DNA from: Candidatus Taylorbacteria bacterium RIFCSPLOWO2_12_FULL_43_20
GTDB taxonomy: Bacteria > Patescibacteriota > Minisyncoccia > Phycocordibacterales > HO2-43-120
Length of the DNA: 64,000 bases
Direction of reading: 5' to 3'
Assembly (NCBI GenBank): GCA_001821295.1
Contig: MHSK01000006.1
Location: 11,801 to 75,800 of the forward strand
In this document: positions 1 to 64,000 of the stretch, in pieces
Layout of the letters: every line of letters starts with the position of its first letter
Numbering within the stretch: position 1 is the first letter of the stretch
Made by a program: the position numbers and the translations under genes
Notes under the pieces: model-generated
The model's input: the letters and a program-made list of their open reading frames with translations, nothing else
Told to the model about the DNA's origin: nothing
The model's database searches: none

Positions 1-716
1 TGCTTGGTGCTTATCTGAGGATGGGGTGTCTTTCTTTTCCTCTTCTTTTTTGAATTTACAATTTTTTCGAATTTCTCCTTCAAATTCTTCAGGATGGTGA
101 GCTTGTCGAACCAGGATTTCGTACTTCGTGCTTATCTTATTAGTATTACTCTTAAGAAAACTCCGCCTATGCAAATCGCAAACACCAAATTTTTCAAGAA
201 GTTTGAAATGTTCTCTAGTGCCATATCCTTTATTTTTTTCAAAAGAGTATGAAGAGAACTTGCAGCCGGCTATTTCCATACGCCTATCCCTCGCGACTTT
301 TGCCACAATTGACGCGAGACCTATTACTTTTATCGTCCTATCCCCGCCTATAACGGTCTTTTGATTGGTAAACTTAAAAGGCGCTTCCAGAAGACCATCC
401 AGATAAATTTGACACTCGTTACTTTTCACCTCCATCCTTGCCAAGCTCCTGGCTATAGCGAGCTTAATAGATTTTGTGATGCCTATTTTGTCCAAAACGG
501 CTGGAGACACGAAACTCACTGAGTGTTCGCATCGGTTTTCCAAACGGAATTTATTTATAATTTCAAAAATCTCTTCCCTTTTCTCCGCCGATAATTGTTT
601 GGAATCCAAGGGAAGCTTGAAGTATCTCAGTATCTTTTTGTCTTTAAGTAAAAAAGCGCATACCGCGACAGGCCCCGCGATGGGACCTCTCCCCACCTCA
701 TCTATACCGATGATCA
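1..716 (-). CDS. rnhB: Ribonuclease HII, 3'-partial (C-terminus runs off window start). Missed by the ORF track.
   Basis: Manual minus-strand translation from ATG at 716-714 gives MIIGIDEVGRGPIAGPVAVCAF...DSKQLSAEKREEI...GYGTREHFKLLEKFGVCDLHRRSF, canonical RNase HII motifs. No stop before position 1. Confidence 0.85.
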
Positions 717-766
717 TTTTGCCTTGTGTTTTCAACTTATAGAACAGCCTTAATTGATAATGTTAG

Positions 767-1264
767 TCAGGGCCATATTAGTCGACAATATGTTGCATTG
801 GTATAGCTTCCAGAAATTTCTGTCCCACGTCCACAAGAAACCCCATCTCCCTCCAAAAACCATCTTATATCAACATTAGTACAATTGGAGCTACCCAAGT
901 AACACCTATATATATAACCTACCCACGAAGAAACTTTGTCGCCCGCGGGCAAACCCGGCAAATAAGTTGAAAGCGCAGTCTTTAACGCTTCGTTTTCAAA
1001 ATAAGTACCCGACCAGCATTTATCATCACTATAATCTCCCAAGCAAACCCATCCAGTGGTATTTGGATAAGGATATTTACCCGCCGAATCATAATACAAC
1101 TCCATGGCAAGCGAGTATTGTTTAATATCACTAATCCTTTTAACATTCCTCGCCTTAGACCTCGCATTATTCAAACTGGCTAAAACCACGGAGGACAAAA
1201 GCCCGATGATGGAGATCACGACTAGAAGCTCTATTAATGTGAATCCTTTTTTGGTGATGATCAT
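767..1264 (-). CDS. Type IV pilin / pseudopilin with class III (prepilin) signal peptide
   Basis: N-terminus MIITKKG|FTLIELLVVISIIGLL (G at -1, E at +5, hydrophobic alpha1 helix). C-terminal Cys pairs typical of the pilin D-region. Confidence 0.85.
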   Translation of the reverse strand: MIITKKGFTLIELLVVISIIGLLSSVVLASLNNARSKARNVKRISDIKQYSLAMELYYDSAGKYPYPNTTGWVCLGDYSDDKCWSGTYFENEALKTALSTYLPGLPAGDKVSSWVGYIYRCYLGSSNCTNVDIRWFLEGDGVSCGRGTEISGSYTNATYCRLIWP

Positions 1265-1282
1265 AAAATACTTTAAAACGCT

Positions 1283-1876
1283 TTATTTAAGAAATTCCAA
1301 ACAATAAATCTTGTCAGCCGCTCCTCCTGTTGCGTCCGAACAATGCCACCCTCTATATCCTGGACCGTAAGTAGCAGGAATCATGCGAGAAGAGACCAAA
1401 CCATAATAACTAGCATTATAATAATAATATGTGCCAGTATCTGGAGACTGGGGTAAACTTGAAAAATATTTTGGCACCAATTCATTCAAACAAACCTTAC
1501 CGGCATATATCGTCCCTACAACGCACCATGAGGTACCATTAACGTTCTCAGGCATACTACCTGTATCAAGATTGTACGATTGAACAGCGTTCAATAGCTG
1601 CTGCAACTCTACCTGTTTTTTTGCAAAACGAGATTTTTGCCTCGCATTATTCAAACTGGCGAAAACCACGGAGGACAAAAGCCCGATGATGGAGATTACA
1701 ACAAGTAGTTCAATTAGGGTAAACCCCGTTAGAAAATTACGGCGGTCACAGCTACCAGCTGACAAAGATTTACATTGCAAAAAACTAAAAAAGGAACTGG
1801 CTTTTGTTTTATGATTTTCTAACGGGGTAAATCCTCTTTTTTTTGAAATATTTTTATTTCCAAACATTAGTTTCAA
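1283..1876 (-). CDS. Type IV pilin paralog; true start likely downstream of the annotated TTG
   Basis: Internal LTG|FTLIELLVVISIIGLLSSVV is nearly identical to the neighbouring pilin. About 85 bp of DNA (1150-1235 vs 1640-1725) is duplicated between the two genes. C-terminal Cys pairs present. The N-terminal extension carries a degenerate second prepilin-like motif KKRG|FTPLE. Confidence 0.75.
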   Translation of the reverse strand: MKLMFGNKNISKKRGFTPLENHKTKASSFFSFLQCKSLSAGSCDRRNFLTGFTLIELLVVISIIGLLSSVVFASLNNARQKSRFAKKQVELQQLLNAVQSYNLDTGSMPENVNGTSWCVVGTIYAGKVCLNELVPKYFSSLPQSPDTGTYYYYNASYYGLVSSRMIPATYGPGYRGWHCSDATGGAADKIYCLEFLK

Positions 1877-1940
1877 TAAATTATATACTTAGAACGTGCG
1901 CAACGGGTTGGGATTCTCCTTTTTTAAAGTGAAAATTGTT

Positions 1941-2000
1941 GGGGGCACCCCATCACCTCGGAAACCTCGGCTCTTCCCCTCTTCTAAAGAGGGGAAGAGG
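1941..2000. repeat. Repeat family A copy 1: cctcggaaacctcgg plus hairpin cttcccctc-N-gaggggaag
   Basis: About 60 bp near-identical to 37104-37165. Contains a perfect inverted repeat ctcttcccctc/gaggggaagag. Confidence 0.8.
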
Positions 2001-2037
2001 AAATCCTCCAGCCATGCCGATTGCGTAAGTTCTAATA

Positions 2038-2295
2038 TTATATAGGAAATTCCGCGGGATCTATAATACCCGAAGGCAAATCTCCTCCGCCTCCTCCACC
2101 AAACTGGGTTGAAATGACTATAATTGTAATAATAACCACAACGATCGCCACGCCGAGCAAATATATTTGCGCCTGAGCATAGGATTTGGCTCCCATCTTC
2201 ATGGCAAGTTTAGTCAAGAAAGAACCCTTCTTTTCCCCGCTTGCAACCACAGGAGAAACATAAGTCCTATCACCTTCAAATTCAACGTTATCCAT
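2038..2295 (-). CDS. Small hypothetical membrane protein (85 aa, one TM helix, Gly-rich tail)
   Basis: ORF with hydrophobic stretch LLGVAIVVVIITIIVI. No recognisable family. Confidence 0.4.
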   Translation of the reverse strand: MDNVEFEGDRTYVSPVVASGEKKGSFLTKLAMKMGAKSYAQAQIYLLGVAIVVVIITIIVISTQFGGGGGGDLPSGIIDPAEFPI

Positions 2296-2319
2296 AAATT
2301 TTAGAAAGCTTATAAATTT

Positions 2320-2358
2320 TATTCGCGTGCACTATTCGTTAAGCGGTATCTACATTGA
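2320..2358 (+). repeat. Repeat family C copy 1 (attcgYgtgcactWttcgttaagcggtatctac)
   Basis: Shares about 30 bp with copies at 46905-46935, 50288-50318, 50350-50390, 50943-50976 and 52453-52490, all in the same orientation. Confidence 0.75.
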
Positions 2359-2366
2359 TATTCATA

Positions 2367-2486
2367 GGACTTACGCAGTTGGATGCAGTTCGAGGCGCAA
2401 GCGAGGATTGCGACCAAAATGTATACTTATACATTGCGGGAGCAAACGGAGTTTGCAACGAAGAAATGCGCCGACTGCGTAAGTCC
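2367..2486 (+). mobile_element. MITE-like 120-bp element, family B copy 1, with 13-bp terminal inverted repeats ggacttacgcagt/actgcgtaagtcc
   Basis: Near-identical copies at 17988-18107 (inverted) and 34042-34161, plus a partial 5' copy at 52405-52434. Non-coding and intergenic. The internal palindrome is atgtatacttatacat. Confidence 0.7.
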
Positions 2487-2586
2487 TAATTCATACTATA
2501 CCATACACTCCCACCACATCAAGAGAAATTCAGTGGAAATATTGTTGTTTGTGGTCTGGCTCAAATTCGCTATACTTTAAACAATT

Positions 2587-5500
2587 ATGCCGAAATTTAC
2601 TCATCTTCATACCCACTCCCACTATTCCCTTTTAAACGCCCTGCCACGACTGCCGGAGCTGGTAAAATCAGCGAAAAAAGACGGCATGGAAGCACTCGCC
2701 CTGACCGATAACGGCAATCTATATGGGGCGATTGAATTTTACAAAGAATGTGAACAGCAGGGCGTGAAGCCCATACTCGGCATAGACGCTTACAAAGCCC
2801 TGCGTACGAGATTTGACAAGCAAGCCGGTATAGACAACAAACGAACGAGATTGATATTGTTGGCAAAAGACAATGACGGCTACAGAAACCTAATCAAGCT
2901 CGTTACGTACTCCAACCTTGAGGGGTTCTATTACAAGCCGAGAATCGATGACGAACTCCTTCGTAAATACGGAAGTCATCTGATATGTATTTCTCCGGCC
3001 GGAAACGGAGAAATATCAAACATGCTTAGAGTTGGTGATTTTGACGGCGCCAAGAGCAAAACACGCGCTTACGGCGAAATTTTCGGCCGTGATAATTTTT
3101 ATTTGGAAGTGACTCGCCATCCTCAAGATGAAGAGCACGAAAAAATTTTGCCGGATATTAAAAAACTTTCAGAGCAAACGGGAGCAGAGCTCGTTGGCGC
3201 GCACGATATTTACTACATAGACCCTGAAGACAAAAAAGCCCGAGACACATTGCTTTCCGTCCAAACCTCCGGCGATTTCAGCGAAAGAAGGGCCTTTGGC
3301 CGAAGTGAGAACGATTACTCTTTTCAACTTAGCGCAAAAATGAAAGAGGTGTTGAGAGATTTCAACGGCGCGTATGAAAACGCGGGAAAGATCGCCGATA
3401 AATGCAATCTTTCGCTGGAACTCGGCAAGTGGCTTTTTCCGGAATACAAGGTTGAAAGCGGATTATCATATGATGAAGAACTCAGGAGAATAGTGGAGTC
3501 GGGAATGGATAGACGCGGAGTCAAGCCGACGGAAGAAGTCAAAAAACGGCTAGAATACGAGCTGGGGATTATTTTCCAGAAAGGATACGCGCCGTATTTT
3601 TTGGTCGTAGGAGACCTGCTTCGCTTCGCTCATGAACGCAAAATATTGACGACTATACGAGGATCGGTTGCCGGTTCGCTCGTCACCTACCTTGCAGGCA
3701 TTACCAATGTAAACCCCCTTGAATACAAAATTCCGTTTGAACGATTTCTCAATCCTGAAAGACCGTCCGCTCCCGATATAGACATGGATTATGCTGACGA
3801 CAGACGGGATGAAGTTATAGAATACACGAAAAATAAATATGGTGTGGACAAAGTAGCGCAAATAGGAACTTTCGGAACAATGATGGCGCGCGGCTCTGTC
3901 CGCGACGTCACCAGAGCGCTCGGACATCCCTACGGCGTAGGCGATGAACTTGCAAAAATGATACCGATGGGATCGCAGGGGTTTCCCATGACCATAGACC
4001 GCGCTCTTGAAATTGTCCCTGAACTTGCGAAAAAATATAAAGAAGATCAGACCTCAAAAGAAATAATGGACATCGCAAAAAAAATTGAGGGGTGCGCCCG
4101 GCATATCAGCGTGCACGCGGCAGGCGTGGTTATATCTCCTGTCCCGCTAACCGATATTGTCCCTTTGCAATACGACACCAAAGGAGAAAATAAAATCATC
4201 ACTCAGTATGACATGTATTCAATTGACGAGAACAATGCCGGACTTTTGAAATTTGATTTCCTGGGAATCAAGAATCTTTCAATTTTGGCAGAGTCGGTAG
4301 ATCATGCCAACAAGCGCTACGGCGCAAACATAGATATAGAAAAAATCCCGGTGGATGATGTCAAGACTTTTGATCTTTTGTCCCGAGGCGAAACAGCCGG
4401 ACTCTTCCAGATGAACGGCTCCGGCATGACCGCCTACCTGAAACAGCTGAAGCCGACAAGTATTTTTGATATCAACGCCATGGTCGCCCTTTATCGCCCT
4501 GGCCCCATGGAATCCATTCCACAGTACATAGAGCGAAAACATAACCAGCATCTGGTATCTTACCTGGATCCAAGAATGAAAAATATTTTGGATCAGTCAT
4601 ACGGGGTTATAACATACCAGGACGACGTTCTCCTCATCGCCATAAATCTTGCCGGATATACATGGCTTGAGGCAGATAAACTTCGTAAAGCCATGGGCAA
4701 AAAAATCCCCGAAGAAATGGAAGCTCAAAAAGAAAAACTTATTCAAGGCCTAGAGAAAAATGGCATGAATGGCAAGAAAGCCGGCGCCCTATGGAAGCTC
4801 ATAGAGCCTTTTGCCGCGTATGGATTCAATAAAGCCCATGCCGCTAGCTACGGCCGCGTGGCGTACCAGACCGCTTACATGAAAGCCAATTTCCCCGCCG
4901 TGTATATGTCATCCGTGCTCACGGCGGACTCCGGAGATGTGGAAAAAATCGGAGAAATAATCTCGGAGTGCAAGCGAATGAATATTCCGGTTTTACCCCC
5001 GGATATCAATGAGAGCTTTGCCGACTTTGCGGTCGTCGGCTCCGGCAAACCCGACGATGAAGAAAAAATTCGTTTTGGGCTGACAACTATAAAAAACTTT
5101 GGGGTCGGAATAGCGCAAATCATAATTGATGAGCGTGAAAAAAACGGAAAATACAAATCATTATCGGATTTTCTGGATAGAGTTAAAGATAGAAATCTGA
5201 ACAAAAAATCCCTGGAAGCTCTGGTCAAATGCGGTGCGTTGGATTCCTTCGGTGAAAGAGGTACCATGCTCGCCAATATAGAGGATCTTCTCGCTTATAA
5301 TAAAGAACAGTCTAAAAACAGCAATCATGATTCATTGTTCGGCGGGCTTTCCGAAGAAAACACGGGGATAAAAATGGCGCCGGCGGAAAAAGCAACCATG
5401 AATGATATGCTTGCGTGGGAAAAAGAGCTTCTCGGGCTATATATCTCCGGACATCCTTTGGACCGCGTAAAAGATCAATTGACGCGGCAAGGGAATAGTA

Positions 5501-5775
5501 TAAAAAAGATCAAAGAAGAACTGAAGGAAGGGATGACGACGGTGATAGCCGGAATTGTGGAAGAAGTAAAACCCTTACTGACTAAAAAAGGCGAGCAAAT
5601 GATGTTTATGAGAATAGCGGACTATACCGGATCAATAGAAACGGTCGTATTCCCCAGAGTGCTTACGGAATACAAAACCCTGCTGACTCCCGAATCCTGT
5701 ATCGCCATCAAGGGGAAATTCTCTTTGCGTAATGATACTCCCAGCATCCTCGTGGATAAAGTGAAAGGATTGTAG
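2587..5775 (+). CDS. dnaE: DNA polymerase III alpha subunit
   Basis: 1062 aa. N-terminal PHP domain (HLHTHSHYSLL), conserved polymerase core, OB-fold tail. Confidence 0.95.
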   Translation: MPKFTHLHTHSHYSLLNALPRLPELVKSAKKDGMEALALTDNGNLYGAIEFYKECEQQGVKPILGIDAYKALRTRFDKQAGIDNKRTRLILLAKDNDGYRNLIKLVTYSNLEGFYYKPRIDDELLRKYGSHLICISPAGNGEISNMLRVGDFDGAKSKTRAYGEIFGRDNFYLEVTRHPQDEEHEKILPDIKKLSEQTGAELVGAHDIYYIDPEDKKARDTLLSVQTSGDFSERRAFGRSENDYSFQLSAKMKEVLRDFNGAYENAGKIADKCNLSLELGKWLFPEYKVESGLSYDEELRRIVESGMDRRGVKPTEEVKKRLEYELGIIFQKGYAPYFLVVGDLLRFAHERKILTTIRGSVAGSLVTYLAGITNVNPLEYKIPFERFLNPERPSAPDIDMDYADDRRDEVIEYTKNKYGVDKVAQIGTFGTMMARGSVRDVTRALGHPYGVGDELAKMIPMGSQGFPMTIDRALEIVPELAKKYKEDQTSKEIMDIAKKIEGCARHISVHAAGVVISPVPLTDIVPLQYDTKGENKIITQYDMYSIDENNAGLLKFDFLGIKNLSILAESVDHANKRYGANIDIEKIPVDDVKTFDLLSRGETAGLFQMNGSGMTAYLKQLKPTSIFDINAMVALYRPGPMESIPQYIERKHNQHLVSYLDPRMKNILDQSYGVITYQDDVLLIAINLAGYTWLEADKLRKAMGKKIPEEMEAQKEKLIQGLEKNGMNGKKAGALWKLIEPFAAYGFNKAHAASYGRVAYQTAYMKANFPAVYMSSVLTADSGDVEKIGEIISECKRMNIPVLPPDINESFADFAVVGSGKPDDEEKIRFGLTTIKNFGVGIAQIIIDEREKNGKYKSLSDFLDRVKDRNLNKKSLEALVKCGALDSFGERGTMLANIEDLLAYNKEQSKNSNHDSLFGGLSEENTGIKMAPAEKATMNDMLAWEKELLGLYISGHPLDRVKDQLTRQGNSIKKIKEELKEGMTTVIAGIVEEVKPLLTKKGEQMMFMRIADYTGSIETVVFPRVLTEYKTLLTPESCIAIKGKFSLRNDTPSILVDKVKGL

Positions 5776-5858
5776 CTATTTCATTCAACATTGAAGATAA
5801 GGGCCCGTATCTGCTCACAGAGCCGAGTAATCCGCCAACTGTAACACTTTTTTCTTCT

Positions 5859-5935
5859 GTCATTCCCGCAAAGGCGGGAATCCAGATTCAAATGCTTGCT
5901 AGATTCCCGCCTTCGCGGGAATGACACCCCTCAGA
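5859..5935. repeat. Long palindrome: two 24-nt arms gtcattcccgcaaaggcgggaatc/gattcccgccttcgcgggaatgac, 1 mismatch, 29-nt spacer
   Basis: Seen directly. Lies 85 bp downstream of the dnaE stop. Each arm has its own sub-hairpin cccgcaaaggcggg. Confidence 0.8.
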
Positions 5936-6035
5936 GTTGTGAACAGTTACAGGGCCAGGGCCCTGAGTTGACTTTTTTACCTCATCATGCTTAAATGATA
6001 TTGAACAGCACAAAAATTCAACTCTACGGCAAAAA

Positions 6036-6440
6036 ATGACAAATGTACTTGTAGTGGAAGATGACGATCGCATGCGCCACATTATGTCTGAGCTCTTTGA
6101 AACTTACGATTTGCGTCTTATACCCGCGCAAAACACGGTTAAAGCGGAGCAAATTTTGGCATGGGACGAAACAATAAAGATCGTGGTGCTTGACGGCAAC
6201 TTAACACCTGAACGCAAAGCCAGCTCGACTCCTGATACGTTGCCGCTCGCCTGCAAGCTTCTGCAGGAAGACTACACGGTATACGCGGTGAGCAACAACC
6301 ACCATCATCAACACGCCCTTTCAAATGCTGGCTGTGTGATAAGCACGAAGCATGAGGTCGCCAAGCTCATAGCGGCATATTTGCATGTAAAAGGGTGCTC
6401 CGATAGTTGGGAGAGCAAATCCCTCCGCCAAAAAGCGTAA
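6036..6440 (+). CDS. Stand-alone response-regulator receiver (CheY-like REC) domain protein
   Basis: LVVEDDDRMR...IVVLDGNLTP pattern of REC domains. No output domain. No histidine kinase in the window. Confidence 0.65.
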   Translation: MTNVLVVEDDDRMRHIMSELFETYDLRLIPAQNTVKAEQILAWDETIKIVVLDGNLTPERKASSTPDTLPLACKLLQEDYTVYAVSNNHHHQHALSNAGCVISTKHEVAKLIAAYLHVKGCSDSWESKSLRQKA

Positions 6441-6454
6441 AATTCACACACAAT

Positions 6455-6487
6455 ACCAAACAGCACCGCATCTGTTTGGTTTTTTTA
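6455..6487 (+). terminator. Rho-independent terminator after the REC gene
   Basis: Hairpin accaaacag-caccgcat-ctgtttggt followed by TTTTTTT. Confidence 0.75.
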
Positions 6488-6530
6488 TTATTCCCTTCTA
6501 AACTTAACGTCTTTCTGCTATCATCTGCTC

Positions 6531-8279
6531 ATGAGTGGCAACGACGATCACATATCAAAAATCAGGCATTCTCTGGCTCACCTTCTGGCCGCCGCCGTAT
6601 TGGAGCTGTATCCTGAAGCCAAACCCACAATCGGCCCCGCTATAGACAACGGATTTTATTATGATTTTGATTGCGCCTCGGCAATATCCGACAAAGATCT
6701 CGCGAGGATAGAAGACAAGATGAAAGAAATAGTAAAATCATGGCAATTGTTTGAGGATAAAACTGTCACACCTGACGAAGCACAACAAATTTTTAAAGGC
6801 AATCCTTACAAACTGGAGCTCATTCGCGAAATATCGGCAAAAAACGAAGTTATCACGATATATACATCAGGAAATTTTACTGATCTGTGCCGAGGAGGCC
6901 ATGTAGATAACCCCTCCGCTCACATTCCGCGGAACTCGTGGCGGCTAGACAAAGTCGCGGGAGCATATTGGAAAGGCGATGAAAAAAATAAAATGCTCTT
7001 GAGAATTTACGGTCTTGCTTTCAGTACCAAAGACGAACTTGACGAATATTCCGAGCAAAGGGAGGAGGCAAAAAAAAGAGATCATAAAAAGCTGGGCAAA
7101 GAGCTTGATCTATTTACGTTTTCCGATTTAATCGGTGGAGGGCTACCTCTTTGGACCCCCAAAGGCACGTTGATGCGCGACCTTTTAGACAGCTATGTCT
7201 GGCAGCTTAGACAAAAACACGGGTATGTGAAAGTGGACATTCCTCATATAACAAAAAAAGATCTGTATGAAAAAAGCGGACATTGGGATAAATTTCAAGA
7301 GGAGCTTTTTAAAATAAAAACCAGAGAAAAACATGAGTTTGTGATGAAGCCCATGAGTTGCCCGCATCATACGCAGATTTTCGCCCGCAAACCTTGGAGT
7401 TATCGCGACCTGCCCCAGCGTTATGCCGAAACGACAAAAGTGTACCGAGATGAGCAGTCTGGAGAACTCGCGGGGCTGTCCAGAGTCAGAGCTATCACTC
7501 AGGATGACGCGCATGTCTTTTGCAGGAGTAATGACGTCAAGAATGAGATGTCTAAGATTTGGGATATCATAGCAAAATTCTATGGCGCGTTCGGCTTTGA
7601 ATTATCTGTCAGAATTTCTCTTCATGATCCGGACAATATGGACAAATATCTCGGTGACGAAGAGACATGGATAAAATCCGAAAACGAACTTAGGGAGCTG
7701 GTAAAAGAGAAAAAGAGCGATTATACAGAATGCGCTGGTGAAGCGGCTTTCTACGGGCCTAAGATTGATTTCATGGGAAAGGACGCATTGGGAAGAGAAC
7801 ATCAGGTAGCCACTATCCAGCTAGACATGAATTTACCGGAGCGGTTTGATCTATTCTGCATCAACGAAAAAGGCGACAAAGAAAGAATTGTTATGATACA
7901 CGCCGCGATAATGGGATCGATTGAAAGATTTCTTTCCATAATTATTGAACATTTCGCGGGAGCGTTTCCTCTTTGGCTTTCACCTGTACAGATAAGCATC
8001 CTGGCTGTAAGTGACAAGCATACTGAAGCGGCCGGAAGGGCATTGGAGGAATTAAACGGCGCGGGAATAAGAGCCGAATTGACAGATCCGAATATCAGTA
8101 TTGGCAAACGCGTCAGAGAAATAAAGATGCAAAAAATTCCTTACTGGATTGTTATCGGAGACAAAGAGGCTTCTAATAACTCGGCCGCTCTGGAGCACAG
8201 GGAAAGCAAGCTGGGAACTCTTTCTATTGAAGACGTAATCTCCAAACTGAGGAAGGAGATCGTAGACAAAACTCTTTAA
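6531..8279 (+). CDS. thrS: Threonine--tRNA ligase (short form without N-terminal TGS domain)
   Basis: Class II aaRS motifs, MSCPHHTQIF, C-terminal anticodon-binding domain. 582 aa. Confidence 0.92.
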   Translation: MSGNDDHISKIRHSLAHLLAAAVLELYPEAKPTIGPAIDNGFYYDFDCASAISDKDLARIEDKMKEIVKSWQLFEDKTVTPDEAQQIFKGNPYKLELIREISAKNEVITIYTSGNFTDLCRGGHVDNPSAHIPRNSWRLDKVAGAYWKGDEKNKMLLRIYGLAFSTKDELDEYSEQREEAKKRDHKKLGKELDLFTFSDLIGGGLPLWTPKGTLMRDLLDSYVWQLRQKHGYVKVDIPHITKKDLYEKSGHWDKFQEELFKIKTREKHEFVMKPMSCPHHTQIFARKPWSYRDLPQRYAETTKVYRDEQSGELAGLSRVRAITQDDAHVFCRSNDVKNEMSKIWDIIAKFYGAFGFELSVRISLHDPDNMDKYLGDEETWIKSENELRELVKEKKSDYTECAGEAAFYGPKIDFMGKDALGREHQVATIQLDMNLPERFDLFCINEKGDKERIVMIHAAIMGSIERFLSIIIEHFAGAFPLWLSPVQISILAVSDKHTEAAGRALEELNGAGIRAELTDPNISIGKRVREIKMQKIPYWIVIGDKEASNNSAALEHRESKLGTLSIEDVISKLRKEIVDKTL

Positions 8280-8314
8280 ACAAGAAACAATCGGTAATCG
8301 GCATATTTTCTCCC

Positions 8315-8345
8315 AAGAATGTCAACGCTTAGCGTTGACATTCTT
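8315..8345. promoter_or_regulatory. 31-bp palindrome, family F copy 1: aagaatgtcaacgc-tta-gcgttgacattctt
   Basis: Perfect 14-nt arms. Copies at 8604-8634 and 9942-9972. Confidence 0.7.
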
Positions 8346-8603
8346 CATTTACAAAAAAGCCAGATTGCATGAATCTGGCGTAACGAAAGAACAAGGTTGG
8401 GTGCAAGGTACTTCCTGGATAGTAGATGCTGAGCATTTCAGAAAAGCCCCCTGCCCCAACCAAAAATATTTGGTCGGCCAAGCGGAATGCTGCGATTTAG
8501 AGAATGGTTCCCCCTTTTCATTCCGCCCAGCCAAAAACAATGATAATTCATATTCCCCTGTTTGCAAAGTTGACAATCCGCATGATATATTTTCTACCTT
8601 ACC

Positions 8604-8634
8604 AAGAATGTCAACACTAAGTGTTGACATTCTT
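8604..8634. promoter_or_regulatory. Palindrome F copy 2, overlapping the uvrC stop codon
   Basis: aagaatgtcaacac-taa-gtgttgacattctt. Confidence 0.7.
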
Positions 8635-9905
8635 TACTTGATGATTTTTCTCATCTTTCGGTGATATTTGATGGCAAAACGATGCGCCTCACTGTTGACT
8701 ATTAAAATCTCTTTCTTAAAATTTCGAGCCAGATTTTCATTGCCAAGTATTTTTAACGGCTTATGCCTGTCATTTTTGACGACGGAAAACACCTCGGCGT
8801 TAATCCCTTTATTTTTTATAACGCGTAAAGCGGTATTTCTTTGCGCCACCCCTCCGTCCACCACGACAACATCCGGGAAAGGCCATTCGTTGTGGCCGAA
8901 TCGCCTCAGAAGCGTCTCCTCTAGCGCCGCGGTGTCATCGGGGCCTTTTTGACGGCGTATCTTGAACAGCCGGTAATCCGATTTTTTTACATGCTTATCC
9001 TCCATGACTACCATTACCCCTCCCATGTCGCGTCCGGCCATGTGAGCCACGTCATATCCTTCCATCCTAAATATCCGAGTATCCTTTCTTTCTTGCCTCT
9101 GGCCGGCGCCAGCTAGATCGTCATCATGCTTGATCAAAGAAATATCCTGAACGTGCTCCAGAGCAAAAATTGTCCTTTTGACACTCTCCGCTTTTTCAAA
9201 TTCCTGATTTTTTGCGTAATTTCGCATATCTTGGCAAAGTGAGCGTAACAATATGTTTTTTTTGCCTTCAAAAAATAATCTAATATTTCTGATAATTTTA
9301 GCATAGTCGCGCTTGTTTATTTCTCCCGTGCAAACTCCAGGGCACAGGCCGATCTGCCTGTTGAAACAAGGCCGGCTACTCTTGGAATACGTTCCCGACT
9401 TTTCGCTTACCGGCACGCATTTATCCCTGAAAGTAAATATTTTTCTTATAATTCTCATGCCTTCTCTGAGCACGGCGCCTTGCGTATAAGGTCCGAAAAT
9501 GTGTTTGATTTTATAACCGGGATTGCCGCTTTCAAGATCTTTGCCGCGTACGGTAAGAATCCTAGGGAAATCCTCGTCAGTAAACGCGACATACGAGAAG
9601 CTCTTATCGTCTTTGTCGGCTGTATTCGCATTTGGATAATATTTTTTTATCAGATTTGATTCCAGTATGACGGCCTCCAGAACAGAATCTGTCTGAATAT
9701 GTTCGACTCTGTCGGCCTCTTCAACCATACGCGCCACAATCGGCCCGCGAGTAATAGCGAGATCGTTTGAAAAATAACTGGAAACTCGGTCCATTAGAGA
9801 AGTTGCTCTGCCGATATAAAGAACATCGTCCCCTTTTTTGAAGAAGTAAATTCCCGGCGCGTCGGGAAGATCTTTTTTATTGAAATTTTTCATGATAGTC
9901 AGCAT
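8634..9905 (-). CDS. uvrC: Excinuclease ABC subunit C, short form (GIY-YIG plus RNase-H-like endonuclease domain; no C-terminal HhH)
   Basis: GIYFFKKGDDVLYIGRATSLMDRVSSYF (GIY-YIG) and MEGYDVAHMAG motifs. 423 aa versus about 600 for canonical UvrC. Confidence 0.8.
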   Translation of the reverse strand: MLTIMKNFNKKDLPDAPGIYFFKKGDDVLYIGRATSLMDRVSSYFSNDLAITRGPIVARMVEEADRVEHIQTDSVLEAVILESNLIKKYYPNANTADKDDKSFSYVAFTDEDFPRILTVRGKDLESGNPGYKIKHIFGPYTQGAVLREGMRIIRKIFTFRDKCVPVSEKSGTYSKSSRPCFNRQIGLCPGVCTGEINKRDYAKIIRNIRLFFEGKKNILLRSLCQDMRNYAKNQEFEKAESVKRTIFALEHVQDISLIKHDDDLAGAGQRQERKDTRIFRMEGYDVAHMAGRDMGGVMVVMEDKHVKKSDYRLFKIRRQKGPDDTAALEETLLRRFGHNEWPFPDVVVVDGGVAQRNTALRVIKNKGINAEVFSVVKNDRHKPLKILGNENLARNFKKEILIVNSEAHRFAIKYHRKMRKIIK

Positions 9906-9941
9906 ATATTAACTCATATCCTCCGTCTCATCAAAACATCC

Positions 9942-9972
9942 AAGAATGTCAACACTTAGTGTTGACATTCTT
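9942..9972. promoter_or_regulatory. Palindrome F copy 3 (arms extend to 18 nt) 37-67 bp upstream of the uvrC start
   Basis: atccaagaatgtcaacac-tta-gtgttgacattcttggat. A candidate -35/-10 pair TTGATG-17-TAATAT lies between it and the start codon on the minus strand. Confidence 0.6.
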
Positions 9973-10027
9973 GGATATAAAAAAACGGATGACCATGTAA
10001 TATGGCATCCGCTTCAATCAACTTAAA

Positions 10028-10360
10028 GAACAAAATTTGTTGCGGTGGAGTACCCGTCCAAGGAGGGGGGCTTATTTTGGACTGGTGGGATACTCCACCG
10101 CTTGGCCTGAATGTTCAGTACAGGCCATAAGCCGAGGGGGGGGGACTGGACCCCTCGGAAATTGACGGTGAAGCGCCTTGTCAGAATGGTCACCTAGACA
10201 GAGCCGAGGAGGCGCTTCACCGCTTTTGGAGGGGTTGCCTCCAAACCACGAAAAGGTGGGAATTTTCGTGGAAAGCGCGGCAGGAACGTCGGATGACTCA
10301 TCGCGAAACGTGTACCAACGCCCCGCCGGTTTGGCTTCCGTGAACTCTCAAAACACGGGA
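10028..10360. other. GC-rich, highly structured non-coding segment (candidate structured ncRNA of unknown class)
   Basis: Local GC is clearly above its surroundings. Multiple nested perfect stems are present: gcggtggagta...tactccaccgc, ggcctgaatgttcagtacaggcc, ccgagggg...cccctcgg, ggtgaagcgcc...ggcgcttcacc, ttggagg-ggttgc-cctccaa, ccacgaaaa...ttttcgtgg. Only a non-protein-like 124-aa ORF overlaps it. Confidence 0.45.
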
Positions 10361-10557
10361 ACCAAAATCAAAACCTTATATATATTATACGGGCATTTGG
10401 ATTTGTCAATAGATGGACTAGTAACATCTCACACCCTGGTGGCTGTCATTTCCGCGCTGTGCCTTGTCGTAGCCTTGTGCGAAGACAGGAAGGCGAGAGT
10501 CCGGCAAGTATTTTGTTTTCTAGCTAAATTCTGCTTCTCTATCAACTATTGACTATT

Positions 10558-13236
10558 TCATTTCAGTGCCCGTCTCAGATATTCGGCCGTATGACTCGTC
10601 TTTGTAGCAACCTCTTCCGGCAGTCCCTTAGCCACTATTTTCCCTCCGCTTTCTCCCCCGTCAGGGCCAATATCAATAATGTAGTCGGCATTTTTGACGA
10701 TATCTATATTATGCTCTATGACCAATACGGTATTTCCCCTGTCCACCAGCTTGTGTAAAATCTCTATGAGCTTTTTCACATCTTCATAGTGCAGTCCTAT
10801 TGACGGTTCATCCAACAGATATATTGTTTTCTCCACATGGGGCCTGTATAGCTCGGAAGAAATTTTCACCCTTTGGGCCTCACCTCCGGATAACGTAGTG
10901 GCAGACTGGCCGAGCTCCAGATATCCCAAGCCGACATCATTGAGAGTCTTCATCCGATCATATATAGCCGGTATGTCTTCAAAAAAATCTAACGCTTCTT
11001 CAACGGTCATTTTGAGCACGTCATAAATATTTTTTTTCTTATATTTTACTTCAAGAGTTTCCTTCATAAATCTTTTTCCTCCGCAAATATCACACGGCAC
11101 GTAAACGGTCGGGAGAAAATGCATTTCAACAGCGATTTCGCCATTACCCTGGCACGCCTCACATCTCCCGCCTTTGATGTTAAAAGAAAACCGATTGGCC
11201 CTCCATCCGCGAATTCTCGCTTCTTCACTGGACGCGAAAAGATCCCTTATATGGCCAAACGCGCCTGTGTATGTGGCCGGGTTGGATCTCGGCGTACGGC
11301 CTATCGGAGCTTGATCAATGAGCACTGCCCTTCCCAAATATTCCGTACCAGAAAAAGAGGAGCAATTGAAAATCTCATTGGATCTGTATTTCCGGAGTAG
11401 CCGCGCCTGAAGATTCTTATATACTATCTCGTACATGAATGACGACTTGCCTGAGCCAGAAACACCGGTAATGATTACCAGTTTGCCGAGAGGAATATCC
11501 ACGTCCATTTTTTTTATGTTAAATATGTTTGCGTTGCGTATCATTATCTTGCCCGCCTCAGACGTTCTTCTCAAGGTGGGAACGCCGACACTTTCCTCCC
11601 CTCTCAAATATTTAAGAGTCAAAGATTCCTTTTCGGATGACTTATTTTTTTCTTTACGCGAACCATTATTCTCAAGCAAATCCTCCAAATATCCACTCGC
11701 TACTATCTTTCCGCCATGAACTCCCGCTCCGGGCCCGATATCCACCAAATAATCGGAAGAAAAAATAGTGTCTTCATCGTGTTCCACAACAATAATGGTA
11801 TTACCCAAATCCCTGAGTCGGAGTAAGGTCTTTATAAGCCGATCATTATCTTTTGGATGTAATCCTATAGTCGGTTCATCCAAAACATAAAGCGCGCCTA
11901 CAAGTCCGGAGCCGAGCTGGGATGCCAAGCGTATTCTCTGAGACTCGCCTCCGGACAATGTGTGCGCTCTACGATCCAACGATAAGTATTCAATACCCAC
12001 ATTAATCATGAATGTCAAACGAGATTCAATTTCCTTTATTATCACTTTTGATATATTTCTTTCTTTTTCCGATATCTTGAGTGATCCGAAAAAATCGCGA
12101 CAATCAGCGATGGACATATTGGTGGTTTCAACGATGTTTTTGCCTTGTATAACAACACCAAGAGCTTCATCTCTAAGCCGCGCCCCATGGCATCGAGGAC
12201 ATTTCTCATTTCCAAAGAAATGACGCGTACCTAGCCCGTTGCATTCCGAGCAGGCGCCGTATGGCGAATTGAATGAAAATAGTCTAGGTTCAATCTCGGG
12301 ATAGGAAAAGCCGTCATAAGGACACATGAATTTTGACGATATTAAATGCTCATCATACTTACCCGCGTCGGAACCATCCGAATGACCCGGTAGTTCCAGT
12401 TTGAGCAACCCGCCCGTCTCCGCCAGGGCGCGCTCTATCGCCTCGCTCAAACGTTCACGCCAATCCTCTTTAACCTCAGAGTTCTTCCGCTTATCGGAAG
12501 CTGTCTCAAACTCGCTTATAAAAAACTCATCAACCAGTACATCAATATCATGCTTTTTATTTTTTGATAAAATTATCTGCTCCCTCAGTTTTTTTCTCGA
12601 CCCGTCCACCTTTACCTCCGAGTAACCCTTGCCCAAAAGATCATAAAGAAGCTGATAATATTCCCCTTTTCGTCCCACCACGACAGGGGCATATATTCTG
12701 ATTTTTTCCGACTTAACGGGAACGCTCATTACTTTTTCGGACGGCAAAGTTCGCGTAACATGCTGGACTGTACGAACAATGGTATCCATGATTTCTTCGT
12801 GAGATAAACGCTTGATCTCCCTGCCGCATATCAAACAATGAGGATGTCCGACGCGCGCGAACAATATACGCAGATAATCATATATTTCGGTAATAGTCGC
12901 CACAGTTGATCGAGGATTGTTTGATCTTGACTTCTGATCAATAGAAATTGCCGGTGATAAACCCTCTATCTCATCCACGTCCGGCTTTTGCATGGTATTC
13001 AAAAACTGCCTCGCATATGCTGAAAGCGACTCCACGTAACGTCTCTGTCCTTCCGCGAATATCGTATCAAAAGCCAGGGAAGATTTTCCCGATCCGGACA
13101 AACCGGTAAAAACAATCATTTTATTTCTCGGCATCTCAACTGTAATATTTTTCAAATTATGGGTCCTGGCGCCACGCACAATAATCTTTTCCCCACTTTT
13201 GACTCCGCTATTTTTAATTTTTTCCTCCTTTTTCAT
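10558..13236 (-). CDS. uvrA: Excinuclease ABC subunit A
   Basis: 892 aa, tandem ABC ATPase domains (GLSGSGKSS Walker A twice), zinc-finger Cys clusters. Confidence 0.95.
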   Translation of the reverse strand: MKKEEKIKNSGVKSGEKIIVRGARTHNLKNITVEMPRNKMIVFTGLSGSGKSSLAFDTIFAEGQRRYVESLSAYARQFLNTMQKPDVDEIEGLSPAISIDQKSRSNNPRSTVATITEIYDYLRILFARVGHPHCLICGREIKRLSHEEIMDTIVRTVQHVTRTLPSEKVMSVPVKSEKIRIYAPVVVGRKGEYYQLLYDLLGKGYSEVKVDGSRKKLREQIILSKNKKHDIDVLVDEFFISEFETASDKRKNSEVKEDWRERLSEAIERALAETGGLLKLELPGHSDGSDAGKYDEHLISSKFMCPYDGFSYPEIEPRLFSFNSPYGACSECNGLGTRHFFGNEKCPRCHGARLRDEALGVVIQGKNIVETTNMSIADCRDFFGSLKISEKERNISKVIIKEIESRLTFMINVGIEYLSLDRRAHTLSGGESQRIRLASQLGSGLVGALYVLDEPTIGLHPKDNDRLIKTLLRLRDLGNTIIVVEHDEDTIFSSDYLVDIGPGAGVHGGKIVASGYLEDLLENNGSRKEKNKSSEKESLTLKYLRGEESVGVPTLRRTSEAGKIMIRNANIFNIKKMDVDIPLGKLVIITGVSGSGKSSFMYEIVYKNLQARLLRKYRSNEIFNCSSFSGTEYLGRAVLIDQAPIGRTPRSNPATYTGAFGHIRDLFASSEEARIRGWRANRFSFNIKGGRCEACQGNGEIAVEMHFLPTVYVPCDICGGKRFMKETLEVKYKKKNIYDVLKMTVEEALDFFEDIPAIYDRMKTLNDVGLGYLELGQSATTLSGGEAQRVKISSELYRPHVEKTIYLLDEPSIGLHYEDVKKLIEILHKLVDRGNTVLVIEHNIDIVKNADYIIDIGPDGGESGGKIVAKGLPEEVATKTSHTAEYLRRALK

Positions 13237-13691
13237 GTAAAAACAAAATTAGCCCCATGTATATTCATAGGGTGTGTATGGAATGATAGCAGACCTTCGG
13301 CCAGGCGTCCACAAGATTTCTAAATATCTTTTTTATGTGTCTTGCTGTATTTGGGGCCCTTTTTTTAATATATGGCATTATCCAGCTAGTGACATAGATG
13401 CCCCCAGCAATATATCTCAATAATTAAAATATCAGAGTCAGCTACTGTTCTAAAAATTATTTGTCCACAATATCAACGGTTGTGGCTATATTAATATTAA
13501 CTATTCTTGTTATCCCAATAGAAGAAATGATCACGCTCGCGGTAAAGGAAGAGAGGTCGAATGTTACAGCTTGGATTTCCTACCTATCAAACTTCACTTA
13601 GGATACAGCGGGCACGGCACGGACGGAATGACACCATGCAGAATTGTGAGCAGTTGCAAATCTTAGTCTTTTACACTTTGCTAAAAAGGAT

Positions 13692-15368
13692 CTAAACTTG
13701 CGTTTCTGGCTGAATGATTTCACTTTTCCAGACGCGCTTGCGCACAGTCTTCCAAATATCCATAATTTCCTGATTTTTCAGCATTTTAAGAACAATAATA
13801 CCCGACGCTATGCCCATCATGCCCGCCATAAATCCCTGAGCAAAAATTCCCAACAAAGTATTGACGTTAAATAGATTGTCAAAAACCTTCAAAGATAGGT
13901 AGGATATTCCGCCGATCGCTACGGATGCCGACAAACTGTCAAAAAAAGTCTTGCTAACCGCGTATCTCATGGACCGGAAATCTGTCTCAAAATATATCCA
14001 TAAGATGACAGCATTGATGATGGTGCCGACGGCAAAACCCAAAGGTAGCATAAGCACAATACTTCCTTGCAACCCACCCACCCTCATAACGGCATCAAAC
14101 GTCTCCTGAAAAGCGCCCGAAGCCGCATGGGCTTTGATCAAAAATATAGTGACCCCTACCGTAATTGCTGAGGAAACAAGATTAATAAATAGAGGCCTGA
14201 CAGTCTTCGAAGCGGAATAATATCCTCTGACCAAAATTAACGACACACTCTGAGCAATGGCGGACAAAGCGAATAACGCGAAAGCGGCAGCTGTCAATTT
14301 TGTATCAGACCAGCCAAATTCGCCAGAACCTAATATCGTGCGGACAATTTGAGCGCGCAACGTTATAAAAAGAGCGGTAACGGGCAAAGACCAAAAAATT
14401 ATATGCCGAACAGCGGAAATTATATGGCTCATGAATTTGTCTATTTCTCCGCTTCCGAAAAGCCGGCTTAGGGTAGGAAAAGCGGCCATTGAATAACTCA
14501 CGCCAATGATAGCCAGAGGAACAGACTGGAGGTTAAAGGCCAAATTGAAAATGGCAATGGACCCATCCTTCATTAGCGACGCAAAACCGAACAAAAAAAG
14601 CAAAGACAAATGAGTTGAAGAAAGCGCCACAGTTCTGGGAAATGAGAGCAAAACGACTCTCTTTATATCTCTGTAATTTATTGAAAAAGTAAATCTTGGG
14701 AACATGCCGTCTTTAAAAATAGCGGCAAACTGAAGAGCAAAGTGCAACGCCGCGCCGAGAATCACGCCGAATACCACCCCGCGAATGCCGTAAGTGGGAG
14801 CAAAAAAGACAATACCCGCTATAATTCCGAGATTATAAAGGAGCGGGCTTACGGCATAGACCAAAAATCTTTTGTACACTTGAATGATGCTGGCGAAAAA
14901 ATTGGACAGCCCCAAAAATATGGGCGATAAAAGTAAAATTCTGCTTAAAGACACAAGCTCGGCCACAAGTTCAGGCCGAGTAATACCCGGAAAAACCAAC
15001 TTAACGAGATAAGGCATGAGAAGAAACGCCAAAACACTGGACAAAACAATAAACCCGAAAAAAACGGTAAATATGCTATTGGTGAATCTTGCGCCTTTAT
15101 CATCCGTCTTGTCTATTTTCTCAATAAGAAAAGGTACAAGAACACTTACGGAAACAAGCGAACCAATAGTTATAAAGATGAAATCAGGAATACGGAATGC
15201 CGCGTAATATATATCCAAGCTCACTCCCGCGCCAAACTCATGAGCCAAAAGCCGATCCCTGACCAAAGCCAAGAGCTGTGAAGAAAAGGCGAAAAAAGCC
15301 AGAAGAAAAGCCGCTTCATGCAACCCATGAATTTCCCGATTTAGGAGTTTTAGTATCCGTCCAACCAT
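13692..15368 (-). CDS. murJ: Lipid II flippase MurJ/MviN family
   Basis: 558 aa polytopic membrane protein. N-terminal LALVRDRLLAHEFGAGVSLDIYYAAFRIPDFIF matches the MurJ signature region. Confidence 0.8.
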   Translation of the reverse strand: MVGRILKLLNREIHGLHEAAFLLAFFAFSSQLLALVRDRLLAHEFGAGVSLDIYYAAFRIPDFIFITIGSLVSVSVLVPFLIEKIDKTDDKGARFTNSIFTVFFGFIVLSSVLAFLLMPYLVKLVFPGITRPELVAELVSLSRILLLSPIFLGLSNFFASIIQVYKRFLVYAVSPLLYNLGIIAGIVFFAPTYGIRGVVFGVILGAALHFALQFAAIFKDGMFPRFTFSINYRDIKRVVLLSFPRTVALSSTHLSLLFLFGFASLMKDGSIAIFNLAFNLQSVPLAIIGVSYSMAAFPTLSRLFGSGEIDKFMSHIISAVRHIIFWSLPVTALFITLRAQIVRTILGSGEFGWSDTKLTAAAFALFALSAIAQSVSLILVRGYYSASKTVRPLFINLVSSAITVGVTIFLIKAHAASGAFQETFDAVMRVGGLQGSIVLMLPLGFAVGTIINAVILWIYFETDFRSMRYAVSKTFFDSLSASVAIGGISYLSLKVFDNLFNVNTLLGIFAQGFMAGMMGIASGIIVLKMLKNQEIMDIWKTVRKRVWKSEIIQPETQV

Positions 15369-15377
15369 TGTTATATC

Positions 15378-15525
15378 GTGAATTACGAAACTCTTTTCTC
15401 AGCAGGGCTTTTGCGGAACACGGGTATTTTTTTGGTAAAAAATCCCTATGCAGAGCCCGTCGGCTTGCGCAATGTTCCGCAAAAGCCCTGCCTTCGACGA
15501 GTTTCGTAATACAAGGTGTTATACG
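15378..15525. repeat. Repeat family D: inverted pair (15378-15423 and 15473-15525), gtgttccgcaaaagccctgc-N-gagtttcgtaatac
   Basis: Two arms of about 40 bp in opposite orientation separated by about 50 bp. More copies at 37187-37235 and 56288-56328. Confidence 0.75.
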
Positions 15526-15541
15526 GTCATACCGATAATAT

Positions 15542-17944
15542 TTAATTGTCTTTTACCGGAAGCTCATCCCTTTCCTCCGGCTTATCATCCACAGGCGGCT
15601 TCGCGTTTTCAAAAGGCGGATTACCCGATCGCAAATTGGAAAGAATGAGAGCGACCTCTTCATTATCCTGGTTATATTTCTCAATTTCTTCAAACTCATT
15701 TATGGCGGCGGCATTGTCTCCGAGGTTGTAATAGCTTAAGCCGAGGAAATAGCGAGCGTTGGAATACTGTTCATTTATCGCGACAGCTCTCTGCATTGCC
15801 TCCTTTGATCCTTCATAGTCTTTATCGGCATATTTCAAAAAGCCGATTTGGAAATAGACAACCGGATCAGTAGGGTTGTAAAAAGCCACCGCTTCCACCG
15901 CTTGGATGGCGCCCTTTATATTCTCCTGGCTTATTTCAATCTGTGAAAGCAAGTATATCGCCTCTGTATAATTATTTTTTAACGCAAGTGATTGATTGAT
16001 ATACTCCCTTGCTTTAGGAATGTTTTCGTTAGCCGCTTCCAATCTGGCCAACTGAAGCACTATTGCCGGACTATGCGGGTTTAATTTTTGAGCTTCAAAA
16101 TAAGCGGACTGGGCATGCGGATAAGCATCCTTATACCCCAGTGAAAGAAGGGAACCGTAGATAGATCCCAAAGCCAAATGGTTTTGATAATTTTTTTTAC
16201 CCATGGAAACCGCCATTTTCGCGCTTTCTATCGTATTGGGAAGAAGCGCTTCAAACCGCGCGCGTGAAGCTTCAGGAGTGGATTCGGGATTGTTGATCGC
16301 GGCATTCATGTTGTAGATATATAACTGAGTCAAAACGCGATAGTATTCGTCGCTTTCATGAATTTTTAGCGCCCTTAAAATATAACTCAGAGCGACAACC
16401 GCGTCATTGTTATCAGTGACAGACCTTATTCCTTTTTCCACATAATAGGCGCTGATAATTCTTTTCCCCGAAATATATCCCAACGTCACACATCCGGTAA
16501 TAAGCACAACAAGAAGTAAAACGGTTACGAAACTTCTCTTGGGGTCCGCGCTGTACACTATATTTTTTCGTTCAATCAAACCGGCCTCCAAAAGAGAAGC
16601 TATAAACACTCCCGTAAAAATGAAAGCCAGAGAATACAATACCGTTGAAGGAACATATATGACAAAATAAACCCACAGATACAAGGCGGAGAAAAAAGAA
16701 GTTAAAATCATGTATCTCAACAGTTTATCTTTGGAAGAAAGGTTAAAAATTGATTTGAATCCTAGCCAAAGAAATGTGGCAATAAAGAAAATCCACGCAA
16801 TAGCTCCGACAAGACCCGTATTGATGATAAATGTGGGAATAAGACCGTAGCCGAAATTAAAATCCGTATTCCAAAAAATAGTATTGTTGACCCCCTCCGG
16901 CTTATGTGCAAGCCATTGTTTAACATATCCGTTGGGACCCACACCGAATACAGGGTCTGATTTAACGGTATGGTTGGCAATTTCAAAAGTACTCGTCCAT
17001 GAAGGACGCACCTCAATTTGCGATATGTTGAATTTCCGAGCGATGGAGTCGTTGATCTTCGCGCCGGCAAATATGAAAATCAGCGAAATTATTAGTACAG
17101 CGATTGAAAAAACAGGAATAATTCTAGCAGGTAAGGCCGGCTCTCCAGTCGTATTTACTTCCGTGACAGGGTCTCCAAAAGGGCTTTTTCTAAACGCAAA
17201 GATATAAATGCTTAAAAGTAAAGAGAATAACCCCACAATAATCCAAACGGAGTAAAAGTTTACAACTGTCAAAAACATCAAAGACACGGCCAGCATAACA
17301 ATGCCGAGCCATTTGAATATTCTGTTCTGCTTGAATGCTTCAATAGTTAACAAGGAAACAATGGCGATTAATCCGAAAAATATGCCAAGTTCGTTCCATT
17401 TGCCCACCAGATTAGCTGTGGCGCTGTTAAAAATTCCAAACGAAAGAAACTCCGGACCGATTATCAAGCGTAATATATGAAACAGAGCAAGGACGAAAAA
17501 TGACGCGAATAAGGATAAATAAAACCAAAATAATCTTTTTTTACCTTTGAGCAGATAAGAAGCTATGACAAGCACTATAGTCATAATCAATATGGAAGTG
17601 AAAGTCCCTATCTCGGCTCCTCTTCCGATTATAGAGTTAGTTACCGATCCTGAAAAAAGAGAGCTTACGATAAATACCAATGGCAATATCACGACAGACA
17701 AAGAGATCAAATGCTTCGGATAAGAAATAGTGCCGCTTTTTAATATAGCCAAAATGAGAAATATAAAACCAAGTAACACCAAAGCCGTCAATATAACGCT
17801 CTTGCCATAGACTAGAGACATACCCGGAATGAAAAAAATCGGTAGAAAAAAAACAGTTCCTAAAAAAAACACCAGGGATATTTTTTCCAAAATTAATTCG
17901 CTTGCTTTTGGCTGTTCTACGGTTGCAAATTCTTCATTTATCAT
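15542..17944 (-). CDS. Large polytopic membrane protein with O-antigen-ligase-like (Wzy_C-like) core and C-terminal TPR repeats
   Basis: 800 aa, more than 10 predicted TM helices, C-terminal TPR-like repeats (…AIYLLSQIEISQEN…YFQIGFLKYADKDYEGSKEAMQRA…YFLGLSYYNLGDN…). Confidence 0.5.
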   Translation of the reverse strand: MINEEFATVEQPKASELILEKISLVFFLGTVFFLPIFFIPGMSLVYGKSVILTALVLLGFIFLILAILKSGTISYPKHLISLSVVILPLVFIVSSLFSGSVTNSIIGRGAEIGTFTSILIMTIVLVIASYLLKGKKRLFWFYLSLFASFFVLALFHILRLIIGPEFLSFGIFNSATANLVGKWNELGIFFGLIAIVSLLTIEAFKQNRIFKWLGIVMLAVSLMFLTVVNFYSVWIIVGLFSLLLSIYIFAFRKSPFGDPVTEVNTTGEPALPARIIPVFSIAVLIISLIFIFAGAKINDSIARKFNISQIEVRPSWTSTFEIANHTVKSDPVFGVGPNGYVKQWLAHKPEGVNNTIFWNTDFNFGYGLIPTFIINTGLVGAIAWIFFIATFLWLGFKSIFNLSSKDKLLRYMILTSFFSALYLWVYFVIYVPSTVLYSLAFIFTGVFIASLLEAGLIERKNIVYSADPKRSFVTVLLLVVLITGCVTLGYISGKRIISAYYVEKGIRSVTDNNDAVVALSYILRALKIHESDEYYRVLTQLYIYNMNAAINNPESTPEASRARFEALLPNTIESAKMAVSMGKKNYQNHLALGSIYGSLLSLGYKDAYPHAQSAYFEAQKLNPHSPAIVLQLARLEAANENIPKAREYINQSLALKNNYTEAIYLLSQIEISQENIKGAIQAVEAVAFYNPTDPVVYFQIGFLKYADKDYEGSKEAMQRAVAINEQYSNARYFLGLSYYNLGDNAAAINEFEEIEKYNQDNEEVALILSNLRSGNPPFENAKPPVDDKPEERDELPVKDN

Positions 17945-17987
17945 ATTGTGAGTGGCTTATTCTTATAATTACTAATTGCCATCCTTT

Positions 17988-18107
17988 ATGACTTACGCAG
18001 TCGGCGCATTTCTTCGTTGCAAGCTCCGTTTGCTCCCGCAATGTATGAGCATACATTCTGGTCGCAATCCTCGCTTGCGCCTCGAACTGCATCAAAATTC
18101 GTAAGTC
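17988..18107 (-). mobile_element. MITE-like element family B copy 2 (inverted orientation)
   Basis: Reverse complement of 2367-2486 with a few substitutions. One terminal repeat is degenerate (aaattcgtaagtcc). Confidence 0.7.
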
Positions 18108-18175
18108 CTATCGTTAATAAATACATTATATATAATTCACGGTTCTCGGTACAGCTATTTCATCTACATATACCA

Positions 18176-18255
18176 TGGGTTTTCATCAATCTGCAAGCCA
18201 TAAATTCACAACATGCTATAGTACATTTCAACTTGTAACGGCACTAGCCATTAGA
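18176..18255 (-). repeat. Inverted repeat G, left copy, immediately downstream of ackA
   Basis: Reverse complement matches 21800-21872 over about 68 bp with 3 mismatches (agtgccgttacaagttRaaatgtactatagcatgttgtgaatttatggcttgcagattKatgaaaa). Confidence 0.85.
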
Positions 18256-18268
18256 TAGTGGACGGGCT

Positions 18269-19447
18269 CTAAAACAAACGTTCGCACTTTTTGGCAATCT
18301 CATCCATTTCATCCGAATAGACAACAGCGATCTTTACTTTACTGCGAGATGTATTTATAAACCGGCTGTAATCCGACTGTTTGACATTCTTTTCTTTATC
18401 AAGCTCGGCTCCCAACCACTGGAAATCCGAGGCGATTCGTTCCCTTATTATATCTGATCGCTCTCCCACTGTGCCTGAAAATATTATGGCGTCCAACCCT
18501 CCCAAAACCGCGGCGTAAGCGCCAACATACTTGCGTATTGAATAAACAAAAATATCAAGCGCTTTTTCCGCTTGTTTGTCACCTTCGCCTTGAAGACGGA
18601 TAAGATCCCGTATATCGGGGCTCGTGCCGCTTACGCCGAGAAGACCGCATTTACTGTTGAGATATGCTTCGCATTCATCAATACCCATTTCACGAGCGAG
18701 AACAAGTACCGCGCCAGCATCTATGTTACCGACTCGTGTAGCCATCGGTACTCCTTCAAGAGGAGTATATCCCATGGATGTATCTACACTCCGTGATTTT
18801 CTTACAGCTGTGACACTTGAGCCGCCTCCCAGATGACAAACCACCACCTTGTCCAAAGCGGAGCCGTTGAGTTCTGACGTTATTGAAACAGCGGAAGATA
18901 CAGACAAGCCATGAAAGCCGAATCTGCGCAAATCCAAATTATTCGTTTCTTCGGCGTTTATGGCATATACTTGGGCGACCTCATTCATATCCTGATGAAA
19001 CTCGCTGTCAGATACCGCCACGATAGGAACCGTCGGATAATCCCGTCTTAACATTTCAAGCTCTTTGAGTAGAGGGCTCAAATGCAATGGGACGAGCTTC
19101 GCGGCTTTATTCAGCTTATGGATATAATCTGAGTCAATTTTCACGCTTTTGGAAAAGAAAGTTCCCGGCGCAACCACCCGGACGCCAAAAGCGTCTATGT
19201 CTAGAGCCTCCTTGACGTGCCCCCGCATCTTAATTTCATGTAAAAATAAAGACAGGACGTTATCAAACCCGACATTGTTAAGCGTCCTTTGCTCTTTTCC
19301 TTTGTCACTTTGCAGTTCCAATAAAATTTTTTCTCCCTCATGTTCAAAATGAGCAAACAGCATTCTCCTGCCGTCTTCGTAAAAAGCGTATTTTTTGGAG
19401 GCACTGCCGATATTTACAATTAAAAATTTTTTCTTTTCCATTGCCAT
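18269..19447 (-). CDS. ackA: Acetate kinase
   Basis: VNIGSASKKYAFY, CHLGGGSSV, VDTSMGYTPLEGVPMATRVGNID motifs of the ASKHA acetate kinase family. 392 aa. Confidence 0.9.
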   Translation of the reverse strand: MAMEKKKFLIVNIGSASKKYAFYEDGRRMLFAHFEHEGEKILLELQSDKGKEQRTLNNVGFDNVLSLFLHEIKMRGHVKEALDIDAFGVRVVAPGTFFSKSVKIDSDYIHKLNKAAKLVPLHLSPLLKELEMLRRDYPTVPIVAVSDSEFHQDMNEVAQVYAINAEETNNLDLRRFGFHGLSVSSAVSITSELNGSALDKVVVCHLGGGSSVTAVRKSRSVDTSMGYTPLEGVPMATRVGNIDAGAVLVLAREMGIDECEAYLNSKCGLLGVSGTSPDIRDLIRLQGEGDKQAEKALDIFVYSIRKYVGAYAAVLGGLDAIIFSGTVGERSDIIRERIASDFQWLGAELDKEKNVKQSDYSRFINTSRSKVKIAVVYSDEMDEIAKKCERLF

Positions 19448-21771
19448 TGTTGAATTTCCGCCGGATCAACCCCATATTGTCTGATGTACGCGCCATGTTC
19501 GGAAATTTTATTCTTGTATACGTTAATAGCTTTATTGGCTCTCTCTCTGTCTAAAACTTTTTTTTCCACCATAGTTTCAAAAACCTCTATAGCCAAGTCA
19601 TATCTGCTTGTGCCATTCCTGATATGCATGTCAAACGGCGTCGTGGTAGATCCATTTTCCTCATAACCGTGCACAGAGAAACGATTCTGATCCCCTTCGT
19701 AGTCAAATAAAATCTGCTTCAGCGTCTGCGGATAGCCGTGAAAGTTGAAAATAACCGGCTTGTCATTAGTGAAATAGTTTTCAAAATCAGGGAGAGGAAC
19801 TCTGCAGGAATCATGGCCGAAGCCTAGCGCGGAAAGAGACAAAATATTGACAAATCTTGCTTTAACCTCGGGGGTTTCCGACTTCACGATATCAATCGCG
19901 GCCAAACATTCTTTTGTAAGATAATCACCGACGCCGCATAAAACAATGTCGGGGTCTTTTTCGCTCGCGAAATCCCAAACCATAAGTCCAATTTTCAATT
20001 CTTTGGCGGCAAGCTCCATATTAAGCCACCTCGGCTCCAGTGTTTTACCCGCCACTATTATATTTATTGAATTTTTTGAAGACAAACATTTTTCAAGCGT
20101 CAAGAGCGCGCTGTTGCCGCAAGCGGGAAAATAGACATTTACTAAACATCCCTGTTTCTGGAGCATATCGTCCACGAACCCCGGATTCTGATGGGAAAAA
20201 CCGTTATGTTCCTGTCTCCAGCCGGAGGATGTTAAAATATAGTTCAACGAGGGTATATCTCCTCTCCACTTAACCTCATGGGACTGTTTCAAAAACTTGG
20301 CATATTGATCGGCCATACTCGCTACGATCTGAATGAAGGCCTCATATGAAGCGAAAACCGCATGGCGTCCGGTAAGAACATAGCCCTGCATTATTCCCTG
20401 AAGATTATGCTCGGAAAGCATTTCCATAACTCTTCCGTTTACGCTTAAATCTCTATCCTCTTTCACGATAGGCATGGAGAAAGCTCTGGCGGTTGCCTTA
20501 AAAACCTCATCCAATTTATTGGAATAAGTTTCGTCCGGAGACATCATTCTAAAATTTCTATTCGGTTTGTTTAACTCAAAAACGTCTTTAAGATAAGCCC
20601 CGGCCCTTCTCATGCTGCTTGAACCAATAACGCCGGGAAAATCAACATCCTCAGCATAAATATTGACCTCAGGTAATTTAAGCGGTTGGTACGCTTTAGG
20701 ACCCCCCATACTGTAACACGAGTCACCAATCCTATATTCGGCGGAAGGCAGACAACTCTTTATACTCTCCTCAAAACCACCTTTATTATCAAACAGCTCA
20801 GAAAATCCATATGACCTCAGCCATGATTCAACTTCCCTAAGTTCCTCTGGATCTGACTTCGCGTTGGGAGCAACAACTTGATGAGATAAGAAATTACCCT
20901 CTATTTTATTGCCATGCAATTTTTTTATTCCGGTCCAACCTTTCGGAGTCTTAAGGATTATCATGGGAAACACCGCGGGAAGCGTGATCCGTCCTCTTCT
21001 CGCCTTATCTTGTATATCTCTTATTGCTTTGTAACTTTTCTCCACCGCCTTATTCATTCGCTTGTAAACATCTTCCCCCTCCACAATTATAGGATCGTAA
21101 CCATATCCTTGAAACAAAGAAATCAGGCTTTTGTTTGACATCCTGCCGAATATCGTAGGGCCGGATATCTTATATCCATTTAAATGAAGTATAGGCAAAA
21201 CCGCGCCGTCTTCCGCGGGATTTATAAGTTTATTTATGTGCCATGAAGCGGCCAAAGGCCCCGTCTCCGCCTCCCCGTCGCCAATGAGACAAGCGACGAC
21301 CAGCTCCGGACGGTCGAGCGCCGCGCCGTAAGCCGTGGAAAGAGAATACCCGAGCTCGCCGCCCTCCAAAATGACTCCGGGGGCTCCCGGACTCGCGTGG
21401 CTCGGAAATCCATAAGGCCAGCTAAAATTACGCGCCAGATATGCAATACCTTTCTCATCAAGCGTAGCTTCGGGATAATATTTTGATAATGTTCCCTCCA
21501 AAAAAAGATTGGCTTGGAGAGCGGGGAAACCGTGCCCCGGTCCCAGCACGAACATCATCCTTGCGTTGTGTTTTTTTGACAGTGCGTTAAGGTGCGCGTA
21601 TACAAAATTTATACCCGGACAAGTGCCCCAATGACCCAGTAGTCTGGGCTTAATGTGAGAGGACGCAAGGGGTTTATTCAGGAGATAATTATCCTGAAGG
21701 TAGATTTGTACAGCCGAAATATAGTTAGCGGCACGAACGTATTTTTTTATATTTTCTATGTTGCCAATCAT
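19420..21771 (-). CDS. xfp: Xylulose-5-phosphate/fructose-6-phosphate phosphoketolase
   Basis: 783 aa. GHWGTCPG signature, TPP-binding GDGE motif. Overlaps ackA by 28 nt (operon). Confidence 0.92.
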   Translation of the reverse strand: MIGNIENIKKYVRAANYISAVQIYLQDNYLLNKPLASSHIKPRLLGHWGTCPGINFVYAHLNALSKKHNARMMFVLGPGHGFPALQANLFLEGTLSKYYPEATLDEKGIAYLARNFSWPYGFPSHASPGAPGVILEGGELGYSLSTAYGAALDRPELVVACLIGDGEAETGPLAASWHINKLINPAEDGAVLPILHLNGYKISGPTIFGRMSNKSLISLFQGYGYDPIIVEGEDVYKRMNKAVEKSYKAIRDIQDKARRGRITLPAVFPMIILKTPKGWTGIKKLHGNKIEGNFLSHQVVAPNAKSDPEELREVESWLRSYGFSELFDNKGGFEESIKSCLPSAEYRIGDSCYSMGGPKAYQPLKLPEVNIYAEDVDFPGVIGSSSMRRAGAYLKDVFELNKPNRNFRMMSPDETYSNKLDEVFKATARAFSMPIVKEDRDLSVNGRVMEMLSEHNLQGIMQGYVLTGRHAVFASYEAFIQIVASMADQYAKFLKQSHEVKWRGDIPSLNYILTSSGWRQEHNGFSHQNPGFVDDMLQKQGCLVNVYFPACGNSALLTLEKCLSSKNSINIIVAGKTLEPRWLNMELAAKELKIGLMVWDFASEKDPDIVLCGVGDYLTKECLAAIDIVKSETPEVKARFVNILSLSALGFGHDSCRVPLPDFENYFTNDKPVIFNFHGYPQTLKQILFDYEGDQNRFSVHGYEENGSTTTPFDMHIRNGTSRYDLAIEVFETMVEKKVLDRERANKAINVYKNKISEHGAYIRQYGVDPAEIQQWQWKRKNF

Positions 21772-21799
21772 CTGGATGAATAGAGTTCATCCATTATAC

Positions 21800-21872
21800 A
21801 CCAGTGCCGTTACAAGTTAAAATGTACTATAGCATGTTGTGAATTTATGGCTTGCAGATTTATGAAAATCCA
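21800..21872 (+). repeat. Inverted repeat G, right copy, immediately upstream of xfp. A partial inverted partner aacttgtaacggtactag lies at 21893-21910.
   Basis: See 18176-18255. Confidence 0.85.
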
Positions 21873-21948
21873 TGGTGCATGCAGAGAAAATTAACTTGTA
21901 ACGGTACTAGTAACCACGAAATTCGAAGCGAAACTCAAAAAACAGTAT

Positions 21949-22740
21949 CTACGCTTTTATCGTGGCAGAGGCCAAATAATACGTCTCCATTATTTTCCTA
22001 GCTTCTTTGGAAATCGGCTTGACTATTTTCACATCCGCATTCTCCATAATTTTCTTTACCAAATCTATTGGATGAAATTTGAAAAAATTGCCCGAAATGC
22101 AATCTACAACTCTATCCTTAAGCGGTTTCGGCATGGTTTCCATAAAATGCCTTCTCAGGTGATCTGGTGAAAAGAAATATACTTTTTTGAAATTCGCGTC
22201 AACTTTCAAACTCTCCAGCCGTGCTTTAAGCATGCGGGTGAAATTACCCACCATTATTTCATCGTTCAACTCTCTAGCCGACCCTGATCTTACCACACCG
22301 CCACCGACTCTCGTCTTGAAATGTCCCTCATTATCTGAATAGCGCGGAGTTGGGAACTTAAAAGAGTCCTTAAGCGAGACACTGCCGTTTGAGGCATGGT
22401 ATATGACTGCTTCCTGCCTGCCGACAACTATTATCATGCTCGGATTTCTGGTAAACTGCTTCAATTTATTGGATATTTTTACCTGATCTGGAACTTTGGT
22501 ATAATTCTTGGAAAACCCTTTTGCCTTAAGATAATTTATAACCTCTGCTTCATTTTTGTACACTTTATTCGGCAGATTTTCGCTCATTAGGAGTGCCCAC
22601 GAATCAGCCGACTTACTTCTCACATAATCCACGATTTTTTCTTTGGCCGCGGGATAAATAATACCGCTTATTGACTTGTGAATTTTACTTGAATAATTTT
22701 TATTGATACTCAAATTGTCTCTTTTATTTTTTTTCCTCAT
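21949..22740 (-). CDS. Hypothetical protein, possibly baeRF1 / host-attachment-protein-like (eRF1-like fold)
   Basis: MIIVVGRQEAVIYHASNGS and FTRMLKARLESLKVDANFKKVYFFSPDHLRRHF resemble the conserved blocks of the bacterial Host_attach/baeRF1 family. Weak, from memory only. Confidence 0.3.
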   Translation of the reverse strand: MRKKNKRDNLSINKNYSSKIHKSISGIIYPAAKEKIVDYVRSKSADSWALLMSENLPNKVYKNEAEVINYLKAKGFSKNYTKVPDQVKISNKLKQFTRNPSMIIVVGRQEAVIYHASNGSVSLKDSFKFPTPRYSDNEGHFKTRVGGGVVRSGSARELNDEIMVGNFTRMLKARLESLKVDANFKKVYFFSPDHLRRHFMETMPKPLKDRVVDCISGNFFKFHPIDLVKKIMENADVKIVKPISKEARKIMETYYLASATIKA

Positions 22741-22850
22741 ACATTTTTACGCACCTATAATTATTTTTTATAAATCTTTATCTTTTTTATAATCATCAAT
22801 CTCACACTTTTCATAACAATACCGTGCTCACATTAAGAAAGAGTGAAGAC

Positions 22851-22884
22851 AAAAAAACACCGAGCATCGGCTTGGTGTTTTTTC
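22851..22884 (-). terminator. Bidirectional rho-independent terminator downstream of mscS
   Basis: A-run, hairpin acaccgagc-atcg-gcttggtgt, T-run. Confidence 0.7.
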
Positions 22885-22901
22885 AATAAAATTTTTCCCA
22901 A

Positions 22902-23765
22902 TCAACCGTTCTTTGCCTGATGAAAAACTCTTTGAGGAAACGGGATAACGATCCCCTCCTTGTCAAAAGCGATTTTTAATCTTTTGCGCAATTCTCCCAT
23001 GACACCCCACTGCTGAATGGGCTTGGTATCGCCCAAAATCTTAATAATGATGGCCGAGTCCCCAAAATCATCAACTCTCAAAAACTCCGGGGCTTTCAAT
23101 ATATGTTCTTTCCATTTAGGATCTTCCGCCAACTCCTTCCCAACCTTATTGACAACCTCTATCACTTTTTCCAGATCTGAGTCATACGCCACGCCTATAT
23201 TCAAATTTACTCTGGAATAGTTTTTTGTCAGGTTTGATGCCACATGTATCTCCCCATTCGGAATATTGTGAACAGTTCCGTCCAAATCCCTAAGAACGGT
23301 GAGACGTAGATTGATATCTTCCACTAATCCGCATTTTCCCGCGGCACACAAGACGTCTCCAACGCGATATTGATTTTCAAAAATGATAAAAAGTCCGGAA
23401 ATAACGTCCCTGATGAGATATTGTCCTCCGAAACCGAATGCCAATCCCGCAACGCCCGCGGCGGCAAGTAAGGGACCTATGTTTATACCAAGTTCAGACA
23501 ATATCATCATCCCCGCGACTACCCACAGCGCTACCCCAAGCGTAGTGTTAAAGACTTTTATCAATGTGTCTTCTCTCTGTTTTTCGGCCTCAAGTGAAAG
23601 CAATAGGCCGCTTTTTCCCGCTATTTTTCTAACTAACCTGCCGATAAACGCGAAACCGAATTTTTTTAGAATATACGCGGCCGCGAGAATACCGACAATT
23701 TTCAAACCGTGGCTGATAAGCCAAGCGTATGCGGAATCAATAATCTCAAAATTTAAAATATCCAT
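22902..23765 (-). CDS. mscS: Small-conductance mechanosensitive channel (MscS family)
   Basis: TM3 pore helix GVAGLAFGFGGQYLIRDVISGLFIIFENQYRVGD and beta-domain typical of MscS. Confidence 0.88.
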   Translation of the reverse strand: MDILNFEIIDSAYAWLISHGLKIVGILAAAYILKKFGFAFIGRLVRKIAGKSGLLLSLEAEKQREDTLIKVFNTTLGVALWVVAGMMILSELGINIGPLLAAAGVAGLAFGFGGQYLIRDVISGLFIIFENQYRVGDVLCAAGKCGLVEDINLRLTVLRDLDGTVHNIPNGEIHVASNLTKNYSRVNLNIGVAYDSDLEKVIEVVNKVGKELAEDPKWKEHILKAPEFLRVDDFGDSAIIIKILGDTKPIQQWGVMGELRKRLKIAFDKEGIVIPFPQRVFHQAKNG

Positions 23766-23969
23766 TGTATTAAAATAATTATACCTTTCGCGTTTCTGCT
23801 AATTCAAACGATTTCACAATCTGCCATCACCTGCGGTAAATGACGGAAATGACATAAACGATAAACGCGTAAGCTCTGTTAATATAGACACTACATTTAG
23901 AATAAACCATATTACGGAAAAGAAAAGCCCGCTTTTGTAAAAGCGAGCGATTGAGTACGGCAAGATGGG

Positions 23970-24197
23970 TTAGTCAGTGATACAAGAATCTTGTCTCGTA
24001 AGCACGGGCTCTGATGACCATACTGCAGACTCATCGGCAAAACCCACGGTTTCGCCGGTGTCCACATTCATAGCATTGAATGCAAGTCCAGTAGAATATA
24101 ATCTTCTGAACCTTACAGGTGGACCATCCGAAGTATATCGAGCCCAGAAAAAACCGCCCTCATTTATGTCGCCGAACGTGAGTGTTTGTTGTACCAT
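23970..24197 (-). CDS. Hypothetical protein (75 aa) inside a GC-rich island
   Basis: ORF only. GC-rich like the neighbouring DHS-like gene. Confidence 0.25.
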   Translation of the reverse strand: MVQQTLTFGDINEGGFFWARYTSDGPPVRFRRLYSTGLAFNAMNVDTGETVGFADESAVWSSEPVLTRQDSCITD

Positions 24198-24326
24198 TAT
24201 GACGCCTTTCGTTTTTGGTGTCCGTTCAACATCATGTCACATAACTCAATTAATAGCAATATTACTGAAAAGATAACTAATGCTTAGTTCTCTCCGACGC
24301 CATTACCTTAAAAAACATTACTCTAA

Positions 24327-24364
24327 CCAAACACCTCAACGGATGCTACCGTTGAGGTGTTTGG
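24327..24364. other. Perfect 16-bp-stem hairpin (ccaaacacctcaacgg-atgcta-ccgttgaggtgtttgg)
   Basis: Seen directly. Not flanked by an obvious T-tract on the plus strand. Confidence 0.6.
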
Positions 24365-24525
24365 AAGTTTTGGTTAAATAACATAGCTTAACTCAAGCGT
24401 TTTTCATTGACAACGTGCGTATTTACCAGGAGACAATTTAAACGTATATTTTTATTTCAAACTTAAACATCCTCGGCCTACTTTTTTTTCGGCAAATCAG
24501 CTATAAACAAAACAATTGACCATTT

Positions 24526-24553
24526 TTGACATACTGCCGGTTTAAGGTAGTAT
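24526..24553 (+). promoter_or_regulatory. Sigma70-like promoter TTGACA-16-TAGTAT upstream of the DHS-like gene
   Basis: Consensus -35 and near-consensus -10 with 16-nt spacer, about 55 nt upstream of the start codon. Confidence 0.55.
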
Positions 24554-24609
24554 TGCTTCAAATTTGACAATATCAACCAAAAAACAACCAAAGAAAGGCC
24601 GGATACGAA

Positions 24610-25821
24610 ATGAATACCAACGTGAACAGTCAAGACGCCGGAAGTTTAGTGGGCAAAGCCGTGGATGTGAGACCGGTCTCCGAAGTAGAGAATCCGGAAG
24701 AGTTAATCATGAACTGCATGCCGGCATTCGGCGGCGCGTTCGTAAGAAAGATATTCTGCATTCTGGACCGAGTGATCACCGAGAATGTGCCTCTTGTGGT
24801 CGCCATTTCCGGGCCCATCACCGCCTCCAATCAGCATCGGGCCTGGCTCCTCCCTCTGATAGAGGAGGGCTACATCTCGTACATTACAACAACAGATGCG
24901 GCTTGTTATCATGACGGGCACTTCGGCCTTCAGGAAGAAAATCCCGTGCGTGAAGTGGACATTGAAGGCCGAGACCTTGAGTACGGCAAAGCCGGAGTCA
25001 TTCGCATTGGCAATGTCGGGTTTGACGAAAACGTTCTCTACAAGCAGGACAAATTCATATCTAATCTTTTGCAGAAACCCGAGTTCCAGCGCAAGATGAG
25101 CGGAACCGAATTCCGCAACCTGTTGGGCCAACATTATGACCGGCAAGAAGGTAGGCTCGGCATCAAGCCCGGCCTCCTCTCAACATGTTACAAGTATGGA
25201 GTGCCGGTATTCGTCGGGGCGCCGTGCGACGGCTCTGTCTACTTAAACCACGTAAAGCTTTGGGCTATGCGAGAAAATGGCGTGCTTCGGCACGACTTTG
25301 AGCTAGACATTGAGCGCGAAGTTTTTGAAAGCGCCGCTATTCATTACTGGGGATTGACGAGATCGCCAGCAAAGAAGCTTGCGATCCTCATACTCGGAGG
25401 AGGAGTGCCGAAGAACTTCTCACTTCAGCCGGAGCCGTTTCTATCTCAAATACTTTTGCTTAACGACATCGACGGTTACAGCTTTGATGTCCAGATCGTG
25501 AGCACTAACGTTACTTACGGATGTCTCACAAGCTGTAAGCCAGCCGAGGCCCACACGTGGGGAAAGGTCAGCGCTGAGGCCCTGGGTGGTACAACCGAGA
25601 GTCTCGAAGCAGACTACTCAACAATCATGCCCCTCATTTCTTGGGCCATAATTGATAAAAAACACCGACTCTTTAACCGTGACGCGAGTGAGCCGGGGGT
25701 CCGAGGATATTGTCTGCGAAATCACCTCCGACTGTACGACAAGTTGCCGGAGTTGACCAAGCACCTTCTGGATCGGATCACTGAATTAGATCACGTTGTC
25801 AAGCTCAAATCCGCTTTTTGA
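24610..25821 (+). CDS. Deoxyhypusine synthase family protein (DHS-like / homospermidine-synthase-like)
   Basis: Colinear with eukaryotic/archaeal DHS: VPVFVGAPCDGS (cf. IPVFSPALTDGS), ILILGGGVPKN (cf. IILGGGVVKH), and a C-terminal block ending in WGK (cf. human EAVSWGK). GC is clearly higher than in flanking genes. Confidence 0.75.
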   Translation: MNTNVNSQDAGSLVGKAVDVRPVSEVENPEELIMNCMPAFGGAFVRKIFCILDRVITENVPLVVAISGPITASNQHRAWLLPLIEEGYISYITTTDAACYHDGHFGLQEENPVREVDIEGRDLEYGKAGVIRIGNVGFDENVLYKQDKFISNLLQKPEFQRKMSGTEFRNLLGQHYDRQEGRLGIKPGLLSTCYKYGVPVFVGAPCDGSVYLNHVKLWAMRENGVLRHDFELDIEREVFESAAIHYWGLTRSPAKKLAILILGGGVPKNFSLQPEPFLSQILLLNDIDGYSFDVQIVSTNVTYGCLTSCKPAEAHTWGKVSAEALGGTTESLEADYSTIMPLISWAIIDKKHRLFNRDASEPGVRGYCLRNHLRLYDKLPELTKHLLDRITELDHVVKLKSAF

Positions 25822-25853
25822 AATCATTGGGCTTTGTTGTTTGGCTATCACTG

Positions 25854-25878
25854 CCCCGCCTCCAGCGGGGTTTTTTTT
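25854..25878 (+). terminator. Rho-independent terminator after the DHS-like gene
   Basis: ccccgc-tccag-cgggg followed by TTTTTTTT. Confidence 0.8.
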
Positions 25879-25901
25879 ATTCATTATTGCCCAGGGAATA
25901 T

Positions 25902-26510
25902 TTATCTTCCGCGTACCTTTTCCGGTCCGCGATTGTCATACCTTCTGATAAAATCTCGGATGCGCCCTTCATCTACAATTTCGTTATTAATATCAAACGT
26001 GTCAACTCTGCCCCATGCAACAAGCGATATATCTCCTTCGTTTTCCAATCGCGGAGAAACAACGACATATCTTCCGGCAAATGATTTGAGCTTTTCTTTG
26101 GCCTTATCACTTATGTGAGGATGGTACGCTATCCATATGTCGCCATGTTCAAGATTGTGAATTACCTGTTCATCTGGTAATGGTTCGTCGTAAAATCCCC
26201 CACGAACCGTCGAGCCATAATGCGGGCCGGATGAAGGCGGGTTTGAGTTATAGACAGAACGCTTCTCGCCATCTGCGATATGATCTCGTCCTTGAATATC
26301 ATACGCGACACTAAAATCTTCCCCCTCAGGAACTGCGGTTTGAGCGAGGAGAAATATTCCATACCCAATGATGGCGACAATGATAAGCCAGAGCGCGTAG
26401 CGTAGGAGCGATTTCTTGGCTTTCGCCATTCGGACTCGCTTACTCTCTTCTTCACGCGCATATTCACGCTCTCGCTTCTTTGATTCGTAATCGTTTTTTG
26501 TTTCTTCCAT
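25902..26510 (-). CDS. DUF3105-family membrane-anchored protein
   Basis: N-terminal TM helix. Conserved SGPHY and HNLEHG motifs, as I recall them for DUF3105. Confidence 0.55.
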   Translation of the reverse strand: MEETKNDYESKKREREYAREEESKRVRMAKAKKSLLRYALWLIIVAIIGYGIFLLAQTAVPEGEDFSVAYDIQGRDHIADGEKRSVYNSNPPSSGPHYGSTVRGGFYDEPLPDEQVIHNLEHGDIWIAYHPHISDKAKEKLKSFAGRYVVVSPRLENEGDISLVAWGRVDTFDINNEIVDEGRIRDFIRRYDNRGPEKVRGR

Positions 26511-26767
26511 ATATTTTGGTTATTTACTGATATCTATAGCGTCCTCATAGTATATCGCAATAGCAGCCATTCATCACTATTATATATCTCGAAACATTTT
26601 TTAATCAACTACCCCGCCCCAAGGGGTTCCCTCACTCGCTCCGTTCGTATCGGCGGGGTATCTAGGAGCTTTGCTCTGGATTATCTTGAAAACCAAGGTT
26701 TTCAAACTTTCCTTAGCGGAAACTCCGCAGCAAGCTGACGGAGAATATTTTTATTTAACCTGAATAA

Positions 26768-27364
26768 TTAATTTGCTTTCACATAGCGTACCGAACGAAT
26801 ACTCCCTTCCCTGCTGTCCAGAAAGAAAATTTCTTTTTTCAGTGACGGCAAAACATCAATCTTTTCTTCAATATTAATAGGTTCGATTGGTAGCGCGTAG
26901 GAACTTTTCTTATTTAAGGAATTGATATAAACACCTCTGTAATTATAAAGCAAAAGAATACTTTCAATGTTTTTAATAGGAAATGTATCCTTCTTTCCAT
27001 TTTTTAAAACGACAGTTATTCCGCGTTCTGTTGTCTCAATACTCATTGCCACTATATCCGGAAATATAAAATGAGAGATTAGAGCGATCGTACGAACCGC
27101 AAAAAGAAAAATTATAACAGCTACAATTGGAAACAGTAAAACAGCAAACATCGGTTGAATAACAAGTAAAATTGGAGATACCGTTATCCCAAACGGCTCT
27201 AAAAAATACAAACTAAAAGATCCAGTAAAAAGTCCTATCAGAATCAAGGGGGTCTTTCTGGCTCGTATGAGTGAAGTAAACCATTCTGAAACCCAATCCT
27301 TTGTTGTTTTATCTATTTTAGGTTTTTCTGTTAAACCCGAAATATTTTTTTCAAGATAATTCAT
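26768..27364 (-). CDS. Hypothetical membrane protein (2-3 TM helices plus a small C-terminal globular, possibly bacterial PH-like, domain)
   Basis: ORF, hydrophobic segments, no recognised motif. Confidence 0.4.
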   Translation of the reverse strand: MNYLEKNISGLTEKPKIDKTTKDWVSEWFTSLIRARKTPLILIGLFTGSFSLYFLEPFGITVSPILLVIQPMFAVLLFPIVAVIIFLFAVRTIALISHFIFPDIVAMSIETTERGITVVLKNGKKDTFPIKNIESILLLYNYRGVYINSLNKKSSYALPIEPINIEEKIDVLPSLKKEIFFLDSREGSIRSVRYVKAN

Positions 27365-27742
27365 TTTTATCTTTTAGCAGTAAAAATAATGAAATAATTA
27401 TACATGACTTTTTAGGTAATAATAATATAGGGATGGTGAAATTCATAAACCCGCCACTCGCCTGGCGTGTTTTCCAGCCCTAATATTAGCCCTGTAAAAG
27501 CAACGTACCGGTAGATTACACTTCGGCCGGAACACCGGCGGGTTTAGGTGTGTTTTGCTATCCAGGCGTGCATGATTTTGTACACTTCGCGAAGGTGAGC
27601 TTCTTTTCGATTTTTTATAAAAATTTTTCCATCGCGTCCAGGATTTTTTAATAAGAGGCAGTGACAATGTGGATAGGATAAAGTAACTTCTCTCACGGAA
27701 GTTTTCTCATTGTGTGTAACTGTTTCATAATTCCTCACATAC

Positions 27743-27778
27743 CAACATCCTTACAAACTGGAGTTTGTAAGGATGTTG
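27743..27778. other. Perfect 17-bp-stem hairpin (caacatccttacaaact-gg-agtttgtaaggatgttg) immediately 3' of the 214-aa gene
   Basis: Seen directly. Possible terminator or processing site on the minus strand. Confidence 0.55.
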
Positions 27779-27790
27779 ATCGAATTGGCA

Positions 27791-28435
27791 TTATTTCCGA
27801 TCACTGTTATTCCAACCTGTGGACGTATCATTTTTTTCAGGGTATTTTTTCAACTTGTCGTCAGTGGCAAGTTTTGCCGCTTTCTTTCGCTTCTCTTTTG
27901 CCGCAGCTTCATGAAAATCACCCACGCTATGAGCTCCATTTTTTATAAGTTTGCAAAGTTCACAGTCATCGTCCAAGTCCCAGTCATCTTCCATAAAGAT
28001 CCTCGGAGACAAATCTTCTACCCACTCATGCATCTCATCACCCGGTCCACCGTCTATCGACCACTGGTTCCATCCGTCAATTTCGTATTTATCCACGAAT
28101 TCTACAATCTTCAAACATTCCGCAAAATCAGTACGTCTCTTTATGGCACGTTCCAGCTTTTTCCCCGCATCCGGGTGTTCGTACATAAACATGGTTTTAT
28201 TGAAAGAATCCAGTTCTTTATATTTCGTATCCAACCTTACTCTCGGTATCGGCAGATATCTTGCTGATTTCTGAATAATCTTTAATTTTGTAGGGGCTTC
28301 AGATCCATTCTTTTCCAATTCACAAACTTCACCTTTTTCTAGATCAATGTAAAAACAAGATGACACCTTATCGCTCATCATGGCTCGAAACAAATCCCAC
28401 TCATCAATTCTATTACCGTTGGATAAAACAAACAT
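27791..28435 (-). CDS. Hypothetical acidic protein (214 aa)
   Basis: ORF. No recognised family. Confidence 0.4.
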   Translation of the reverse strand: MFVLSNGNRIDEWDLFRAMMSDKVSSCFYIDLEKGEVCELEKNGSEAPTKLKIIQKSARYLPIPRVRLDTKYKELDSFNKTMFMYEHPDAGKKLERAIKRRTDFAECLKIVEFVDKYEIDGWNQWSIDGGPGDEMHEWVEDLSPRIFMEDDWDLDDDCELCKLIKNGAHSVGDFHEAAAKEKRKKAAKLATDDKLKKYPEKNDTSTGWNNSDRK

Positions 28436-28526
28436 GCCTCTGAATTAAAACTTTTTATTTACGGTCAACTCTACTATTCTTTCAAATTTGTCGTATTTCA
28501 TCTTTGTGTAAAAAGCTTTATAACAA

Positions 28527-28784
28527 TTATTTATACGACATTCCGCCGCGGTGGCCTATTTCTAAGATTTTTACGATTTTTTCTTTCTTTTCTATTTGGT
28601 AGATAATCCGGTACGGCCAGACTCTGACTTTCCTTTTTCCTTTAAGCTTTCCTTCCATGGGACTGCCGACGAGCGGATTTTCGGCAATGATTCCCAGTGT
28701 CTCAATGATCCGACCTTGCCACGGTTGTGGAATTTTTTTCAACTCCTTCTTTGCGCTATTAGCAATATAGACACTGTATGGCAT
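28527..28784 (-). CDS. Type II toxin, RelE/ParE family (start taken at the internal MPYSVYI)
   Basis: …WQGRIIETLGIIAENPLVG…VWPYRIIYQIEKKEKIVKILEIGHRG matches the RelE/ParE C-terminal signature. Confidence 0.75.
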   Translation of the reverse strand: MPYSVYIANSAKKELKKIPQPWQGRIIETLGIIAENPLVGSPMEGKLKGKRKVRVWPYRIIYQIEKKEKIVKILEIGHRGGMSYK

Positions 28785-28785
28785 A

Positions 28786-29148
28786 TTATTTCTTCTTCTT
28801 ATGCCTGGTGTTCTTCGTCTCCTTATTTTTTTTATCACTTTTCTCCGCAACCACTGAATAACCCTTTCCGGACTCGTATCTCAACTCTTTTTTCAATTTT
28901 TCCAATGTTACATATTCTCCCCTCTTAAACTCATCCTCCGCTTTCTTGATCTTATCCATAAACTCAGGGTCGCCTAGTATTTCCATATCTTCCATAATAT
29001 CCTCAAAGTCGCTCGCGGACATAAGCACGGCTTTTGGCCTTCCTTTTTCTGTGAAGGTGTAATAATTATTCGGTTTTTGCACTTCCTCGGCTATATCAAA
29101 TATTTTTTTTCTCGCCTCGGAAATTGAAATGGTTGTTTTGGCTTTCAT
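28786..29148 (-). CDS. Type II antitoxin, Phd/YefM family
   Basis: TISISEARKKIFDIAEEVQKPNNYYTFTEKGRPKAVLMSASDFEDIMEDMEIL is a typical YefM fold sequence. Lies directly upstream of the toxin. Confidence 0.75.
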   Translation of the reverse strand: MKAKTTISISEARKKIFDIAEEVQKPNNYYTFTEKGRPKAVLMSASDFEDIMEDMEILGDPEFMDKIKKAEDEFKRGEYVTLEKLKKELRYESGKGYSVVAEKSDKKNKETKNTRHKKKK

Positions 29149-29310
29149 AGTAGATATCGCTTAACGAAAAGCGCACACAAATAAAGTCCCGCGGTGACAC
29201 TCTTCAATTTATATGTACATAATAGCGTACATCGTGCAACGATGCAAGTTTACGGCTGTAAAAAACCCGCCAAGTGTGGCGGGTTTGTGAGGATAGCAAC
29301 TGGATACGAC

Positions 29311-30609
29311 TTAAAACGATGCTGCTCCTATGTCTTTCCGATAATGTGCCCCTTTGAAATGGATGCACTCTACCCCTTGGTAAGCGCGGTCAATAGCTTC
29401 CCGAAGCGTATCGCCGATCGCGGAAACACCGAGCACGCGACCGCCGGATGTGATAAGGTTTCCGTCCACTTCCTTTGTCCCCGCATGAAAGACGACAACT
29501 CCTGGCAGAGATTCAGCTTTATCAATGCCTGTGATAGTCAAACCTCTTTTGTGGTCTGGATCCGGATAACCTTCCGATGCCATGACGACGCAAGCCGCGT
29601 AGCCACGATGCCACTCGATGTCCAACTCCTTTAGCCGACCCTCAACGCACGCCTCTAAAATATCCAAGAGATCAGTTTCCAGAAGCCGCATGTAAACTTG
29701 CGCCTCCGGATCGCCAAAACGGGCGTTAAACTCAAGAACAGTTAGTCCGGCTTTAGGCATTTTGAGCCCAGGATAAAGAACGCCTGTAAACGGCGCGCCC
29801 TCCTCCTTGAGACCGAAAAGAGCTGGGGCAATCACGTCTTTGTGGACAGTGTAATATAGACTAAATTTCGGAACCGGAGCAATCGTTCCCATCCCACCTG
29901 TGTTTGGACCTTTATCTCCGTCCAGTAACCGCTTGTGGTCTCGCGCCGAGGGAAACAGCTTGTGCGTCTTACCATCCGAGATGGCGTGCATAGAAACCTC
30001 AGGTCCGTCCACGAAGTTTTCGATGACAACCTCATCGCCGGCAATGCCGTGCGTTCGCAACAACATAATCTTTCTAAGAGATGAAGCGGCTTCATCAAAA
30101 TCTCCACACGGGTAAACTCCTTTGCCAAGAGCAAGCCCCGATGCTTTGATTACTTTTCCGAGATTGCTTGACCCGAAGTGCCGGCGTACATGTTCTAACG
30201 CCCTTTCGTGTTTAGTGAACACCTCAAACCTTGAAGTCGGTATTCCATACTTCGCCATGAACCGCTTTGAAAAAGCTTTTGACGACTCGATCCGTGCCGC
30301 ATCCCTTGTGGGGCCGAAGATTTTCAGACGGTTCGCCTGAAAAACGTCAACGATAGCCAGTGCCAGCGGATCATCTTGCCCGACGATTGTAAGGTCAATC
30401 CCTTTCCTGAGCGCAAACTTGAGAAGTCCCTCAATATCCGTGGCGCTAATCGGAACATTTTCCGCGATCTGCGCTGTACCGGCATTACCTGGCGCAACGT
30501 AGAGTTTTCCAAGACGCGGTGACTGACGGAGCTTCCAGGCAATCGCGCATTCGCGTCCACCTCCTCCGACGAGTAGTGTTTCGAGTAGTGTTTTTTTATG
30601 CATGTGCAT
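29311..30609 (-). CDS. purD: Phosphoribosylamine--glycine ligase (GAR synthetase). Start set at the ATG giving MHMHKK…; the track's TTG start is 48 nt upstream.
   Basis: LVGGGGRECAIAWKL N-terminal motif and ATP-grasp core. Gene GC is clearly higher than in flanking genes. Confidence 0.85.
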   Translation of the reverse strand: MHMHKKTLLETLLVGGGGRECAIAWKLRQSPRLGKLYVAPGNAGTAQIAENVPISATDIEGLLKFALRKGIDLTIVGQDDPLALAIVDVFQANRLKIFGPTRDAARIESSKAFSKRFMAKYGIPTSRFEVFTKHERALEHVRRHFGSSNLGKVIKASGLALGKGVYPCGDFDEAASSLRKIMLLRTHGIAGDEVVIENFVDGPEVSMHAISDGKTHKLFPSARDHKRLLDGDKGPNTGGMGTIAPVPKFSLYYTVHKDVIAPALFGLKEEGAPFTGVLYPGLKMPKAGLTVLEFNARFGDPEAQVYMRLLETDLLDILEACVEGRLKELDIEWHRGYAACVVMASEGYPDPDHKRGLTITGIDKAESLPGVVVFHAGTKEVDGNLITSGGRVLGVSAIGDTLREAIDRAYQGVECIHFKGAHYRKDIGAASF

Positions 30610-30756
30610 GACTGTAGCCCTTCCTTCTTTCGTTAGATTTATTTGTCTATTTGCCAATTGCCAAACAACTGAACTCTACCGTCATACTACCAAATGTTTA
30701 AAAGAAAACCAAATGGCTTTCTCTTAACACAATTTGACTGCTGTAGTACTGTAAAT

Positions 30757-31302
30757 TCAAGTAGATGCATACTCCCAGCCGGGTTGCCAAGATTTAGTTT
30801 TTCTCCAGTCTCCCGCAAATGCCTCTTCCCATGTTTTGCCCTTTAGCAACACATCCAACGATAACTGGGGGGCTTTGTGAGCCACGACAGCGACATGTTT
30901 TCCGTCATAATCTTTTTTTAAATCTTCAAGAAAAGAGGCAATGCGATTCTTTACATCCTCGTAACTTTCTCCGTTTGGCATAGAAGTATTTATAGATTTT
31001 TCTTGCAGCGGCTCAACCACATCTGATGGCTTTCCATTGAGGTCTCCATAGTTGAATTCCCGAAGACGCTCGTCCTTGATGATTTTATATTTATTTCCCC
31101 ACGTTAACTCGGCAGATTTAAATGCCCTTTGGAGATCTGACGTAAAAACCACATCAAAAAATTTATCGGCAGTTTTGTCTGCCAATTCTTTTGACTGCCG
31201 TATTCCTAATTCCGACAACTCCGCATCCTTCCATCCGGACGAAATCCCTTGTTCATTATCCTTAGTCGTCCCGTGCACAAAGTATGTCAATCTTACGCTC
31301 AT
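30757..31302 (-). CDS. Histidine phosphatase superfamily protein (phosphoglycerate-mutase-like), variant catalytic motif
   Basis: N-terminal LTYFVHGTT (RHG-like), and the …VVAHKA… His region of the branch-1 fold. Confidence 0.6.
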   Translation of the reverse strand: MSVRLTYFVHGTTKDNEQGISSGWKDAELSELGIRQSKELADKTADKFFDVVFTSDLQRAFKSAELTWGNKYKIIKDERLREFNYGDLNGKPSDVVEPLQEKSINTSMPNGESYEDVKNRIASFLEDLKKDYDGKHVAVVAHKAPQLSLDVLLKGKTWEEAFAGDWRKTKSWQPGWEYAST

Positions 31303-31618
31303 AGTAATTTTTATTAAATTTATACATCTTAGTTCAAAACATTCAAAATATAGCCTAAAAAAACTAGAGGCATGCCAACAACACCCAACCTCTGTTCAAT
31401 ACGCATAACACGAAACACGCGCGAAGAAATTTTGTGCTCGTTTAAAACTCGGTGATGGACCCGAAGCGCTGCCCAGGCAATAAGAAGCGTTCCTATTGCC
31501 TCCAGTGTAATAATTGTAAATTCCATATTTAACCATTATACCCCTATTCTAAATCTCAGGTAAACAGCGTCCTGTACGGTAAAATGGTGTTAATTTCTCT
31601 TTATTGTAAGATTATGAA

Positions 31619-32701
31619 ATGACACTAGAGGATCTGGGGTACAACAACGCCTTTGAAGAAAATAGGAAAAAGCTTGAGCTTTGCGAATTTTCAGTTGCCC
31701 GCATCATTTCCGAGTTTAAAGGTGAATACAAAGTAATAAACGCAAATGGCGAACACCGAGCAAGAGTCACCGGCAAGCAAATGTTTACGGCCTCATCCAG
31801 AGAAGATTATCCCGCTGTCGGAGACTGGGTTGCGATTTCCGAACTAGATAACGGGCAAGCTATCATCCGAGGCATATTACCAAGGCAATCAATACTAAAA
31901 AGAACTTTCGGTGATAAAAATAGATCTGGAGAAAAAGACGAGATACAGGTTATCGCCGCAAACATTGACGAGGCATTTGTTATTGAATCAATTGACAGAG
32001 ATTATAATTTAAACCGTTTTGAACGGTATTTCGCCATTTCGGAAAGTAACGGCGTACAGCCGGCAATAATTTTGAATAAGATCGATCTTATTTCCAAAGG
32101 AGAGTTGAATGATAAATTGATTCAGCTAAAAAAGAGATTCCCTGACATCAATATTATTTTCACAAGCACCGTGAATGATCACGGTCTTGATGATCTGAAT
32201 AAATACATCAGCAAAGGAAAAACATATTGTTTTCTAGGTTCATCCGGAGTCGGAAAATCCACATTGATAAACCGGCTTCTCGGTGAAGATTCTATAAAGA
32301 CCGGCACTATCAGCCGCTTATCGGGACGAGGCAAACATACCACTACCAGCCGGCAAATGTACTTTCTCGAGAATGGCGGAATAGTGATAGATAACCCGGG
32401 TATACGAGAAGTGGGTGTCGCTCGCGTGTCTGAAGGAATCGGCACTTTGTTTGATGAAATTACAGCGATTGCCGAGCAATGCAAATACGCTGATTGCACA
32501 CACACTCATGAACCCGGATGCGAAGTTATTGGAGCGGTAAAATCCAACAAATTAGACAAAGAAAAATATACTAACTACCTCAATCTCAAGAAAGAAACCG
32601 AGTATCATGATATGAACGAATTGGACAAAAGAGAAAAAGATCGCAAATTTGGCAAGTTCATGAAAAAAGCAAAAAGAGATCTCAAGGATTTTGATTTGTA
32701 G
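31619..32701 (+). CDS. rsgA: Ribosome small-subunit-dependent GTPase A
   Basis: Circularly permuted GTPase: GSSGVGKSTLINRL, DNPG, C-terminal zinc knuckle CTHTHEPGC. Confidence 0.9.
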   Translation: MTLEDLGYNNAFEENRKKLELCEFSVARIISEFKGEYKVINANGEHRARVTGKQMFTASSREDYPAVGDWVAISELDNGQAIIRGILPRQSILKRTFGDKNRSGEKDEIQVIAANIDEAFVIESIDRDYNLNRFERYFAISESNGVQPAIILNKIDLISKGELNDKLIQLKKRFPDINIIFTSTVNDHGLDDLNKYISKGKTYCFLGSSGVGKSTLINRLLGEDSIKTGTISRLSGRGKHTTTSRQMYFLENGGIVIDNPGIREVGVARVSEGIGTLFDEITAIAEQCKYADCTHTHEPGCEVIGAVKSNKLDKEKYTNYLNLKKETEYHDMNELDKREKDRKFGKFMKKAKRDLKDFDL

Positions 32702-32730
32702 TGGTTGTATGACTACTGTTCCCTGCCTTT

Positions 32731-33231
32731 TTAAGAACTGTTAACTAATGAATTGAGATCGGCTTCATTAAGTTTTGCTAGTACTGCATTAATTTTTTCT
32801 AATGCAACTACTTTTTCATCAGCATTCTCCGCTTTAGCTTGTTCTATCATTTGCTCAACCTTTATAATTTGGGGTGTTTTGTATTTATCTTTATTCTTTC
32901 CATCAATTCTTATTATTACCTCACCCAAAAAGGGCTTGTCTGTAAATGTTGAAACAAGCTTGTACGTACAGCTCCCATCTGGATTATTTTCGGTTCCATC
33001 CATCCTAAAACCTGACCCACTAAACGCTTTGGCAACCTGTTCAGTTTGAGCTCCTATGTCTATTTGCACAGACTCAACGGTTCTATAAATTTCTTCAACT
33101 TCAGATGAGCTTAACACTCCATCCAAAACCGCGTCATTAAACGCCTTATAAGCTTCTTGCCTCGGGCCGTTAATTAACATCTCATATCCTCCTTTTTGTG
33201 CTTGTTCCCCTATATTTTCTCGCATGTTCAT
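32731..33231 (-). CDS. Hypothetical protein (166 aa)
   Basis: ORF only. Confidence 0.35.
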   Translation of the reverse strand: MNMRENIGEQAQKGGYEMLINGPRQEAYKAFNDAVLDGVLSSSEVEEIYRTVESVQIDIGAQTEQVAKAFSGSGFRMDGTENNPDGSCTYKLVSTFTDKPFLGEVIIRIDGKNKDKYKTPQIIKVEQMIEQAKAENADEKVVALEKINAVLAKLNEADLNSLVNSS

Positions 33232-33464
33232 TTTTTAATGTGTAATAAAATTATTATATCATCATTTTCGTTACTGCCGGCCAGGGACCATGAATACATT
33301 TCTCTCCCTCGACTCTCGTCGTGCCGTCGCACTCCTCGGTCTGGGCACCAGCTCGTCTGTTTTTTCTACTGAAAAAACATGACTCCGCTGTTCTCGTCCC
33401 TACGCGAGTGAAGCAGTTCACTCGCTGGCCGGCAGCAAAGCCTTTCGCTTCGCTCATTGCTTTA

Positions 33465-33535
33465 CTGCCGGCCAGGGACTCGAACCCCAATACCCGCCTC
33501 CAAAGGGCGGTGTCCTACCATTAGACGAGCCGGCA
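33465..33535 (-). tRNA. tRNA-Gln (anticodon UUG)
   Basis: Minus-strand sequence TGCCGGCTCGTCTAATGGTAGGACACCGCCCTTTGGAGGCGGGTATTGGGGTTCGAGTCCCTGGCCGGCA(G). Perfect 7-bp acceptor stem with U1:A72 and G73 as in bacterial tRNA-Gln. Anticodon stem CCGCC/GGCGG, loop CTTTGGA. Confidence 0.85.
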
Positions 33536-33610
33536 ATATTTTTATCCATATTAAGATTTTTGTATTATGCCTTTTATATCAGACTTTTTCAATGATTGAT
33601 CTTCTTTCCA

Positions 33611-33660
33611 TTGGCTAATTCGTGAGAATATGCCTCTAGGGACAATGTCTTATTCATGAG
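33611..33660 (+). repeat. Repeat family J copy 1 (ttggctaattcgtgagaatatgcctctagggacaatgtcttatt)
   Basis: A 20-bp core, atattctcacgaattagccaa, is shared with 33947-33974 (inverted) and 50761-50800. It contains the imperfect palindrome TATTC-N4-GAATA. Confidence 0.7.
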
Positions 33661-33662
33661 TT

Positions 33663-33923
33663 TTACAAAATAGATATGATTTCTTTCGCTCCAGGTTTTT
33701 GGATTTTGTGAAGATAATAATGCATTTCCAGCCCCTTCTGATCCCTGCCTATGATTTCCGCCGCATATAGAACAGACAGGTGCCTGGAGGTTGATTTAAA
33801 GGATAATTTTATATTTTCCGCCAACTCCCCAACAGTTAAATCACTACTTTTCTTCAACAGTCTGGCAATGGCCAATCTGCGTCTGTTTGCCAGCGCTTTT
33901 ATGCTTTTTTCTAAATCATTCAT
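33663..33923 (-). CDS. ArsR/SmtB-family HTH transcriptional regulator
   Basis: 86 aa. LANRRRLAIARLL…LTVGELAENIKLSFKSTSRHLSVL is the winged-HTH pattern of the ArsR family. Confidence 0.7.
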   Translation of the reverse strand: MNDLEKSIKALANRRRLAIARLLKKSSDLTVGELAENIKLSFKSTSRHLSVLYAAEIIGRDQKGLEMHYYLHKIQKPGAKEIISIL

Positions 33924-33946
33924 ATTTTTTCACGCCTCTATTCTCT

Positions 33947-33974
33947 TATTCTCACGAATTAGCCAATAGAGAAT
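33947..33974 (-). promoter_or_regulatory. Repeat J copy 2 (inverted) in the arsR-like promoter region; candidate auto-operator
   Basis: tattctcacgaattagccaatagagaat. Lies 25-50 bp upstream of the regulator start. Confidence 0.5.
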
Positions 33975-34041
33975 CTGAGGGGTATTATTGTTAATTTTAT
34001 TATATTTTTATAATTTTCAGCACCTCCCTCTATTCACTATA

Positions 34042-34161
34042 GGACTTAGGCAGTAAGATGCAGTTCGAGGCGCGAGCGAGGATTGCGACCAAAATGTATG
34101 CTTATACATAGCGGGAGTAAACGGAGCTTGCAGAGAAGAAATGCGCCGGATGCGTAAGTCC
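34042..34161 (+). mobile_element. MITE-like element family B copy 3
   Basis: ggacttaggcagt…gatgcgtaagtcc, about 90% identical to 2367-2486. Confidence 0.7.
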
Positions 34162-34177
34162 TATACTATCCACTTTT

Positions 34178-35215
34178 TCAATCGCTGTGTTTGGATATTA
34201 ATGAAATAAGAGCAAGTTCCAAGGGAAGTTCGGGAAGATGGGCGTAGCCCGCGACATCATACGCATTGAGAAGCTCAAGGAGAGTTTTGGATGAAATTTT
34301 GGATTCAGGATTCTCCGCGATTTTTTGTAGAAAAGAATAGTCGCTTTCCGTCACCTCATCTTTTATCAGCTGTTCCATATCTTTTGCATATTTCAAAAGC
34401 AAAATTAATCTGATCTTATGCATAACCAGTTTAATGAATACCCTCATATCTACATTGGCGTCATTAGCCCTTCGCACAGCCATTAGACCCCGCTCCAAAT
34501 CCGACACCTCTATAGCCTCAATAAAATCATTGACCAGTTCGCCTTTGGGAGCGCCGGAAACCAGCTCCACCTCGTCAGCGCTGATTTTTTTATCTTTGGA
34601 AAAACTCAATACTTTCTGTAAAATATTCTGCGCGTCCCTGAATGACCGATCGCCAAGCACGGCAATGAGCTCCGCCGATGACGGCTCCAAAGTATAGCCC
34701 TCTTTCTTGGCGATGGAAATAACCACATTTTTCAAAACCTCCTGGCTTGGTTTTTTAAACTGAAATACCTGACAGCGAGACACTACCGTTTCCGGCAACT
34801 TCTCCATTTCCGTCGTGGCGAGAATAAACACAACATGCCGCGGCGGCTCTTCCAGAGTTTTCAACAAAGCATTAAACGCTTCTTTCGTAAGCATATGAAC
34901 TTCGTCTATTATGTAAACCTTGTATTTTGATCTGAACGGCAAAGTGCTGACACCTTCCTTGAGCTCTCTTACGTCATCAATGCCTCTATTGGAAGCGGCA
35001 TCTATTTCGTATAGGTCATCCGAAGCAGTGCCTATCTGACTAGCGAATATCCTGGCAATAGATGTCTTGCCGATTCCTCTCGTGCCAAAAAACAAATAAG
35101 CATGAGATATCTTGCCCGAGTCTATGGAGCCCTTGAGTACATTGACAATATGATCTTGACCAATAATTTCCTTAAACGACGAGGGTCTGTATTTTCTATA
35201 TAAAGCCAATTCCAT
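34178..35215 (-). CDS. dnaX: DNA polymerase III subunit gamma/tau (short form)
   Basis: YRKYRPSSFKEIIGQDHIV…FFGTRGIGKTSIARIFA (Walker A), DEVHML, SRC sensor motif. Start set at MELALYRKY. Confidence 0.9.
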   Translation of the reverse strand: MELALYRKYRPSSFKEIIGQDHIVNVLKGSIDSGKISHAYLFFGTRGIGKTSIARIFASQIGTASDDLYEIDAASNRGIDDVRELKEGVSTLPFRSKYKVYIIDEVHMLTKEAFNALLKTLEEPPRHVVFILATTEMEKLPETVVSRCQVFQFKKPSQEVLKNVVISIAKKEGYTLEPSSAELIAVLGDRSFRDAQNILQKVLSFSKDKKISADEVELVSGAPKGELVNDFIEAIEVSDLERGLMAVRRANDANVDMRVFIKLVMHKIRLILLLKYAKDMEQLIKDEVTESDYSFLQKIAENPESKISSKTLLELLNAYDVAGYAHLPELPLELALISLISKHSD

Positions 35216-35269
35216 GCACCTAGTATACAACATTTGAAATAAAAAAAACGGCATGCGTAACACAGCCGT

Positions 35270-35563
35270 TCACGTCAGAAATCCTCTCGGCAAATCGGAA
35301 CAATCAATGCCCCCGTAGCAAGCGCCAACCCTCATCAAGGATTCGACGCCAAGCGCCCTTTCTTCCTCTGATACACAAGTAGAAAACATTCCCCAAAATC
35401 TTCGATCCGCATTGTTCAGAATCTCATCAATCAGACATGCCGGCACCTCCGCGTCATGACAAGCCTTCACAAATCTGCCTCTGACTCTCCTGTTTTTTGG
35501 AATTCCGATATTGAGTATAGTATTTCTCATAATCACTCTTTCTACATAAATTATACACGGCAA
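35270..35563 (-). CDS. Hypothetical Cys-rich small protein
   Basis: ORF. 7 Cys in about 85 aa. Possible metal-binding. Confidence 0.3.
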   Translation of the reverse strand: MPCIIYVERVIMRNTILNIGIPKNRRVRGRFVKACHDAEVPACLIDEILNNADRRFWGMFSTCVSEEERALGVESLMRVGACYGGIDCSDLPRGFLT

Positions 35564-35624
35564 ATAATGAAGTCAACAGTTCATGAAAAAAACCGCGCAA
35601 GGCGCGGTTGGAAAGAGCGTCGGA

Positions 35625-35909
35625 TCAAGCGGCTTGCGTTTCTTTGGTGTGAAAAGCTTCCGCGACAAAGGGAAGACTTCGCAAGTAATCCTTGGCAGAT
35701 TCTTCTCCTTGAAGGTAAATCTCGCCAAAGTCTTTAACCTGCTCATCTGTCATTTGTCTGCATATGTGATGCACATGATCTTCAAGATCCATTTCCAAAA
35801 GGATTCTGTGGATCTCGTAGGCAATCTCTCTAAATTCAATAAGAGATCTTTTTTGAACCAACGCAGTGTAATAAGCCCTTGCTAAAATCTGTAAACATGG
35901 AGTTTGCAT
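35625..35909 (-). CDS. Hypothetical small helical protein
   Basis: ORF only. Confidence 0.3.
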   Translation of the reverse strand: MQTPCLQILARAYYTALVQKRSLIEFREIAYEIHRILLEMDLEDHVHHICRQMTDEQVKDFGEIYLQGEESAKDYLRSLPFVAEAFHTKETQAA

Positions 35910-35997
35910 AACAGGCGGTGAAAGAAGTTAATCTAATGCAAATTATATGCCAGAGTCGGGCGAACACAAGGCACAGCAGATACCGTGTACAGTTAGT

Positions 35998-36984
35998 TTA
36001 TAGCTTGAGATAATCTTGAACTACTTTCTCTACTTCGGCCGAATTGTTTGTTTCGAAAAGTTGGACCCTCAATTCTTTGGCGCCATCCCATCCTGTCACA
36101 TAGCATTTGTAATGCTTTTTCATTATGGCGAAACTCTTCGTGTCGCCTAAAAGTTCTTCAAATAATCTCGTGTGCTCAACCATAATCCCCAGCCTCTTTT
36201 GGATATCCAAATCTGCCATCGTCTGTTTATCATTGAACAGATAAGGGTTCCCAAATATGGCCCTTCCGAGCATTGCGCCATCCGCCCCGCTCTCGCGAGA
36301 TTTCGCGCGCGCGGCCGCAATGTCAGCCACATCTCCATTTCCAAAAATGAGCGTCCCGCTTCCCACTTCATCTCTTATCTCCACCGCCCTTCTAACTCTT
36401 TCCCATTTCGCGGGAACTTTTGACATTTCCTTCCTCGTGCGAGCGTGAACAGTAATCGCCGCCGGATCCTCGGCCAGCAATTCCGAAAGCCAAGTTTCCA
36501 ACTCATCTTTATTGTATCCGAGCCGAGTTTTAACAGACACTGGAATATTTTTCGCACCGCGTTTTGCCGCTCTTATTATTTCACGCGCGAGTTTAGGATT
36601 CTTTATAAGCGCGGCCCCGGCCCCCTGTTTCTCCACGCTTCTGTCAGGACAACCCATGTTAATATCCAAACCATCAAAGCCAAGATCGTTCACCAATGCC
36701 GCGGCTTCCTCCATAGTTTCCGGATTTGCTCCGAAAAGCTGGGCGATAATGGGACGCTCCTCTTTGTCATACGCGAGATCTTTCAATAATTTCTCTTTGC
36801 CCTTTTTATCCGCGAGCATAAGACCGTCCGCCGATACGAACTCAGTCCACATGGCATCCGGCTTGCCATATTTTGCTATTATCTTTCTAAAAGCCGCGTC
36901 CGTGACATCAGCCATGGGCGCTAATAGCAAAATCGGCCTCTTTTCCTTTTCCGCGTTATTCTTTATTTTTCTCCAAATATCCAT
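35998..36984 (-). CDS. dus: tRNA-dihydrouridine synthase
   Basis: LLAPMADVTDAAFR…GFDGLDINMGCP…TVHART TIM-barrel Dus motifs. Confidence 0.88.
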   Translation of the reverse strand: MDIWRKIKNNAEKEKRPILLLAPMADVTDAAFRKIIAKYGKPDAMWTEFVSADGLMLADKKGKEKLLKDLAYDKEERPIIAQLFGANPETMEEAAALVNDLGFDGLDINMGCPDRSVEKQGAGAALIKNPKLAREIIRAAKRGAKNIPVSVKTRLGYNKDELETWLSELLAEDPAAITVHARTRKEMSKVPAKWERVRRAVEIRDEVGSGTLIFGNGDVADIAAARAKSRESGADGAMLGRAIFGNPYLFNDKQTMADLDIQKRLGIMVEHTRLFEELLGDTKSFAIMKKHYKCYVTGWDGAKELRVQLFETNNSAEVEKVVQDYLKL

Positions 36985-37103
36985 CCAGCCAGCATACCAA
37001 AGATTTGCAAATATTTCCTATTGAATTTTGAATTGCGAAACTCGTCGCAGGCAGGGCTTTAATGGAAATTTCCAATATCTAATTACTAATTCCCAATGGA
37101 AGA

Positions 37104-37165
37104 TGGGACACCCCTTCGCCTCGGAAACCTCGGCACTTCCCCTCTAAAGAGGGGAAGATGGGGAG
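37104..37165. repeat. Repeat family A copy 2
   Basis: ccccttcgcctcggaaacctcggcacttcccctctaaagaggggaag. Confidence 0.8.
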
Positions 37166-37186
37166 GGTCTCTCCCGTCGACTAACA

Positions 37187-37235
37187 CAATGTTCCGCAAA
37201 AGCCCTGCCGAGAAAAGAGTTTCGTAATACACCGT
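37187..37235 (+). repeat. Repeat family D copy 3
   Basis: tgttccgcaaaagccctgccgagaaaagagtttcgtaatac. Confidence 0.75.
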
Positions 37236-37262
37236 ATTGAATTTTCTTTCGTCACGAGATTT

Positions 37263-39356
<2,094 letters not shown>

Positions 39357-39443
39357 TTATACCAAAAATCGGCAAAAATGAAAGCGGTCAGTGGTGGACA
39401 GCAGGACCCCGGGCAGCGTTCAAAGGGTTTTATTTCACATTTT

Positions 39444-41393
39444 TTACCTCACTTCCCAGCCGCGGCTAGCCACCTCTTTATATATTTTTTCCATAATGTT
39501 GTTTACTTCGTTGTCCGTCAAGGTTTTATCCTTTGACTGGAATACGATTCTTAAGGCGAATGAAGTCCTGCCGTCTTTGACGAAGCTGTCAAACATCCTC
39601 ACGGACACAGCATAATGTCCGGCCTCTTTTCTCAGCAGCTCCTCTATGTCCTTCTCACTGTCGGCCGGAGCCCAAAGCGCTATATCTCGCACCACAAATG
39701 GATAAACCGAGTACGGCTTGAAATGTGTAATATTTTTTTGATCTATGATAATACCATTGTATGAATTCGGAGCGGAAATAGGCAAGATCAATTCATCAAG
39801 GTCAATCTCCATAATACCGTCCAGATTATTTATCTTGCCGATCATTTTATTCTCATTCAATATTTGCCCGCCGCTATCATCAACCGTGCAAACAACTTTT
39901 ACCGAAACGCCGAGCGCCGCAATAAGATCGTCCCTGATTGCTTTTATTTTATCATTGGACCGGATATTTTTTTTGTTTATATTTCTTATACCAACGCAAA
40001 AAGAGGTATGTTCTCCTTCTTCAGGAAAAACATTTCCTATCTCAAAAATCTTAACTTCATCTAATCCCAAAAGAGCGGCGTTTGAGCAATTATTGTCCAG
40101 ACACTTTTCCAAACGCTCCGACAATTCCTCTCTCAAAAATGCCTTGTCTTTTGCCAGCGGCTTGACTATTTCCCGCTTGCCCTTCGCCCGAAAAGTTGAG
40201 TTCATCACTTCGGAAAAACCCCTCTCTACCATGAACTGCCTTATAAAATTTTCGTAATAAAATTTTTTATTGACCGCCGGCTTGACTCCCAAGCCACTTC
40301 TCGGCTCTCTGGCTCCTACATTAGAGTAGCCGTAAATCCGACCTATTTCCTCAACTATGTCCTCCTCCACGCGCAAATCAAGCCGAAAATAAGGGGGAAA
40401 AATTGTGAATTTACCTCCCTCTTCTTCCGCCTCTATGCTCAAGCGCGTCAAAATGTCTTTAATGTCATCATTGGCTATATTCGCCCCGAGTTTGTCGTTT
40501 ATAAACTTGCCGGTAGTTTCTATTACCGTTTTATCTTTTTTAGCGCTGTACACATCCGCCACTTCTCCCACTTTAATATTTTTGTCCATCTCAAAAATAT
40601 AGGCGGTAAAGTCTTCCATTCCTCTAGCCGCTGACTCGGGCGATAATCCATTCTCAAATCTTTTGGAAGCGTCTGTTTTAATGCCAAGTTTCTCCGAGGT
40701 TCTCCTTACGCTCTCTGCGTTAAAATTTGCCGATTCTAAAATTAAATTTTTAGTCCTTGATGTCACTTCCGCTTTCTTGCCGCCCTTTACGCCTGCCACA
40801 GCCAAAACCGACTTGTCGTCAGAAATAACCAGCATAGTCTCATCCAGCAAAACCTCTTTATTATCAAGAGTTGTTATCTTTTCCGACGGCCGAGCAAGCC
40901 GGACGGTAATTTCACCATCCACCATGTCTCTGTCAAAGGCGTGCAATGGCTGGCCCATATCCAGCATCACAACATTCGCGCCGTCTACCACCGGGTGTAT
41001 TGATCTCTGTCCGACAGCTTCCAGATGTTCAGTTACCCAAGCTTGTTCCTTTGTATTAATATTTTCAATGACTCGAGCCATATAGCGCGGGCAGAGATCC
41101 GGCGCTTCAACCCTGACGGATAACTCCGCGACTTGGGAGACGACCGGCAGAGGCCATCTCATCTCCTTTTTTTTAATATTTAAAACAGCCGCCGCTTCGT
41201 ACGCTACCCCTCTGTGCGACAAAGCGTAACATGCCCTGTCCGGCAAAACTTTTACATCCAAGATTATATCTTCCCCTCTCTTCTCTATCCCCTCAACTTC
41301 CGCAAAAGAAAAAGTAATAAGCTCCGCTAGCTTTTCCGGCACGGGCAATTTATCGTCAAAATAATTTTGTAACCAGTTATAAGATATTTTCAT
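39444..41393 (-). CDS. pheT: Phenylalanine--tRNA ligase beta subunit (start set at the ATG of MKISYNWLQ; the track's GTG start is 33 nt upstream)
   Basis: B3/4, B5 and catalytic-like domains. Canonical N-terminus MKISYNWL. Confidence 0.9.
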   Translation of the reverse strand: MKISYNWLQNYFDDKLPVPEKLAELITFSFAEVEGIEKRGEDIILDVKVLPDRACYALSHRGVAYEAAAVLNIKKKEMRWPLPVVSQVAELSVRVEAPDLCPRYMARVIENINTKEQAWVTEHLEAVGQRSIHPVVDGANVVMLDMGQPLHAFDRDMVDGEITVRLARPSEKITTLDNKEVLLDETMLVISDDKSVLAVAGVKGGKKAEVTSRTKNLILESANFNAESVRRTSEKLGIKTDASKRFENGLSPESAARGMEDFTAYIFEMDKNIKVGEVADVYSAKKDKTVIETTGKFINDKLGANIANDDIKDILTRLSIEAEEEGGKFTIFPPYFRLDLRVEEDIVEEIGRIYGYSNVGAREPRSGLGVKPAVNKKFYYENFIRQFMVERGFSEVMNSTFRAKGKREIVKPLAKDKAFLREELSERLEKCLDNNCSNAALLGLDEVKIFEIGNVFPEEGEHTSFCVGIRNINKKNIRSNDKIKAIRDDLIAALGVSVKVVCTVDDSGGQILNENKMIGKINNLDGIMEIDLDELILPISAPNSYNGIIIDQKNITHFKPYSVYPFVVRDIALWAPADSEKDIEELLRKEAGHYAVSVRMFDSFVKDGRTSFALRIVFQSKDKTLTDNEVNNIMEKIYKEVASRGWEVR

Positions 41394-41411
41394 AGGATTC
41401 TGTTTAATCGC

Positions 41412-41440
41412 TTGACAGTGTGACACTGTCGCGATATACT
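41412..41440 (+). promoter_or_regulatory. Consensus-like promoter TTGACA-17-TATACT overlapping the perfect palindrome gacagtgt-g-acactgtc, oriented antisense to the NYN/pheS genes
   Basis: Seen directly. Orientation is odd because both flanking genes are on the minus strand. Confidence 0.4.
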
Positions 41441-41474
41441 TTGTACATCACGACGAAAAGGGTTCTCTAAGGGG

Positions 41475-41996
41475 TCAGTCCCGACGAGAGCCCTTTTCAT
41501 TTCTATATTCTAATTTCCCCTTAAGGGAACTAACAAAATCAAAAATATTTCGTAAGGGGGAACTTAGTCGTTTCAAAAGTGCCGAATATTTTTTCTGATT
41601 TGGAACCAATACCTTTTCAAGTTTATCTACCTTCAACAGATGCTCTATCAAACAGTAGAAGTCGCCATCGCCAGAGACGATCACTGCACGGTTGTAATTG
41701 TCAATTTCAAGAATTTCATGCAGCACCAGCTCCGCGTCTACGTTTCCCTTGACTCGTCCACCTGACAACTCCAACGTTGGTTTAAAGATGCATAAATAAT
41801 CTGCCTTTTGCAGAAAGGTATAAAGTGCCTCATTTCCCGGTTTGTAGCCGATAAAAAGATAGGCCTTTGAGATACCGTACTTGTCGCGCAAATATATTCT
41901 GAACTTTTGCCAGTCCAAACGCCACCCCTGCTCCCGAATCGCAAGGTTTAGATTCTGACTATCTATGAAGGCAAAATTATTTTGGGAATCTTTCAT
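41475..41996 (-). CDS. NYN-domain (LabA-like, PIN-fold) putative RNase
   Basis: AFIDSQNL…GNVDAELVLH…VIVSGDGDFYCLIEHL matches the NYN/LabA acidic-residue pattern. Confidence 0.65.
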   Translation of the reverse strand: MKDSQNNFAFIDSQNLNLAIREQGWRLDWQKFRIYLRDKYGISKAYLFIGYKPGNEALYTFLQKADYLCIFKPTLELSGGRVKGNVDAELVLHEILEIDNYNRAVIVSGDGDFYCLIEHLLKVDKLEKVLVPNQKKYSALLKRLSSPLRNIFDFVSSLKGKLEYRNEKGSRRD

Positions 41997-42005
41997 AATT
42001 AAAAA

Positions 42006-42785
42006 TCAAAACTGATTAACAAACCTAAGATCGCCGCTGTAGAACATTCTAATGTCCGGAATGCCATATTTCACCATAAGCAAACGGTCTATACCAACGC
42101 CAAATGCAAACCCTGTAAATTCTTTTAGGTTAACCGCCTTTAATACGTTGGGATGGACAAGCCCTGCCCCTCCCATCTCGAGCCACTTGCCGCCAAATTT
42201 CATGTCTACCTCCACCGACGGTTCAGTAAAAGGAAAGTAACTTGGGCGGAAACGAATCTCAACATCGTCGCCAAAAAATTTCCTGAAAAAAAATGAGAGT
42301 GTTCCTTTCAAATCTGCCAGTGAAACGTGCGTGTCAACATACAGCCCCTCAACCTGATAAAATTGCGCTTCATGTGTCGCGTCCGTAGCCTCGTTTCGAA
42401 AAACTTTTCCCGGGACAATGACTTTGTACGGCGGTTTAATACTCTCCCTTAGTTTCTCCTCCATGTAACGAATTTGCACCGGCGAAGTATGTGTTCTGAG
42501 AAGCTTTTTTTTGTTTTCTGTTTCGGATTTCGTGTTTCGGATTTCGTGCTTACTTTCTGGATGTTTAATCCAGAAGGTATCTTGCATATCCCTTGCCGGA
42601 TGATCCTTGGGAAAGTTAAGAGATTCAAAATTGTGCCATTCATCTTCCAGCTCAGGACCTAACGCGACTTCATAACCCACGTCAAAAAAAATCTTGTGTA
42701 TGTTCCAAATAGCTGTGCTTAAAGGATGAATGTGGCCTGTTAATCTGTTTTGTCCTTCAGAATTATTTAATCTGTGTTCAGTCAT
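42006..42785 (-). CDS. pheS: Phenylalanine--tRNA ligase alpha subunit (short form)
   Basis: Class II motifs: FRPSYFPFTEPSVEVD, GAGLVHPNVL, FAFGVGIDRL. Contains a 14-bp direct tandem repeat (tttcggatttcgtg x2) at 42519-42546 inside the CDS. Confidence 0.9.
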   Translation of the reverse strand: MTEHRLNNSEGQNRLTGHIHPLSTAIWNIHKIFFDVGYEVALGPELEDEWHNFESLNFPKDHPARDMQDTFWIKHPESKHEIRNTKSETENKKKLLRTHTSPVQIRYMEEKLRESIKPPYKVIVPGKVFRNEATDATHEAQFYQVEGLYVDTHVSLADLKGTLSFFFRKFFGDDVEIRFRPSYFPFTEPSVEVDMKFGGKWLEMGGAGLVHPNVLKAVNLKEFTGFAFGVGIDRLLMVKYGIPDIRMFYSGDLRFVNQF

Positions 42786-42889
42786 AATGTATTATGAATT
42801 ATAATGAAAAAAACTCTTTTTTGGAAGCATTTGGGCAAAAGTTTATCATTGCAATAAAAGATCAAATCAACTAAACTGTTATTAATCCT

Positions 42890-44128
42890 ATGGACATTCT
42901 TAACGGCCTTCCTATTCATCTGTTTATTTTCATATCCTTGTATTTCGAGGTTTTTTTGATGATTACGTACATGGAGAGAAGGAAGCTGATCAAAAGCGAG
43001 GAGAACCAACTATCCGTCGGTAATCTGCCCTCATGCACGATCATCGTGCCCTGTTTCAATGAAGAATCAACAATAGCCAACACTCTGCAGTCCCTCTTGG
43101 AGCTTGATTATCCAAAGAACAAACTATGTATTGTCGCGGTAAACGACGGAAGTACTGACGAAACCCCTCTGATTCTAAAATCCTATGAAAAGTTCGAGAA
43201 CATAACAATCTATCACAAAGAAAACGGCGGCAAGCACACAGCGTTAAATCTAGGACTAGACAAGACTCAAACGGAGCTTGTCGGCTGTCTGGATGCGGAC
43301 TCCTACGTACACAAAGACGCTCTTAAGAAAATCGCCGTCTATTTTGACGACTCCGACACAATGGCCGTAACACCATCCATAAGAGTGCACAATCCGAAAA
43401 ATATATTTGAAAAAATACAAAATATTGAATACAACTACGGCAGTTTCGTTAGAAAAATATTCAGTCACATGAATTGTTTATACGTGACTCCAGGACCTTT
43501 CTCAATATTCAGAAGATCCGTATTCACCGACATAGGATTCTACAAACCCGCGCACAATACGGAGGACATAGAAATTGCCCTGCGCATGCAAAGCCATAAA
43601 TTTAAAATAAAAAATTGCCATAAAGCCTTTGTAGACACCACAACACCGAGGACTTTTGTCACTCTTTACAAACAGCGCCTGAGATGGACTTATGGATTCA
43701 TTCGCAACGCCTTGGATTATAAGCATATGTTCTTCAGACGAGAGCACGGCAACCTTGGTTTGTTCGCTCTGCCGCTTGCTCCGATATACATAATATCTGC
43801 TTTGTACATAATGTTTACCCTTCTATTTAATGTTCTAGAGTACGCTCTGGAATACATAGCCAGAGTCAGGGTTACTGGAATTCAGGCGGGGTGGCCGCAA
43901 TTCAATTTGGATTGGTATTTTGTTAATACAGACACGAAAACTTTCTTGTGGGGAGTTTCACTTCTATTGCTCGTCACCATAATCATTCTCGGTCACAGAT
44001 TCGCGGACAAAAAAGTAAAACTCATGGATTTTGTCTACACCTTCATACTTTACGGCATTATCTCGCCGAGCTGGCTTTTTATATCTATATATAAAACGCT
44101 TTTCCGCAAAAAGACTACATGGAGGTGA
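42890..44128 (+). CDS. Family 2 glycosyltransferase, processive type (membrane-embedded, QxxRW motif)
   Basis: IIVPCFNEE…VNDGSTDET…GCLDADSYV…QRLRWTYG, C-terminal TM helices. Confidence 0.8.
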   Translation: MDILNGLPIHLFIFISLYFEVFLMITYMERRKLIKSEENQLSVGNLPSCTIIVPCFNEESTIANTLQSLLELDYPKNKLCIVAVNDGSTDETPLILKSYEKFENITIYHKENGGKHTALNLGLDKTQTELVGCLDADSYVHKDALKKIAVYFDDSDTMAVTPSIRVHNPKNIFEKIQNIEYNYGSFVRKIFSHMNCLYVTPGPFSIFRRSVFTDIGFYKPAHNTEDIEIALRMQSHKFKIKNCHKAFVDTTTPRTFVTLYKQRLRWTYGFIRNALDYKHMFFRREHGNLGLFALPLAPIYIISALYIMFTLLFNVLEYALEYIARVRVTGIQAGWPQFNLDWYFVNTDTKTFLWGVSLLLLVTIIILGHRFADKKVKLMDFVYTFILYGIISPSWLFISIYKTLFRKKTTWR

Positions 44129-44195
44129 GTGGTCCGCGGTGTAATGTTCAGCACGCTGGCGGATTGATATACCTGTATGTTAATATGTTCCCATT

Positions 44196-44900
44196 ATGCC
44201 TTACAAAGCGGATTGGAATAAATACGTCATCTCATTTGTTATCACCTCGTTTATATTCTTTACGGCCATAGTTTTGAGCTGGCATTTCAACAATAGAAGA
44301 CTGGTGAATGTACGCGCCATTGAGGATAAAATTTCCATTGATATTTTGTCTTCAGAAACCCAGTTTTCACTGTTGGCTGAATCTTCATGCAAAGATGTCA
44401 ACACTACTTTTTTATTCCAGGAGCTTAATTCTCTGGCAGAAAAAATAGAGTACAGTGAACAAAATTTAAGAGGCAGCGAAGAGATAATCAGCTTGAAAAA
44501 ATACTACTCACTGCTTCAGATCAAGGACTATCTCCTCATGAAGAAGGTCAGTGAGAGATGCCAGCTTGACCCTATATTCATAATTTATTTTTATTCCAAC
44601 AAGGACAATTGTCCGGACTGCGCTAGACAAGGATACGTTCTCACATCACTTAGAGATAAGCATCCGGAACTCAGAGTGTACTCATTTGATTACTTATTGG
44701 ACTTATCCGCGCTCAGAGCTCTCATATCCATTTACAAAGTGCCTGATACTCTGCCGGCTTTGGTCCTTGATGAAAAAACTTACACCGGATTCAAATCAAT
44801 TGAGGAGATAGAGAAAATAATCCCTGAATTGGCCGAGAAGGCCACATCGACGCCCGCCGTATCCGAGAATGAAAAACCAGCCACCAAAGGAAGAAGATGA
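44196..44900 (+). CDS. Hypothetical membrane-anchored protein with CPDC motif
   Basis: One N-terminal TM helix. CxxC could indicate a thioredoxin-like fold. Weak. Confidence 0.35.
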   Translation: MPYKADWNKYVISFVITSFIFFTAIVLSWHFNNRRLVNVRAIEDKISIDILSSETQFSLLAESSCKDVNTTFLFQELNSLAEKIEYSEQNLRGSEEIISLKKYYSLLQIKDYLLMKKVSERCQLDPIFIIYFYSNKDNCPDCARQGYVLTSLRDKHPELRVYSFDYLLDLSALRALISIYKVPDTLPALVLDEKTYTGFKSIEEIEKIIPELAEKATSTPAVSENEKPATKGRR

Positions 44901-45337
44901 TGCCGAACTATTTTACGAACAAACAAAATATCCGCGAAATTGGCGTCTTTGTGATTATTGGCGTCCTCAACACAGCCATAGATTTCACAGTGCTCAATCT
45001 TCTAATAATTTTCTTTGGCATAAGCAGTCCCGTTATATACTTTCTGTTTAAGACATTTTCTTTTCTGGCGGCGGTGATGAACAGTTACGTTATGAATAAG
45101 CGGTACACTTTCTCCCACAGAGGGGAGAATTTAAAGACCTTTCCCAAGTTCATTTCCGTCACAGCGTTGAATTTTTTTATAAACGTAGGAATATCTTCGC
45201 TCGTCTTCGCAACGTTATCCGCGTCCTTTACCTTTAATCCTTTCTTGGTGGCAAACGCTAGCGCCGTCCTCGGTATATCGTTTGGAATGATATTGAATTT
45301 CTTGAGCTATAAATTCATAGTTTTTAAAAAAGACTAA
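44897..45337 (+). CDS. GtrA-family polysaccharide-synthesis membrane protein
   Basis: 146 aa, 4 TM helices, GtrA-like pattern (…IGVLNTAIDF…FKFISVTALNFFIN…). Confidence 0.75.
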   Translation: MMPNYFTNKQNIREIGVFVIIGVLNTAIDFTVLNLLIIFFGISSPVIYFLFKTFSFLAAVMNSYVMNKRYTFSHRGENLKTFPKFISVTALNFFINVGISSLVFATLSASFTFNPFLVANASAVLGISFGMILNFLSYKFIVFKKD

Positions 45338-45354
45338 CTCTCGGCAATACTACA

Positions 45355-46749
45355 ATGCGATTGATTCAATTGAGACGATACGATACAAAAAAAATATTCA
45401 TTGCCGTCTTGGCGGTTTCTTTTATCCTTCGCGTGGCGTACATCTTCCTACCCTCGCCGATTTGGTGGGATGAATCAATATACATTGGCATGGCTAAATG
45501 GATTTTTTCCGGCCATGAATTCGGCTATTTTGAGCCATTTAGGCCCCTGGTTTGGCCACTGGTAAACGGTATTATCTGGCTCTTGGGTCTGAATAACTTA
45601 TTTTGGGGCAAGGTGCTACAAGTTGTTTTCAGTATGGCTTGCATCGGCCTCATTTATCTAATTGGCGAAAGAATGAGAAAGGGCGCCGGGCTGTTGTCGA
45701 CAACGTTACTGGCGTTTACACCTGTCTTTTTTCTCTTCACCAATGTATCTTTGACGGGAATTCCGTCAATGTTTTTTATTTTACTATCCGTGTATTTACT
45801 AATGCGCGGGCGGCCCTTCTTTGCCGGTCTAGCCGGCGGTGTTTCATTCTTGACTCGTTATCCTCACGCCCTTTATCTCGTTTCAGTAATGATTTTTTTC
45901 GCAGTAATGACGGCTATCGGACGACAACACAGAGAGCAGATAAAAGAGGCGGCAGTCTTTGGAGCCGGCGCCGGAATTTTGATTTTACCTTTTTTTATTT
46001 TGAATTTTTATTTATACGGAAATATATTCTACCCTCTTACTGCAGGCGCCTCTTTGGTTTCATCTGATCCTGTTTTGGCCAGCCAATATTTTTATTATAT
46101 CCGTCATCTGGTCTTTCAAAATCCCTTCATCCTGTTCGCGGTGACAACTGTAGCGACTTTGTTTTTTAGGCCAGTAAGAAAAAATCTGGTTGAAAAAAGA
46201 TATCACCTGCTTGCCATTTTTGCCGCGCTCGTTTATATATCTTATTTTACATGGACGGCTCACAAGGAAGTGAGGTACATTATCGCGTTTCTGCCTTTTT
46301 TTATACTGATCTCTTCCACTGGGATTTTGGAATTGAATTTCAAAAATAAATTTCTAGTCCCATTTCTTACAGTCGGCATCTTTATTCTTTTAGCGGCGAA
46401 CATTTTTATTATTGCCGGCACGAGACCCCTTGAGCGAGAACGAGAACAATTCTATGGATACTTTTCTGACAAGAAAGGCGCGAGGGTCATTACCTCAACC
46501 CCGATGATAATGTCAGTCTCGGACGTCAAATTAATCGGAGTCTTTGACACTTGGAGCAATACACTCAGTTTCTATTCCAGAGAAAAAGAAAATTTGGACT
46601 ACGCCGCTCTTGACACATGTGGCCTTGCTTGCGAGAACGGCAACTGCGAAGCCAAAACCAATCTGCTTTCAGAGCTGAACAAAGAAACTCTCCTCGTGCA
46701 CAAAGGCGAGGTTGGTAACTGCGAGCTGTTTATCTACAAAATACCTTAA
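45355..46749 (+). CDS. GT-C fold glycosyltransferase (ArnT/PMT-like, family 39/83-like)
   Basis: Polytopic membrane protein. N-terminal …WWDESIYIGMA… loop with DE motif typical of PMT_2/ArnT-like enzymes. Confidence 0.6.
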   Translation: MRLIQLRRYDTKKIFIAVLAVSFILRVAYIFLPSPIWWDESIYIGMAKWIFSGHEFGYFEPFRPLVWPLVNGIIWLLGLNNLFWGKVLQVVFSMACIGLIYLIGERMRKGAGLLSTTLLAFTPVFFLFTNVSLTGIPSMFFILLSVYLLMRGRPFFAGLAGGVSFLTRYPHALYLVSVMIFFAVMTAIGRQHREQIKEAAVFGAGAGILILPFFILNFYLYGNIFYPLTAGASLVSSDPVLASQYFYYIRHLVFQNPFILFAVTTVATLFFRPVRKNLVEKRYHLLAIFAALVYISYFTWTAHKEVRYIIAFLPFFILISSTGILELNFKNKFLVPFLTVGIFILLAANIFIIAGTRPLEREREQFYGYFSDKKGARVITSTPMIMSVSDVKLIGVFDTWSNTLSFYSREKENLDYAALDTCGLACENGNCEAKTNLLSELNKETLLVHKGEVGNCELFIYKIP

Positions 46750-46868
46750 CCGCAATTTACGATATTTAGCCATAGTAAATTTTAAGTGCGGCACCGCAGG
46801 GCATTAAACCCTGCGGGCCATCCGACTCTACCCTGCCAAAGCCCAGGATGTTCCCCATTCGTATCTAT

Positions 46869-46908
46869 CCCCGACGCTTCGGTCGGGGCTCCGACCGAAG
46901 CGTCGGAG
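46869..46908. repeat. Repeat family I copy 1: hairpin cgacgcttcggtcgg-ggctc-ccgaccgaagcgtcg
   Basis: Related copy at 50854-50895 (acgcttcggttgg-ggctcc-aaccaaagcgt). Followed directly by a family C copy (46905-46935) and the perfect palindrome ggctcacacacgtgtgtgagcc (46935-46956). Confidence 0.75.
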
Positions 46909-46982
46909 TCGTTAAGCGGTATCTACTATAAACGGCTCACACACGTGTGTGAGCCATTCAGTTTAATTTATCTACTCGTCAA

Positions 46983-47043
46983 CCCTCCCACGGTTCAAGT
47001 CCTTGAGGAGTTCACTCATCCGATTCGTGAGCCACCTCTCGGA
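46983..47043. repeat. 61-bp perfect direct repeat, distal copy (proximal copy 47134-47194 overlaps the tRNA-Thr 3' end)
   Basis: ccctcccacggttcaagtccttgaggagttcactcatccgattcgtgagccacctctcgga appears twice, separated by 90 bp carrying two small hairpins (ttgaaaacccaaggttttcaa and cggggaactcccgttccccg). Confidence 0.9.
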
Positions 47044-47180
47044 ATTTCACGTCGCTTTGCTCCTTGAAAACCCAAGGTTTTCAACGCTCGAAGACTCGCT
47101 CTTTCCTACACGGGGAACTCCCGTTCCCCGACCCCCTCCCACGGTTCAAGTCCTTGAGGAGTTCACTCATCCGATTCGTG

Positions 47181-47253
47181 AGCCACCTCTCGGACTTGAA
47201 CCGAGGACCCACGCTTTACAAAAGCGTTGCTCTACCAACTGAGCTAAGGTGGC
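47181..47253 (-). tRNA. tRNA-Thr (anticodon UGU)
   Basis: Minus-strand GCCACCTTAGCTCAGTTGGTAGAGCAACGCTTTTGTAAAGCGTGGGTCCTCGGTTCAAGTCCGAGAGGTGGCT. 7-bp acceptor stem, anticodon stem ACGCT/AGCGT, loop TTTGTAA, T-arm CTCGG-TTCAAGT-CCGAG. Confidence 0.88.
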
Positions 47254-47271
47254 GTAATTAACGTCAAGAAT

Positions 47272-47691
47272 TTATTTTTTGGATATATCACTGTGAACAT
47301 CATCCCATGCTTCCGTTTTTGCTTCCTTATTTTTATACTCTTCCATTCTTTTTAGAAAAAATGAAACTTCGTTTTTTTTGTAAGACATCCCTTTTCCTTT
47401 TATTTTTATAATGACTCCACTTAGTCGATCGTGAAGATAATGCGCGACTGTCAGTATGATGCGCCTTGTCCCATCTTTCAACATTATGAGCAAGATTTTG
47501 AACCCCCTTTTTCCCCCTTTAAAAAACAAGCGGGAATGAAATTCCATTTGTTTCTTTATGACAATATCGCTGCTATTTAGAACGTCTCGAGAAATTAGCG
47601 ACCTACCTCTTTTGATCTCCCATATTTTATGCAATATCAGAAGTGAAAATATGAGACATGAAGTGACAAGCGCCACAAAAGCGAAAAACAT
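47272..47691 (-). CDS. Hypothetical membrane-anchored protein (139 aa)
   Basis: N-terminal TM helix. ORF only. Confidence 0.35.
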   Translation of the reverse strand: MFFAFVALVTSCLIFSLLILHKIWEIKRGRSLISRDVLNSSDIVIKKQMEFHSRLFFKGGKRGFKILLIMLKDGTRRIILTVAHYLHDRLSGVIIKIKGKGMSYKKNEVSFFLKRMEEYKNKEAKTEAWDDVHSDISKK

Positions 47692-47693
47692 AT

Positions 47694-48281
47694 TTATTTA
47701 TTAAGAATTGAGAATCTAACAAATCTTGTTATTTCCATCTTTTCTCCGAATTTCTGTATGGCACTCTCCACCAATGAACCGATGGTCGCGTCAGGATTTT
47801 TTATAAATGGCTGGTTGATCAAGACCCGCTCGCTGAAGTACGACTTCAGTTTTCCTTCCATTATTTTTTCTCGCATGGACTCCGGCTTACCAGCCAGCTC
47901 TTTCTCAAAAACTTCCTTGGCTTTTTCCATGGCATTCGCGCCGATATCATCATACTTAAGAAACTCCGGATTTGTCGCCGCTACGTGCATCGCTATATCG
48001 TAAGCCAGAGCTTTAAACTCATCGTTATTAGCCACAAAATCAGTTTCGCAAGACAGCTCCACCATAGCGCCGATGGTTCCCTTACCATGAATATATGATG
48101 ATATAACGCCGGCTCCGAGAGCGCGATCAGACTTCTTCATGGCCGCTTCTCCGCTTTTCTTACGCAAGATTATTAGAGCCTTTTCTTTATCACCTCCAGC
48201 TTCTTCCAATGCCTTCTTGCATTGCATCACAGAAATGCCGGTTTCATCCCTTAATTCTTTTATTTGTAGAGTAGTGATCAT
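47694..48281 (-). CDS. tsf: Elongation factor Ts
   Basis: MITTLQIKELRDETGISVMQCKKALEEAGGD…LSCETDFVA, classic EF-Ts N-terminus and core. Confidence 0.92.
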   Translation of the reverse strand: MITTLQIKELRDETGISVMQCKKALEEAGGDKEKALIILRKKSGEAAMKKSDRALGAGVISSYIHGKGTIGAMVELSCETDFVANNDEFKALAYDIAMHVAATNPEFLKYDDIGANAMEKAKEVFEKELAGKPESMREKIMEGKLKSYFSERVLINQPFIKNPDATIGSLVESAIQKFGEKMEITRFVRFSILNK

Positions 48282-48364
48282 GTATTTGATGTGTCCCTGT
48301 GCCCGTTTAAGAGTAAAAGCGGCTGAATACGCTACGTTACCATCAACCGACTCTTGGTTGATTA

Positions 48365-49120
48365 TTAAACAGTTTTAACTTCCTCTTTATCTTTTTTCAT
48401 TCTTTTTTCTGCACCTCTCCTGTAAGCTTCAGCAATTTCATTTACAAAAAAATTAATGCTAGACATTGAGCTGTCATTGCCGGGAATAGCGTAATCCACA
48501 TCCTTATAATTTGAATCCGAGCCGGAAAGCCCTATTATGGGTATCTTCAGACGTCTGGCTTCCTCAACCGCGCCTTTTTCTCTCTTCTGATCTATGACGA
48601 AAATAGCCGCGGGCTTATCTTTCATGTTTCTTATGCCATAAAAAAATTTCTGAAGTTTATCAATGTCTCTATCGATAAGCAGTCTTTCTTTCTTCGTATA
48701 TTTAGCGAGCTCGCCTTTTTCTTTTTCAACCATCAGGCGTTCCATTTTTTCTATTCTTTTTTTAATCTCAACAAAGTTGGTAAAGGTTCCCCCTATCCAA
48801 CGTCCGGCAACATAAGGCATTCCCAAAGAAATGGCCGCATTCTTGACCGCCTCCTGCGATTCTTGTTTGCCGCCGATAAACAAAAGTTGCTTGCCTTCTT
48901 CCGCGATTTTCTCCACAAAGTTAAGCGCGGACAAAAGATTCTCGCTTGTCTTTTCCAGATCAAATATCTCAACATTATTCTTTGAGCCGTAGATGAAAGG
49001 CGCCGCTTGAGGATGTCTTTTCGATCGGCGAAAAGCAAAATGCGCCCCTGCTTTGAACATTGAATCTATAAGCTGTTTATTAACATTCGCACCTGTTTCC
49101 ATAGTAGGCAAGTTTAACAA
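48365..49120 (-). CDS. rpsB: 30S ribosomal protein S2
   Basis: …AGAHFAFRRSKRHPQAAPFIYG… and conserved S2 core. 251 aa. Confidence 0.92.
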   Translation of the reverse strand: MLNLPTMETGANVNKQLIDSMFKAGAHFAFRRSKRHPQAAPFIYGSKNNVEIFDLEKTSENLLSALNFVEKIAEEGKQLLFIGGKQESQEAVKNAAISLGMPYVAGRWIGGTFTNFVEIKKRIEKMERLMVEKEKGELAKYTKKERLLIDRDIDKLQKFFYGIRNMKDKPAAIFVIDQKREKGAVEEARRLKIPIIGLSGSDSNYKDVDYAIPGNDSSMSSINFFVNEIAEAYRRGAEKRMKKDKEEVKTV

Positions 49121-49266
49121 AACGGGACTTAAAATGCAAATTTGTGGGATAACTTATAGCTAATAGCTATTAGCTACTAGCTCTTAGCTTTCAGATTAAA
49201 GATTGAAGTAGAAGAAGCTTATATCTATTAACTGCCAGCTTTAGCATATAACTCCAGCTATCCTGT

Positions 49267-50232
49267 TTAGGAAGAGACTTCTTGGAGTTTTTCTATAATC
49301 GGATCAATCTCTCCTCTGAATATAGCTTCAATATTGTGCCAGGATTCCTTGATGCGATGATCAGTAACCCTGTCTTGTAAAATATTATACGTGCGAATTT
49401 TTTCCGAACGATCACCGGTACCAACTTGACTTTTTCTGTTATCCGCGTATTTTTTTCTTTCCTCCTCTTCTTTAAGAGCCGACAGCTTCGCTGACAATAT
49501 ACTCATGGCTTTTTCGCGGTTTTTGAGCTGGCTACGCTCTGACGTACAGCGCACATCAATGCCTGTCGGTTTGTGTATAAGCCGTACGGCGGTTTCAACC
49601 TTATTTACATTTTGCCCCCCCGCTCCTCCGGATCTGGAAAATTCTATCTCAATGTCCGCCGGATTTATTTCGGCATTAATTTTTTTACGTAAAGGCAAGA
49701 TAGCCACTGAAGCGGTAGACGTATGAACTCTTCCCATCTTCTCCGTAGCCGGAACGCGCTGTATCCTGTGGACACCTGTTTCAAAACGCAATGAACGGTA
49801 AATATCTTTGCCGTGAATCTCATACACGACTTCCTTATAACCGCCCAAATCACTTTCAGATTCATGGACTTTGGAAACATCAAAGCCCTTTGCTTCTGCG
49901 TAACTCGTATACATAGCGGCAAGATTGGCAGCAAAGATCGCCGCTTCTTCTCCCCCCGCACCAGCGCGTATTTCCAAAACTATTTCATTCGGAAACCGCT
50001 CTTCTTCTTTTTCTTTATTTAATATATCGTCTATTTGCTTCAGGACCGCATCCTTTTGCATTTTTAAATTTGACATCTCTTCACTCGCCAAATTCGCCAT
50101 ACTCGGATCACTCTCAAGCATATCGTTGAGTTCTTTCTCTTGCCTCTCTATATCCTCAAGATTTGCGGCTAAAAAACTCGTTTTATGGTTCTCTTTTAAA
50201 CTCTTGATGTCTATCATAATTGTAGCTTTCAA
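49267..50232 (-). CDS. prfA: Peptide chain release factor 1
   Basis: GGQ motif ([18 protein letters not shown]) and the RF1-type tripeptide in [14 protein letters not shown] (P-x-T, not SPF). Confidence 0.85.
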
Positions 50233-50287
50233 CTGTCACCCTGACGCATAAATTTTAAAGCGGCCCCACATAAAGTTCTCTACTCTC

Positions 50288-50390
50288 ATGCGCTATCCGT
50301 TAAGCATATCTACATAAAGAACGCTGTCGTAGAGCTATGGAGCATTCCTTATTCGTGTGCACTTTTCGTCATGTGGTATCTACTATAAAC
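50288..50390 (+). repeat. Two tandem family C copies (50288-50318 and 50350-50390) between rpmE and prfA
   Basis: gcgctatccgttaagcatatctac and attcgtgtgcacttttcgtcatgtggtatctactataaac. Confidence 0.7.
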
Positions 50391-50411
50391 AAAACCGGCC
50401 GCTTTGAGCGG
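50386..50411 (-). terminator. Rho-independent terminator after rpmE (minus strand)
   Basis: Minus-strand ccgctcaaagcgg followed by a GGTTTTGTTT T-tract. Confidence 0.6.
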
Positions 50412-50429
50412 ACGATCTTTCACTGAAAG

Positions 50430-50687
50430 TTATTTTTCCTCTGAAGCCGCTTCTTTGGGTTTTTTTACAGTCTTCTTAACTGGAGATTTTTTCGCCTGTC
50501 TGACTTTGAATTTCTCCACTCTTCCGGCGCTATCTATCACTTTCTCATTTCCAGTATAAAACGGATGGCATTGACTGCAGATTTCAACTTCAATTTTTTC
50601 TTTAGTGGAACCAATATTAAAAACCGCGCCGCAGGCGCATTTTGCCGTCGCATTGGGAAAATATTTTGGGTGTATATCAGTTTTCAT
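50430..50687 (-). CDS. rpmE: 50S ribosomal protein L31, zinc-ribbon (C+) form; start set at MKTDIHPKY
   Basis: MKTDIHPKY…CACG…CSQCHPFYTG with four Cys. Confidence 0.88.
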   Translation of the reverse strand: MKTDIHPKYFPNATAKCACGAVFNIGSTKEKIEVEICSQCHPFYTGNEKVIDSAGRVEKFKVRQAKKSPVKKTVKKPKEAASEEK

Positions 50688-50760
50688 AAATATTAATACG
50701 AAATTAAAACCCGTATTTAAAAGCCAGTGTACCAGTAAACACAATAAATAGCAACTGGTA

Positions 50761-50800
50761 TTGTCTAATTCGTGAGAATATGCCGCTAGAGGACAGTGTC
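50761..50800 (+). repeat. Repeat family J copy 3, 75-115 bp upstream of the rpmE start
   Basis: ttgtctaattcgtgagaatatgccgctagaggacagtgtctaatt, about 85% identical to 33611-33655. Confidence 0.7.
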
Positions 50801-50853
50801 TAATTGCTAGTCCTTGTCAATTTTCAGAGCAACACCGCAGAACATTATTCATC

Positions 50854-50976
50854 CTTAACGCTTCGGTTGGGGCTCCAACCAAAGCGTCAAAGTCGCACAT
50901 TTGTATCTTTTATTACTAACAACTATTGACTATCAACTCCCCCATGTGCGCTACTCGTTAAGCAGTATTTACAATG
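50854..50976. repeat. Composite: family I copy 2 (50854-50895) plus family C copy 5 (50943-50976)
   Basis: Same I-then-C arrangement as at 46869-46935. Confidence 0.7.
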
Positions 50977-51003
50977 AAAAGGACTTGAAAAATTCCATGA
51001 AAT

Positions 51004-52353
51004 TTAAAATCCTTGCAAAGGATCAATCATGTTTTCCTGAATATTTCTCGCTTTTGCCATAACCTGATCACCGTAAAAAGCGTTCTTTGGCAAGCTCCAA
51101 TTCCCACCCGCGTAGTATCGGAGAGCCGCTTCCCTTTCAGCGCTATAACCTCCGCGAGATGCTCCCAGATCGGAAACAAACAAAGCGGTGGCCGTTATTG
51201 CATCTTTCGGTTCCCACGGATTAGGAATTTTCTTACCTACCACATTACCTATCCTTGTCTTATAGGACTCCCACGTGGAGGGTATGAACTGCGATGGGCC
51301 CATCGCGCCTCCCCAACCTCCCGCCATCGGGCAGGATAACGGCATCGTGTCAGGGTTCAAGCCGAGCTCGGATGTAATCCTTAAGTACGGTTCCTGGTCG
51401 CGCTCTGGCTTCATTATGACCTTCCATCCTTTTTCCGGAGGGTCACCTGGCCTGTTGCAAGTGCCCACATTTTTTCCAAGATTGGATTCCTGAGTCAATA
51501 TCGCGAGAATGAATGCCGGCCTAACGCCTGTCTTTGCCGCCGCGGCATTGGCAAATTCCAAAGCTTGTCCAAAAGGAATGGCGGCCGTGTCACGTAGGGC
51601 GAACAAAGCGCTTCTTATCTCGGCCGCTTTTTTTTGTCTGTCGGCAATAACCAGCTCATAGCTTCTTTGTTCTTGTTGGCTCAAGTTTAAGAGCCGTTTC
51701 TTCTCCGCTTCCGCTTTTTCTATTTTTCTCTTTTCAGCTTCCACCGACACCTTGGCGTCTATTTCTTGTAAGCGTTTTTTGTTCAAAGATTCCTTTTCAA
51801 TTTCCGTATTGCTTTTGTTTTGCCTTATCTCATGAACAGAGACTTGTAGAGATTGCTGGATTGAATTGAACGAATCAATATCTTCAAAAAATTCGGATAA
51901 ATCTGAATTGGCCAGAACAACCTCCACCAGTGAATATGAATCCAGTTCATTGGTTTTCCTTACAAGCTCAGACAACGAGTCTTTATTGCGGGTTATTCTC
52001 GCGTTTAGCTCTTCTATGGTTTCATTTTTCTTGACTATGTCTTTCCCCAGCGCCTCTATGGCAATGTTTCTTGCTTTAATGTTCAATTGCGCCTTGGCTA
52101 TCTCCGCATTCAAAATCGCGACATCCCTTTGAAGAGAAGCTCCTTTTTGCCTTTCAGTGTTTAAAATTTTTGACTGAACGTCGATTTCCAACAAAATTTT
52201 ATCCAGCTCCGCCTCCAACTGTTGTTGCCTGCGAGATATTGACTCCTCGTCACTTTGCGCGTTTATTACACCGTAGCCGAAAAAAACAGTAAATAAGAAA
52301 ATCGAAACGATCGCCACAGGCGCCTTTATAACATTTTGGTTGAAATTACCCAT
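51004..52353 (-). CDS. Secreted/anchored protein: N-terminal TM, long coiled coil, C-terminal lytic-transglycosylase-like (SLT/lysozyme-like) domain
   Basis: FILAILTQESNLG (catalytic Glu-Ser motif of SLT domains). Heptad-rich middle section. 449 aa. Confidence 0.55.
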   Translation of the reverse strand: MGNFNQNVIKAPVAIVSIFLFTVFFGYGVINAQSDEESISRRQQQLEAELDKILLEIDVQSKILNTERQKGASLQRDVAILNAEIAKAQLNIKARNIAIEALGKDIVKKNETIEELNARITRNKDSLSELVRKTNELDSYSLVEVVLANSDLSEFFEDIDSFNSIQQSLQVSVHEIRQNKSNTEIEKESLNKKRLQEIDAKVSVEAEKRKIEKAEAEKKRLLNLSQQEQRSYELVIADRQKKAAEIRSALFALRDTAAIPFGQALEFANAAAAKTGVRPAFILAILTQESNLGKNVGTCNRPGDPPEKGWKVIMKPERDQEPYLRITSELGLNPDTMPLSCPMAGGWGGAMGPSQFIPSTWESYKTRIGNVVGKKIPNPWEPKDAITATALFVSDLGASRGGYSAEREAALRYYAGGNWSLPKNAFYGDQVMAKARNIQENMIDPLQGF

Positions 52354-52404
52354 ACATACATATTAAACCAGCCTCCGCTTGATTGCCAGAGGCATAGTAT
52401 TATA

Positions 52405-52490
52405 GAACTTACACAGTTGGATGCAGTTCGAGGCATGCCCGCAGGTCTCTCTAGTTCGTGTACTCTATTCGTTAAGCGGTATCTGCTTAT
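52405..52490 (+). repeat. Partial family B 5' end (52405-52434) followed by family C copy 6 (52453-52490)
   Basis: gaacttacacagttggatgcagttcgaggc then ctctattcgttaagcggtatctgc. Confidence 0.65.
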
Positions 52491-53152
52491 TTTTTGTCGG
52501 AGGATACTTGTTCAGCGTCTGATCCCGGTTCTCCCTCTTTCTCTTCTTTACCTTTCTTTTCAGATATCTCTATTTGGGACAAATCTACGGGAGCTTCTTC
52601 AACCTTCTCTTCAACGGGTTTAGAAATAAGCGCGACAACTTCATCCGGACCGGTGACCAGCTCGACACCTTGAGGCAACTTCACATCTTTGGCCAAAATT
52701 TGATCGTCAAAATTCGTAAGAACAGATATATCCAAATCTATATTGTGCGGCAAATCTTTCGGCTCCGCCTCTATTTTGAGCTCGTGCATAACCTTTATCA
52801 ATATACCTCCCAAATCCTTAACCGCCGGAGATATACCAAGATAATTTATAGGTATGTCAACTTCCAATTTTTTGCCTTTTTCAATGACATAGAAATCCGC
52901 GTGCCGAGCGACACCGGTCACCGGATCCACATCCACGTCCTTGATAAGCGAATCATGCGTTTCCGGCCCGTCACTTAACGACACAATGGAACTTTCGCCG
53001 GCTTTTTTCCAGATCTTAATAAACTCGGTTCTGGATACCGAAATAGGTGTGGTTTTCTCTTTTCGACCGTAATAAACAGCCGGGATCTCCCCTCGATCTC
53101 TCAGTGCCGAAGAACTCTCCACTCCTCTTTTTTTTATATCAAGTTTAAACAT
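52487..53152 (-). CDS. rplY: 50S ribosomal protein L25 / general stress protein Ctc form
   Basis: MFKLDIKKRG…IPAVYYG…beta-barrel plus acidic C-terminal tail. 221 aa. Confidence 0.8.
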   Translation of the reverse strand: MFKLDIKKRGVESSSALRDRGEIPAVYYGRKEKTTPISVSRTEFIKIWKKAGESSIVSLSDGPETHDSLIKDVDVDPVTGVARHADFYVIEKGKKLEVDIPINYLGISPAVKDLGGILIKVMHELKIEAEPKDLPHNIDLDISVLTNFDDQILAKDVKLPQGVELVTGPDEVVALISKPVEEKVEEAPVDLSQIEISEKKGKEEKEGEPGSDAEQVSSDKK

Positions 53153-53194
53153 GTCTCGGTATTATACAAAAAAAGCGCCATTGTGCAACTTTTT

Positions 53195-54163
53195 TTACTG
53201 AACAGGATTAATGGGGGGATTGCCGTTCAGAACCTCTATGATGTTATTAGATGCTGTTTCCGCCATCTCTCTGCGTGATTTTTCTGTTGCTGACGCTATG
53301 TGAGGAGTCATGACAACATTGGAAAGCCCCGCAAGACCTTTCGCGAGTTTCGGTTCAAACTCAAACACGTCCAAACCCGCGCCCTTTATTGTTCCGTTTC
53401 TTAAAGCGTCCGCTAGGGCAGTTTCATCAACAACAGGACCCCGCGACGTATTCACGAGATACGCTGTCTTTTTCATCAAGGCCATTTTTTCTTTGTTGAT
53501 GAGATGCCTGGTTTTTTCATTAAGAGGAACGTGCAAAGAAACAATGTCTGAGACTTTGAGCACCTCATCCGCATTGGAGTAATAAACAGCTCCCAATTCT
53601 TCTTCCAAAGGCGTATTCTTGACAATATCGTAATACACTATATTCATACCGAATCCTTTTTTACCTTTCCTTGCTACATCCGCGCCAATCTTACCTGTCC
53701 CTATTATTCCAAGCGTTTTACCCACAAGCTCGGTGCCTGGGAGCAAGTTAGGATCCCAACCCTTGTATTTTCCACTCCTCATTAACTCATCCCCTTCCAC
53801 CACTCTGCATGTCAAAGCCAAAATAAGCGCCCACGTATGTTCAGATACTCTCCACGCTCCGCCACCAGGTGTATTTGTCATAAATATTCCTCTCTTTTTT
53901 GCTTCACCAATATCAAAATTGTTAAACCCGATCGCAAAATTGGCGAAGATTTTAACTGTTGGACAAGCATTCATAACCTCGGCGTCAATTTGATCGGTAA
54001 GCAGTGTAAGTACCGCGTCATAAGGTTTCTTTTTTAAAAATTTTATCAGCTCTTTTTTTAAGAGAGGCCTGTCTTTAGGACTCACATCGACTTCAAATTT
54101 TTGGTCCCGTAAAGCTTGTATTCCTACTTCTGGTATTTTTCTTGTAATGAATATTTTCTTCAT
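53195..54163 (-). CDS. D-isomer-specific 2-hydroxyacid dehydrogenase (glycerate/hydroxypyruvate reductase-like)
   Basis: NAD Rossmann motif GIIGTGKIG and the catalytic His region (…TPHIAS…). Confidence 0.8.
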   Translation of the reverse strand: MKKIFITRKIPEVGIQALRDQKFEVDVSPKDRPLLKKELIKFLKKKPYDAVLTLLTDQIDAEVMNACPTVKIFANFAIGFNNFDIGEAKKRGIFMTNTPGGGAWRVSEHTWALILALTCRVVEGDELMRSGKYKGWDPNLLPGTELVGKTLGIIGTGKIGADVARKGKKGFGMNIVYYDIVKNTPLEEELGAVYYSNADEVLKVSDIVSLHVPLNEKTRHLINKEKMALMKKTAYLVNTSRGPVVDETALADALRNGTIKGAGLDVFEFEPKLAKGLAGLSNVVMTPHIASATEKSRREMAETASNNIIEVLNGNPPINPVQ

Positions 54164-54177
54164 AAGAATTGTGTAAA

Positions 54178-55032
54178 CTAAAATAATCTTATTTTTTCTT
54201 CTACCAATTTTTCAACAGCCATAACTGATCCTTTTAGATATTTATAAGGCGCGACCTCATCGGGGTTTTCCTGCAAAGACAAGGCTAGCGCTTTACGATA
54301 AGCGACGCGTATTTCCGTACTCACGTGAACTATGCTTATGCCCTCTTTTATAGCGTTTTGAATGTCAGCATCGCTATTGCCAGACGCGCCATGCAAGACC
54401 AGGGGCGCGTTGATTGTTTGCTTTATCTCGCTGATTCTTTCAGTGTTTAAATTCGGATCCCTGCCACCTCTCAACATTCCGTGGAAATTCCCCACTGCCG
54501 GAGCAAAGAGGTCCACCCCGGTCTCTTCTACAAACTGTTTGGCAACAAGAGGTAAGGTCAACCCACTGTCCAGATCCACGCCATCCGGAATAGAATCCAA
54601 TACTTTTGAAGATTGGCCGATGAATCCTAACTCCCCCTCCACCAACACATCCCTTCCGCTTTTCTTTGCATAATCAACGCACTGCTTGGTCACCTCAACA
54701 TTCTCTTCAAAGGAAAGTTTGGCACCATCAAATATAACCGAGTCAAAGCCGGCATCTATCGCCTCACAGACTCTGTCCAGTGAATAGGTATGGTCAGCAT
54801 TAATAAAGACGGGAAAATCAAACTTATCCCGCAAGCTTCGGACCAACGCCACAGATTGATGAACTCCCACAAAATCCCTCTCACCCTCGGAAAGTCCGAT
54901 TATCACAGCAGTGTTTAATTTTTTCGCAGCATTAAACACTCCCGAAATCATCTCTGTGTTAGAAACATTAAAATGGCCTATCGCCCTCTTCGCTTCGCGA
55001 GCTTCCAGAATATATTGCCTTAACGACTTCAT
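54178..55032 (-). CDS. fba: Class II fructose/tagatose-bisphosphate aldolase family protein (start set at MKSLRQY)
   Basis: IGHFNVSN…INADHT…LHGASG zinc-aldolase motifs. Confidence 0.8.
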   Translation of the reverse strand: MKSLRQYILEAREAKRAIGHFNVSNTEMISGVFNAAKKLNTAVIIGLSEGERDFVGVHQSVALVRSLRDKFDFPVFINADHTYSLDRVCEAIDAGFDSVIFDGAKLSFEENVEVTKQCVDYAKKSGRDVLVEGELGFIGQSSKVLDSIPDGVDLDSGLTLPLVAKQFVEETGVDLFAPAVGNFHGMLRGGRDPNLNTERISEIKQTINAPLVLHGASGNSDADIQNAIKEGISIVHVSTEIRVAYRKALALSLQENPDEVAPYKYLKGSVMAVEKLVEEKIRLF

Positions 55033-55075
55033 GGGAATATTGTAGCACAACCGAGAATTAGTATATAATGTAAAA

Positions 55076-56065
55076 ATGTCATTTGATTTCATAGCAATTG
55101 GCGATGTTACTGCCGACGCATTCATAAGATTAAAAGAGGCAAGCGTAAACACGGACATAAGGCGCCACGAAAAAAAACTTTGCGTTAATTTCGCCGATAA
55201 AATTCCATATGAATCCGTCTATGAATTGTACGGCGTAGGCAACAGTCCGAATGCCTCGGTATGCGCTTCTAGACTGGGAATAGGTTCGGCGCTAGTCTCC
55301 AACATAGGCAAAGACGAGAACGGCAAAAAATGCGTCGCTTCTTTGGAAAAGAACGGTGTAAACTGCAAGTATGTCTCAGAAGAAAAGGGCAAAAAGACCA
55401 ACTATCATTACGCGCTTTGGTTTGAAGATGAGAGAACAATTCTTGTAAATCATGAAATTTTCAACTATAAGCTTCCTAATATAAAAACTCCGAAATGGGC
55501 ATATATAAGTTCTTTGGCTTCCAATTCATACGACTACCACTTACAAATTATCTCATATTTACGGGATCATCCCGAAATCAAGACAGTTTTCCAGCCGGGC
55601 ACGTTTCAAATAATGCTGGGAGTTGAAAAATTAAAAGATTTATACGCTCGGACTGACATTTTTTTCTGCAATGTTGAAGAATCTCAAAGAATCCTTGATA
55701 TGCCAAATGGAGAAATCAAGACATTGCTCCAAAAAATGCATGGGCTTGGCCCGAAAATAGTATGCATAACCAACGGGCCGAAAGGGGCTTACTGTCATGA
55801 CGGGACGACTTCATGGTTTATGCCGATCTACCCCGATCCAAAACCGCCTCTGGAGAGAACAGGGTGCGGCGACTCTTTTGCCGCTACGTTCACAGCCGCT
55901 ATCGCCCTCGGCAAAAGCGTGGAGGAGGCGCTCATGTGGGCGCCTGTAAATCCTATGTCGGTCGTCCAATATGTGGGAGCGCAACAAGGATTATTAACGA
56001 AAGAAAAACTTGAACAATTGCTCAAAGAAGCTCCCGCCGACTACAAACCTGTAATTATTCACTAA
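55076..56065 (+). CDS. PfkB-family carbohydrate kinase (ribokinase/fructokinase-like)
   Basis: N-terminal GDVTADAF and C-terminal TGCGDSFAATF (the GAGD-type anion hole). Confidence 0.78.
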   Translation: MSFDFIAIGDVTADAFIRLKEASVNTDIRRHEKKLCVNFADKIPYESVYELYGVGNSPNASVCASRLGIGSALVSNIGKDENGKKCVASLEKNGVNCKYVSEEKGKKTNYHYALWFEDERTILVNHEIFNYKLPNIKTPKWAYISSLASNSYDYHLQIISYLRDHPEIKTVFQPGTFQIMLGVEKLKDLYARTDIFFCNVEESQRILDMPNGEIKTLLQKMHGLGPKIVCITNGPKGAYCHDGTTSWFMPIYPDPKPPLERTGCGDSFAATFTAAIALGKSVEEALMWAPVNPMSVVQYVGAQQGLLTKEKLEQLLKEAPADYKPVIIH

Positions 56066-56280
56066 CTCTCTACCAGTTGGAATCTCTTCTGTCTTTTACC
56101 ATCAAATTCAACTTCCTCATCAAACATAAGCGCCGGCCTTACCCATATTTTGTTTTCCGATTCATACTGCGGCTCGTACACCACCATATCTTCCATCGTC
56201 TCGGAGTGTTTGGCAAGACAAATGATTTTGTACAATTTATGATTTTTGAAATGTTTATATATCCCCCCTATTTTTATCAT
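56062..56280 (-). CDS. DUF1653-family small protein
   Basis: YKHFKNHKLYKIICLAKHSETMEDMVVYEP…WVRPALMF pattern. Confidence 0.55.
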   Translation of the reverse strand: MIKIGGIYKHFKNHKLYKIICLAKHSETMEDMVVYEPQYESENKIWVRPALMFDEEVEFDGKRQKRFQLVES

Positions 56281-56287
56281 GATTTAT

Positions 56288-56328
56288 CGTGTATTACGAA
56301 ACTCTTTTCTCGGCGAGTTTCGTAATTC
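56288..56328. repeat. Repeat family D copy 4 (forms a hairpin attacgaaactc-N10-gagtttcgtaat)
   Basis: cgtgtattacgaaactcttttctcggcgagtttcgtaattc. Confidence 0.7.
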
Positions 56329-56689
56329 AAATTGATTTAAAAACATCAAGTTTACTAATGAGATCTTCTCTGATTTCCTCGGGAGGAAGATCATTGGGAT
56401 ATTGTTTCTTTATCTCTTCAAACTTATCTCGCAAAATCTGAAGTCGATCAAATACTTCTGAGTATTGCTCCACCACTTCAGAATCTTTCATTTTGGCTAC
56501 TTCCAAGCCCAAAATAACAGCCGCCAAAACGTTCCCGTATTTAGCTGTCCATGGCTCTTTAGCGGCATCCAATACCTCTTGAGAGAATTTTGGAGGCGCT
56601 TCGCTTATAACTCTTTTCACTCGGAGTATAGACTCCGGCTCATGTTCCCTCTCTTCACTGTTTTGTTCGGCGACCATATTTTCAGACAT
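56327..56689 (-). CDS. Hypothetical acidic helical protein (120 aa)
   Basis: ORF only. Overlaps the tktB start by 8 nt. Confidence 0.35.
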   Translation of the reverse strand: MSENMVAEQNSEEREHEPESILRVKRVISEAPPKFSQEVLDAAKEPWTAKYGNVLAAVILGLEVAKMKDSEVVEQYSEVFDRLQILRDKFEEIKKQYPNDLPPEEIREDLISKLDVFKSI

Positions 56690-57701
56690 AATGTTTGGAT
56701 TTATTATTTCGTCTGTTTATAATTTTCCTTACCGCTCCCGTTATGTCCTTTTCACCCAGACCATAATGTTCAATGAGCTCTTCAGGGGTTCCCGACTGGC
56801 CGAATCGATCACGCACGCCCACGTATTCAATCGGCGTCGGTAAATTTTCCGATAAAAATTCAGCGATCGCTGAACCCATTCCTCCGAATATCTGATGCTC
56901 CTCCACCGTCACTATTCCACCCGCCTCCAGAGCGAGCCGTAAAACAGCCTTGCCATCCAAGGGTTTGATAGTTGAGAGATTCATGACTGTGACAGCTATC
57001 TTCTCCTTCTCCAGCTCTCTCGCAACGCTTAGCGCTTTGTGAATCAGGGCTCCCGTAGCAATAATTCCCACGTCGGGCTTTCCAACAATCGGCGCAAAAA
57101 GAATTTGCGCCTTTCCTATCTGAAAAGATGTGTTTTCTGAAGTAATGATAGGCGTTTTTTCCCTCGCGAGACGAATATATGTTGGATCGTGCGTCTTCGC
57201 CGCCTCCACCGTGGCCTTCTTGGCTTCTATGGCGTCGCATGGGGAAATAACAACCATTCTCGGAATAATTCTTGTTAATGCCAAATCTTCAATCGCTTGA
57301 TGCGTACCCCCGTCAGGCCCAACTGAAATTCCAGCGTGGGATCCGGCGATTTTTACCGGCTGGTCATTATAACAAATAGTTGTCCTGATTTGCTCCCAAT
57401 TTCGTCCTGGGCTGAACATCGCATATGATGTTATAAACGGAATTTTGCCCATTGCCGCCATGCCGGACGCCACCGACGCCAGATTTTGTTCCGCCACGCC
57501 CAACTCCACGAATCTATCCGGAAATTTTTTTTTGAAAAGATGCATCTGCGTGGACTCGGTAAGATCGGCACAGAGCCCGACGACATTCTCATCATTCTCG
57601 CCCGCGAAGAGCAGACCTTCGCCAAATCCTTTTCGTATCGGAATTTCCTCCACATCACGATCAAATATCTTTGGATTTAATTTTTGACTTGAAATTATCA
57701 T
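56682..57701 (-). CDS. Transketolase, C-terminal section (pyrimidine-binding plus C-terminal domains)
   Basis: FVELGVAEQNLASVASGMA…, typical TktB half. 339 aa. Confidence 0.85.
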   Translation of the reverse strand: MIISSQKLNPKIFDRDVEEIPIRKGFGEGLLFAGENDENVVGLCADLTESTQMHLFKKKFPDRFVELGVAEQNLASVASGMAAMGKIPFITSYAMFSPGRNWEQIRTTICYNDQPVKIAGSHAGISVGPDGGTHQAIEDLALTRIIPRMVVISPCDAIEAKKATVEAAKTHDPTYIRLAREKTPIITSENTSFQIGKAQILFAPIVGKPDVGIIATGALIHKALSVARELEKEKIAVTVMNLSTIKPLDGKAVLRLALEAGGIVTVEEHQIFGGMGSAIAEFLSENLPTPIEYVGVRDRFGQSGTPEELIEHYGLGEKDITGAVRKIINRRNNKSKHYV

Positions 57702-57744
57702 TCGATTTTAACTAAAAACTAATGACTAATGACTGTTGACTAAT

Positions 57745-58614
57745 CTACTGATGTTCACTTTTTATCTTTCCTCCCAGTGTTCTTAAAGAATTCAGGGCGA
57801 TTTTTTGCTCCGCCGGCGTCGTCGGCGGTTTACCATGCCACTCAAACTTCCTTTCAAAGTCTGGAATGCCTTTGGAAGGTATAGTGTACGCGATTATTAC
57901 GGACGATTTGTCAAAAACCGCCTGCGCCTGCCCAATAGCATCATCAATATCTGTGAAGCTGTGACCGTCGATTTCCTGCACATGCCAACCGAATGCCTGC
58001 CATTTTTCTTTCAGCGGAGACAAGGGCATTATATCTTCCGTAAATCCGTCAATCTGAATATTGTTTCTGTCTACAATCGCAGTCAAATTTTGAATTTTTT
58101 CCTTTCCCGCGAGCTGTATCGCTTCCCAATTCTGTCCTTCGTCAAGTTCGCCGTCTCCGGTTAAGCAATAAAACTGAATCTTGGACGTCCGCCCCTTATC
58201 AATTCTGTTCGCGAGAGCCATGCCGACCGCCTGCGATAAACCGGAGCCCAGAGGACCGGAGCTGGTCTCTAAAGCGGGAAGCCATTCCCTATGAGGATGA
58301 CCCTGCAAATGCGATCCAAACTTTCTTAATGTTTTAAGTTCCGATAATGGGAAATATCCGGCGTGCGCCATGGTAGCGTAAAGAACGGGACAAATGTGTC
58401 CGTTGGAAAGCACGACACGGTCTCTTTCTTCCCATGCGGGATTTTTCGGATCATGATTGAGTCCGAAAAAATACAAATAAGTAAAAATGTCTGCCATACC
58501 GAGAGGTCCGGCGGTATGCCCTGACCCAGCTTCAATAAGCATCTTAATGACATCAGAACGAATATCATTGGCTTTTTTCTCCAGTTCGTGAATCTTTGAT
58601 TCTGTAAGAGACAT
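57745..58614 (-). CDS. Transketolase, N-terminal section (TPP-binding)
   Basis: GSGHTAGPLGMADIF…GDGELDEGQNWEA (GDG-X-E TPP motif). 289 aa. Confidence 0.85.
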   Translation of the reverse strand: MSLTESKIHELEKKANDIRSDVIKMLIEAGSGHTAGPLGMADIFTYLYFFGLNHDPKNPAWEERDRVVLSNGHICPVLYATMAHAGYFPLSELKTLRKFGSHLQGHPHREWLPALETSSGPLGSGLSQAVGMALANRIDKGRTSKIQFYCLTGDGELDEGQNWEAIQLAGKEKIQNLTAIVDRNNIQIDGFTEDIMPLSPLKEKWQAFGWHVQEIDGHSFTDIDDAIGQAQAVFDKSSVIIAYTIPSKGIPDFERKFEWHGKPPTTPAEQKIALNSLRTLGGKIKSEHQ

Positions 58615-58657
58615 ATATATATTTTATGGAAAATGTTGATACGCGACCTGCGTTTTT

Positions 58658-59347
58658 TTAAACACCCTCGAAATGCCTCACGGTCTCAATAATGTTGGCG
58701 CTTTTGAGTATGGCGGAACCGGACACTAAACGATCCGCGCCTTCTTCCTTTAACCGCTTGGCGTTATCCAAGGTTACTCCTCCGTCAATACTAATTGTAA
58801 CTTCTGGATGGTTATTACGCAATTGACGCACTTTGCCAAAAACCCTTTCATCTAGCTCCTCGCCCTGATGGCCAACGTTCGCGATACCCATAAACTGAAC
58901 GAAGTCCGCGTCCTCAAGATATGGCAATATGGCATCGTTGTCCGTGCTTAAATTCAAAGATATTCCCAACTCCGGAGAAAGGATCTCATCTTTAGAAAAT
59001 TCGGCTCGGAAATTTTTAAAAATTTCCAGTACGTTTTCACTTTCAGCGTGAAAAATTATTCTTTTTGCTCCGGCAATTATAAAATCTCGGGCAATTTGCT
59101 CCGGTTGGCTTACAAAAAGATCAGCTTCATAATCAAAATCCTTCCAAAACGGCATCCCTTCCTCCTCTTTAATGATTCTGGCAAAATCGTCGCTATATCG
59201 TCCTCTGTAATAAGGCCAGCTCTGTACCATTACAAATTTTCCATCACAAACATCAAGCTGAATAACCTTGGCCAGACCAGCCATAAGCTCTAGCTTTTCT
59301 TTTATTTCAGGAAGAGTCTTCTCTAAAATTGCGGGAATGATTTGCAT
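58658..59347 (-). CDS. rpe: Ribulose-phosphate 3-epimerase family protein
   Basis: TIM-barrel pattern IIPAILEKTL…LDVCDGKFV…HAES…DGGV. Divergent. Confidence 0.55.
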   Translation of the reverse strand: MQIIPAILEKTLPEIKEKLELMAGLAKVIQLDVCDGKFVMVQSWPYYRGRYSDDFARIIKEEEGMPFWKDFDYEADLFVSQPEQIARDFIIAGAKRIIFHAESENVLEIFKNFRAEFSKDEILSPELGISLNLSTDNDAILPYLEDADFVQFMGIANVGHQGEELDERVFGKVRQLRNNHPEVTISIDGGVTLDNAKRLKEEGADRLVSGSAILKSANIIETVRHFEGV

Positions 59348-59372
59348 GGTGAAATTTTAAATTCTAAAATTA

Positions 59373-59822
59373 TCAACCGATATCGTCCAGCATTTTGTTT
59401 CTTCTTTTATGTCTCTCATCGCCGGAAAATGGCGTTTCTAGCCACGTGTCTACTGCTTGTTTTGCTTCTTCTATCGTCATGAAATGAGCACCGAGAGAAA
59501 GCACATTGGCATCATTGTGTTCCCTACCTAGTTTAACCACTTCCAAATTTTCTCCGTCATAAACTATGGCCCGGACACCCGGAAAACGATTACAAACAAT
59601 AGCTTCTCCTTGCCCGGATTTTCCGAGCACTATTCCTTTGTATTCAGTCGGGTTCTCAGAAATTTTAAAAGCAAGGGGAGTCAGAATCTCCGGATAATTA
59701 TCATTGTCATCAAATTTTTTTGCCCCAAAATCTTCCACCTCAAAGCCTTTCGTCTCGAGATAATTTCTCAGCTGATTCTTATATTCAAACCCCGCGTGAT
59801 CCGAGCCAATAAGTATTTTCAT
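59373..59822 (-). CDS. rpiB: Ribose-5-phosphate isomerase B (RpiB/LacAB family)
   Basis: MKILIGSDHAGFEYK…GIVLGKSGQGEAIVCNR. Confidence 0.85.
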   Translation of the reverse strand: MKILIGSDHAGFEYKNQLRNYLETKGFEVEDFGAKKFDDNDNYPEILTPLAFKISENPTEYKGIVLGKSGQGEAIVCNRFPGVRAIVYDGENLEVVKLGREHNDANVLSLGAHFMTIEEAKQAVDTWLETPFSGDERHKRRNKMLDDIG

Positions 59823-59914
59823 CTTTTAATTTTAGCATAATAACTCAAATTTTAGCATCATCATTGACAAACAAGTGATTTTCCAGATAATAGAAATCAG
59901 AAACAATTGACATT

Positions 59915-60244
59915 ATGAAAACAGCAACTGATCAACCGTTTACCTTAAGGATAATGGGCAATAATAGGCGCAAGACTATAAAAGTCATGGTGCGTCCGGT
60001 GAGCATGAAAGAAGCGAGGACAATCTTCCCTTATCGGCCTCTCAATAAATACGCCGAATCTCGCTTCGGCGGAGATAACCTCCACGACGACATATGTCTT
60101 CTCCTAAACAAACGCGCGACAAGATGCCGCATGTGTCAAGCACCGACAAAAAATGAATACTTGCAACAAGGAGTGTGCCCTGACTGTGACGGTCGATCTG
60201 AATATAACGGAATCGATCCTCATTCCACTTCCACGCGCGTATAA
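59915..60244 (+). CDS. Hypothetical protein with C-terminal CxxC…CxxC zinc ribbon
   Basis: CRMCQAP…CPDCDG. Confidence 0.3.
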   Translation: MKTATDQPFTLRIMGNNRRKTIKVMVRPVSMKEARTIFPYRPLNKYAESRFGGDNLHDDICLLLNKRATRCRMCQAPTKNEYLQQGVCPDCDGRSEYNGIDPHSTSTRV

Positions 60245-60345
60245 AATACGCGCTTTTTTTCATCCAACCCCATTTATGCTTGTAGATCGCTTGAAAGATG
60301 AGTCCATTTTAGATTGTTTTGCTTTCCAACCGAACAAACAAAGCT

Positions 60346-60693
60346 CTATCTGTTATTTTTTTCCTCTATAATCTTTTCAACCTCTCTCACAGCTTCCTTA
60401 ATAGCGCTTCGTCGCGCTAAAATTTCAGTCTCTTCAGCTGCCCTAGGATCAAAAGCGGGGCTATTTAGCATGTTCTTTTTTTCTTCGGCAGTAAGAGTGA
60501 AAAAACTTCTATCTTTAACCAACTCCCTTACATATCCCTCAATAGTCTGCTCTACAATATGCGGCTCAAGAGGCGCATCGCTTCTGCTGTAATCTTTAAC
60601 CATTTGCGCCACGACTTCATTCTTCTCCCGAGCAAAACGCGCTTGATAATCTTCATGTCTTTGCTCATTTTCTTTTGCTGATTCAAATGCCAT
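60346..60693 (-). CDS. Hypothetical helical protein (115 aa) immediately upstream of fic
   Basis: ORF. Separated from fic by 62 bp. Confidence 0.35.
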   Translation of the reverse strand: MAFESAKENEQRHEDYQARFAREKNEVVAQMVKDYSRSDAPLEPHIVEQTIEGYVRELVKDRSFFTLTAEEKKNMLNSPAFDPRAAEETEILARRSAIKEAVREVEKIIEEKNNR

Positions 60694-60755
60694 ATGATTT
60701 ATAAGTTTTAGTTAATAATTGACAATAATATCTCGGGGCTTGTCCCGAGAAACCT

Positions 60756-61304
60756 TTATTTATAGAAATCTTCTTCCTCATAATAGTAGGACTGCTCTAC
60801 GCCCTTCATGAAGATTTCGCGGTCACTAATTTTGTCGGTCAACGCAGCACGCAAAAGTTCGCGAATTTCTAGGTCATTCACCGGACTTCTTTGCATAGCA
60901 TTTAAATAATCTGCCTTGTCAATCTTCGCCCAATTAACGCATTGCTTGAGGTTCTTTTTCAAAACTAAGTCTAGCCAGATCCTCATACTGCGCCCATTTC
61001 CTTCCATAAACGGATGAGCTATATTCATTTCCACATATTTCGCGACAATTTGCTCAAAAGTACTTTCCGGCATTTCATCTATTTTTTCCAGACTTTCCTT
61101 CAAGTACAAGTGAGCGGCAAATCGAAAACCGCCCTTGCTTAAATCTTTTTTTCGTATCTGGCCGGAAAAGTCATAAAGTCCTCCAAATAAATATTCGTGG
61201 ATCTGTTGCAAACCTCTGGTTGTACCAACTTCAAAACCTGTAATTTCTGAGCTACCAAACAATTTTTTGGCGCGTTCTTTGCTAGTTTGGTCAACATTAG
61301 ACAT
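60756..61304 (-). CDS. fic: Fic/Doc-family (Fido) protein
   Basis: Canonical Fic motif [12 protein letters not shown] (HxFx[DE]GNGRxxR). 182 aa. Confidence 0.85.
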
Positions 61305-61408
61305 AACCTCATTATACCATTTTTAGGGTATTTTCCTAGTTTTTGAATAACCCCACCAATTTTGCTCATCACATATGTTTTTAGTTCGAATATGTTAGAA
61401 TTTAGAAT

Positions 61409-62221
61409 ATGAGAACGGGATATATTATATTGATTATTGTTGCTCTTTTTTTGTTCGTTGGCGGGTATATATTATTAGTAAGACCAAGCAGATACATGTC
61501 TAAAGAAAAAGCTTTTGAGATCATTCAACATAATCTAAATGCAAGCTCTATTTTTGACAATGGATCAAGAACATTTGACTTGTCGTTCTTGCGCGATTTA
61601 CATAATTGGGATGACACAGCGGGCGATATGTTCCAAACTAATCGACCGCAATTGATTAGAGGAACAGACGTAGTGGCCTCATTTTCCGTAGTTGGTTTTG
61701 AAGAAGTTTATAGTTCACAAAAAGATATTTCTGCTGATGAAAAATATTGGAGCTTTTCTTGGATTAGGACCAGTGTTCTCGATGAAAGCTATTCTTTTTA
61801 TGTAGATGCAACAAGTGGTGTTTTGTCTTTGGTTGGACACTATCAAATGAAATATATAAGCAAAGAAAATGCTTTTGAACATCTGCAGTCTTTTATACGT
61901 GAAAAGAGTACGGGCAAAGACCTTGGGTATTATAATTGGATCACGAAACTTAAGTCATATGATGATCAGGATGCAAAGATACAGATGTTTAATCTTGTGT
62001 ATGCCGATATGTCTGATGGTAGGCATATCCTTTTCAATTCTGAGACCCCTAGTGTAGGTAATCGTATCGTTTACGGAAGTACTTCCAACATCGTGAGCGC
62101 GAATAAATACTGGATCTTTAGTTGGCATAGTCCGGGGGTAATCGATAAGACCATTTCCTTTTATCTCGATGCTTTGGATGGTCGTGTAGTAGAGGTTACA
62201 GAATATTCAAGTCCAGAATAA
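61409..62221 (+). CDS. Membrane-anchored protein with two PepSY-like repeats
   Basis: Internal duplication KYWSFSW…SFYVDATSGVL / KYWIFSW…SFYLDALDGRVV. The …VDAxTG… ending is the PepSY hallmark. Confidence 0.5.
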   Translation: MRTGYIILIIVALFLFVGGYILLVRPSRYMSKEKAFEIIQHNLNASSIFDNGSRTFDLSFLRDLHNWDDTAGDMFQTNRPQLIRGTDVVASFSVVGFEEVYSSQKDISADEKYWSFSWIRTSVLDESYSFYVDATSGVLSLVGHYQMKYISKENAFEHLQSFIREKSTGKDLGYYNWITKLKSYDDQDAKIQMFNLVYADMSDGRHILFNSETPSVGNRIVYGSTSNIVSANKYWIFSWHSPGVIDKTISFYLDALDGRVVEVTEYSSPE

Positions 62222-62379
62222 AATCTTGTATATAGATCGTTATATTATCCCTTTTGTCAAACACAGAATAACTTAGAGTGTAGCAAGGACTGTCCTTGCT
62301 ACAGCTTTGCTACAGCTCAATCCGCTATACCTACTATAGCCGATTATAGCTAATTGTAGTTGATAATTTCAGAATTAGA

Positions 62380-63045
62380 TCACCACCATCCGAGTTTGGA
62401 GACAACTGGATACTTTTTAATAATGTCTTTGTTATTATAATTCTGACATGAGGTACCTCGGATAAGATTAGCTGTTTTAGGGAAGTTATCATTCTTGAAA
62501 AAGTCATCAATATTTGTCTTCCATTTTGCCTTGAGGTCATCGGTTAATATAATAGAATATCTGAGTCCTCTCATGGAAAACCACTGGGGTGAATAATTGC
62601 TTTCTTTAAGAGGAAGTGGTGTGTCAATACCATCTAAACAAATAAGTAAAGGTTTATTGAAAAATAATTTCTTTACTGTCCAAAATGGAGAACTTGATAA
62701 CGAGATAAATCCGATACCTGTTCCATTTTTCCAAGCTCTAATATAATCAAAACCGAATGGAATACTATCCTGTTGTCGAACCGCGCAATCTATTTTTACA
62801 TGACCGTAGTCGTTTGGTGTGATTTGAATCTTCTCATACGCCTCTTCCCACGGATAAACATCTAATATCTGCTTACATGATCCAGCCTTGTATGAATTAT
62901 CCGTCTTAGAAATCTTAATTCCAAAGGTTTTATTTGGTGCCTCATAACTTTCCACCAATGTTAAATTAAGCCAAAAACCATAGGAAAAATAACCGATAAT
63001 TAAAATCAAGATAACAAATCCAATTATTCGTAAGAATTTTTTCAT
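62380..63045 (-). CDS. Hypothetical membrane-anchored protein (221 aa)
   Basis: N-terminal TM helix. ORF only. Confidence 0.35.
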   Translation of the reverse strand: MKKFLRIIGFVILILIIGYFSYGFWLNLTLVESYEAPNKTFGIKISKTDNSYKAGSCKQILDVYPWEEAYEKIQITPNDYGHVKIDCAVRQQDSIPFGFDYIRAWKNGTGIGFISLSSSPFWTVKKLFFNKPLLICLDGIDTPLPLKESNYSPQWFSMRGLRYSIILTDDLKAKWKTNIDDFFKNDNFPKTANLIRGTSCQNYNNKDIIKKYPVVSKLGWW

Positions 63046-63047
63046 AA

Positions 63048-63130
63048 GTTTATATCAAACTCCCCGCCTCAATCACATGCCCCACCAACGTATGCGTATA
63101 CCCCATTTCGTTGTCGTACCAGGCCATCAT
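63048..63130 (-). pseudogene. Remnant copy 1 of the gap 3' end (26 codons: MMAWYDNEMGYTHTLVGHVIEAGSLI*)
   Basis: Compare the authentic gap C-terminus MGWYDNEMGYTHTLIQHVIKVGEKI* at 63457-63534. Confidence 0.8.
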
Positions 63131-63339
63131 AGATCACCTGATATGTTTATCCAGAAATATATCACCCATCCAAGCCAATATAGTACTGCAAGGATTAGTG
63201 GTGCGAATCCGATCCAGAAACTTTTTCGAATCATTTTCTGTTTAAGAATTGGATCTGGTTCATTTGCGTACTTTTTTTTACGACTGGAGTAGAAGATTAT
63301 TCCGAACGCTAGCAATATAATTACAATTAATATTGTCAT
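63127..63339 (-). CDS. Small two-TM membrane protein (70 aa) lying between the two gap 3'-end remnants
   Basis: ORF with two hydrophobic helices. Confidence 0.4.
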   Translation of the reverse strand: MTILIVIILLAFGIIFYSSRKKKYANEPDPILKQKMIRKSFWIGFAPLILAVLYWLGWVIYFWINISGDL

Positions 63340-63345
63340 GGTTTT

Positions 63346-63405
63346 GATTTAGATTAATCTACCGCCTTAATAACATGTTCAACCAGCGTATACGTATACC
63401 CGCCA
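63346..63405 (-). pseudogene. Remnant copy 2 of the gap 3' end (…CGGYTYTLVEHVIKAVD*)
   Basis: Degenerate match to the last about 17 codons of gap. Confidence 0.7.
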
Positions 63406-63456
63406 CACTTATTTAAATAATTAGATTTTATTATTTTTACATTTTTCATGTGATTA

Positions 63457-64000
63457 TTAGATTTTCTCACCAACTTTAATTACATGTTGAATAAGTGTGT
63501 GGGTATACCCCATCTCGTTATCATACCATCCCATGACTTTCACGAGATTTCCGCCCACGACGCGGGTCATTTTAAGATCGGCGATAGAACCATACGGACT
63601 GCCTAGAATATCTGAAGAGACGAGATCTTCTTCGGTTACGCTAAAAATACCTTCCCATCTTTTTTCTTGCGCCGCTTTTTTGAGAATTTCATTCACTTCT
63701 TCTTTTGTGGTTTCTTTTTTGGAAATAAAAGTCACGTCAACGATCGATCCGGCCGACACGGGAACTCTGGTAGAAATCCCATCAAAAAGACCTGAAAGTT
63801 TGGGGAAAGCTTTTGTCACAGCTATCGCCGCGCCGGTAGAGGAAGGCACAATGTTTTGCGCCGCCGCCCGGCCTTCGCGAAAATCTTTCTTGTTCGGCCC
63901 GTCGACAATGCTCTGGCTCGCCGTATACCCGTGCACAGTATTCAAAAGCGCTTTTTCAATTCCTAAAGCTTCATCCAAAATCGCGATCAAAGGAGAAGCA
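63457..64000 (-). CDS. gap: Glyceraldehyde-3-phosphate dehydrogenase, 5'-partial (C-terminal domain only in window)
   Basis: …HGYTASQSIVDGP…AAAQNIVPSSTGAAIAV…VMGWYDNEMGYT, GAPDH catalytic/C-terminal domain. Confidence 0.9.
   Translation of the reverse strand, partial: ASPLIAILDEALGIEKALLNTVHGYTASQSIVDGPNKKDFREGRAAAQNIVPSSTGAAIAVTKAFPKLSGLFDGISTRVPVSAGSIVDVTFISKKETTKEEVNEILKKAAQEKRWEGIFSVTEEDLVSSDILGSPYGSIADLKMTRVVGGNLVKVMGWYDNEMGYTHTLIQHVIKVGEKI

Follow-up and report, generated by a model that had tools for sequence, protein, structure and literature searches.

Genomes of CPR bacteria (Patescibacteria) have a size of about 1 Mb and are usually called streamlined. A stretch of 64,000 nucleotides from the Candidatus Taylorbacteria RIFCSPLOWO2_12_FULL groundwater genome, a member of this group, raises the question of what kinds of short repeats occupy the DNA between its genes. 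A preliminary description of this stretch, which is called the window in the following, listed six repeat families (A, D, E, H, I and J) and likened them to REP/BIME systems. The analysis described here suggests that the intergenic DNA has very probably been colonised by mutually unrelated small non-coding families, i.e., MITEs, the NTS/SRM double hairpin and hairpin modules, and that it contains, in addition, the non-mobile operator J. The repeats belong to known kinds that are apparently unreported in CPR bacteria; a MITE report for this group was not found in the searchable literature.

The families were recovered by comparing the window with itself (BLASTN, E<0.01), except for family H, which is too short for this threshold and was found by pattern search. 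For a census, the window was combined with 177 kb of non-redundant JGI metagenome contigs (30 loci; 241 kb in total). These loci had been picked by scanning JGI metagenomes for the D pattern and do not overlap with the unique DNA of the window. They come from the same population as the window: one of them (L093) matches an ENA contig, which also carries the murJ gene of the window, with 100% identity over the part that lies outside the window. The loci presumably belong to the same single genome. The GC contents are 0.44 for the loci and 0.43 for the window. The 241 kb contain 13 sites of A, 29 of D, 21 of the E element or its core, 18 of I, three of J and two of H, whereby the repeat densities outside the window are biased by the choice of loci carrying D.

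All six families are real, and each was located where it had been placed before or a few bases away (Table 1). In the 47 intergenic regions (9 kb) of the window, 54 inter-region and 23 intra-region repeat pairs were detected, compared with chance means of 0.88 and 0.5 pairs, respectively, in 50 dinucleotide shuffles. When the window was searched against itself and the 177 kb, repeats covered 25% of the intergenic bases but 0.7% of the coding bases. As proposed before, the repeats are thus almost confined to intergenic DNA, and they are structured, with hairpin stabilities corresponding to z-scores of -4 to -12 in DNA folding. However, the statement that the intergenic DNA is saturated and that nearly every region longer than 150 bp contains a repeat was too strong. 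At least 20 repeat bases are present in 17 of the 25 regions above 150 nt, two of the 17 having a private palindrome only, and "rich in" repeats would be the better wording. About one quarter of the intergenic DNA is covered by at least three MITE families and several hairpin families; therefore, this lineage has experienced activity of mobile DNA, with no transposase in view.

Table 1. Positions of the repeats and of the associated regulator gene in the window
Feature	Position	Strand	Remarks
Family A	1941-2002	+	CACCCCATCRCCTCGGAAACCTCGGC, then 9-13 bp stem, CTTCCCCTCT..AGAGGGGAAG; fold z -4.0
Third MITE, 126 nt	2364-2489		~5-bp duplication
Full E element, ~144 nt	5807-5950		inverted ends GTATCTGCTCACAGAGCCGAGT / imperfect partner CTCAGAGTTGTGAACAGTTAC; z -7.9
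E, second copy, solo right-end fragment	13625-13658	+	last 9 nt of core and right terminal repeat
D, complete 141-nt MITE	15376-15516		between TPR-protein gene and murJ; 17-copy alignment, target-site duplication test, fold
H1, perfect 20-nt palindrome	26686-26705		TTGAAAACCAAGGTTTTCAA; pattern search
J1	33607-33660	+	directly downstream of ArsR-family gene, ~70 nt upstream of tRNA-Gln
ArsR/SmtB-family metalloregulator gene, 86 aa	33663-33923	-	between J1 and J2; presumed J binder
J2, operator-type site	33935-33974	-	CTATTGGCTAATTCGTGAGAATAAGAGAATAG; 12-50 nt upstream of ArsR/SmtB-family gene
D-type element, 209 nt	37026-37234		arms 37028-37067 and 37173-37232; family A inside
Family A	37105-37165	+	within D-type element 37026-37234
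Family I	46846-46933	+	16-bp-stem hairpin 46871-46906; z -6.4
H2, palindrome	47064-47084		TTGAAAACCCAAGGTTTTCAA; between two 64-nt direct repeats beside tRNA-Thr
J3	50759-50810	+	upstream of rpmE (zinc-ribbon form of ribosomal protein L31)
Family I, diverged	50846-50900	+	hairpin 50858-50895; z -5.2
Mini-D, 46 nt	56287-56332		internally deleted, two termini joined; overlaps stop-codon end of ORF 56327-56689 (-)

Collapsed or chimeric repeats may also arise during metagenome assembly, as the preliminary description had pointed out. A MEGAHIT contig (L086) in which murJ is linked to an unrelated region precisely where a D element ends, and whose only two mismatches lie inside D, could be taken as a sign of this. 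The probability that the repeats in general are such artefacts is practically nil because the independent NCBI, ENA and JGI assemblies have the same intergenic sequence, the repeat copies differ from each other by 2-17%, and each copy has unique flanks and its own duplication. Between two NCBI MAGs and independent ENA assemblies, the intergenic sequence is 99.97-100% identical. Among the near-identical strains available (at least 99.97% identical), no filled-versus-empty insertion polymorphism was found; only past activity is therefore proposed. The nearest relative (65% MurJ identity, conserved TPR-murJ synteny) has none of the families, and its TPR-murJ spacer comprises 97 nt versus 173 nt with D in the window; this relative is too distant for aligning empty sites at the base level and shows only the absence of the families and the shorter spacer.

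Family D is a classic MITE of 141 nt with inverted ends of about 45 nt, which terminate in TGAATTACGAAACTC; its DNA folding energy is -44.8 kcal/mol (z -10.7). Its sites are dispersed over many contigs, and about 22 of the 29 are bounded by terminal inverted repeats. An alignment of 17 copies showed 92-98% similarity, with unrelated flanks. Of 21 copies, 9 have a perfect target-site duplication of 7 bp and 11 one that matches in at least 6 of 7 positions, whereas only one out of 420 mismatched control pairs was perfect. In the window, all three copies have perfect duplications, namely TGTTATA around the complete element (15369-15375 and 15517-15523), TATTGAA around the 209-nt element (37019-37025 and 37235-37241) and TGATTTA around mini-D (56280-56286 and 56333-56339). 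The self-comparison detected D at 15378-15420 (inverted), 15456-15513, 37173-37232 and 56285-56314 and, moreover, an extra arm at 37028-37060. The previously listed copies are therefore present, but two of them (15378-15423 and 15473-15525) form the arms of a single element, and that at 37187-37235 is only a right arm, the left arm at 37028-37067 having been overlooked. A second D-type element containing A, with another duplication, is located in L094 (11941-12200). A simple insertion of A into D was considered and rejected, as both of these elements have a rearranged interior and no clean insertion is visible; given this rearrangement, they are described as a D subfamily carrying A. The D pattern had no match among 185,579 species genomes, a collection that does not include the genome studied here, and the specific patterns for D and I had none in viral contigs. 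A loose 17-base D pattern yielded 79 single matches in gut-phage contigs, which is about the number expected by chance, and these matches were discarded. Repeats break or mis-join metagenome assemblies, and the public contig L086 indeed has a mis-join or rearrangement right at a D element; its homology with the window ends exactly at position 15517.

Family E is the right end of a second MITE, which has a length of about 144 nt, 22-nt terminal inverted repeats (GTAACTSCTCACAAGRCCGAGT) and an 8-bp duplication. Three near-identical copies at separate loci are flanked by different perfect duplications (CAAATGCC, AAACAAAA and CTTCAATC). Of the six full copies, three have a perfect duplication and two a partial one of 6 nt; one of the latter two is the window copy, with its imperfect flanking repeat AGGGCC at 5800-5805 and 5951-5956. 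Both copies of E that had been noted before were found, the first one about 8 nt away from the range 5926-5963 originally given. It covers the right part of the core and the right end of the element (5918-5951) and is 82% identical to the second one at 13625-13658.

The D, full E and 126-nt elements would have been mobilised by transposases acting in trans, either by cut-and-paste or by copying, and their long palindromes would now lie between genes in either orientation. The duplications differ in length, and at least three different transposases would therefore have been involved. Like the Correia elements of Neisseria, RUP of Streptococcus pneumoniae and Nezha of cyanobacteria, these elements are non-coding and 125-145 nt long, are bounded by terminal inverted repeats, have target-site duplications of fixed length (7, 8 and about 5 bp) and are scattered as copies among unrelated flanks. 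Derivatives with internal deletions and composite subfamilies are also common to both groups. The elements described here differ in that no parent IS has been identified and in their host, a CPR bacterium whose genome is very small. To our knowledge, Correia, RUP and Nezha have no sequence similarity to D, E or the 126-nt element. REPs are devoid of terminal inverted repeats and fixed-length target-site duplications. By contrast, D and full E have both and are transposon-derived MITEs, which contradicts the earlier comparison of the families as a whole with REP/BIME systems. In the 241 kb, which cover the genome only partly, neither a transposase gene nor a full-length IS with matching ends was detected, nor does any pair of terminal repeats enclose a long ORF; the ORFs bracketed by repeats are housekeeping genes. 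The enzymes mobilising D and E may thus be gone from the genome.

The core of E is a double hairpin (5858-5926) consisting of NTS/SRM hairpins at 5858-5885 and 5899-5926. The NTS consensus and the SRM search pattern have been defined previously, and the motif includes the Neisseria dRS3 and NIME mosaics (PMC11893778). With at most one mismatch, the NTS consensus CGTCATTCCCGCGMAVGCGGGAATCYRG matches 16 times in the 241 kb, and the SRM pattern matches 28 times. In the window, the hairpin at 5899-5926 (minus strand) deviates from the consensus at one position and that at 5858-5885 (plus strand) at two, and both conform to the SRM pattern. The earlier statement that the repeats are unrelated to REP sequences is therefore correct as far as E. 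coli REP/BIME is concerned, with which there is no sequence kinship, but it has to be qualified for the core of E, which agrees with the published NTS/SRM definition. The same double hairpin is present at more than 120 loci across phyla, the hosts being Proteobacteria, Bacteroidota, Planctomycetota, Chloroflexota, Gemmatimonadota, Omnitrophota, Elusimicrobia and several CPR lineages. As is typical for NTS/SRM, the hairpins of the E core are intergenic and multi-copy, and they sometimes bracket a gene in inverted orientation, as is the case for a class II tRNA-synthetase gene in L094. Two differences are that the hairpins form a fixed back-to-back pair and that, in six copies, this pair is part of a larger element, which has inverted ends and an 8-bp duplication of its own, so that the pair is carried as the cargo of a MITE. 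The core of E thus represents a motif that is spread over many bacterial phyla. An Ssn-related hairpin hence also occurs in CPR bacteria and can travel within a MITE.

In Neisseria, the motif is the site at which the small GIY-YIG nuclease SsnA recognises and cleaves single-stranded DNA, and genes for SsnA-type single-domain GIY-YIG nucleases (cd10448) are typically flanked by the motif. Transformation in Neisseria has recently been reported to be under the control of the Ssn-related hairpin. Pili and the uptake of DNA are essential to CPR bacteria. It could be envisaged that the NTS/SRM hairpins, and perhaps also A, I and the hairpins flanking uvrC, serve in a CPR bacterium as recognition sites of small GIY-YIG nucleases that act on single-stranded DNA, that the sites constitute a genome-wide system for editing incoming or replicating single-stranded DNA and that the MITEs are the vehicles by which the sites spread. 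We consider this scenario quite unlikely. Candidate genes were located by a loose regular expression, and the only small GIY-YIG gene seen is an ORF of 83 amino acids in L111 (7335-7586; PF01541, 2e-17). The encoded protein is 33% identical to an SRM-adjacent GIY-YIG protein of another phylum, and no SRM hairpins are present in the flanks of the gene. Moreover, an SRM-flanked ssnA gene was not found in the population contigs examined. Any Ssn-type function in this organism is putative.

Families A and I are multi-copy hairpin modules with stems of 9-16 bp that are joined in mosaics. According to the self-comparison, the two A copies are 88% identical (1942-1998 versus 37105-37158), and the I pair extends over 46871-46911 and 50858-50895. 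The I hairpin at 46871-46906 has CCCCATTCGTATCTAT before it and the module TCGTTAAGCGGTATCTACTATAAAC after it. Three alternative right-hand modules occur in fusion with the I hairpin, and the left part of A, in reverse, precedes I. Neither terminal repeats nor duplications nor a strand bias were found for A and I, and the two orientations relative to neighbouring genes are equally frequent (A 4:3, I 5:6, CGTTAAGCGG module 3:5). That A and I are mobile is suggested by a single feature, the dispersal of their copies among unrelated flanks. A promoter function of the CGTTAAGCGGTATCTAC module was rejected, since there is no acceptable -35/-10 spacing and the copies point both ways.

It is for these modules that the comparison with REP/BIME holds. 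They are short, stable, imperfect palindromes that occur only between genes and in both orientations, and A, I and the CGTTAAGCGGTATCTAC module form BIME/NIME-like mosaics; the comparison does not extend to all families, as these are of different kinds. The modules and their partners form variable combinations and sometimes ride in D-type MITEs. In contrast to the REP/BIME of enterobacteria and pseudomonads, the sequences are unrelated, tens rather than hundreds of copies are present in the sampled part of the genome, and no RAYT gene has been seen. A conceivable, albeit rather unlikely, alternative is that A, I and the uvrC-flanking hairpin qualify as strict REPs, which are mobilised by a RAYT (IS200/IS605-like tyrosine transposase) encoded elsewhere in the genome and assemble into BIME-like mosaics. 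Such an origin would agree with the imperfect palindromes devoid of terminal repeats and duplications and with their multi-copy, intergenic and mosaic-forming nature in both orientations. However, inspection of the repeat-bracketed ORFs in the 241 kb, about one quarter of the genome of about 1 Mb, revealed no RAYT-like gene bracketed by hairpins, and the genes between inverted hairpin copies are the housekeeping genes uvrC, purH and that of a class II tRNA synthetase.

Stable hairpins are present in all families but J and are located between genes, often just past stop codons, as might be expected of terminators, attenuators, small RNAs or leaders that are repeated as a device shared by many genes. 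A few stem positions have changed on both sides such that the pairing is kept; such changes affect 2 of the 12 pairs of A and, in the uvrC-flanking hairpin, 3 of 15, and would also fit functional RNA. This explanation is nevertheless highly unlikely. The hairpins show no orientation preference relative to the flanking genes, and those of A, I, D and E are not followed by a U-tract or T-run on either strand, which argues against intrinsic terminators. RNA function cannot explain the target-site duplications of D and E, and the nearest relative does not have the families at syntenic positions. Furthermore, a search with the Rfam 15 covariance models (E<=1) matched only two tRNAs, and covariation contributes a negligible -0.15 and -0.1 kcal/mol. 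The covariation test of the hairpins, which had been recommended before, says little either way because the stems are almost invariant.

Family H is a palindrome with two copies only. Both copies were found as announced, the second one about 4 nt away from the position given before. The pattern, for which 0.03 matches would be expected by chance, was set after the copies had been seen.

The last family, J, had been described as a dispersed repeat as well, but it is a site that is conserved around the orthologous regulator gene in two distant relatives. J appears to be non-mobile and is a putative operator of the adjacent ArsR/SmtB-family regulator, whose binding to J is inferred. The self-comparison yielded J at 33607-33654, 33947-33970 (inverted) and 50760-50805, and J1 has no predicted structure (fold z -0.5). 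The protein of 86 amino acids encoded between J1 and J2 matches Pfam HTH_5 (2.6e-8) and NCBIfam HTH_metalloreg (59.5 bits; cutoff 55). In the relatives L240 and L241, whose regulators are 65% and 56% identical, respectively, the palindrome CTATTCTCTTATTCGTGAGAATAAGAGAATAG precedes as well as follows the orthologous gene. In both relatives, ATTCGTGAGAAT lies inside a 32-nt palindrome (CTATTCTCTTATTCG..CGAATAAGAGAATAG) on either side of the gene. The sites in the window are half-palindromic, the palindrome being kept in one half of each. J1 and J3 share about 20 further bases, which the sites of the relatives do not have.

J1 and J2 are 24-nt inverted repeats with 96% complementarity on either side of the 86-aa gene, and they might therefore be regarded as the inverted ends of a tiny mobile cassette that has the ArsR-family gene as its cargo, a solo end being located near rpmE; J would then not be an operator. 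This possibility is extremely unlikely. The gene order dus-dnaX-arsR is kept in the relative L240, the motif flanks the orthologue in that relative and in a third lineage, and there are no flanking duplications around J. Moreover, the 177 kb outside the window contain no J motif save for one exact 12-mer site (L107).

The preferred assignment of J as an operator agrees with known ArsR/SmtB operators in that J is situated within the promoter region of the gene for the regulator itself, is dyad-symmetric (perfectly so in the relatives) and recurs before the gene of a zinc-ribbon ribosomal protein. It differs in that the regulator has no recognisable metal-site cysteines and in that the conserved second site downstream of the gene is unusual. 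The regulator would act at the sites on both sides of its gene, thereby controlling its own synthesis, and in the promoter region of rpmE, whose true start is likely at 50687. J thus suggests a small regulon that can be tested experimentally, in which a predicted ArsR-type repressor controls its own gene and rpmE. This regulator is widely conserved in Patescibacteria.

The window derives from a contig of about 70 kb of Candidatus Taylorbacteria bacterium RIFCSPLOWO2_12_FULL, a member of the CPR/Patescibacteria from Rifle groundwater, and the region is present in two NCBI MAGs of the organism, on contigs of 67.5 and 73.9 kb. A comparison over 21.7 kb showed 100% identity both with MAG GCA_001822555.1 and with an ENA assembly made independently, and one 7-nt indel is the sole difference from GCA_001820825.1. 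The window has a GC content of 43% and carries ordinary housekeeping genes (dnaE, thrS, uvrC, uvrA, murJ, ackA, xfp, gyrB, pheT, prfA, rpmE and others) and two tRNAs, beyond which an Rfam search returned nothing even at E<=1; about 9 kb (14%) are intergenic. A pattern for family D, which has three matches in the window, had none in a species-genome collection that is without this organism. Scanning JGI metagenomes with the same pattern yielded 30 loci, which are spread over many contigs and amount to 259 kb (177 kb non-redundant); none overlaps unique window sequence. The outside locus L093 is 100% identical to 5.5 kb that the ENA contig L086 attaches to the murJ gene of the window, and the GC content of the loci is similar to that of the window. 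The loci come from the same population, and we infer that all 30 lie in one single genome. Because every locus was selected for D, repeat densities outside the window are biased.

All six repeat families of the preliminary description were found again where it had placed them: self-BLASTN of the window recovered A, D, E, I and J at E<0.01, exactly or a few bases off, and H was found twice. The same search revealed an extra D arm (37028-37060) that had been missed. The intergenic set contained 54 inter-region repeat pairs, as compared to a mean of 0.88 and a maximum of 4 in 50 dinucleotide-preserving shuffles. The repeats are indeed abundant, but the earlier wording that intergenic DNA is saturated with them and that nearly every region longer than 150 bp contains one is too strong. 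When the window was compared with itself and the 177 kb from the same population, repeats covered 25% of the intergenic bases, as opposed to 0.7% of the coding bases, and at least 20 repeat bases were present in 17 of the 25 regions longer than 150 nt. Beyond their window copies, and apart from one exact 12-mer J site described below, no sites of J and H were recovered in the 241 kb made up of the window and the non-redundant loci.

Repeats and related features in the window and in the D-selected loci (positions refer to the window unless a locus is named; sites are counted in the window plus loci)
Feature	Position	Flanking duplication	Sites
Family A			13
Family D			29
D	15376-15516	TGTTATA	
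D-type with family A inside	37026-37234	TATTGAA	
Mini-D, 46-nt internally deleted derivative	56287-56332	TGATTTA	
E element or core			21
E element, about 144 nt	5807-5950	AGGGCC (imperfect)	
Solo right end of E element	13625-13658		
126-nt element	2364-2489; 17986-18111 (inverted); 34039-34163; partial 52398-52434		9
Family I			18
'CGTTAAGCGGTATCTAC' module			17
uvrC-flanking hairpin CCAAGAATGTCAACRCTWAGYGTTGACATTCTTGG	8313-8345, 8602-8634, 9940-9974; L113 351, 2173, 2680, 3594, 4152		12
Family J	J1 33607-33660 (+); J2 33935-33974 (-); J3 50759-50810 (+)		3
Family H	H1 26686-26705; H2 47064-47084		2
Family at window start (partial or full sites)	1-137		19
tRNA-Thr	47180-47253 (-)		
Repeats at tRNA-Thr	46983-47046; 47134-47197		
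tRNA-Gln	33464-33536 (-)		
Repeats at tRNA-Gln	33266-33288; 33457-33479		
Inverted repeat around ackA-xfp	18157-18245; 21803-21891		
7-nt-periodic run	49158-49192		
Pilin-like genes	767-1264; 1283-1876		

Family D is a miniature inverted-repeat transposable element (MITE). In an alignment of 17 full copies, which spans about 141 nt with 92-98% identity, the similarity ends abruptly on both sides. The element is a long imperfect palindrome (fold of -44.8 kcal/mol, z -10.7) with arms of about 45 nt that end in TGAATTACGAAACTC. With fixed boundaries, the 7-nt left and right flanks match perfectly in 9 of 21 elements and at six or more positions in 11 of 21, as opposed to one perfect match among 420 mismatched left/right pairs; several of the remaining elements show the match after a 1-nt boundary shift. 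Perfect 7-bp duplications are present at all three D loci of the window. Since one of these elements is bounded by such a duplication at 15376-15516, the segments 15378-15423 (inverted) and 15473-15525, which had been listed as separate D copies, are its two arms. The contig L086 (ENA ERZ4903055 k141_2663193, assembled with MEGAHIT) diverges from the window at 15517, the exact outer end of this element, and shows only two mismatches to the window, both inside D. The join between murJ and a sigma-70/DUF5667 region whose proper location is another one (L093), at positions 5500-5530 of this contig, reflects either a real rearrangement or a chimera mediated by the repeat. The nearest relative (65% MurJ identity) has kept the TPR-murJ order with a 97-nt spacer devoid of D; none of the window families was found in it, and it has long palindromes of its own. 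The mini-D overlaps the stop-codon end of the ORF 56327-56689 (-) at 56327-56332, and its insertion may have supplied or replaced the last codons.

Family E (34 nt) is the right part of a second MITE with 22-nt inverted ends (GTAACTSCTCACAAGRCCGAGT). Three nearly identical elements at different loci each have their own perfect 8-bp duplication (CAAATGCC, AAACAAAA and CTTCAATC). A third MITE family is formed by the 126-nt element, whose inverted ends (TAGGACTTACGCAGT) are 15 nt long and whose flanking duplications are about 5 bp; of these, one is perfect (ATTCA/ATTCA) and four others match at 4/5 positions. Given the duplication lengths of 7 (D), 8 (E element) and about 5 bp (126-nt element), the three would have been moved by transposases with different staggered cuts, which originate from at least three sources. 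Neither a transposase nor an insertion sequence with matching ends turned up when the 241 kb, viral contigs and the species collection were searched, and no polymorphic insertions were detected among the near-identical strains compared.

The core of the E element, about 70 nt long, forms a double hairpin (GTCATTCCCGCRAAGGCGGGAATC ... GATTCCCGCCTTCGCGGGAATGAC), which also occurs alone at at least 7 sites. A scan of one genome per species uncovered E-type double hairpins in at least 120 loci. The matches listed include Alpha-, Beta-, Gamma- and Deltaproteobacteria, Bacteroidota, Planctomycetota, Chloroflexota, Gemmatimonadota, Omnitrophota, Elusimicrobia and several CPR groups; in these listed loci the arms are conserved, the centres variable and the flanks unrelated, and many are enclosed by further, locus-specific inverted repeats. 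It has been shown that the Neisseria Transformation Sequence (NTS), CGTCATTCCCGCGMAVGCGGGAATCYRG, which includes the dRS3 repeat, is cut on single-stranded DNA by SsnA, a GIY-YIG protein of 94 aa that lowers transformation, and a looser Ssn-related motif (SRM) has also been defined (PMC11893778, Nat Commun 2025). That article does not mention Patescibacteria. The two E-core hairpins of the window deviate from the NTS at 1 and 2 positions and both conform to the SRM pattern, which by sequence places the E core in the NTS/SRM motif family. The 241 kb contain 16 NTS matches (at most 1 mismatch) and 28 SRM matches. The contig L111 of the same population encodes a single-domain GIY-YIG protein of 83 aa (7335-7586 (-); PF01541, 2e-17), a candidate Ssn-type nuclease that shares 33% identity with a GIY-YIG protein encoded next to an SRM in another phylum. 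Its flanks contain neither an SRM nor another dispersed repeat. A 92-aa GIY-YIG gene just past the arsR-tRNA locus of the nearest relative (L240 10870-11148) is probably its counterpart.

Families A and I are best described as REP/BIME- or NIME-like DNA hairpin modules. In A (about 57 nt), CACCCCATCGCCTCG..CGAGGC precedes the stem CTTCCCCTCT/AGAGGGGAAG, and I has a 16-bp stem (CCGACGCTTCGGTCGG/CCGACCGAAGCGTCGG) with CCCCATTCGTATCYAT in front. Both are highly conserved and multi-copy with unrelated flanks, and their copies show neither terminal inverted repeats nor duplications. Three modules alternate behind the I hairpin, among them TCGTTAAGCGGTATCTACTATAA, which is also found after the same left-hand sequence where the hairpin is missing. 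Many I copies have the reverse of the left part of A (GATGGGGTG) in front of them. Two D-type elements with different duplications contain A, which is thus able to ride in a MITE. With respect to neighbouring genes that are co-directional, the two orientations are balanced (A 4:3, I 5:6, CGTTAAGCGG module 3:5), and no T-tract follows the A and I stems. Double changes were observed in 2/12 pairs of A and in 3/15 pairs of the uvrC-flanking hairpin, with covariation terms of about -0.1 kcal/mol, a test that says little because the stems are almost invariant. The family at the start of the window contains TTTTTGAATTTACAATTTTTTCG and the segment GGTGAGCC...GGGTCGAACC and often adjoins I or A modules.

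The uvrC-flanking hairpin (14-16 bp stem, z -12) forms tight local clusters, and its loop-closing pair alternates between G-C and A-T. Inverted copies of the AAGAATGTCAAC hairpin bracket uvrC in the window and purH in the contig L113, and a class II tRNA synthetase gene is bracketed by inverted SRM copies. These housekeeping genes between inverted hairpins resemble the 'NTS-gene-NTS' layout described for Neisseria.

The ORF between J1 and J2 encodes an ArsR/SmtB-family regulator of 86 aa (Pfam HTH_5; NCBIfam HTH_metalloreg above cutoff). This arsR-type gene is widely conserved in Patescibacteria, and the nearest relative has the same dus-dnaX-arsR order. In two relatives (65% and 56% identity), ATTCGTGAGAAT closely flanks the arsR orthologue on its upstream and its downstream side, within a 32-nt palindrome (CTATTCTCTTATTCG..CGAATAAGAGAATAG), which is the arrangement of J1 and J2. 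No structure is predicted in J (z -0.5). It was concluded that J is a putative operator of the adjacent repressor, and the sites flanking the gene would confer autoregulation. A further target would be rpmE, the gene for the zinc-ribbon form of L31; J3 is located 70-120 nt ahead of its probable start. Possibly, tRNA-Gln is another target. One more exact 12-mer J site is present in the contig L107.

The kinds of element in question (MITEs, REP/BIME-like mosaics, SRM hairpins and ArsR operators) have all been described before; the examples reported here are new. A full-text literature search found no report of MITEs in CPR/Patescibacteria. Mildly new are a repeat load this high in a very small genome, an SRM pair that travels as MITE cargo, and the predicted J regulon.

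Family H consists of two copies of a perfect 20/21-nt palindrome with a short common left flank (GCTTTGCTC) and no T-tract at either copy; it could be an operator or the remnant of an integrated element. H2 is located between two 64-nt direct repeats beside tRNA-Thr, in the 87 nt separating them. The last 18 nt of this tRNA gene and the adjoining 46 nt downstream have a duplicate (98%) at a distance of 151 nt, which looks like an att-type trace of a small element integrated at the tRNA 3' end. A second tRNA-end duplication of the same style exists at tRNA-Gln, where a second copy (91%) of the 3' 16 nt and the 7 nt after them lies 191 nt downstream; part of the intervening 168 nt is also found in the contig L100 (83%).

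An 89-nt inverted repeat (91%) surrounds the ackA-xfp pair, with two more copies in other contigs (L106/L112 and L107). Of all intergenic sequence, only the 7-nt-periodic run AGCTAATAGCTATTAGCTACTAGCTCTTAGCTTT is also conserved in the nearest relative (83%, E 4e-11; L088 10643-10696), where it lies downstream of gyrB, whereas in the window it is located between prfA and the next gene; some A copies are flanked by similar strings (TAGCTATTAGCT). The sole coding repeats in the window are two adjacent pilin-like genes with an N-terminal methylation motif, which have an 87-nt stretch in common (87%), and a third paralogue in the contig L114 is 95% identical over 189 nt.

Follow-up and report, generated by a model that had tools for sequence, protein, structure and literature searches.

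Correia elements carry TA at their ends and, like ERIC/RU-1 and bcr1, can be co-transcribed and alter mRNA fate. In bcr1, a repeat of the Bacillus cereus group, compensatory changes maintain the structure, and the copies are not conserved in their genomic distribution (PMC3184786). REPINs, a mobile DNA that folds into hairpins, have a spacer that needs only length and the capacity to form a hairpin, and compensatory changes are common in them (PMC3116915). The 120-base repeat analysed here is of the same general kind, that of interspersed palindromic repeats or miniature mobile elements. It belongs to a family that is so far undescribed, the literature on CPR repeats or ncRNAs having yielded no description of it, and that is distinguished by a conserved asymmetric core, a terminal stem of fixed length and free sequence, and a Patescibacteria-wide distribution.

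The Patescibacteria (CPR) represent the least-understood third of bacterial diversity. Their genomes, about 1 Mb in size, are thought to be poor in repetitive or mobile DNA and, to our knowledge, almost nothing is known about their non-coding elements. The window, i.e. the whole 64-kb stretch of DNA that was analysed, comes from a Patescibacteria MAG, in agreement with a preliminary description that had spoken of a streamlined small genome; its DnaE is nearest to proteins named Candidatus Taylorbacteria. That description reported a 120-bp repeat in three full copies and one fragment. The observation is confirmed: all four are present where they had been placed, copies 1 and 3 exactly and copy 2 with a shift of one base (17989-18108, not 17988-18107). 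For the identity of the copies, which had been given as 88-95%, a repeat finder returned 87-94% over ~125 nt (90%, 94% and 87%). A covariance model run on the 64-kb window detects the three full copies only, at 115-141 bits. The features of the family in the window are collected in Table 1.

Table 1. Positions of the element copies in the window, with the parts of copy 1
Feature	Position (strand)	Sequence	Remarks
Copy 1 with flanking TA on each side	2365-2488 (+); element proper 2367-2486		covariance model 140.8 bits
Copy 1, outer stem P1, 5' arm	2365-2382 (+)	TAGGACTTACGCAGTTGG	partner arm 2471-2488 (CCGACTGCGTAAGTCCTA)
Copy 1, conserved 5' core	2382-2397 (+)	GATGCAGTTCGAGGCG	bulged A2383, P1b TGCA, G, TTC, purine-rich internal loop
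Copy 1, apical hairpin	2418-2435 (+)	AATGTAT-ACTT-ATACATT	
Copy 1, conserved 3' core	2456-2472 (+)	CAACGAAGAAATGCGCC	outside the search pattern; 92% identity over all copy pairs
Copy 2 with flanks	17987-18110 (-); element 17989-18108		covariance model 119.5 bits
Copy 3 with flanks	34040-34163 (+); element 34042-34161		covariance model 114.8 bits
5' fragment	~52402-52434 (+)	arm + GATGCAGTTCGAGGC only	94% identical to copy 1; ends after GAGGC
Diverged relative	1889-2036 (+)	termini TAGAACGTGCGCAA... / ...TTGCGTAAGTTCTA	3' arm 13/15 identical to copy 1

Copy 1 lies 98 nt upstream of dnaE (2587-5775, + strand) and about 70 nt upstream of a divergent ORF of 85 aa (2038-2295, - strand). Copy 2 is flanked by the stop of ackA (18269) and the start of a TPR-protein gene (17944), and is co-directional with both. 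Copy 3 is found 16 nt past the stop of a DNA polymerase III delta'/gamma-like gene (34178-35263, - strand), to which it is antisense; a tRNA-Gln gene (33464-33536, - strand) lies some 500 nt further away. The 5' fragment sits between the genes for L25 and a lytic transglycosylase (SLT), and an unrelated 30-nt repeat starts 20 nt later. The diverged relative, which the covariance model scan misses, has a 3' sub-terminal GAGGAAATCCTCC similar to GAAGAAATGCGCC; its interior is unlike that of copies 1-3 and contains another repeat module (1942-1982). Every window copy lies between ORFs and no reading frame is kept among the copies, in line with what had been claimed of their intergenic, non-coding nature. 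A small protein-coding gene was rejected on the same grounds, neither the ATG inside GGATGCAG nor its frame being conserved, and the indels and loop lengths not being multiples of three.

The family was followed beyond the window by searching the 22-base core GCAGTTCGAGGCGCNAGCGAGG against 185,579 species genomes. This gave 58 loci in about 40 Patescibacteria MAGs, labelled Nomura-, Paceibacter-, Taylor-, Kaiser-, Yonath-, Moranii- and Parcubacteria. A few loci carry the label 'Saccharibacteria', 'Bdellovibrionales' or 'uncultured bacterium'. Comparison of the loci suggests that the odd submitter labels ('Saccharibacteria', 'Bdellovibrionales') are unreliable; locus L050 is orthologous to the Nomurabacteria locus L001, with 79% DNA identity, and L047 aligns with the Kaiserbacteria locus L012. 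With the covariance model, 70 copies were collected from 59 sources (the window and the loci), eight to ten of them without a match to the 22-mer, and several copies may occur in one 8-kb locus (four in L032, three in L010). The same model found no copy in 18 unrelated metagenome loci. No element was found in viral contigs, phage records or plasmids, and a phage or plasmid origin was rejected for lack of matches in these collections. The density of full copies is about 47 per Mb in the window; an estimate from the extra copies, in loci selected for having one copy, is about 20 per Mb.

Among the closest relatives of the window's genome the picture is different. In the three nearest, whose DnaE proteins are 74%, 68% and 68% identical to that of the window, about 60 kb around dnaE are without the element, while near-identical strains all carry the window's copies, with no presence/absence polymorphism among them. 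The family is wide across the Patescibacteria and patchy among close relatives. A metagenome scan with acetate kinase for orthologous empty sites returned only distant relatives (39% identity at most), and the L25-SLT spacer is not alignable with that of the closest relative.

Folded, the ~125-nt unit is a single rod-like hairpin. The fold of copy 1 has a free energy of -63.8 kcal/mol, against -30.6 ± 3.1 kcal/mol for shuffled sequences (z = -10.6). Terminal inverted repeats of 13 bp had been attributed to the element: its ends are indeed complementary, over a greater length, since the outer stem comprises 18 bp including the flanking TA and is followed, after a bulged A, by TGCA/TGCG, a G·A mismatch and TTC/GAA (four plus three further pairs). 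Folding of the + strand is better than that of the - strand for each of the three window copies, whose subtype may also adopt an alternative 'clover' fold. Most units measure 117-127 nt and a few 149-195 nt. Among 66 copies, 61 have a 5' stretch (counted from the TAG to the base before GCAG) of 20 nt and 59 a 3' stretch of 18 nt.

What is conserved over many lineages is an asymmetric core, made of GAUGCAGUUCGAGGCG on the 5' side, CAACGAAGAAAUGCGCC on the 3' side and an apical GUA...UAC; the 5' and 3' halves are not inverted copies of one motif. The conservation of the 5' core is partly a matter of ascertainment, this core lying inside the database search pattern; it is still present in the copies detected by the covariance model alone. 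The apical GTA...TAC is invariant in 65 of 65 copies, with a covarying stem below it and a loop of 3-7 nt or an expanded one. Helix P3 differs between subtypes, with compensation on its two sides (GCAAGC/GCUUGC, GCGAGC/GCUCGC, AAAACCU/AGGUUUU), and the commonest subtype has GCGAGC/GCGAAGC in its place. A by-hand look for a K-turn, a T-loop, loop A of the hairpin ribozyme or a tRNA-like T arm in the core revealed none that fits cleanly, and compensatory changes favour the P1b pairing.

The outer stem P1 behaves in the opposite way throughout the family: its sequence is free to differ, its length and pairing are retained. Within one genome, the terminal arms of old-looking copies are only 44-67% identical (57% in nzgw482, 67% in SO_2016_GW1_97, 44% in nzgw478), whereas identity is 82-92% in the interior outside the search pattern and 88-100% in the 3' core GAAAUGCG. 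Over all copy pairs, identity amounts to 58% in the arms against 92.5% in the 3' core; the window copies taken by themselves have similar arms (84%). Yet about 90-93% of the alignment cells of the arms are paired, as in TAGATTTTACACTTTTGG/CCAAAAGTGTAAAATCTA, TAGGGCGCACGCAGTTGG/CCGACTGCGTGCGCCCTA and TAGGAGCCGAACAATCAG/CTGATTGTGCGGCTCCTA. In a MAFFT alignment of 54 copies, 84% of the cells are paired, compared to 32-43% when the partner is slid, and the covariation score is 0.348 instead of 0.06-0.10. In the model-based alignment of 70 copies, the paired fraction reaches 92.3% (32-45% for the slid controls), and none of 500 shuffles attains the observed values; compensatory changes were counted in 22 of 25 stem pairs. 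Folding and a search for covariation, as the preliminary description had proposed, thus give a rod-like hairpin in which 32 of 37 pairs have changed on both sides. Since independent drift down to 58% identity would leave a complementarity of only ~40%, constraint must act on the fold itself or on some process that requires it. Chance or artefact is ruled out by the identity of the repeats, by the comparison of the fold with shuffled sequences and by the covariance model matches.

This anatomy reverses that of a classical MITE, with a conserved interior and with end stems that vary yet pair at a fixed length. Mobilisation as a classical cut-and-paste MITE would rely on a TA-duplicating DDE transposase of the IS630/Tc1-mariner type that binds double-stranded inverted repeats. 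Were the 15 bp separating its binding site from the end triplet an unconstrained spacer, ~40% complementarity would be expected, and ~90% is observed; moreover, the entire interior is conserved and not the repeat alone, and neither an IS630-like or other transposase nor an IS with these ends was found in the scanned window ORFs and ~800 kb of loci. We consider this explanation quite improbable, even though it agrees with the TA found at both ends of ~60% of the copies, with random orientation and context, and with the assortment seen in the window, where the copies, the fragment and the hybrid at 1889-2036 have nearly the same termini and the hybrid a different interior. The inner 12 bp of the inverted repeat (GGaTGCAgTTC / GAAaTGCGCC) are conserved and could be a binding site. 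The MITE-like reading put forward initially is therefore partly supported, as a description: size, dispersal, TA flanks and patchiness stand, and what the sequences keep is not what a mechanism built on 13-bp terminal inverted repeats implies. An IS with matching ends, for which it had proposed a search, was found neither in the scanned window ORFs nor in the ~800 kb of loci.

Evidence bearing on mobility comes from the 5' region of a hup-like gene. In three loci (L011, L052 and L039) the element is found 12 nt before the ATG of this orthologous gene, downstream of a conserved promoter-like box, and in a fourth (L053) the site is empty. Removal of the element from L011, leaving one TA, gives ...AACCTAAAAAATAATATG, and the flanks then match those of L053 (...AGAATAAAAAACA...). 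This is the only orthologous empty site found. The TA at the ends may be a target duplication or part of the palindrome; the empty site of L053 is compatible with a single TA. In the genome Greene1014_15, at least seven copies at different loci share a common arm sequence, including a derived G·G mismatch, and the sharing of this mismatch suggests a recent burst. Decay is visible in the window, with one truncated copy and one hybrid that has the same ends and another interior. Several contigs (L015, L040, L049) end inside the element, as happens at high-copy repeats.

Orthologous copies in different species (L011, L052 and L039; L001 and L050) have cores of nearly 100% identity. Apart from the apical stem, no core difference separates L011 from L052, and their arms differ at four positions, each of them compensated. 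The adjacent hup gene has only ~77% DNA identity, below the conservation of the cores, and the pair L001/L050 behaves likewise. Near-identical cores beside a diverged gene point to selection in place or to frequent correction from sister copies.

No mobilising enzyme came to light. A Pfam scan of 50 window ORFs, from 68 candidate ORFs of at least 70 codons, revealed no transposase, integrase or Y1_Tnp, and ~800 kb of loci, which amount to less than 2% of each genome, contained no transposase gene, autonomous partner or IS with matching ends. No autonomous element with the same ends was seen there either: the only solitary half found in ~800 kb is the 5' fragment of the window.

The genes around the copies are unrelated housekeeping genes. 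Those of the window encode DnaE, a TPR protein, AckA, a Pol III delta'/gamma-like subunit, L25 and a lytic transglycosylase; in other loci, hup, pheS, pheT, gyrB and genes for secreted proteins are found. Clustering of 410 flanking ORFs showed no enriched neighbour family, and the idea of a partner gene beside the copies was abandoned on this basis. The orientation of the copies with respect to the two flanking ORFs is (-,-) in 20 cases, (+,+) in 14, (-,+) in 13 and (+,-) in 12. Both placement and orientation relative to genes are unbiased. At tight operon junctions antisense copies outnumber sense ones (about 11 to 3), in a sample too small to establish a preference. A cis-regulatory RNA or riboswitch-like leader was rejected, there being no consistent position, orientation or coherent set of genes. 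According to the preliminary description, a structure supported by covariation together with a consistent placement relative to genes would favour an ncRNA over a MITE; the former is present and the latter absent.

Locus L010 has a minus-strand operon (…pheS, pheT…) in which three consecutive spacers are each exactly occupied by a copy, in orientations +, + and -, leaving no room for a private promoter. In consensus scans, nothing resembling a promoter or a terminator turned up within or at the window copies. Intrinsic (Rho-independent) terminators were dismissed, the flanks being T-rich upstream and A-rich downstream, which is the wrong way round, and no such site occurring at the window copies. 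Integron attC sites were also discarded: the ends read TAGGAC.../...GTCCTA and not RYYYAAC ... GTTRRRY, and the copies are dispersed among housekeeping genes.

Of 66 copies, 39 begin with TAG and 40 finish with CTA. In twelve cases the end triplet coincides with the stop codon of an ORF (80 codons or more), and L027, whose element is wedged between convergent genes, shows this at both ends. Ten of the twelve are at the 3' end and two at the 5' end, numbers too small to count. Insertion at the TA of a stop codon would give such termini, the terminal G or C restoring TAG on either strand.

That the family is a structured RNA selected by the host, acting alone or within neighbouring mRNAs, is unlikely in our opinion, and is the main rival of the explanation favoured below. 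Its loops would bind a protein or catalyse, its stem would serve in RNase III-type processing or in stability, and mobility would be secondary. The strong covariation, with ~92% of the cells paired and double changes at 32 of 37 pairs, speaks for this, as do the asymmetric purine-rich internal loops conserved between variable helices, the covariation of P3 between subtypes and the greater conservation of orthologous cores than of the adjacent coding sequence. Extra stem-loops of variable length are inserted at the loops in several copies (L018, L022, L019, L025:2734, L026:1972 and L017:1091), with GAUGCAGUUCGAGGCG and CAAC...AGAAAUGCGC retained. RNase III genes are present in related genomes. 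The inner helices also favour one strand, as does the better + strand fold of the window copies: 62 of 67 copies keep a U·G pair, and a G·U recurs at the next pair. The wobble test is, however, uninformative for these helices, the signal deriving from one ancestral U·G and not from independent events.

A functional RNA read from one strand usually accepts G·U much more readily than A·C. Mismatches of the outer stem comprise 43 G·U and 34 A·C overall, or 38 and 33 when each genome, column and type is counted once (p = 0.64). The ratio is 11 to 10 in copies co-directional with both neighbours and 12 to 11 in copies antisense to both, so that no wobble preference appears on splitting by transcription direction either. 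This near equality means that the constraint is Watson-Crick and strand-symmetric, as expected for DNA pairing. An indirect look at copies antisense to transcription showed no loss of structure conservation. Further points against a host-selected RNA are the lack of orientation bias and of a consistent gene neighbourhood, the lack of a promoter or terminator and of the room for one where copies fill operon spacers antisense to genes, and the absence of the element from the closest relatives of the window's genome, which shows that it is not an essential conserved RNA. A known structured RNA family was rejected, no Rfam 15 family being found at the gathering threshold: the only Rfam matches in the window are two tRNAs, and copy 1 has no credible match at E values up to 10. 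Taken together, the symmetric wobble, the unbiased orientation and the lack of transcription signals tip the balance towards a DNA-level life cycle.

Strand symmetry would also suit a site of the host DNA, that is, a REP/BIME-like architectural or protein-binding element, possibly cruciform, which would be selected on the chromosome as the target of a nucleoid protein, gyrase or recombinase. Such a site would be independent of orientation and context, as observed, and its core would be conserved in place in orthologous copies; the invariant palindromic GTA...TAC at the centre is in keeping with this. We nonetheless hold it to be very improbable. The element is missing from close relatives with the same gene order, one genome contains a burst-like set of near-identical copies, truncated copies occur, and a double-stranded binding site does not need complementary arms. 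We know of no candidate binding protein.

The explanation that we favour, and to which we give an even chance of being right, is a non-autonomous selfish mobile DNA hairpin, REPIN-like in its logic and recognised through its conserved core. An enzyme acting in trans would recognise the conserved asymmetric core and cut at a measured distance from it, at the base of the stem beside the TA, much as IS200/IS605 TnpA and REP-associated Y1 transposases act on folded single strands. The complementarity of the arms would either be needed for the folded state or be restored by it. Insertion at TA, with the terminal G or C rebuilding TAG stop codons, would allow the element to survive in the very short spacers of compact genomes. 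The inserted hairpin is probably present in read-through transcripts, where it may have REP-like effects on mRNA; these would be a side effect and not the cause of its conservation. A mobile hairpin of this type is suggested by the multiple, dispersed and patchily distributed copies, the pair of filled and empty sites, the arms of fixed length and free sequence and the strand-symmetric pairing. Against it stands the failure to find a mobilising enzyme in the scanned window ORFs or in ~800 kb of loci. The near-100% identity of orthologous cores also looks like purifying selection in place; for a purely selfish element this would be expected only where sister copies often act as donors in gene conversion. 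Lastly, single-strand transposition of the IS200/IS605 type predicts an orientation bias with respect to replication, and none is seen relative to gene direction, used here as a proxy for replication.

One could also imagine a new structured element specific to the Patescibacteria, whose core would be a catalytic or protein-recruiting RNA or single-stranded DNA and whose outer stem would be rebuilt in every round of propagation, one arm being copied from the other by fold-back and self-priming. Copying of this type would explain how the arms can be wholly different between copies, yet perfectly complementary and exactly 18 bp long. We regard it as improbable; if true, it would represent a previously unknown mode of mobility or a new class of RNA.

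The element family fills several percent of the intergenic spacers in some Patescibacteria genomes. Should it be mobile DNA, as we favour, it would point to an unrecognised structure-dependent transposition system in the CPR and provide a marker for genome dynamics and for the places where assemblies of these MAGs break; as a functional RNA, it would be a widespread new motif. Whichever holds, the inverted MITE pattern offers a clean test case for distinguishing selection for a folded state from selection for protein-binding repeats.

Several known systems resemble the element in part. Structured RNA motifs of the Rfam type share with it covarying helices around conserved loops and insertions of variable length at hairpin tips; the element differs from them in having no gene association or orientation bias, in being multi-copy and patchy, and in matching no entry of Rfam 15. 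The TnpA of IS200/IS605 serves as a working analogy only: it recognises a folded irregular hairpin and cleaves at a set distance, which would explain arms of fixed length and free sequence. In IS200/IS605, however, there are two small sub-terminal hairpins, insertion occurs 3' of a specific tetra- or pentanucleotide and a replication strand bias exists, none of which is observed in the element. Correia (Neisseria), ERIC/RU-1 (enterobacteria) and bcr1 are, like the element, imperfect intergenic palindromes (of 100-155 bp in their case) found in either orientation. In these families the terminal inverted repeats are the conserved part and the distribution is confined to a genus or family, whereas the element has a near-invariant asymmetric core, spans many candidate phyla-level groups and has no sequence similarity to them. 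REPINs, which are mobilised by RAYT (TnpA-REP, Y1), are likewise non-coding extragenic hairpins, ~100 nt long, with copy numbers in the tens to hundreds and a presumed folded single-strand stage; they too combine conserved recognition modules with a base-paired segment that evolves by compensatory changes. They differ by having two conserved, inverted terminal REPs and a variable spacer, where the element has a conserved asymmetric interior and a variable terminal stem. Their hosts are Proteobacteria and those of the element Patescibacteria, in which no RAYT/Y1 gene was seen among the scanned window ORFs, the other genomes being covered by excerpts of 8-20 kb. The element thus belongs to neither REPINs nor bcr1, its conserved and variable parts being arranged oppositely.

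Family C, the second hairpin family of the window, consists of long elements with termini ATTACGAAACTC... and ...GAGTTTCGTAAT. In L078, a strain variant, the terminus of the copy at 15369-15523 coincides exactly with a gene-order breakpoint. A 41-nt module (GGGRCACCCC..CCTCGGAAACCTCGG..CTTCCCCTCT) occurs twice in the window, with 90% identity between the occurrences, and is confined to the window's species among the loci compared. Its presence within two different hairpin elements, one with ends resembling those of family B (the hairpin-forming intergenic element) and the other with family-C ends, suggests nested insertion or the shuffling of modules among hairpin repeats. No match to a transposase or integrase domain was found in the 50 window ORFs scanned, and the only genes of toxin-antitoxin type, resembling selfish modules, seen in the window encode an antitoxin of the Phd/YefM type and a protein of the Fic/Doc family.

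Repeated features and toxin-antitoxin-type genes of the window
Feature	Position	Strand	Remarks
Family-C hairpin element	15369-15523
Family-C hairpin element	37028-37241		about 210 nt
Family-C hairpin element	56280-56339
41-nt module	1942-1982		in element with family-B-like ends
41-nt module	37105-37145		in element with family-C ends
30-nt motif TTCGYGTGCACTATTCGTTAAGCGGTATCT	2322-2351, 46909-46933, 50352-50381, 50941-50970, 52455-52484	+
89-nt inverted repeat	18157-18245 and 21803-21891		91% complementary
64-nt direct repeat	46983-47046 and 47134-47197		98% identical, spacing 151 nt
33-nt palindrome CCAAGAATGTCAACRCTWAGYGTTGACATTCTTGG	8313-8345, 8602-8634, 9942-9974
69-nt palindrome	5858-5926		28-nt arms, 93% complementary; just downstream of dnaE
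Phd/YefM-type antitoxin and Fic/Doc-family protein	28786-29148 and 60756-61304

The recurrent 30-nt motif adjoins both family-B copy 1 and the truncated copy, and is found 27-200 nt upstream of the starts of minus-strand genes (an 85-aa ORF, a prfA/B-like gene, rpmE and SLT); in the minus-strand reading, this sequence could represent a promoter or leader. The 89-nt inverted repeat, which directly adjoins family-B copy 2, encloses the paired genes for phosphoketolase (xfp) and acetate kinase, and its xfp-upstream arm continues into a TATAAT-like box. The second copy of the 64-nt direct repeat overlaps the end of tRNA-Thr (47180-47253, minus strand), and this repeat may be a duplication or an integration scar at the tRNA gene.

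Some family-B-bearing MAG contigs (L050, L041, L047 and L009) carry the submitters' labels 'Candidatus Saccharibacteria' or 'Bdellovibrionales', which are at odds with the homology of their flanks to Nomurabacteria and Kaiserbacteria loci; these contigs are probably mislabelled Patescibacteria.

Palindromes accompany two further genes: three copies of a near-perfect 33-nt palindrome surround uvrC (8634-9905, minus strand), and the 69-nt palindrome follows dnaE. At the equivalent post-dnaE position, the Yonathbacteria locus L031 carries a family-B element.

Follow-up and report, generated by a model that had tools for sequence, protein, structure and literature searches.

A candidate orphan structured RNA between uvrA and uvrC of a Candidatus Taylorbacteria genome

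What is a densely folded, GC-rich segment of DNA doing between uvrA and uvrC in a member of the Patescibacteria (Candidate Phyla Radiation, CPR), bacteria with tiny genomes in which almost nothing is known of regulatory RNAs? The segment lies in a 64,000-nt stretch of DNA, referred to here as the window, from an uncultured groundwater Candidatus Taylorbacteria. When the UvrA of the window was compared with 185,579 species genomes, it matched best to MAGs of Candidatus Taylorbacteria and Paceibacteria, none of them above 77% identity. The same 11 kb recurs, at 100% identity, in assemblies from the Rifle aquifer that carry the label Candidatus Taylorbacteria. An earlier note on this DNA had singled out the segment as GC-rich, multiply stemmed and non-coding, and had considered that it could be a lineage-specific structured RNA, a riboswitch-like leader or a decayed mobile-element RNA. 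The spacer between uvrA and uvrC that houses it is 652 nt long and, with its surroundings, is laid out as follows.

10558-13236, minus strand: uvrA.
10410-10557, minus strand: unstructured spacer of ~150 nt from the uvrA stop codon to the promoter (z = -0.05).
10382-10409, minus strand: sigma-70-like promoter, TTGACA (10409-10404), 16-nt spacer and TAATAT (10387-10382), 10/12 matches.
9979-10376, minus strand: predicted transcript, a candidate non-coding RNA of ~398 nt made up of a structured body and a terminator.
9979-10015, minus strand: intrinsic terminator, GAAGCGGAUGCCAU-AUUAC-AUGGUCAUCCGUUUU, -14.4 kcal/mol, with the stem entering a U7 run (9985-9979).
9938-9976, no strand assigned: perfect palindrome (19+19 bp) that immediately follows the terminator.
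8634-9905, minus strand: short UvrC-type protein of 423 aa.

A Pfam scan of 45 ORFs of the window (one of 134 aa, and 44 out of the 48 that reach 150 aa) returned mostly ordinary cellular families of the housekeeping type, with a few ORFs left without any match. Among the ORFs scanned there was no reverse transcriptase, Cas, TnpB/IscB, transposase or Nop-domain protein.

We examined the composition and folding of the segment at 10028-10376, hereafter the element. GC content reaches a peak of 0.58 (200-nt windows, 10100-10299) relative to a window mean of 0.427, and the element is the GC-richest non-coding stretch in the neighbourhood (0.58 vs 0.43), confirming the earlier observation of a GC-rich segment in a lower-GC background. 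Its GC content is comparable to that of the tRNAs of the window. On the minus strand the minimum free energy is -158.3 kcal/mol, compared with -108.0 +/- 4.7 for dinucleotide shuffles (z = -10.7). None of 100 shuffles folded as well, and the centroid is identical to the minimum-free-energy structure. The plus strand gives z = -7.5, and a separate calculation bearing on the predicted transcript gives z = -9.8. In a 150-nt sliding structure scan of the whole window, the element is the longest run of structure outliers.

The minus-strand fold consists of eight consecutive hairpins with linkers of 0-6 nt, and a weak terminal helix closes loosely around them. From the 5' end of the predicted transcript, all on the minus strand, they are:

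10330-10366, minus strand: H1, UUUGGUU/AGCCAAA and CCGUG/CACGG, loop UUUUGAGAGUU.
10278-10328, minus strand: H2, CGGCGGGG/UCCUGCCG and CGUUGG/CCGACG, with G-U pairs, well formed only on this strand.
10246-10271, minus strand: H3, perfect 9-bp stem (10246-10254 / 10263-10271), loop UUCCCACC.
10225-10245, minus strand: H4, perfect 8-bp stem UUUGGAGG/CCUCCAAA (10225-10232 / 10238-10245), loop CAACC.
10165-10223, minus strand: H5, 14-bp stem with 13 Watson-Crick pairs and one G-U pair, and a 31-nt interior with two short helices; the perfect 13 bp are 10166-10178 / 10210-10222.
10132-10158, minus strand: H6, perfect 8-bp stem CCGAGGGG/CCCCUCGG (10132-10139 / 10151-10158), loop UCCAGUCCCCC, part of a C9 run.
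10103-10127, minus strand: H7, perfect 7-bp stem (10103-10109 / 10121-10127), loop UACUGAACAUU.
10042-10101, minus strand: H8, 14-bp outer stem, CACCA bulge, 6-bp inner stem and 15-nt loop AAUAAGCCCCCCUCC; a perfect 11-bp stem (10042-10052 / 10091-10101) is extended to 19 nt at 84%.

This chain of hairpins is a real and very stable fold. A repeat search recovered six hairpins with perfect stems of 7-13 bp, in line with the dense folding and at least six perfect stems described before. The pair ggtgaagcgcc/ggcgcttcacc is also present and encloses inner helices, as had been stated, but it is not a long-range contact; it forms the stem of the 60-nt hairpin H5. In H3, H4, H6 and H7 the loops measure only 5-11 nt. 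The 131 unpaired positions of the minus strand (C 44, U 42, A 32, G 13) are pyrimidine-rich and G-poor, with C runs in three loops, UUCCCACC, UCCAGUCCCCC and AAUAAGCCCCCCUCC. The loop of H8 contains AUAAGCC, complementary to GGCUUAU in the linker between H6 and H7. We do not claim a pseudoknot there, because 7-nt complementarities are expected by chance at such a length.

The signals that flank the fold suggest how it might be transcribed. The promoter at 10382-10409 would start transcription at about 10376-10374; an alternative, perfect TATAAT at 10389-10384 would leave a spacer of 14 nt. Only eight sites as good as this one exist on both strands of the 64 kb (128 kb), and the others include one before tRNA-Gln and some before ORFs. 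The promoter ends ~6 nt before the first hairpin, and structure sets in within ~10 nt of the predicted start. The terminator at 9979-10015, a hairpin followed by U7, is similar in type to those behind the ORFs at 24610-25821 and 29311-30657 and behind uvrC. It is the first terminator 3' of uvrA, and a search within 10410-10557 found none. With uvrA thus lacking a terminator of its own, the uvrA mRNA would also carry the element as its 3' UTR. The unstructured spacer at 10410-10557 belongs to the lineage-specific insertion described below and not to the folded RNA, while the palindrome at 9938-9976 is probably a neighbour of the candidate RNA rather than a part of it.

Which strand would be read? 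The minus-strand fold contains 14 G-U pairs and the plus-strand fold eight. The helices at 10278-10328 form well only on the minus strand, where helices with G-U pairs correspond to C-A mismatches on the opposite strand. The minus strand also has the better z-score (-10.7 vs -7.5). Neither a promoter nor a terminator was found on the plus strand of the element. Promoter, terminator, G-U pairing and boundaries agree, so the minus strand is likely the transcribed one.

The element had been described as not coding, and our searches support this. The sole sizeable ORF over it, at 10178-10552 on the plus strand, has a TTG start and would encode 124 aa. It has no Pfam match, finds only itself among 5.8 billion clustered proteins and has no homologue among 1.84 billion representative proteins. 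GenBank annotates this ORF as a hypothetical protein. A type I toxin, considered for the hydrophobic C-terminal part of the ORF (~10403-10552), was rejected for want of start signals and homologues. Overall, the non-coding reading is well supported.

We then asked of known RNA families, as the earlier note had proposed, using Rfam. At the gathering score (Rfam 15, whole window) no family was assigned to the element, and at E <= 10 on 9850-10620 there were chance-level matches only. These included plant miRNA precursors on the neighbouring palindrome, L20_leader at 19.5 bits (gathering score 58.7) and, as the best alignment to a regulatory RNA, CcsR1 at 20.6 bits (gathering threshold 65.3). RNase P RNA was tested with the Rfam covariance models and by looking for the P4 pseudoknot with CR-I (GGAAAGUCC) and CR-V (ACAGAANNCGGCUUA). 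Types A/B and T had no match at either level, and the only RNase P-like fragments, GGGGUCCAG and CGGCUUAU, are 13 nt apart and lack the conserved A residues. A tmRNA would combine a tRNA-like domain with a reading frame for a tag peptide; ARAGORN reported neither tmRNA nor tRNA, and no Rfam tmRNA model matched at E <= 10. The T-loop core motif (G)TTCRA has no T-arm-like site in the folded body and a single match in the tail before the terminator. SRP RNA, which would show domain IV loops and a GNRA tetraloop, and 6S RNA, which would be a long hairpin with a central bubble, were rejected as well, with no Rfam match and a fold of eight separate hairpins. Inspection by eye likewise revealed no signature of RNase P, tmRNA, SRP or 6S RNA. 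The earlier failure to see signatures of RNase P RNA, tmRNA and SRP RNA is thereby borne out. Known riboswitch and leader classes fared no better, as no aptamer family matched even at E <= 10. Intron-containing tRNA genes, in which split tRNA halves flank a group I intron, have been described in Patescibacteria (PMC13011429). ARAGORN with introns allowed found none at default settings and two malformed models at 80% thresholds, and the group I intron model of Rfam had no match at E <= 10 (9850-10620). Such a tRNA gene is thereby excluded, and no Rfam family matches the element.

We searched for the element in 80 uvrA loci taken from other Paceibacteria; the related sequence came to 1.03 Mb. 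Neither blastn nor nhmmer with the element found anything in the 80 loci, and single-sequence covariance models of both halves recovered only the window itself from the 1.03 Mb. The k-mers that it shares with related loci were discarded as antisense Shine-Dalgarno and ATG signals of unrelated genes. There was no blastn match in phage and plasmid collections and no exact 18-19-mer in viral contigs. An exact-oligomer scan of metagenome contigs gave 15 matches, all due to chance and without flanking similarity. The earlier note had counted a lack of conservation in related genomes, together with a lack of transcription, against an RNA function, and as far as we searched no such conservation was found.

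Adjacency of uvrA and uvrC is kept in 70 of the 80 related loci, with spacers of 0 to 3800 nt. Five related loci have an antisense response-regulator gene in the spacer, and others have unrelated hairpins there. In the closest relative, GCA_039934295.1 (UvrC 60% identical), uvrA and uvrC are 24 nt apart, the element is missing and there is no promoter between the two genes. With only 24 nt at this position in the closest relative, the element is a lineage-specific, recent insertion. All other members of the UvrC cluster come from this very genome and share the 11 kb at 100% identity. Because the sequence is identical in independent ENA, JGI and NCBI assemblies, the element is not an assembly artefact; the only population variant seen, in L082, has GT inserted where the stem of H1 meets its loop. 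On our best reading the element is specific to this species or genus.

Of the three readings offered at the outset, a lineage-specific structured RNA is the best supported. The significant fold, the promoter and terminator that bracket it and the absence of an Rfam match speak for it; conservation in related genomes does not. By its sequence signals, a promoter and a terminator on one strand and no coding potential, the element has what a stand-alone small RNA gene would have. Our main reading, to which we give a tentative probability of about 0.45, is that the element encodes a structured small RNA, an orphan that would be transcribed independently and act in trans and whose loops are rich in C and U but poor in G. 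Such a gene would be read on the minus strand from the sigma-70-type promoter, starting at about 10376, and transcription would end at 9979-10015 to yield an RNA of ~400 nt. The layout would be that of a small RNA embedded in a 3' UTR and carrying its own internal promoter. The RNA would fold into eight very stable hairpins, one after another and independent of each other, and could act in trans through its exposed C/U-rich loops by pairing with G- or purine-rich RNA, in the manner of the 6C, RoxS/RsaE and CcsR types. Alternatively, it may be a scaffold that offers multiple sites to a protein with affinity for pyrimidine-rich single strands of RNA.

Several observations weigh against a small RNA. 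With no homologue, there is no support from conservation or covariation. Stems that are nearly all perfect Watson-Crick helices in a simple series are unusual for old functional RNAs and fit young DNA palindromes. We searched the translation-initiation regions, and the window as a whole, for sequences that the C-rich loops could target in trans, and found nothing above chance. A Shine-Dalgarno motif occurs in only 3 of 44 genes, and -10-like boxes lie a few nt before start codons; most genes in this genome appear to be leaderless. The rarity of Shine-Dalgarno motifs removes the most obvious class of G-rich targets. The RNA-gene reading is plausible from the signals in the DNA, if unproven.

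The most serious competitor starts from the genomic background. At least four further families of intergenic repeats, palindromic or with long hairpins, occur in the window, among them:

2364, 17986, 34031 and 52402, strand not given: repeat family of ~126 nt, three full copies and one partial copy.
15369, 37028 and 56280, strand not given: second repeat family, three copies.

A 33-bp perfect palindromic repeat is present in exactly three copies, all around uvrC, and one of these is the palindrome at 9938-9976 that touches the element. Unique nested palindromes also occur, for example at 5858-5926. Such an abundance of palindromic repeats raises the prior for hairpin-rich DNA that has no RNA function. 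The element could be a neutral or selfish insertion, made of MITE- or REP-like remnants or of hairpins produced by template switching, in a spacer that tolerates them, with signals that are incidental or serve only uvrA and uvrC. The spacer is hypervariable among the 70 relatives, the nearest of which has no element; the stems are as perfect as those of young palindromes; and no search made here returned a homologue. However, true repeat families in this window recur three to four times, whereas the element matches only itself in the 64 kb, and where they have one long hairpin it has eight different short ones in series. Its edges show no convincing terminal inverted repeats. Nor would neutral DNA readily account for boundaries of structure, promoter and terminator that coincide, for the strand asymmetry of G-U-dependent helices and G-poor loops, or for a GC content well above the genome mean. 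We regard a neutral insertion as doubtful, though it is the rival to be taken most seriously. The evidence on a decayed mobile-element RNA points both ways: no similarity to phages, plasmids or other copies was found, yet the genome is full of other palindromic intergenic repeats and the element is an insertion relative to its closest relative.

Could the element instead work only in cis? As a 3' UTR of uvrA and a transcriptional insulator it would stabilise the 3' end of the mRNA and terminate it, so that uvrC would be expressed apart and at a lower level, whereas relatives transcribe the two genes together; the RNA would have no function in trans. That the terminator at 9979-10015 is the first after uvrA would suit this arrangement, as would the promoterless 24-nt gap of the closest relative. 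Here uvrC has a -35/-10-like site of its own, TTGATG-17-TAATAT, abutting its ATG and lying past the terminator. One terminator hairpin would be enough for insulation, however, leaving ~330 nt of extra, very stable hairpins and a near-consensus internal promoter unexplained. Many relatives also carry unrelated inserts, including the antisense response regulators, so that the content of the spacer does not look selected for one cis function. An insulator without further function is therefore unlikely.

A cis leader of uvrC, whether a riboswitch or a protein-dependent attenuator with the promoter at 10409, a sensing domain and the terminator as expression platform, would have the classic order of promoter, structured domain, terminator and gene on one strand, and two 7-nt complementarities between H5 and the terminator arms could pair alternatively. 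These are no longer than chance would produce, however, and their formation would disrupt a stem of 14 bp; a convincing antiterminator was not seen. No known aptamer or leader family matches even at E <= 10, a strong terminator lies at the 3' end of the element, the closed, perfect hairpins offer no obvious ligand pocket, uvrC needs no such leader given the promoter-like site at its ATG in a genome of apparently leaderless genes, and relatives express uvrC without one, making this reading very improbable.

Returning to the small RNA reading, a bolder version of it would make the element the first known representative of a new class of Patescibacteria RNAs that are large, structured and transcribed independently. 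The ~400-nt chain would have been acquired recently and would act as a multi-site scaffold or decoy, its C/U-rich loops engaging an RNA-binding protein or nucleic acids of a host or symbiont, with relatives elsewhere in the CPR too diverged for oligomer or BLAST searches. We consider this distinctly unlikely. If the small RNA reading is true, keeping an RNA gene of 400 nt would be costly for so small a genome, and the gene is a concrete target for metatranscriptomics of the well-sampled Rifle aquifer community. If the element is inert hairpin DNA, then a reduced genome tolerates and accumulates palindromic insertions at operon junctions, here splitting an ancestral uvrA-uvrC unit, and the hypothetical protein that GenBank places across the element on the opposite strand is probably a spurious call. 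Either way the element is an orphan of a single lineage, which limits its general importance for as long as neither homologues nor transcripts are shown.

How does the element compare with known systems? OLE, ROOL, GOLLD, raiA and HEARO are, like it, large, GC-rich and stably folded RNAs in low-GC genomes, and a GC-rich intergenic signature of this kind led to their discovery as it did here. However, they are widely conserved, with covariation and nested junctions, whereas the element is a linear row of hairpins without homologues, and their Rfam models do not match it. CPR bacteria are among the carriers of TIGR-Tas systems with their TIGR stem-loop arrays (PMC12045711), and the element likewise has tandem, variable, palindromic stem-loops in a CPR genome together with a rho-independent terminator. 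A TIGR-Tas array was nevertheless rejected, since no Nop-domain Tas protein is found among the ORFs scanned in the 64-kb window, and since abutting hairpins, four of them with loops of 5-11 nt, leave no room in each unit for two 8-12-nt spacers with box C (CCA) and box D (UG). Like MITE and REP repeats, the element has perfect palindromes, lies between genes and belongs to a genome that bears such repeats. Those repeats are multi-copy, whereas the element is single-copy in the window and built of eight unrelated hairpins. The CsrB/CsrC and RsmX/Y/Z sponges similarly combine many hairpins with a terminator, and CsrB falls in the same range of 350-400 nt. Their GGA/AGGA motifs are found in the element on the plus strand only, the strand that has no promoter or terminator; GGA is absent from all eight hairpin loops of the minus strand and no Rfam model matches, so that a sponge of this type was rejected.

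Two groups of small RNAs also bear comparison. The C-rich-loop RNAs, namely the actinobacterial 6C RNA, RoxS/RsaE of Firmicutes and CcsR1-4 of Rhodobacter, have C-run loops, an intrinsic terminator and, as the element seems to have, transcription of their own. The element resembles them in having at least two loops with unpaired C runs in addition to its intrinsic terminator. They are, however, 60-120 nt long with 2-4 hairpins, compared with ~400 nt and eight hairpins here, and usually act on G-rich Shine-Dalgarno regions, of which this genome has few (3 of 44 genes). Membership of the family was not upheld, CcsR1, the only regulatory-RNA family to align even weakly, being far below threshold and 6C and RsaE having no Rfam match. 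Small RNAs embedded in 3' UTRs can have an internal promoter, as do MicL and DapZ. These are short, Hfq-dependent RNAs with no relation to the element in sequence, but their arrangement is the one seen here: the element likewise follows a protein-coding gene directly and shares its strand, with a promoter just past the stop codon and a terminator common to both.

The candidate structured RNA between uvrA and uvrC is spanned on the opposite strand by an annotated gene, the GenBank 'hypothetical protein' A3B98_04255 and its equivalents (10178-10552, +). It corresponds to 4342-4716 of locus L083 and to protein P0123. Because the ORF has no homologue among 1.84 billion representative proteins and carries no domain, A3B98_04255 was probably called as a gene in error. 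At this place the annotation in the JGI record is odd too, with a 584-nt range assigned a 26-residue product. The last 49 codons of the plus-strand ORF (10403-10552, +), divergent to the sigma-70-like promoter of the RNA, would give a hydrophobic segment and, after it, a basic patch (LVTSHTLVAVISALCLVVALCEDRKARVRQ...), and this predicted peptide bears a superficial likeness to a type I toxin. A brief reading of the sequence revealed no convincing start signal for this segment, and no homologue was found.

The adjacency of uvrA and uvrC is conserved across the uvrA loci of other Paceibacteria (L001-L080). The spacer between them is an insertion hot spot, ranging from 0 to 3800 nt, and an antisense response-regulator gene sits inside it in at least five of these loci, as well as at the P0004 locus. 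UvrC is short in Paceibacteria, at about 420 aa, and its Pfam matches are limited to the RNase H endonuclease domain of UvrC and a weak one to the UVR motif.

Around uvrC, a perfect palindrome of 31-33 bp, CCAAGAATGTCAACRCTWAGYGTTGACATTCTTGG, occurs in exactly three copies in the 64 kb, all inside 1.7 kb:

8313-8345, past the thrS stop codon
8602-8634, at the uvrC stop codon
9940-9974, immediately upstream of the uvrC start

One of the three has A...T in place of G...C at symmetric positions, so that the palindrome stays intact. None of the 98 loci from other organisms contains the motif, which may serve as an operator to which a dimeric regulator of uvrC binds, form a hairpin at mRNA ends, or be a REP-like element. 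A second kind of palindrome, nested, 28 bp and unique in the window, lies directly past the dnaE stop codon (5858-5926); each of its arms is a small hairpin by itself, and the spacer matching this site in the closest relative is just 92 nt.

Across the whole window, a Shine-Dalgarno-like motif precedes just 3 of 44 genes, and many of the 44 have a TAnnnT box 1-10 nt ahead of the start codon, among them uvrC, dnaE and the gene for ribosomal protein L25. The scarcity of the former, together with the placement of the latter, suggests from sequence that mRNAs of the source organism would be mostly leaderless or near-leaderless.

Other repeats border genes or tRNAs. An inverted repeat of 89 nt, 91% complementary (18157-18245 and 21803-21891), encloses the genes for acetate kinase and phosphoketolase (18269-21771), a pair possibly transferred together as a two-gene cassette; inside the phosphoketolase gene lies the 150-nt stretch with the highest GC of the window (0.69, 21257-21406). 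The 3' ends of two tRNAs fall within direct repeats that resemble either scars of the att type or duplications that arose locally:

46983-47046 and 47134-47197, tRNA-Thr, 64 nt, 98% identical, 151 nt apart
33266-33288 and 33457-33479, tRNA-Gln, 23 nt, 91% identical

The 430 nt adjoining tRNA-Thr are strongly structured (z = -7.2), with no match in Rfam.

The window also holds two dispersed families of repeats, all intergenic:

2364-2489, 17986-18119, 34031-34163 and 52402-52434, first family
15369-15545, 37028-37241 and 56280-56339, second family

Copies of the second family are long hairpins, and that at 15369-15545 folds with z = -10.8. Those of the first, of about 126-133 nt, are 87-94% identical to one another and occur in both orientations; each forms one long hairpin, as MITEs likewise do.

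Follow-up and report, generated by a model that had tools for sequence, protein, structure and literature searches.

Which reaction does a protein of the deoxyhypusine synthase (DHS, here DS) family catalyze in a bacterium, when we know of no eIF5A/aIF5A substrate in bacteria, and how did the gene come to stand where it does? A Candidatus Taylorbacteria genome (Patescibacteria/CPR) raises both questions, as it carries an intact stand-alone DS-family gene whose base composition sets it apart from its surroundings. It was only in 2024–2026 that bacterial DHS homologues were shown to couple agmatine, and the two curated models built for them miss the large third subfamily described below.

Gene structure and genomic context

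The DS-family coding sequence (CDS) occupies positions 24610..25821 on the + strand of the window, that is, of the whole 64-kb stretch of DNA analyzed. It encodes 403 aa from an ATG start codon. The assignment draws on the ORF list, profile searches, alignments and a structure model, and the initial annotation of a 403-aa DHS-like protein was thereby upheld. For a within-species dN/dS comparison, every available copy of the CDS proved to be the same sequence. The neighboring genes encode MscS, a 75-aa ORFan and a DUF3105 protein, the last convergent with the DS gene, and core genes make up the surrounding 64 kb. Hypothetical genes and the ORFan flank the DS gene, and a ParE/Phd toxin-antitoxin pair lies nearby. 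Neither mobility genes nor tRNA genes adjoin it, the nearest tRNAs being at 33464 and 47180. The ORFan (23970..24197, − strand), which falls within the interval initially annotated, is divergent from the DS gene, and each assembly shown has it as a called gene; it has no homologue, its only database match being itself, and a Pfam search returned zero matches. It probably lies outside the function of the DS gene.

Predicted expression signals

The DS gene is predicted to be transcribed alone, as a monocistronic unit that has a promoter-like site and a terminator of its own. A sigma-70-like pattern, TTGACA-16-TAGTAT (24526..24553, + strand), agrees with the consensus at 10 of 12 positions, in keeping with the near-consensus promoter of the initial annotation, and is a pattern only; nine promoter-like sites occur, compared with the 3.6 ± 1.8 that shuffles would predict. 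It is the better placed of the two 10/12 sites, with its −10 hexamer ending 56 nt 5' of the ATG. A possible ribosome-binding site, GAAAGG (24593..24598, + strand), is suggested 11 nt 5' of the start codon. The anticipated intrinsic terminator was likewise recovered as a terminator-like hairpin, GCCCCGC-CTCCA-GCGGGGT followed by T8 (25853..25879, + strand), 31 nt past the stop codon. Its 7-bp stem (25853–25871), in which six pairs are GC, sits in the gap that separates the DS gene from the convergent DUF3105 gene. A second terminator-like hairpin, of 9 bp followed by a T-rich tail (23927..23948, − strand), lies 21 nt downstream of the 75-aa ORF.

The strong upstream hairpin described earlier is indeed present in the divergent intergenic region, as a perfect 16-bp stem with a 6-nt loop (24327..24364) and a folding z-score of −6.4. 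It occurs once in the window, 162 nt upstream of the promoter-like site. Rfam searches gave no match above chance, and no counterpart lies upstream of the gene in six patescibacterial loci of the subfamily. Being upstream of the predicted promoter and missing from the orthologues, the hairpin is not a conserved expression signal of this gene; it may serve as a transcription insulator, or as a terminator for upstream or antisense transcription.

Domain architecture, fold and active site

The DS protein matches Pfam PF01916 with 123.8 bits (gathering threshold, 27 bits) over residues 35–344 and profile positions 7–285 of 288, which covers the whole domain. A helical C-terminal extension of about 55 aa follows. 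The AlphaFold model (pLDDT 87.6, pTM 0.88) adopts the DHS fold: top Foldseek matches were all DHS (E about 1e-13), and superposition on human and archaeal DHS structures gave target-normalized TM-scores of 0.73–0.80 at 17–19% sequence identity.

Both motifs cited in the initial annotation were located by alignment. The NAD-binding glycine loop comprises GGGVPK at residues 263–268 together with N269 (G263-G-G-V-P-K268-N269; codons 25396..25416, + strand), and WGK spans residues 317–319. Within the surrounding EAHTWGK, K319 (codon 25564..25566, + strand) is the equivalent of the human catalytic Lys329, for which a check had been proposed; it is invariant in both alignments, as are G263–G265. In addition, E313 aligns with human Glu323 and W317 with human Trp327.

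In the substrate pocket, the Glu323 equivalent is retained and both spermidine-binding aspartates are leucine. Human Asp316 corresponds to L306 (C or L in SpeY), and human Asp243 to L212 (F in SpeY, M in NF001980 proteins) in a column that rests on the MAFFT alignment, HMMER placing a 2-residue gap there. Human His288 is replaced by N269, an Asn also present in two proteins that pass the SpeY model (L009 and L010, see below) and in NF001980 proteins, and human Glu137 by H101. The same two Asp-to-hydrophobic changes (Phe204 and Leu286) set the agmatine-coupling enzyme CdmS apart from human DHS (PMC10981699), and the DS protein has a pocket of this type, with hydrophobic L212 and L306 at the Asp243 and Asp316 positions and with Glu323 and Lys329 kept as E313 and K319. 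The protein also departs from its subfamily at 14 positions with at least 90% conservation, some of them in the active-site loop 300–307. This loop, modeled with low confidence, reads NVTYGCLT, versus PVTDGSLS in the subfamily.

Subfamily classification

Comparison with curated families placed the DS protein outside each of them. Its best NCBIfam match is NF001980, which it matches end-to-end with 193.7 bits against a cut-off of 450; other members of its subfamily score 180–194 bits. Against NF002699 (SpeY) it scores 61.3 bits, the cut-off being 500. Positive controls passed both models: the SpeY proteins L009 (564 bits) and L010 (592 bits), drawn from PLSDB plasmids, passed NF002699, and P0146, P0150, P0154 and P0224 passed NF001980 with 450–549 bits. 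The archaeal and eukaryotic DHS models score 42–99 bits on the DS protein, with cut-offs of 304–434, including TIGR00321 (83.8 bits; cut-off 304) and NF002006 (99 bits; cut-off 434). Pairwise identity is 21–22% to NF002699-passing proteins and 28–32% to NF001980 members.

Assignment as a true deoxyhypusine synthase was ruled out by the equivalog scores and the loss of His288, Glu137, Asp243 and Asp316, and orthology to SpeY or NF001980 by the curated cut-offs, which the positive controls passed. By its sequence, the DS protein is assigned to a third, unnamed DS subfamily of 400–450 aa with a C-terminal extension. This subfamily has at least 589 matching stretches in species-representative genomes and is patchily distributed over Acidobacteriota, Planctomycetota, Myxococcota and Patescibacteria; no report of an assay of any member was found in the literature searched. 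The initial annotation had described a bacterial DHS-like protein not expected to hypusinate, and this description agrees both with the closest family being bacterial polyamine enzymes (NF001980) and with the SpeY/CdmS-type active-site substitutions.

Agmatinase fusions and proposed function

Three proteins of the third subfamily, 52–56% identical to the DS protein, carry an extra N-terminal domain: P0047 (701 aa), P0121 (698 aa) and a 728-aa ORF from a Patescibacteria MAG (L029:8413-10599). In P0047 and P0121 this fused domain scores above the agmatinase cut-off of TIGR01230, and the L029 version shows 62% identity. Such a fusion is equally compatible with putrescine, the agmatinase product, as substrate.

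Polyamine genes are otherwise absent from the vicinity. The 64-kb window contains no arginine decarboxylase (ADC), agmatinase or agmatine iminohydrolase (AIH) gene, and of 84 loci examined, 83 lack any ADC, ureohydrolase or AIH gene within 10 kb. A tblastn search of the 84 loci with the agmatinase domain and an AR-fold decarboxylase matched only the L029 fusion, and the context of a stand-alone CPR-like agmatinase (L177) held no polyamine neighbors. A conserved operon partner was also sought by all-against-all clustering of ORFs within 6 kb in the 84 loci and was rejected, the largest family occurring in seven loci.

We consider it reasonably likely, though far from assured, that the DS protein is an NAD-dependent DHS-fold enzyme that couples agmatine in homospermidine synthesis and does not hypusinate protein. 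In favor of this reading are the DHS fold, the closeness to NF001980, the SpeY/CdmS-type pocket and the agmatinase fusions; against it count the scores far below both bacterial cut-offs, the low identity to SpeY and NF001980 proteins, the lack of polyamine-gene neighbors, the fit of the fusions with putrescine, and the deviations at conserved positions of the subfamily. By a SpeY/CdmS-like mechanism, NAD+ would oxidize agmatine, and Lys319 would carry the resulting 4-guanidinobutyl moiety as an imine. This moiety would then pass to a second agmatine and, upon reduction, yield N1,N9-bis(guanidino)homospermidine (G44G, "caldomycin"), which a ureohydrolase encoded elsewhere would turn into homospermidine. 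In some Patescibacteria, proteins of the third subfamily would carry this ureohydrolase domain themselves, at the N-terminus. The ADC and the ureohydrolase that this route calls for would be encoded elsewhere in the genome or supplied by the host.

The same fold and chemistry might instead serve another polyamine reaction, such as putrescine coupling (of two putrescines, agmatine with putrescine, or spermidine with putrescine as in eukaryotic DHS/HSS) or the formation of another guanidino-polyamine, possibly from host-scavenged polyamines. CPR bacteria have a reduced metabolism. Taken together, these variants form a possible but clearly less probable explanation. The subfamily is distinct and falls below both the SpeY and NF001980 cut-offs, its extension of about 55 aa is missing in SpeY and DHS, and the DS loci lack ADC and ureohydrolase neighbors; moreover, a fused agmatinase that passes TIGR01230 would deliver putrescine beside the DS domain. 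The active site points the other way, since the two aspartates that bind the spermidine amine in human DHS are both leucine and His288 is asparagine, as in agmatine-coupling enzymes. Experimental precedent does so too: all bacterial DHS homologues assayed so far use agmatine, and G44G is made by every SpeY homologue tested, across diverse phyla, and by neither the human nor the plant DHS (PMC13625781).

Modification of a lysine in EF-P or another bacterial protein by a DHS-like transferase appears very improbable. The catalytic Lys, Trp and Glu of the DHS active site are kept and polyamine-pathway neighbors are absent, both of which such a role would accommodate. Against it stand the replacement of His288 by N269 and of Glu137 by H101, the loss of the acidic spermidine-binding residues, the polyamine enzymes that form the nearest curated families, and the agmatinase fusions, which link the subfamily to agmatine and polyamine chemistry; nor is EF-P or any partner gene associated with the DS gene in the window or the 84 loci. 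More broadly, it is doubtful that the reaction of the third subfamily differs from that of SpeY, whether through coupling of putrescine or host polyamines in reduced CPR episymbionts, a new guanidino-polyamine, or protein-lysine modification. On that doubtful reading, the conserved C-terminal extension and the persistently GC-rich CDS in Patescibacteria could reflect a specialized role.

Base composition and evolutionary origin

The compositional contrast reported by the initial annotation holds for the CDS, and not for the upstream part of the interval to which it had been ascribed. The CDS has a GC content of 0.517, compared with a window gene mean of 0.4285 (sd 0.042), whereas positions 23940–24609 lie at about 0.40–0.45 in profile windows, so that the excess is confined to the CDS. 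Its GC3 of 0.599 (versus 0.438, sd 0.065) is the highest among 66 ORFs in the window, and its Karlin codon bias of 0.437 ranks first among 23 genes of at least 300 aa, the next value being 0.345. purD has an overall GC of 0.509, yet its GC3 is 0.494. The gene is therefore not uniform with the window genes: it tops the window in GC, GC3 and codon-usage deviation, the atypical composition expected of an island.

From this contrast, horizontal acquisition of a single-gene island had been proposed. A recent entry from a higher-GC donor would leave the GC and codon usage of the gene still unadjusted to those of the host. Besides its composition, the gene has its own promoter-like and terminator-like signals, ORFan and hypothetical flanks, a nearby ParE/Phd pair, and a family that is patchily distributed across several phyla; speY itself is thought to have spread by horizontal transfer (PMC13625781). 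The phylogeny argues otherwise. In an NJ tree, the DS protein falls inside a 32-sequence clade with 97% bootstrap support, whose labeled members are all Patescibacteria, and this clade stands as sister to the high-GC clade of Acidobacteriota, Planctomycetota and Myxococcota instead of nesting within it; the gene is thus not placed within a foreign lineage. Its nearest relative is only 59% identical, no mobility genes bound it, and the surrounding 64 kb are core genes. An empty-site scan of metagenomes with the neighboring MscS protein recovered 80 loci, all at or below 73% identity and none with shared neighbors, and for want of close relatives it bears on neither reading.

The offset itself also recurs. 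Five other patescibacterial orthologues, in unrelated contexts, exceed their neighbors in GC by 0.07–0.11 and rank first to third in GC3, and orthologue GC follows host GC closely (r = 0.97; host GC 0.36 to 0.50). We take the offset to be a recurring trait of stand-alone genes of this type and not the scar of a recent entry. Recent horizontal acquisition is thus not supported by the sequence comparisons, and we regard such an island as quite unlikely; ancient inter-phylum transfer of the subfamily is plausible. As a caution of method, even a clear outlier in GC and codon usage is not, on its own, evidence for recent horizontal transfer.

Implications

An assay of one member of the third subfamily, or of a natural agmatinase fusion, would decide how hundreds of "deoxyhypusine synthase family proteins" in four phyla should be annotated. 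The same assay would show if ultra-small CPR bacteria produce homospermidine themselves.

Comparison with known systems

SpeY and CdmS are the closest functional parallels to the proposed role. With them the DS protein shares the DS fold, the catalytic Lys, the equivalents of Glu323 and Trp327, an Asn at the His288 position, and hydrophobic side chains where human DHS has Asp243 and Asp316. The link of SpeY to an agmatinase-family ureohydrolase has its parallel here in the gene fusions of relatives. It differs from SpeY in sequence (21–22% identity; 61 bits against a cut-off of 500) and is 50–100 aa longer because of its helical C-terminal extension. Many speY genes adjoin ADC, agmatinase or AIH genes, whereas the DS gene is not clustered with them in the 84 loci.

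The NF001980 (PRK00770) "homospermidine biosynthesis protein" has the YHD and GGG(V/S)PKN-LQ-EP motifs and part of the C-terminal extension in common with the DS protein. However, the DS protein scores less than half of the cut-off of 450 and is 28–32% identical to P0146, P0150 and P0224, which in the NJ tree form the outgroup to a separate, well-supported subfamily containing it.

Archaeal and eukaryotic DHS (TIGR00321, NF002006; PDB 6XXJ, 7CMC) resemble the DS protein in fold (TM 0.73–0.80), NAD loop and catalytic Lys, but at 17–19% identity and without conservation of His288, Glu137, Asp243 and Asp316. Finally, bacterial homospermidine synthase of the Blastochloris viridis type (PDB 4TVB) is described as non-homologous, of another fold, putrescine-dependent and without a catalytic lysine (PMC4725965, PMC13625781), and shares with the DS protein homospermidine as the likely product and NAD as a prosthetic cofactor.

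Identity and subfamily assignment

The DS gene (24610..25821, +; ATG start) was recovered by ORF calling in the window and encodes a 403-aa protein of the deoxyhypusine synthase (DS) superfamily. Its residues 35-344 matched PF01916 in the Pfam profile search (123.8 bits), and the motifs GGGVPK and WGK occupy residues 263-268 and 317-319. The AlphaFold model, built with 25 homologues as input, reached a pTM of 0.88 and a mean pLDDT of 87.6; its best structural matches were exclusively deoxyhypusine synthases (human and Pyrococcus), with TM-scores of 0.73-0.80 (normalized by target) and 17-19% identity.

Among NCBIfam models, the highest score was obtained with NF001980, 'homospermidine biosynthesis protein' (193.7 bits, below the cut-off of 450), while NF002699 (SpeY) gave 61.3 bits against a cut-off of 500 and the deoxyhypusine synthase (DHS) models 42-99 bits against cut-offs of 304-434. 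As positive controls, two plasmid-borne DHS homologues exceeded the NF002699 cut-off (564 and 592 bits), and four representative proteins passed that of NF001980. The SpeY controls derive from Trichormus variabilis and from Sphingomonas, where the gene adjoins one for an AR-fold decarboxylase, a neighbor also found in SpeY gene clusters (PMC13625781). Since the controls passed and the closest relatives of the window protein all scored about 180-194 bits on NF001980, these profile scores place the DS gene in a third, unnamed DS subfamily, apart from SpeY and NF001980. The initial annotation, which grouped the protein with bacterial DHS-like proteins that act as homospermidine synthases or are uncharacterized, was broadly right about function.

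Subfamily members comprise 400-450 aa with a helical C-terminal extension and share 47-60% identity with the window protein. In the alignment, the latter shares 28-32% identity with NF001980 members, 21-22% with SpeY, and 19% with DHS of archaeal or human origin. When one genome per GTDB species was scanned with a sequence pattern, at least 589 stretches matched, most of them in Acidobacteriota (Bryobacteraceae), Planctomycetota, Myxococcota, and Dehalococcoidia, and some in Patescibacteria. Contig MHRB01000010.1 of GCA_001820825.1 carries the identical protein with its flanks, as do 43 blocks from other assemblies.

Active site and predicted reaction

To compare active-site residues, the subfamily was aligned with human DHS, a haloarchaeal DHS, NF001980 members, and both SpeY controls. 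The human sequence agreed with alignment segments and residue numbers. Human Lys329 (the catalytic residue), Trp327, and Glu323 correspond to K319, W317, and E313 of the window protein and are conserved in SpeY controls and NF001980 members alike. Human His288 is replaced by N269, with Asn in both other groups, and Glu137 by H101, which is His in NF001980 members and not conserved in the SpeY controls. Asp316 is replaced by L306 (Cys or Leu in the SpeY controls, Leu in NF001980 members) and Asp243 by L212 (Phe and Met, respectively), the latter column being alignment-dependent, as HMMER places a 2-residue gap there. Replacements of Asp243 and Asp316, by Phe204 and Leu286, set the agmatine-coupling enzyme CdmS apart from human DHS, and guanidinium binding is assigned to the Glu323 equivalent (PMC10981699). 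The active-site loop at residues 300-307 (nt 25507-25530) reads NVTYGCLT versus PVTDGSLS in the subfamily and has a pLDDT <50; overall, the window protein departs from the subfamily at 14 positions with ≥90% conservation, and only one of the 25 sequences compared departs at more.

In three subfamily members, an agmatinase-family domain is naturally fused to the N-terminus. In P0047 (701 aa) and P0121 (698 aa), this domain scored 199.6 and 205 bits, above the TIGR01230 agmatinase cut-off of 174.3; the third, from a Patescibacteria MAG, is L029:8413-10599 (728 aa), whose agmatinase and DS parts are joined by an acidic linker of ~60 aa. The latter lies directly downstream of a 346-aa reverse-transcriptase-like ORF, recognized by eye, and near toxin-antitoxin-like ORFs and tuf. 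All assayed bacterial DHS homologues couple two agmatines to N1,N9-bis(guanidino)homospermidine (G44G), which a ureohydrolase converts to homospermidine (PMC10981699; PMC13625781). Taken with the active-site match and the fusions, this chemistry slightly favors a SpeY-type reaction as the most likely function. The fusions would fit putrescine as substrate equally well, and a distinctly less probable reading is some other polyamine reaction of a related kind. The DS gene is intact and is probably a functional, monocistronic gene for an uncharacterized SpeY-related polyamine enzyme of a CPR bacterium.

Base composition and phylogeny

The initial annotation described a GC-rich single-gene island at 23940-25880 and suggested its horizontal acquisition. 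The contrast holds for the coding sequence, with a GC of 0.517 versus a mean of 0.4285 (sd 0.042) across 66 window ORFs and a window-maximum GC3 of 0.599 versus 0.438 (sd 0.065), but not for the first 670 bp of the interval. Codon usage also deviates: among the 23 genes encoding ≥300 aa, the DS gene has the highest Karlin's B (0.437; next 0.345).

Acquisition as an island was not supported. In five other patescibacterial loci of unrelated context (L174, L175, L176, L007, and L008; neighbor GC 0.357 to 0.504), the stand-alone orthologue exceeds its neighbors by 0.068-0.109 GC and ranks 1-3 in GC3; the gene lies at 10001 or 5466 in these loci. Across six genomes, window included, DS and neighbor GC correlate at r = 0.97. 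The offset was absent from a Bryobacterales genome (L006) and from the L029 fusion. The GC excess is therefore real and recurs across stand-alone patescibacterial DS genes, and it does not point to recent entry; it could be caused by codon selection or by another factor.

A neighbor-joining tree (84 sequences, Kimura distances, 100 bootstraps, rooted on NF001980 members) placed the window protein in a clade of 32 sequences (97% support) that holds all proteins labeled Patescibacteria and is sister to a Planctomycetota/Myxococcota/Acidobacteriota clade; the agmatinase fusions branch off separately and earlier. No relative of the window protein is more than 59% identical to it. Because the distribution is patchy, an ancient inter-phylum transfer of the family is plausible. 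In an empty-site comparison through the neighboring MscS gene, the closest relatives (≤73% identity) shared no synteny.

Transcription signals and small ORFs

The ORF, both motifs, and the predicted regulatory elements were present as initially annotated. Pattern scans located a promoter-like TTGACA-16-TAGTAT (24526..24553), a perfect 16-bp hairpin (24327-24364), and, between the convergent genes, a terminator-like 7-bp GC-rich hairpin followed by T8 (25853-25879). The 16-bp hairpin folds far better than shuffled sequences (z = -6.4). Because the promoter-like site begins only 162 nt downstream of it, the hairpin is probably outside the DS mRNA; it may act as a terminator or insulator for transcription arriving from upstream. 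It is unique in the window, gave only chance-level Rfam matches, and was not matched in the upstream regions of six other patescibacterial subfamily loci.

A 99-aa ORF (23977..24276, +) ends 50 nt before this hairpin, antisense to a 75-aa ORFan (23970-24197, -). All assemblies compared call this ORFan as a gene; the pattern scan gave it a terminator-like hairpin of its own, and it matched only itself in the database search. Elsewhere, three near-identical perfect palindromes, AAGAATGTCAAC(A/G)CT|AG(T/C)GTTGACATTCTT, at 8315-8345, 8604-8634, and 9938-9976 follow thrS and bracket uvrC (8634..9905, -); half-sites with ≤2 mismatches number 8 against 0.5 expected. They look like an operator (possibly SOS-box-like) or terminator family.

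Genomic neighborhood

The window carries core CPR genes (dnaE, thrS, uvrC, uvrA, murJ, acetate kinase, phosphoketolase, purD, gyrB, pheST, tsf, rpsB, and prfA), and no gene for an arginine decarboxylase, an agmatinase, or an agmatine deiminase was found within its 64 kb. The genes for phosphoketolase (Xfp, 783 aa) and acetate kinase (18269-21771, -) overlap by 28 nt and form the kind of operon that is typical of CPR bacteria with fermentative metabolism. The immediate neighbors of the DS gene are the MscS channel gene, the divergent 75-aa ORFan, and a convergent DUF3105 gene; a ParE-toxin/Phd-YefM antitoxin pair lies 2.7 kb downstream (28527-29148, -), between hypothetical genes and purD.

In another patescibacterial genome (L175:4909-13459), the DS gene is flanked by dnaE and thrS, which in the window (2587-8279) are neighbors with only a 134-aa ORF between them; that arrangement could be left over from an earlier location or be fortuitous. 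On a patescibacterial contig of 37.5% GC, a stretch of ~1.4 kb upstream of the DS orthologue (L008:8623-10000) holds no called gene, adjoins a bAvd/23S-rRNA-IVP-family gene, and gave only chance-level Rfam matches.

Across 84 loci no conserved neighbor was found, the commonest neighboring family occurring in only 7. In this respect the DS subfamily differs from speY, many genes of which are accompanied by conserved neighbors.
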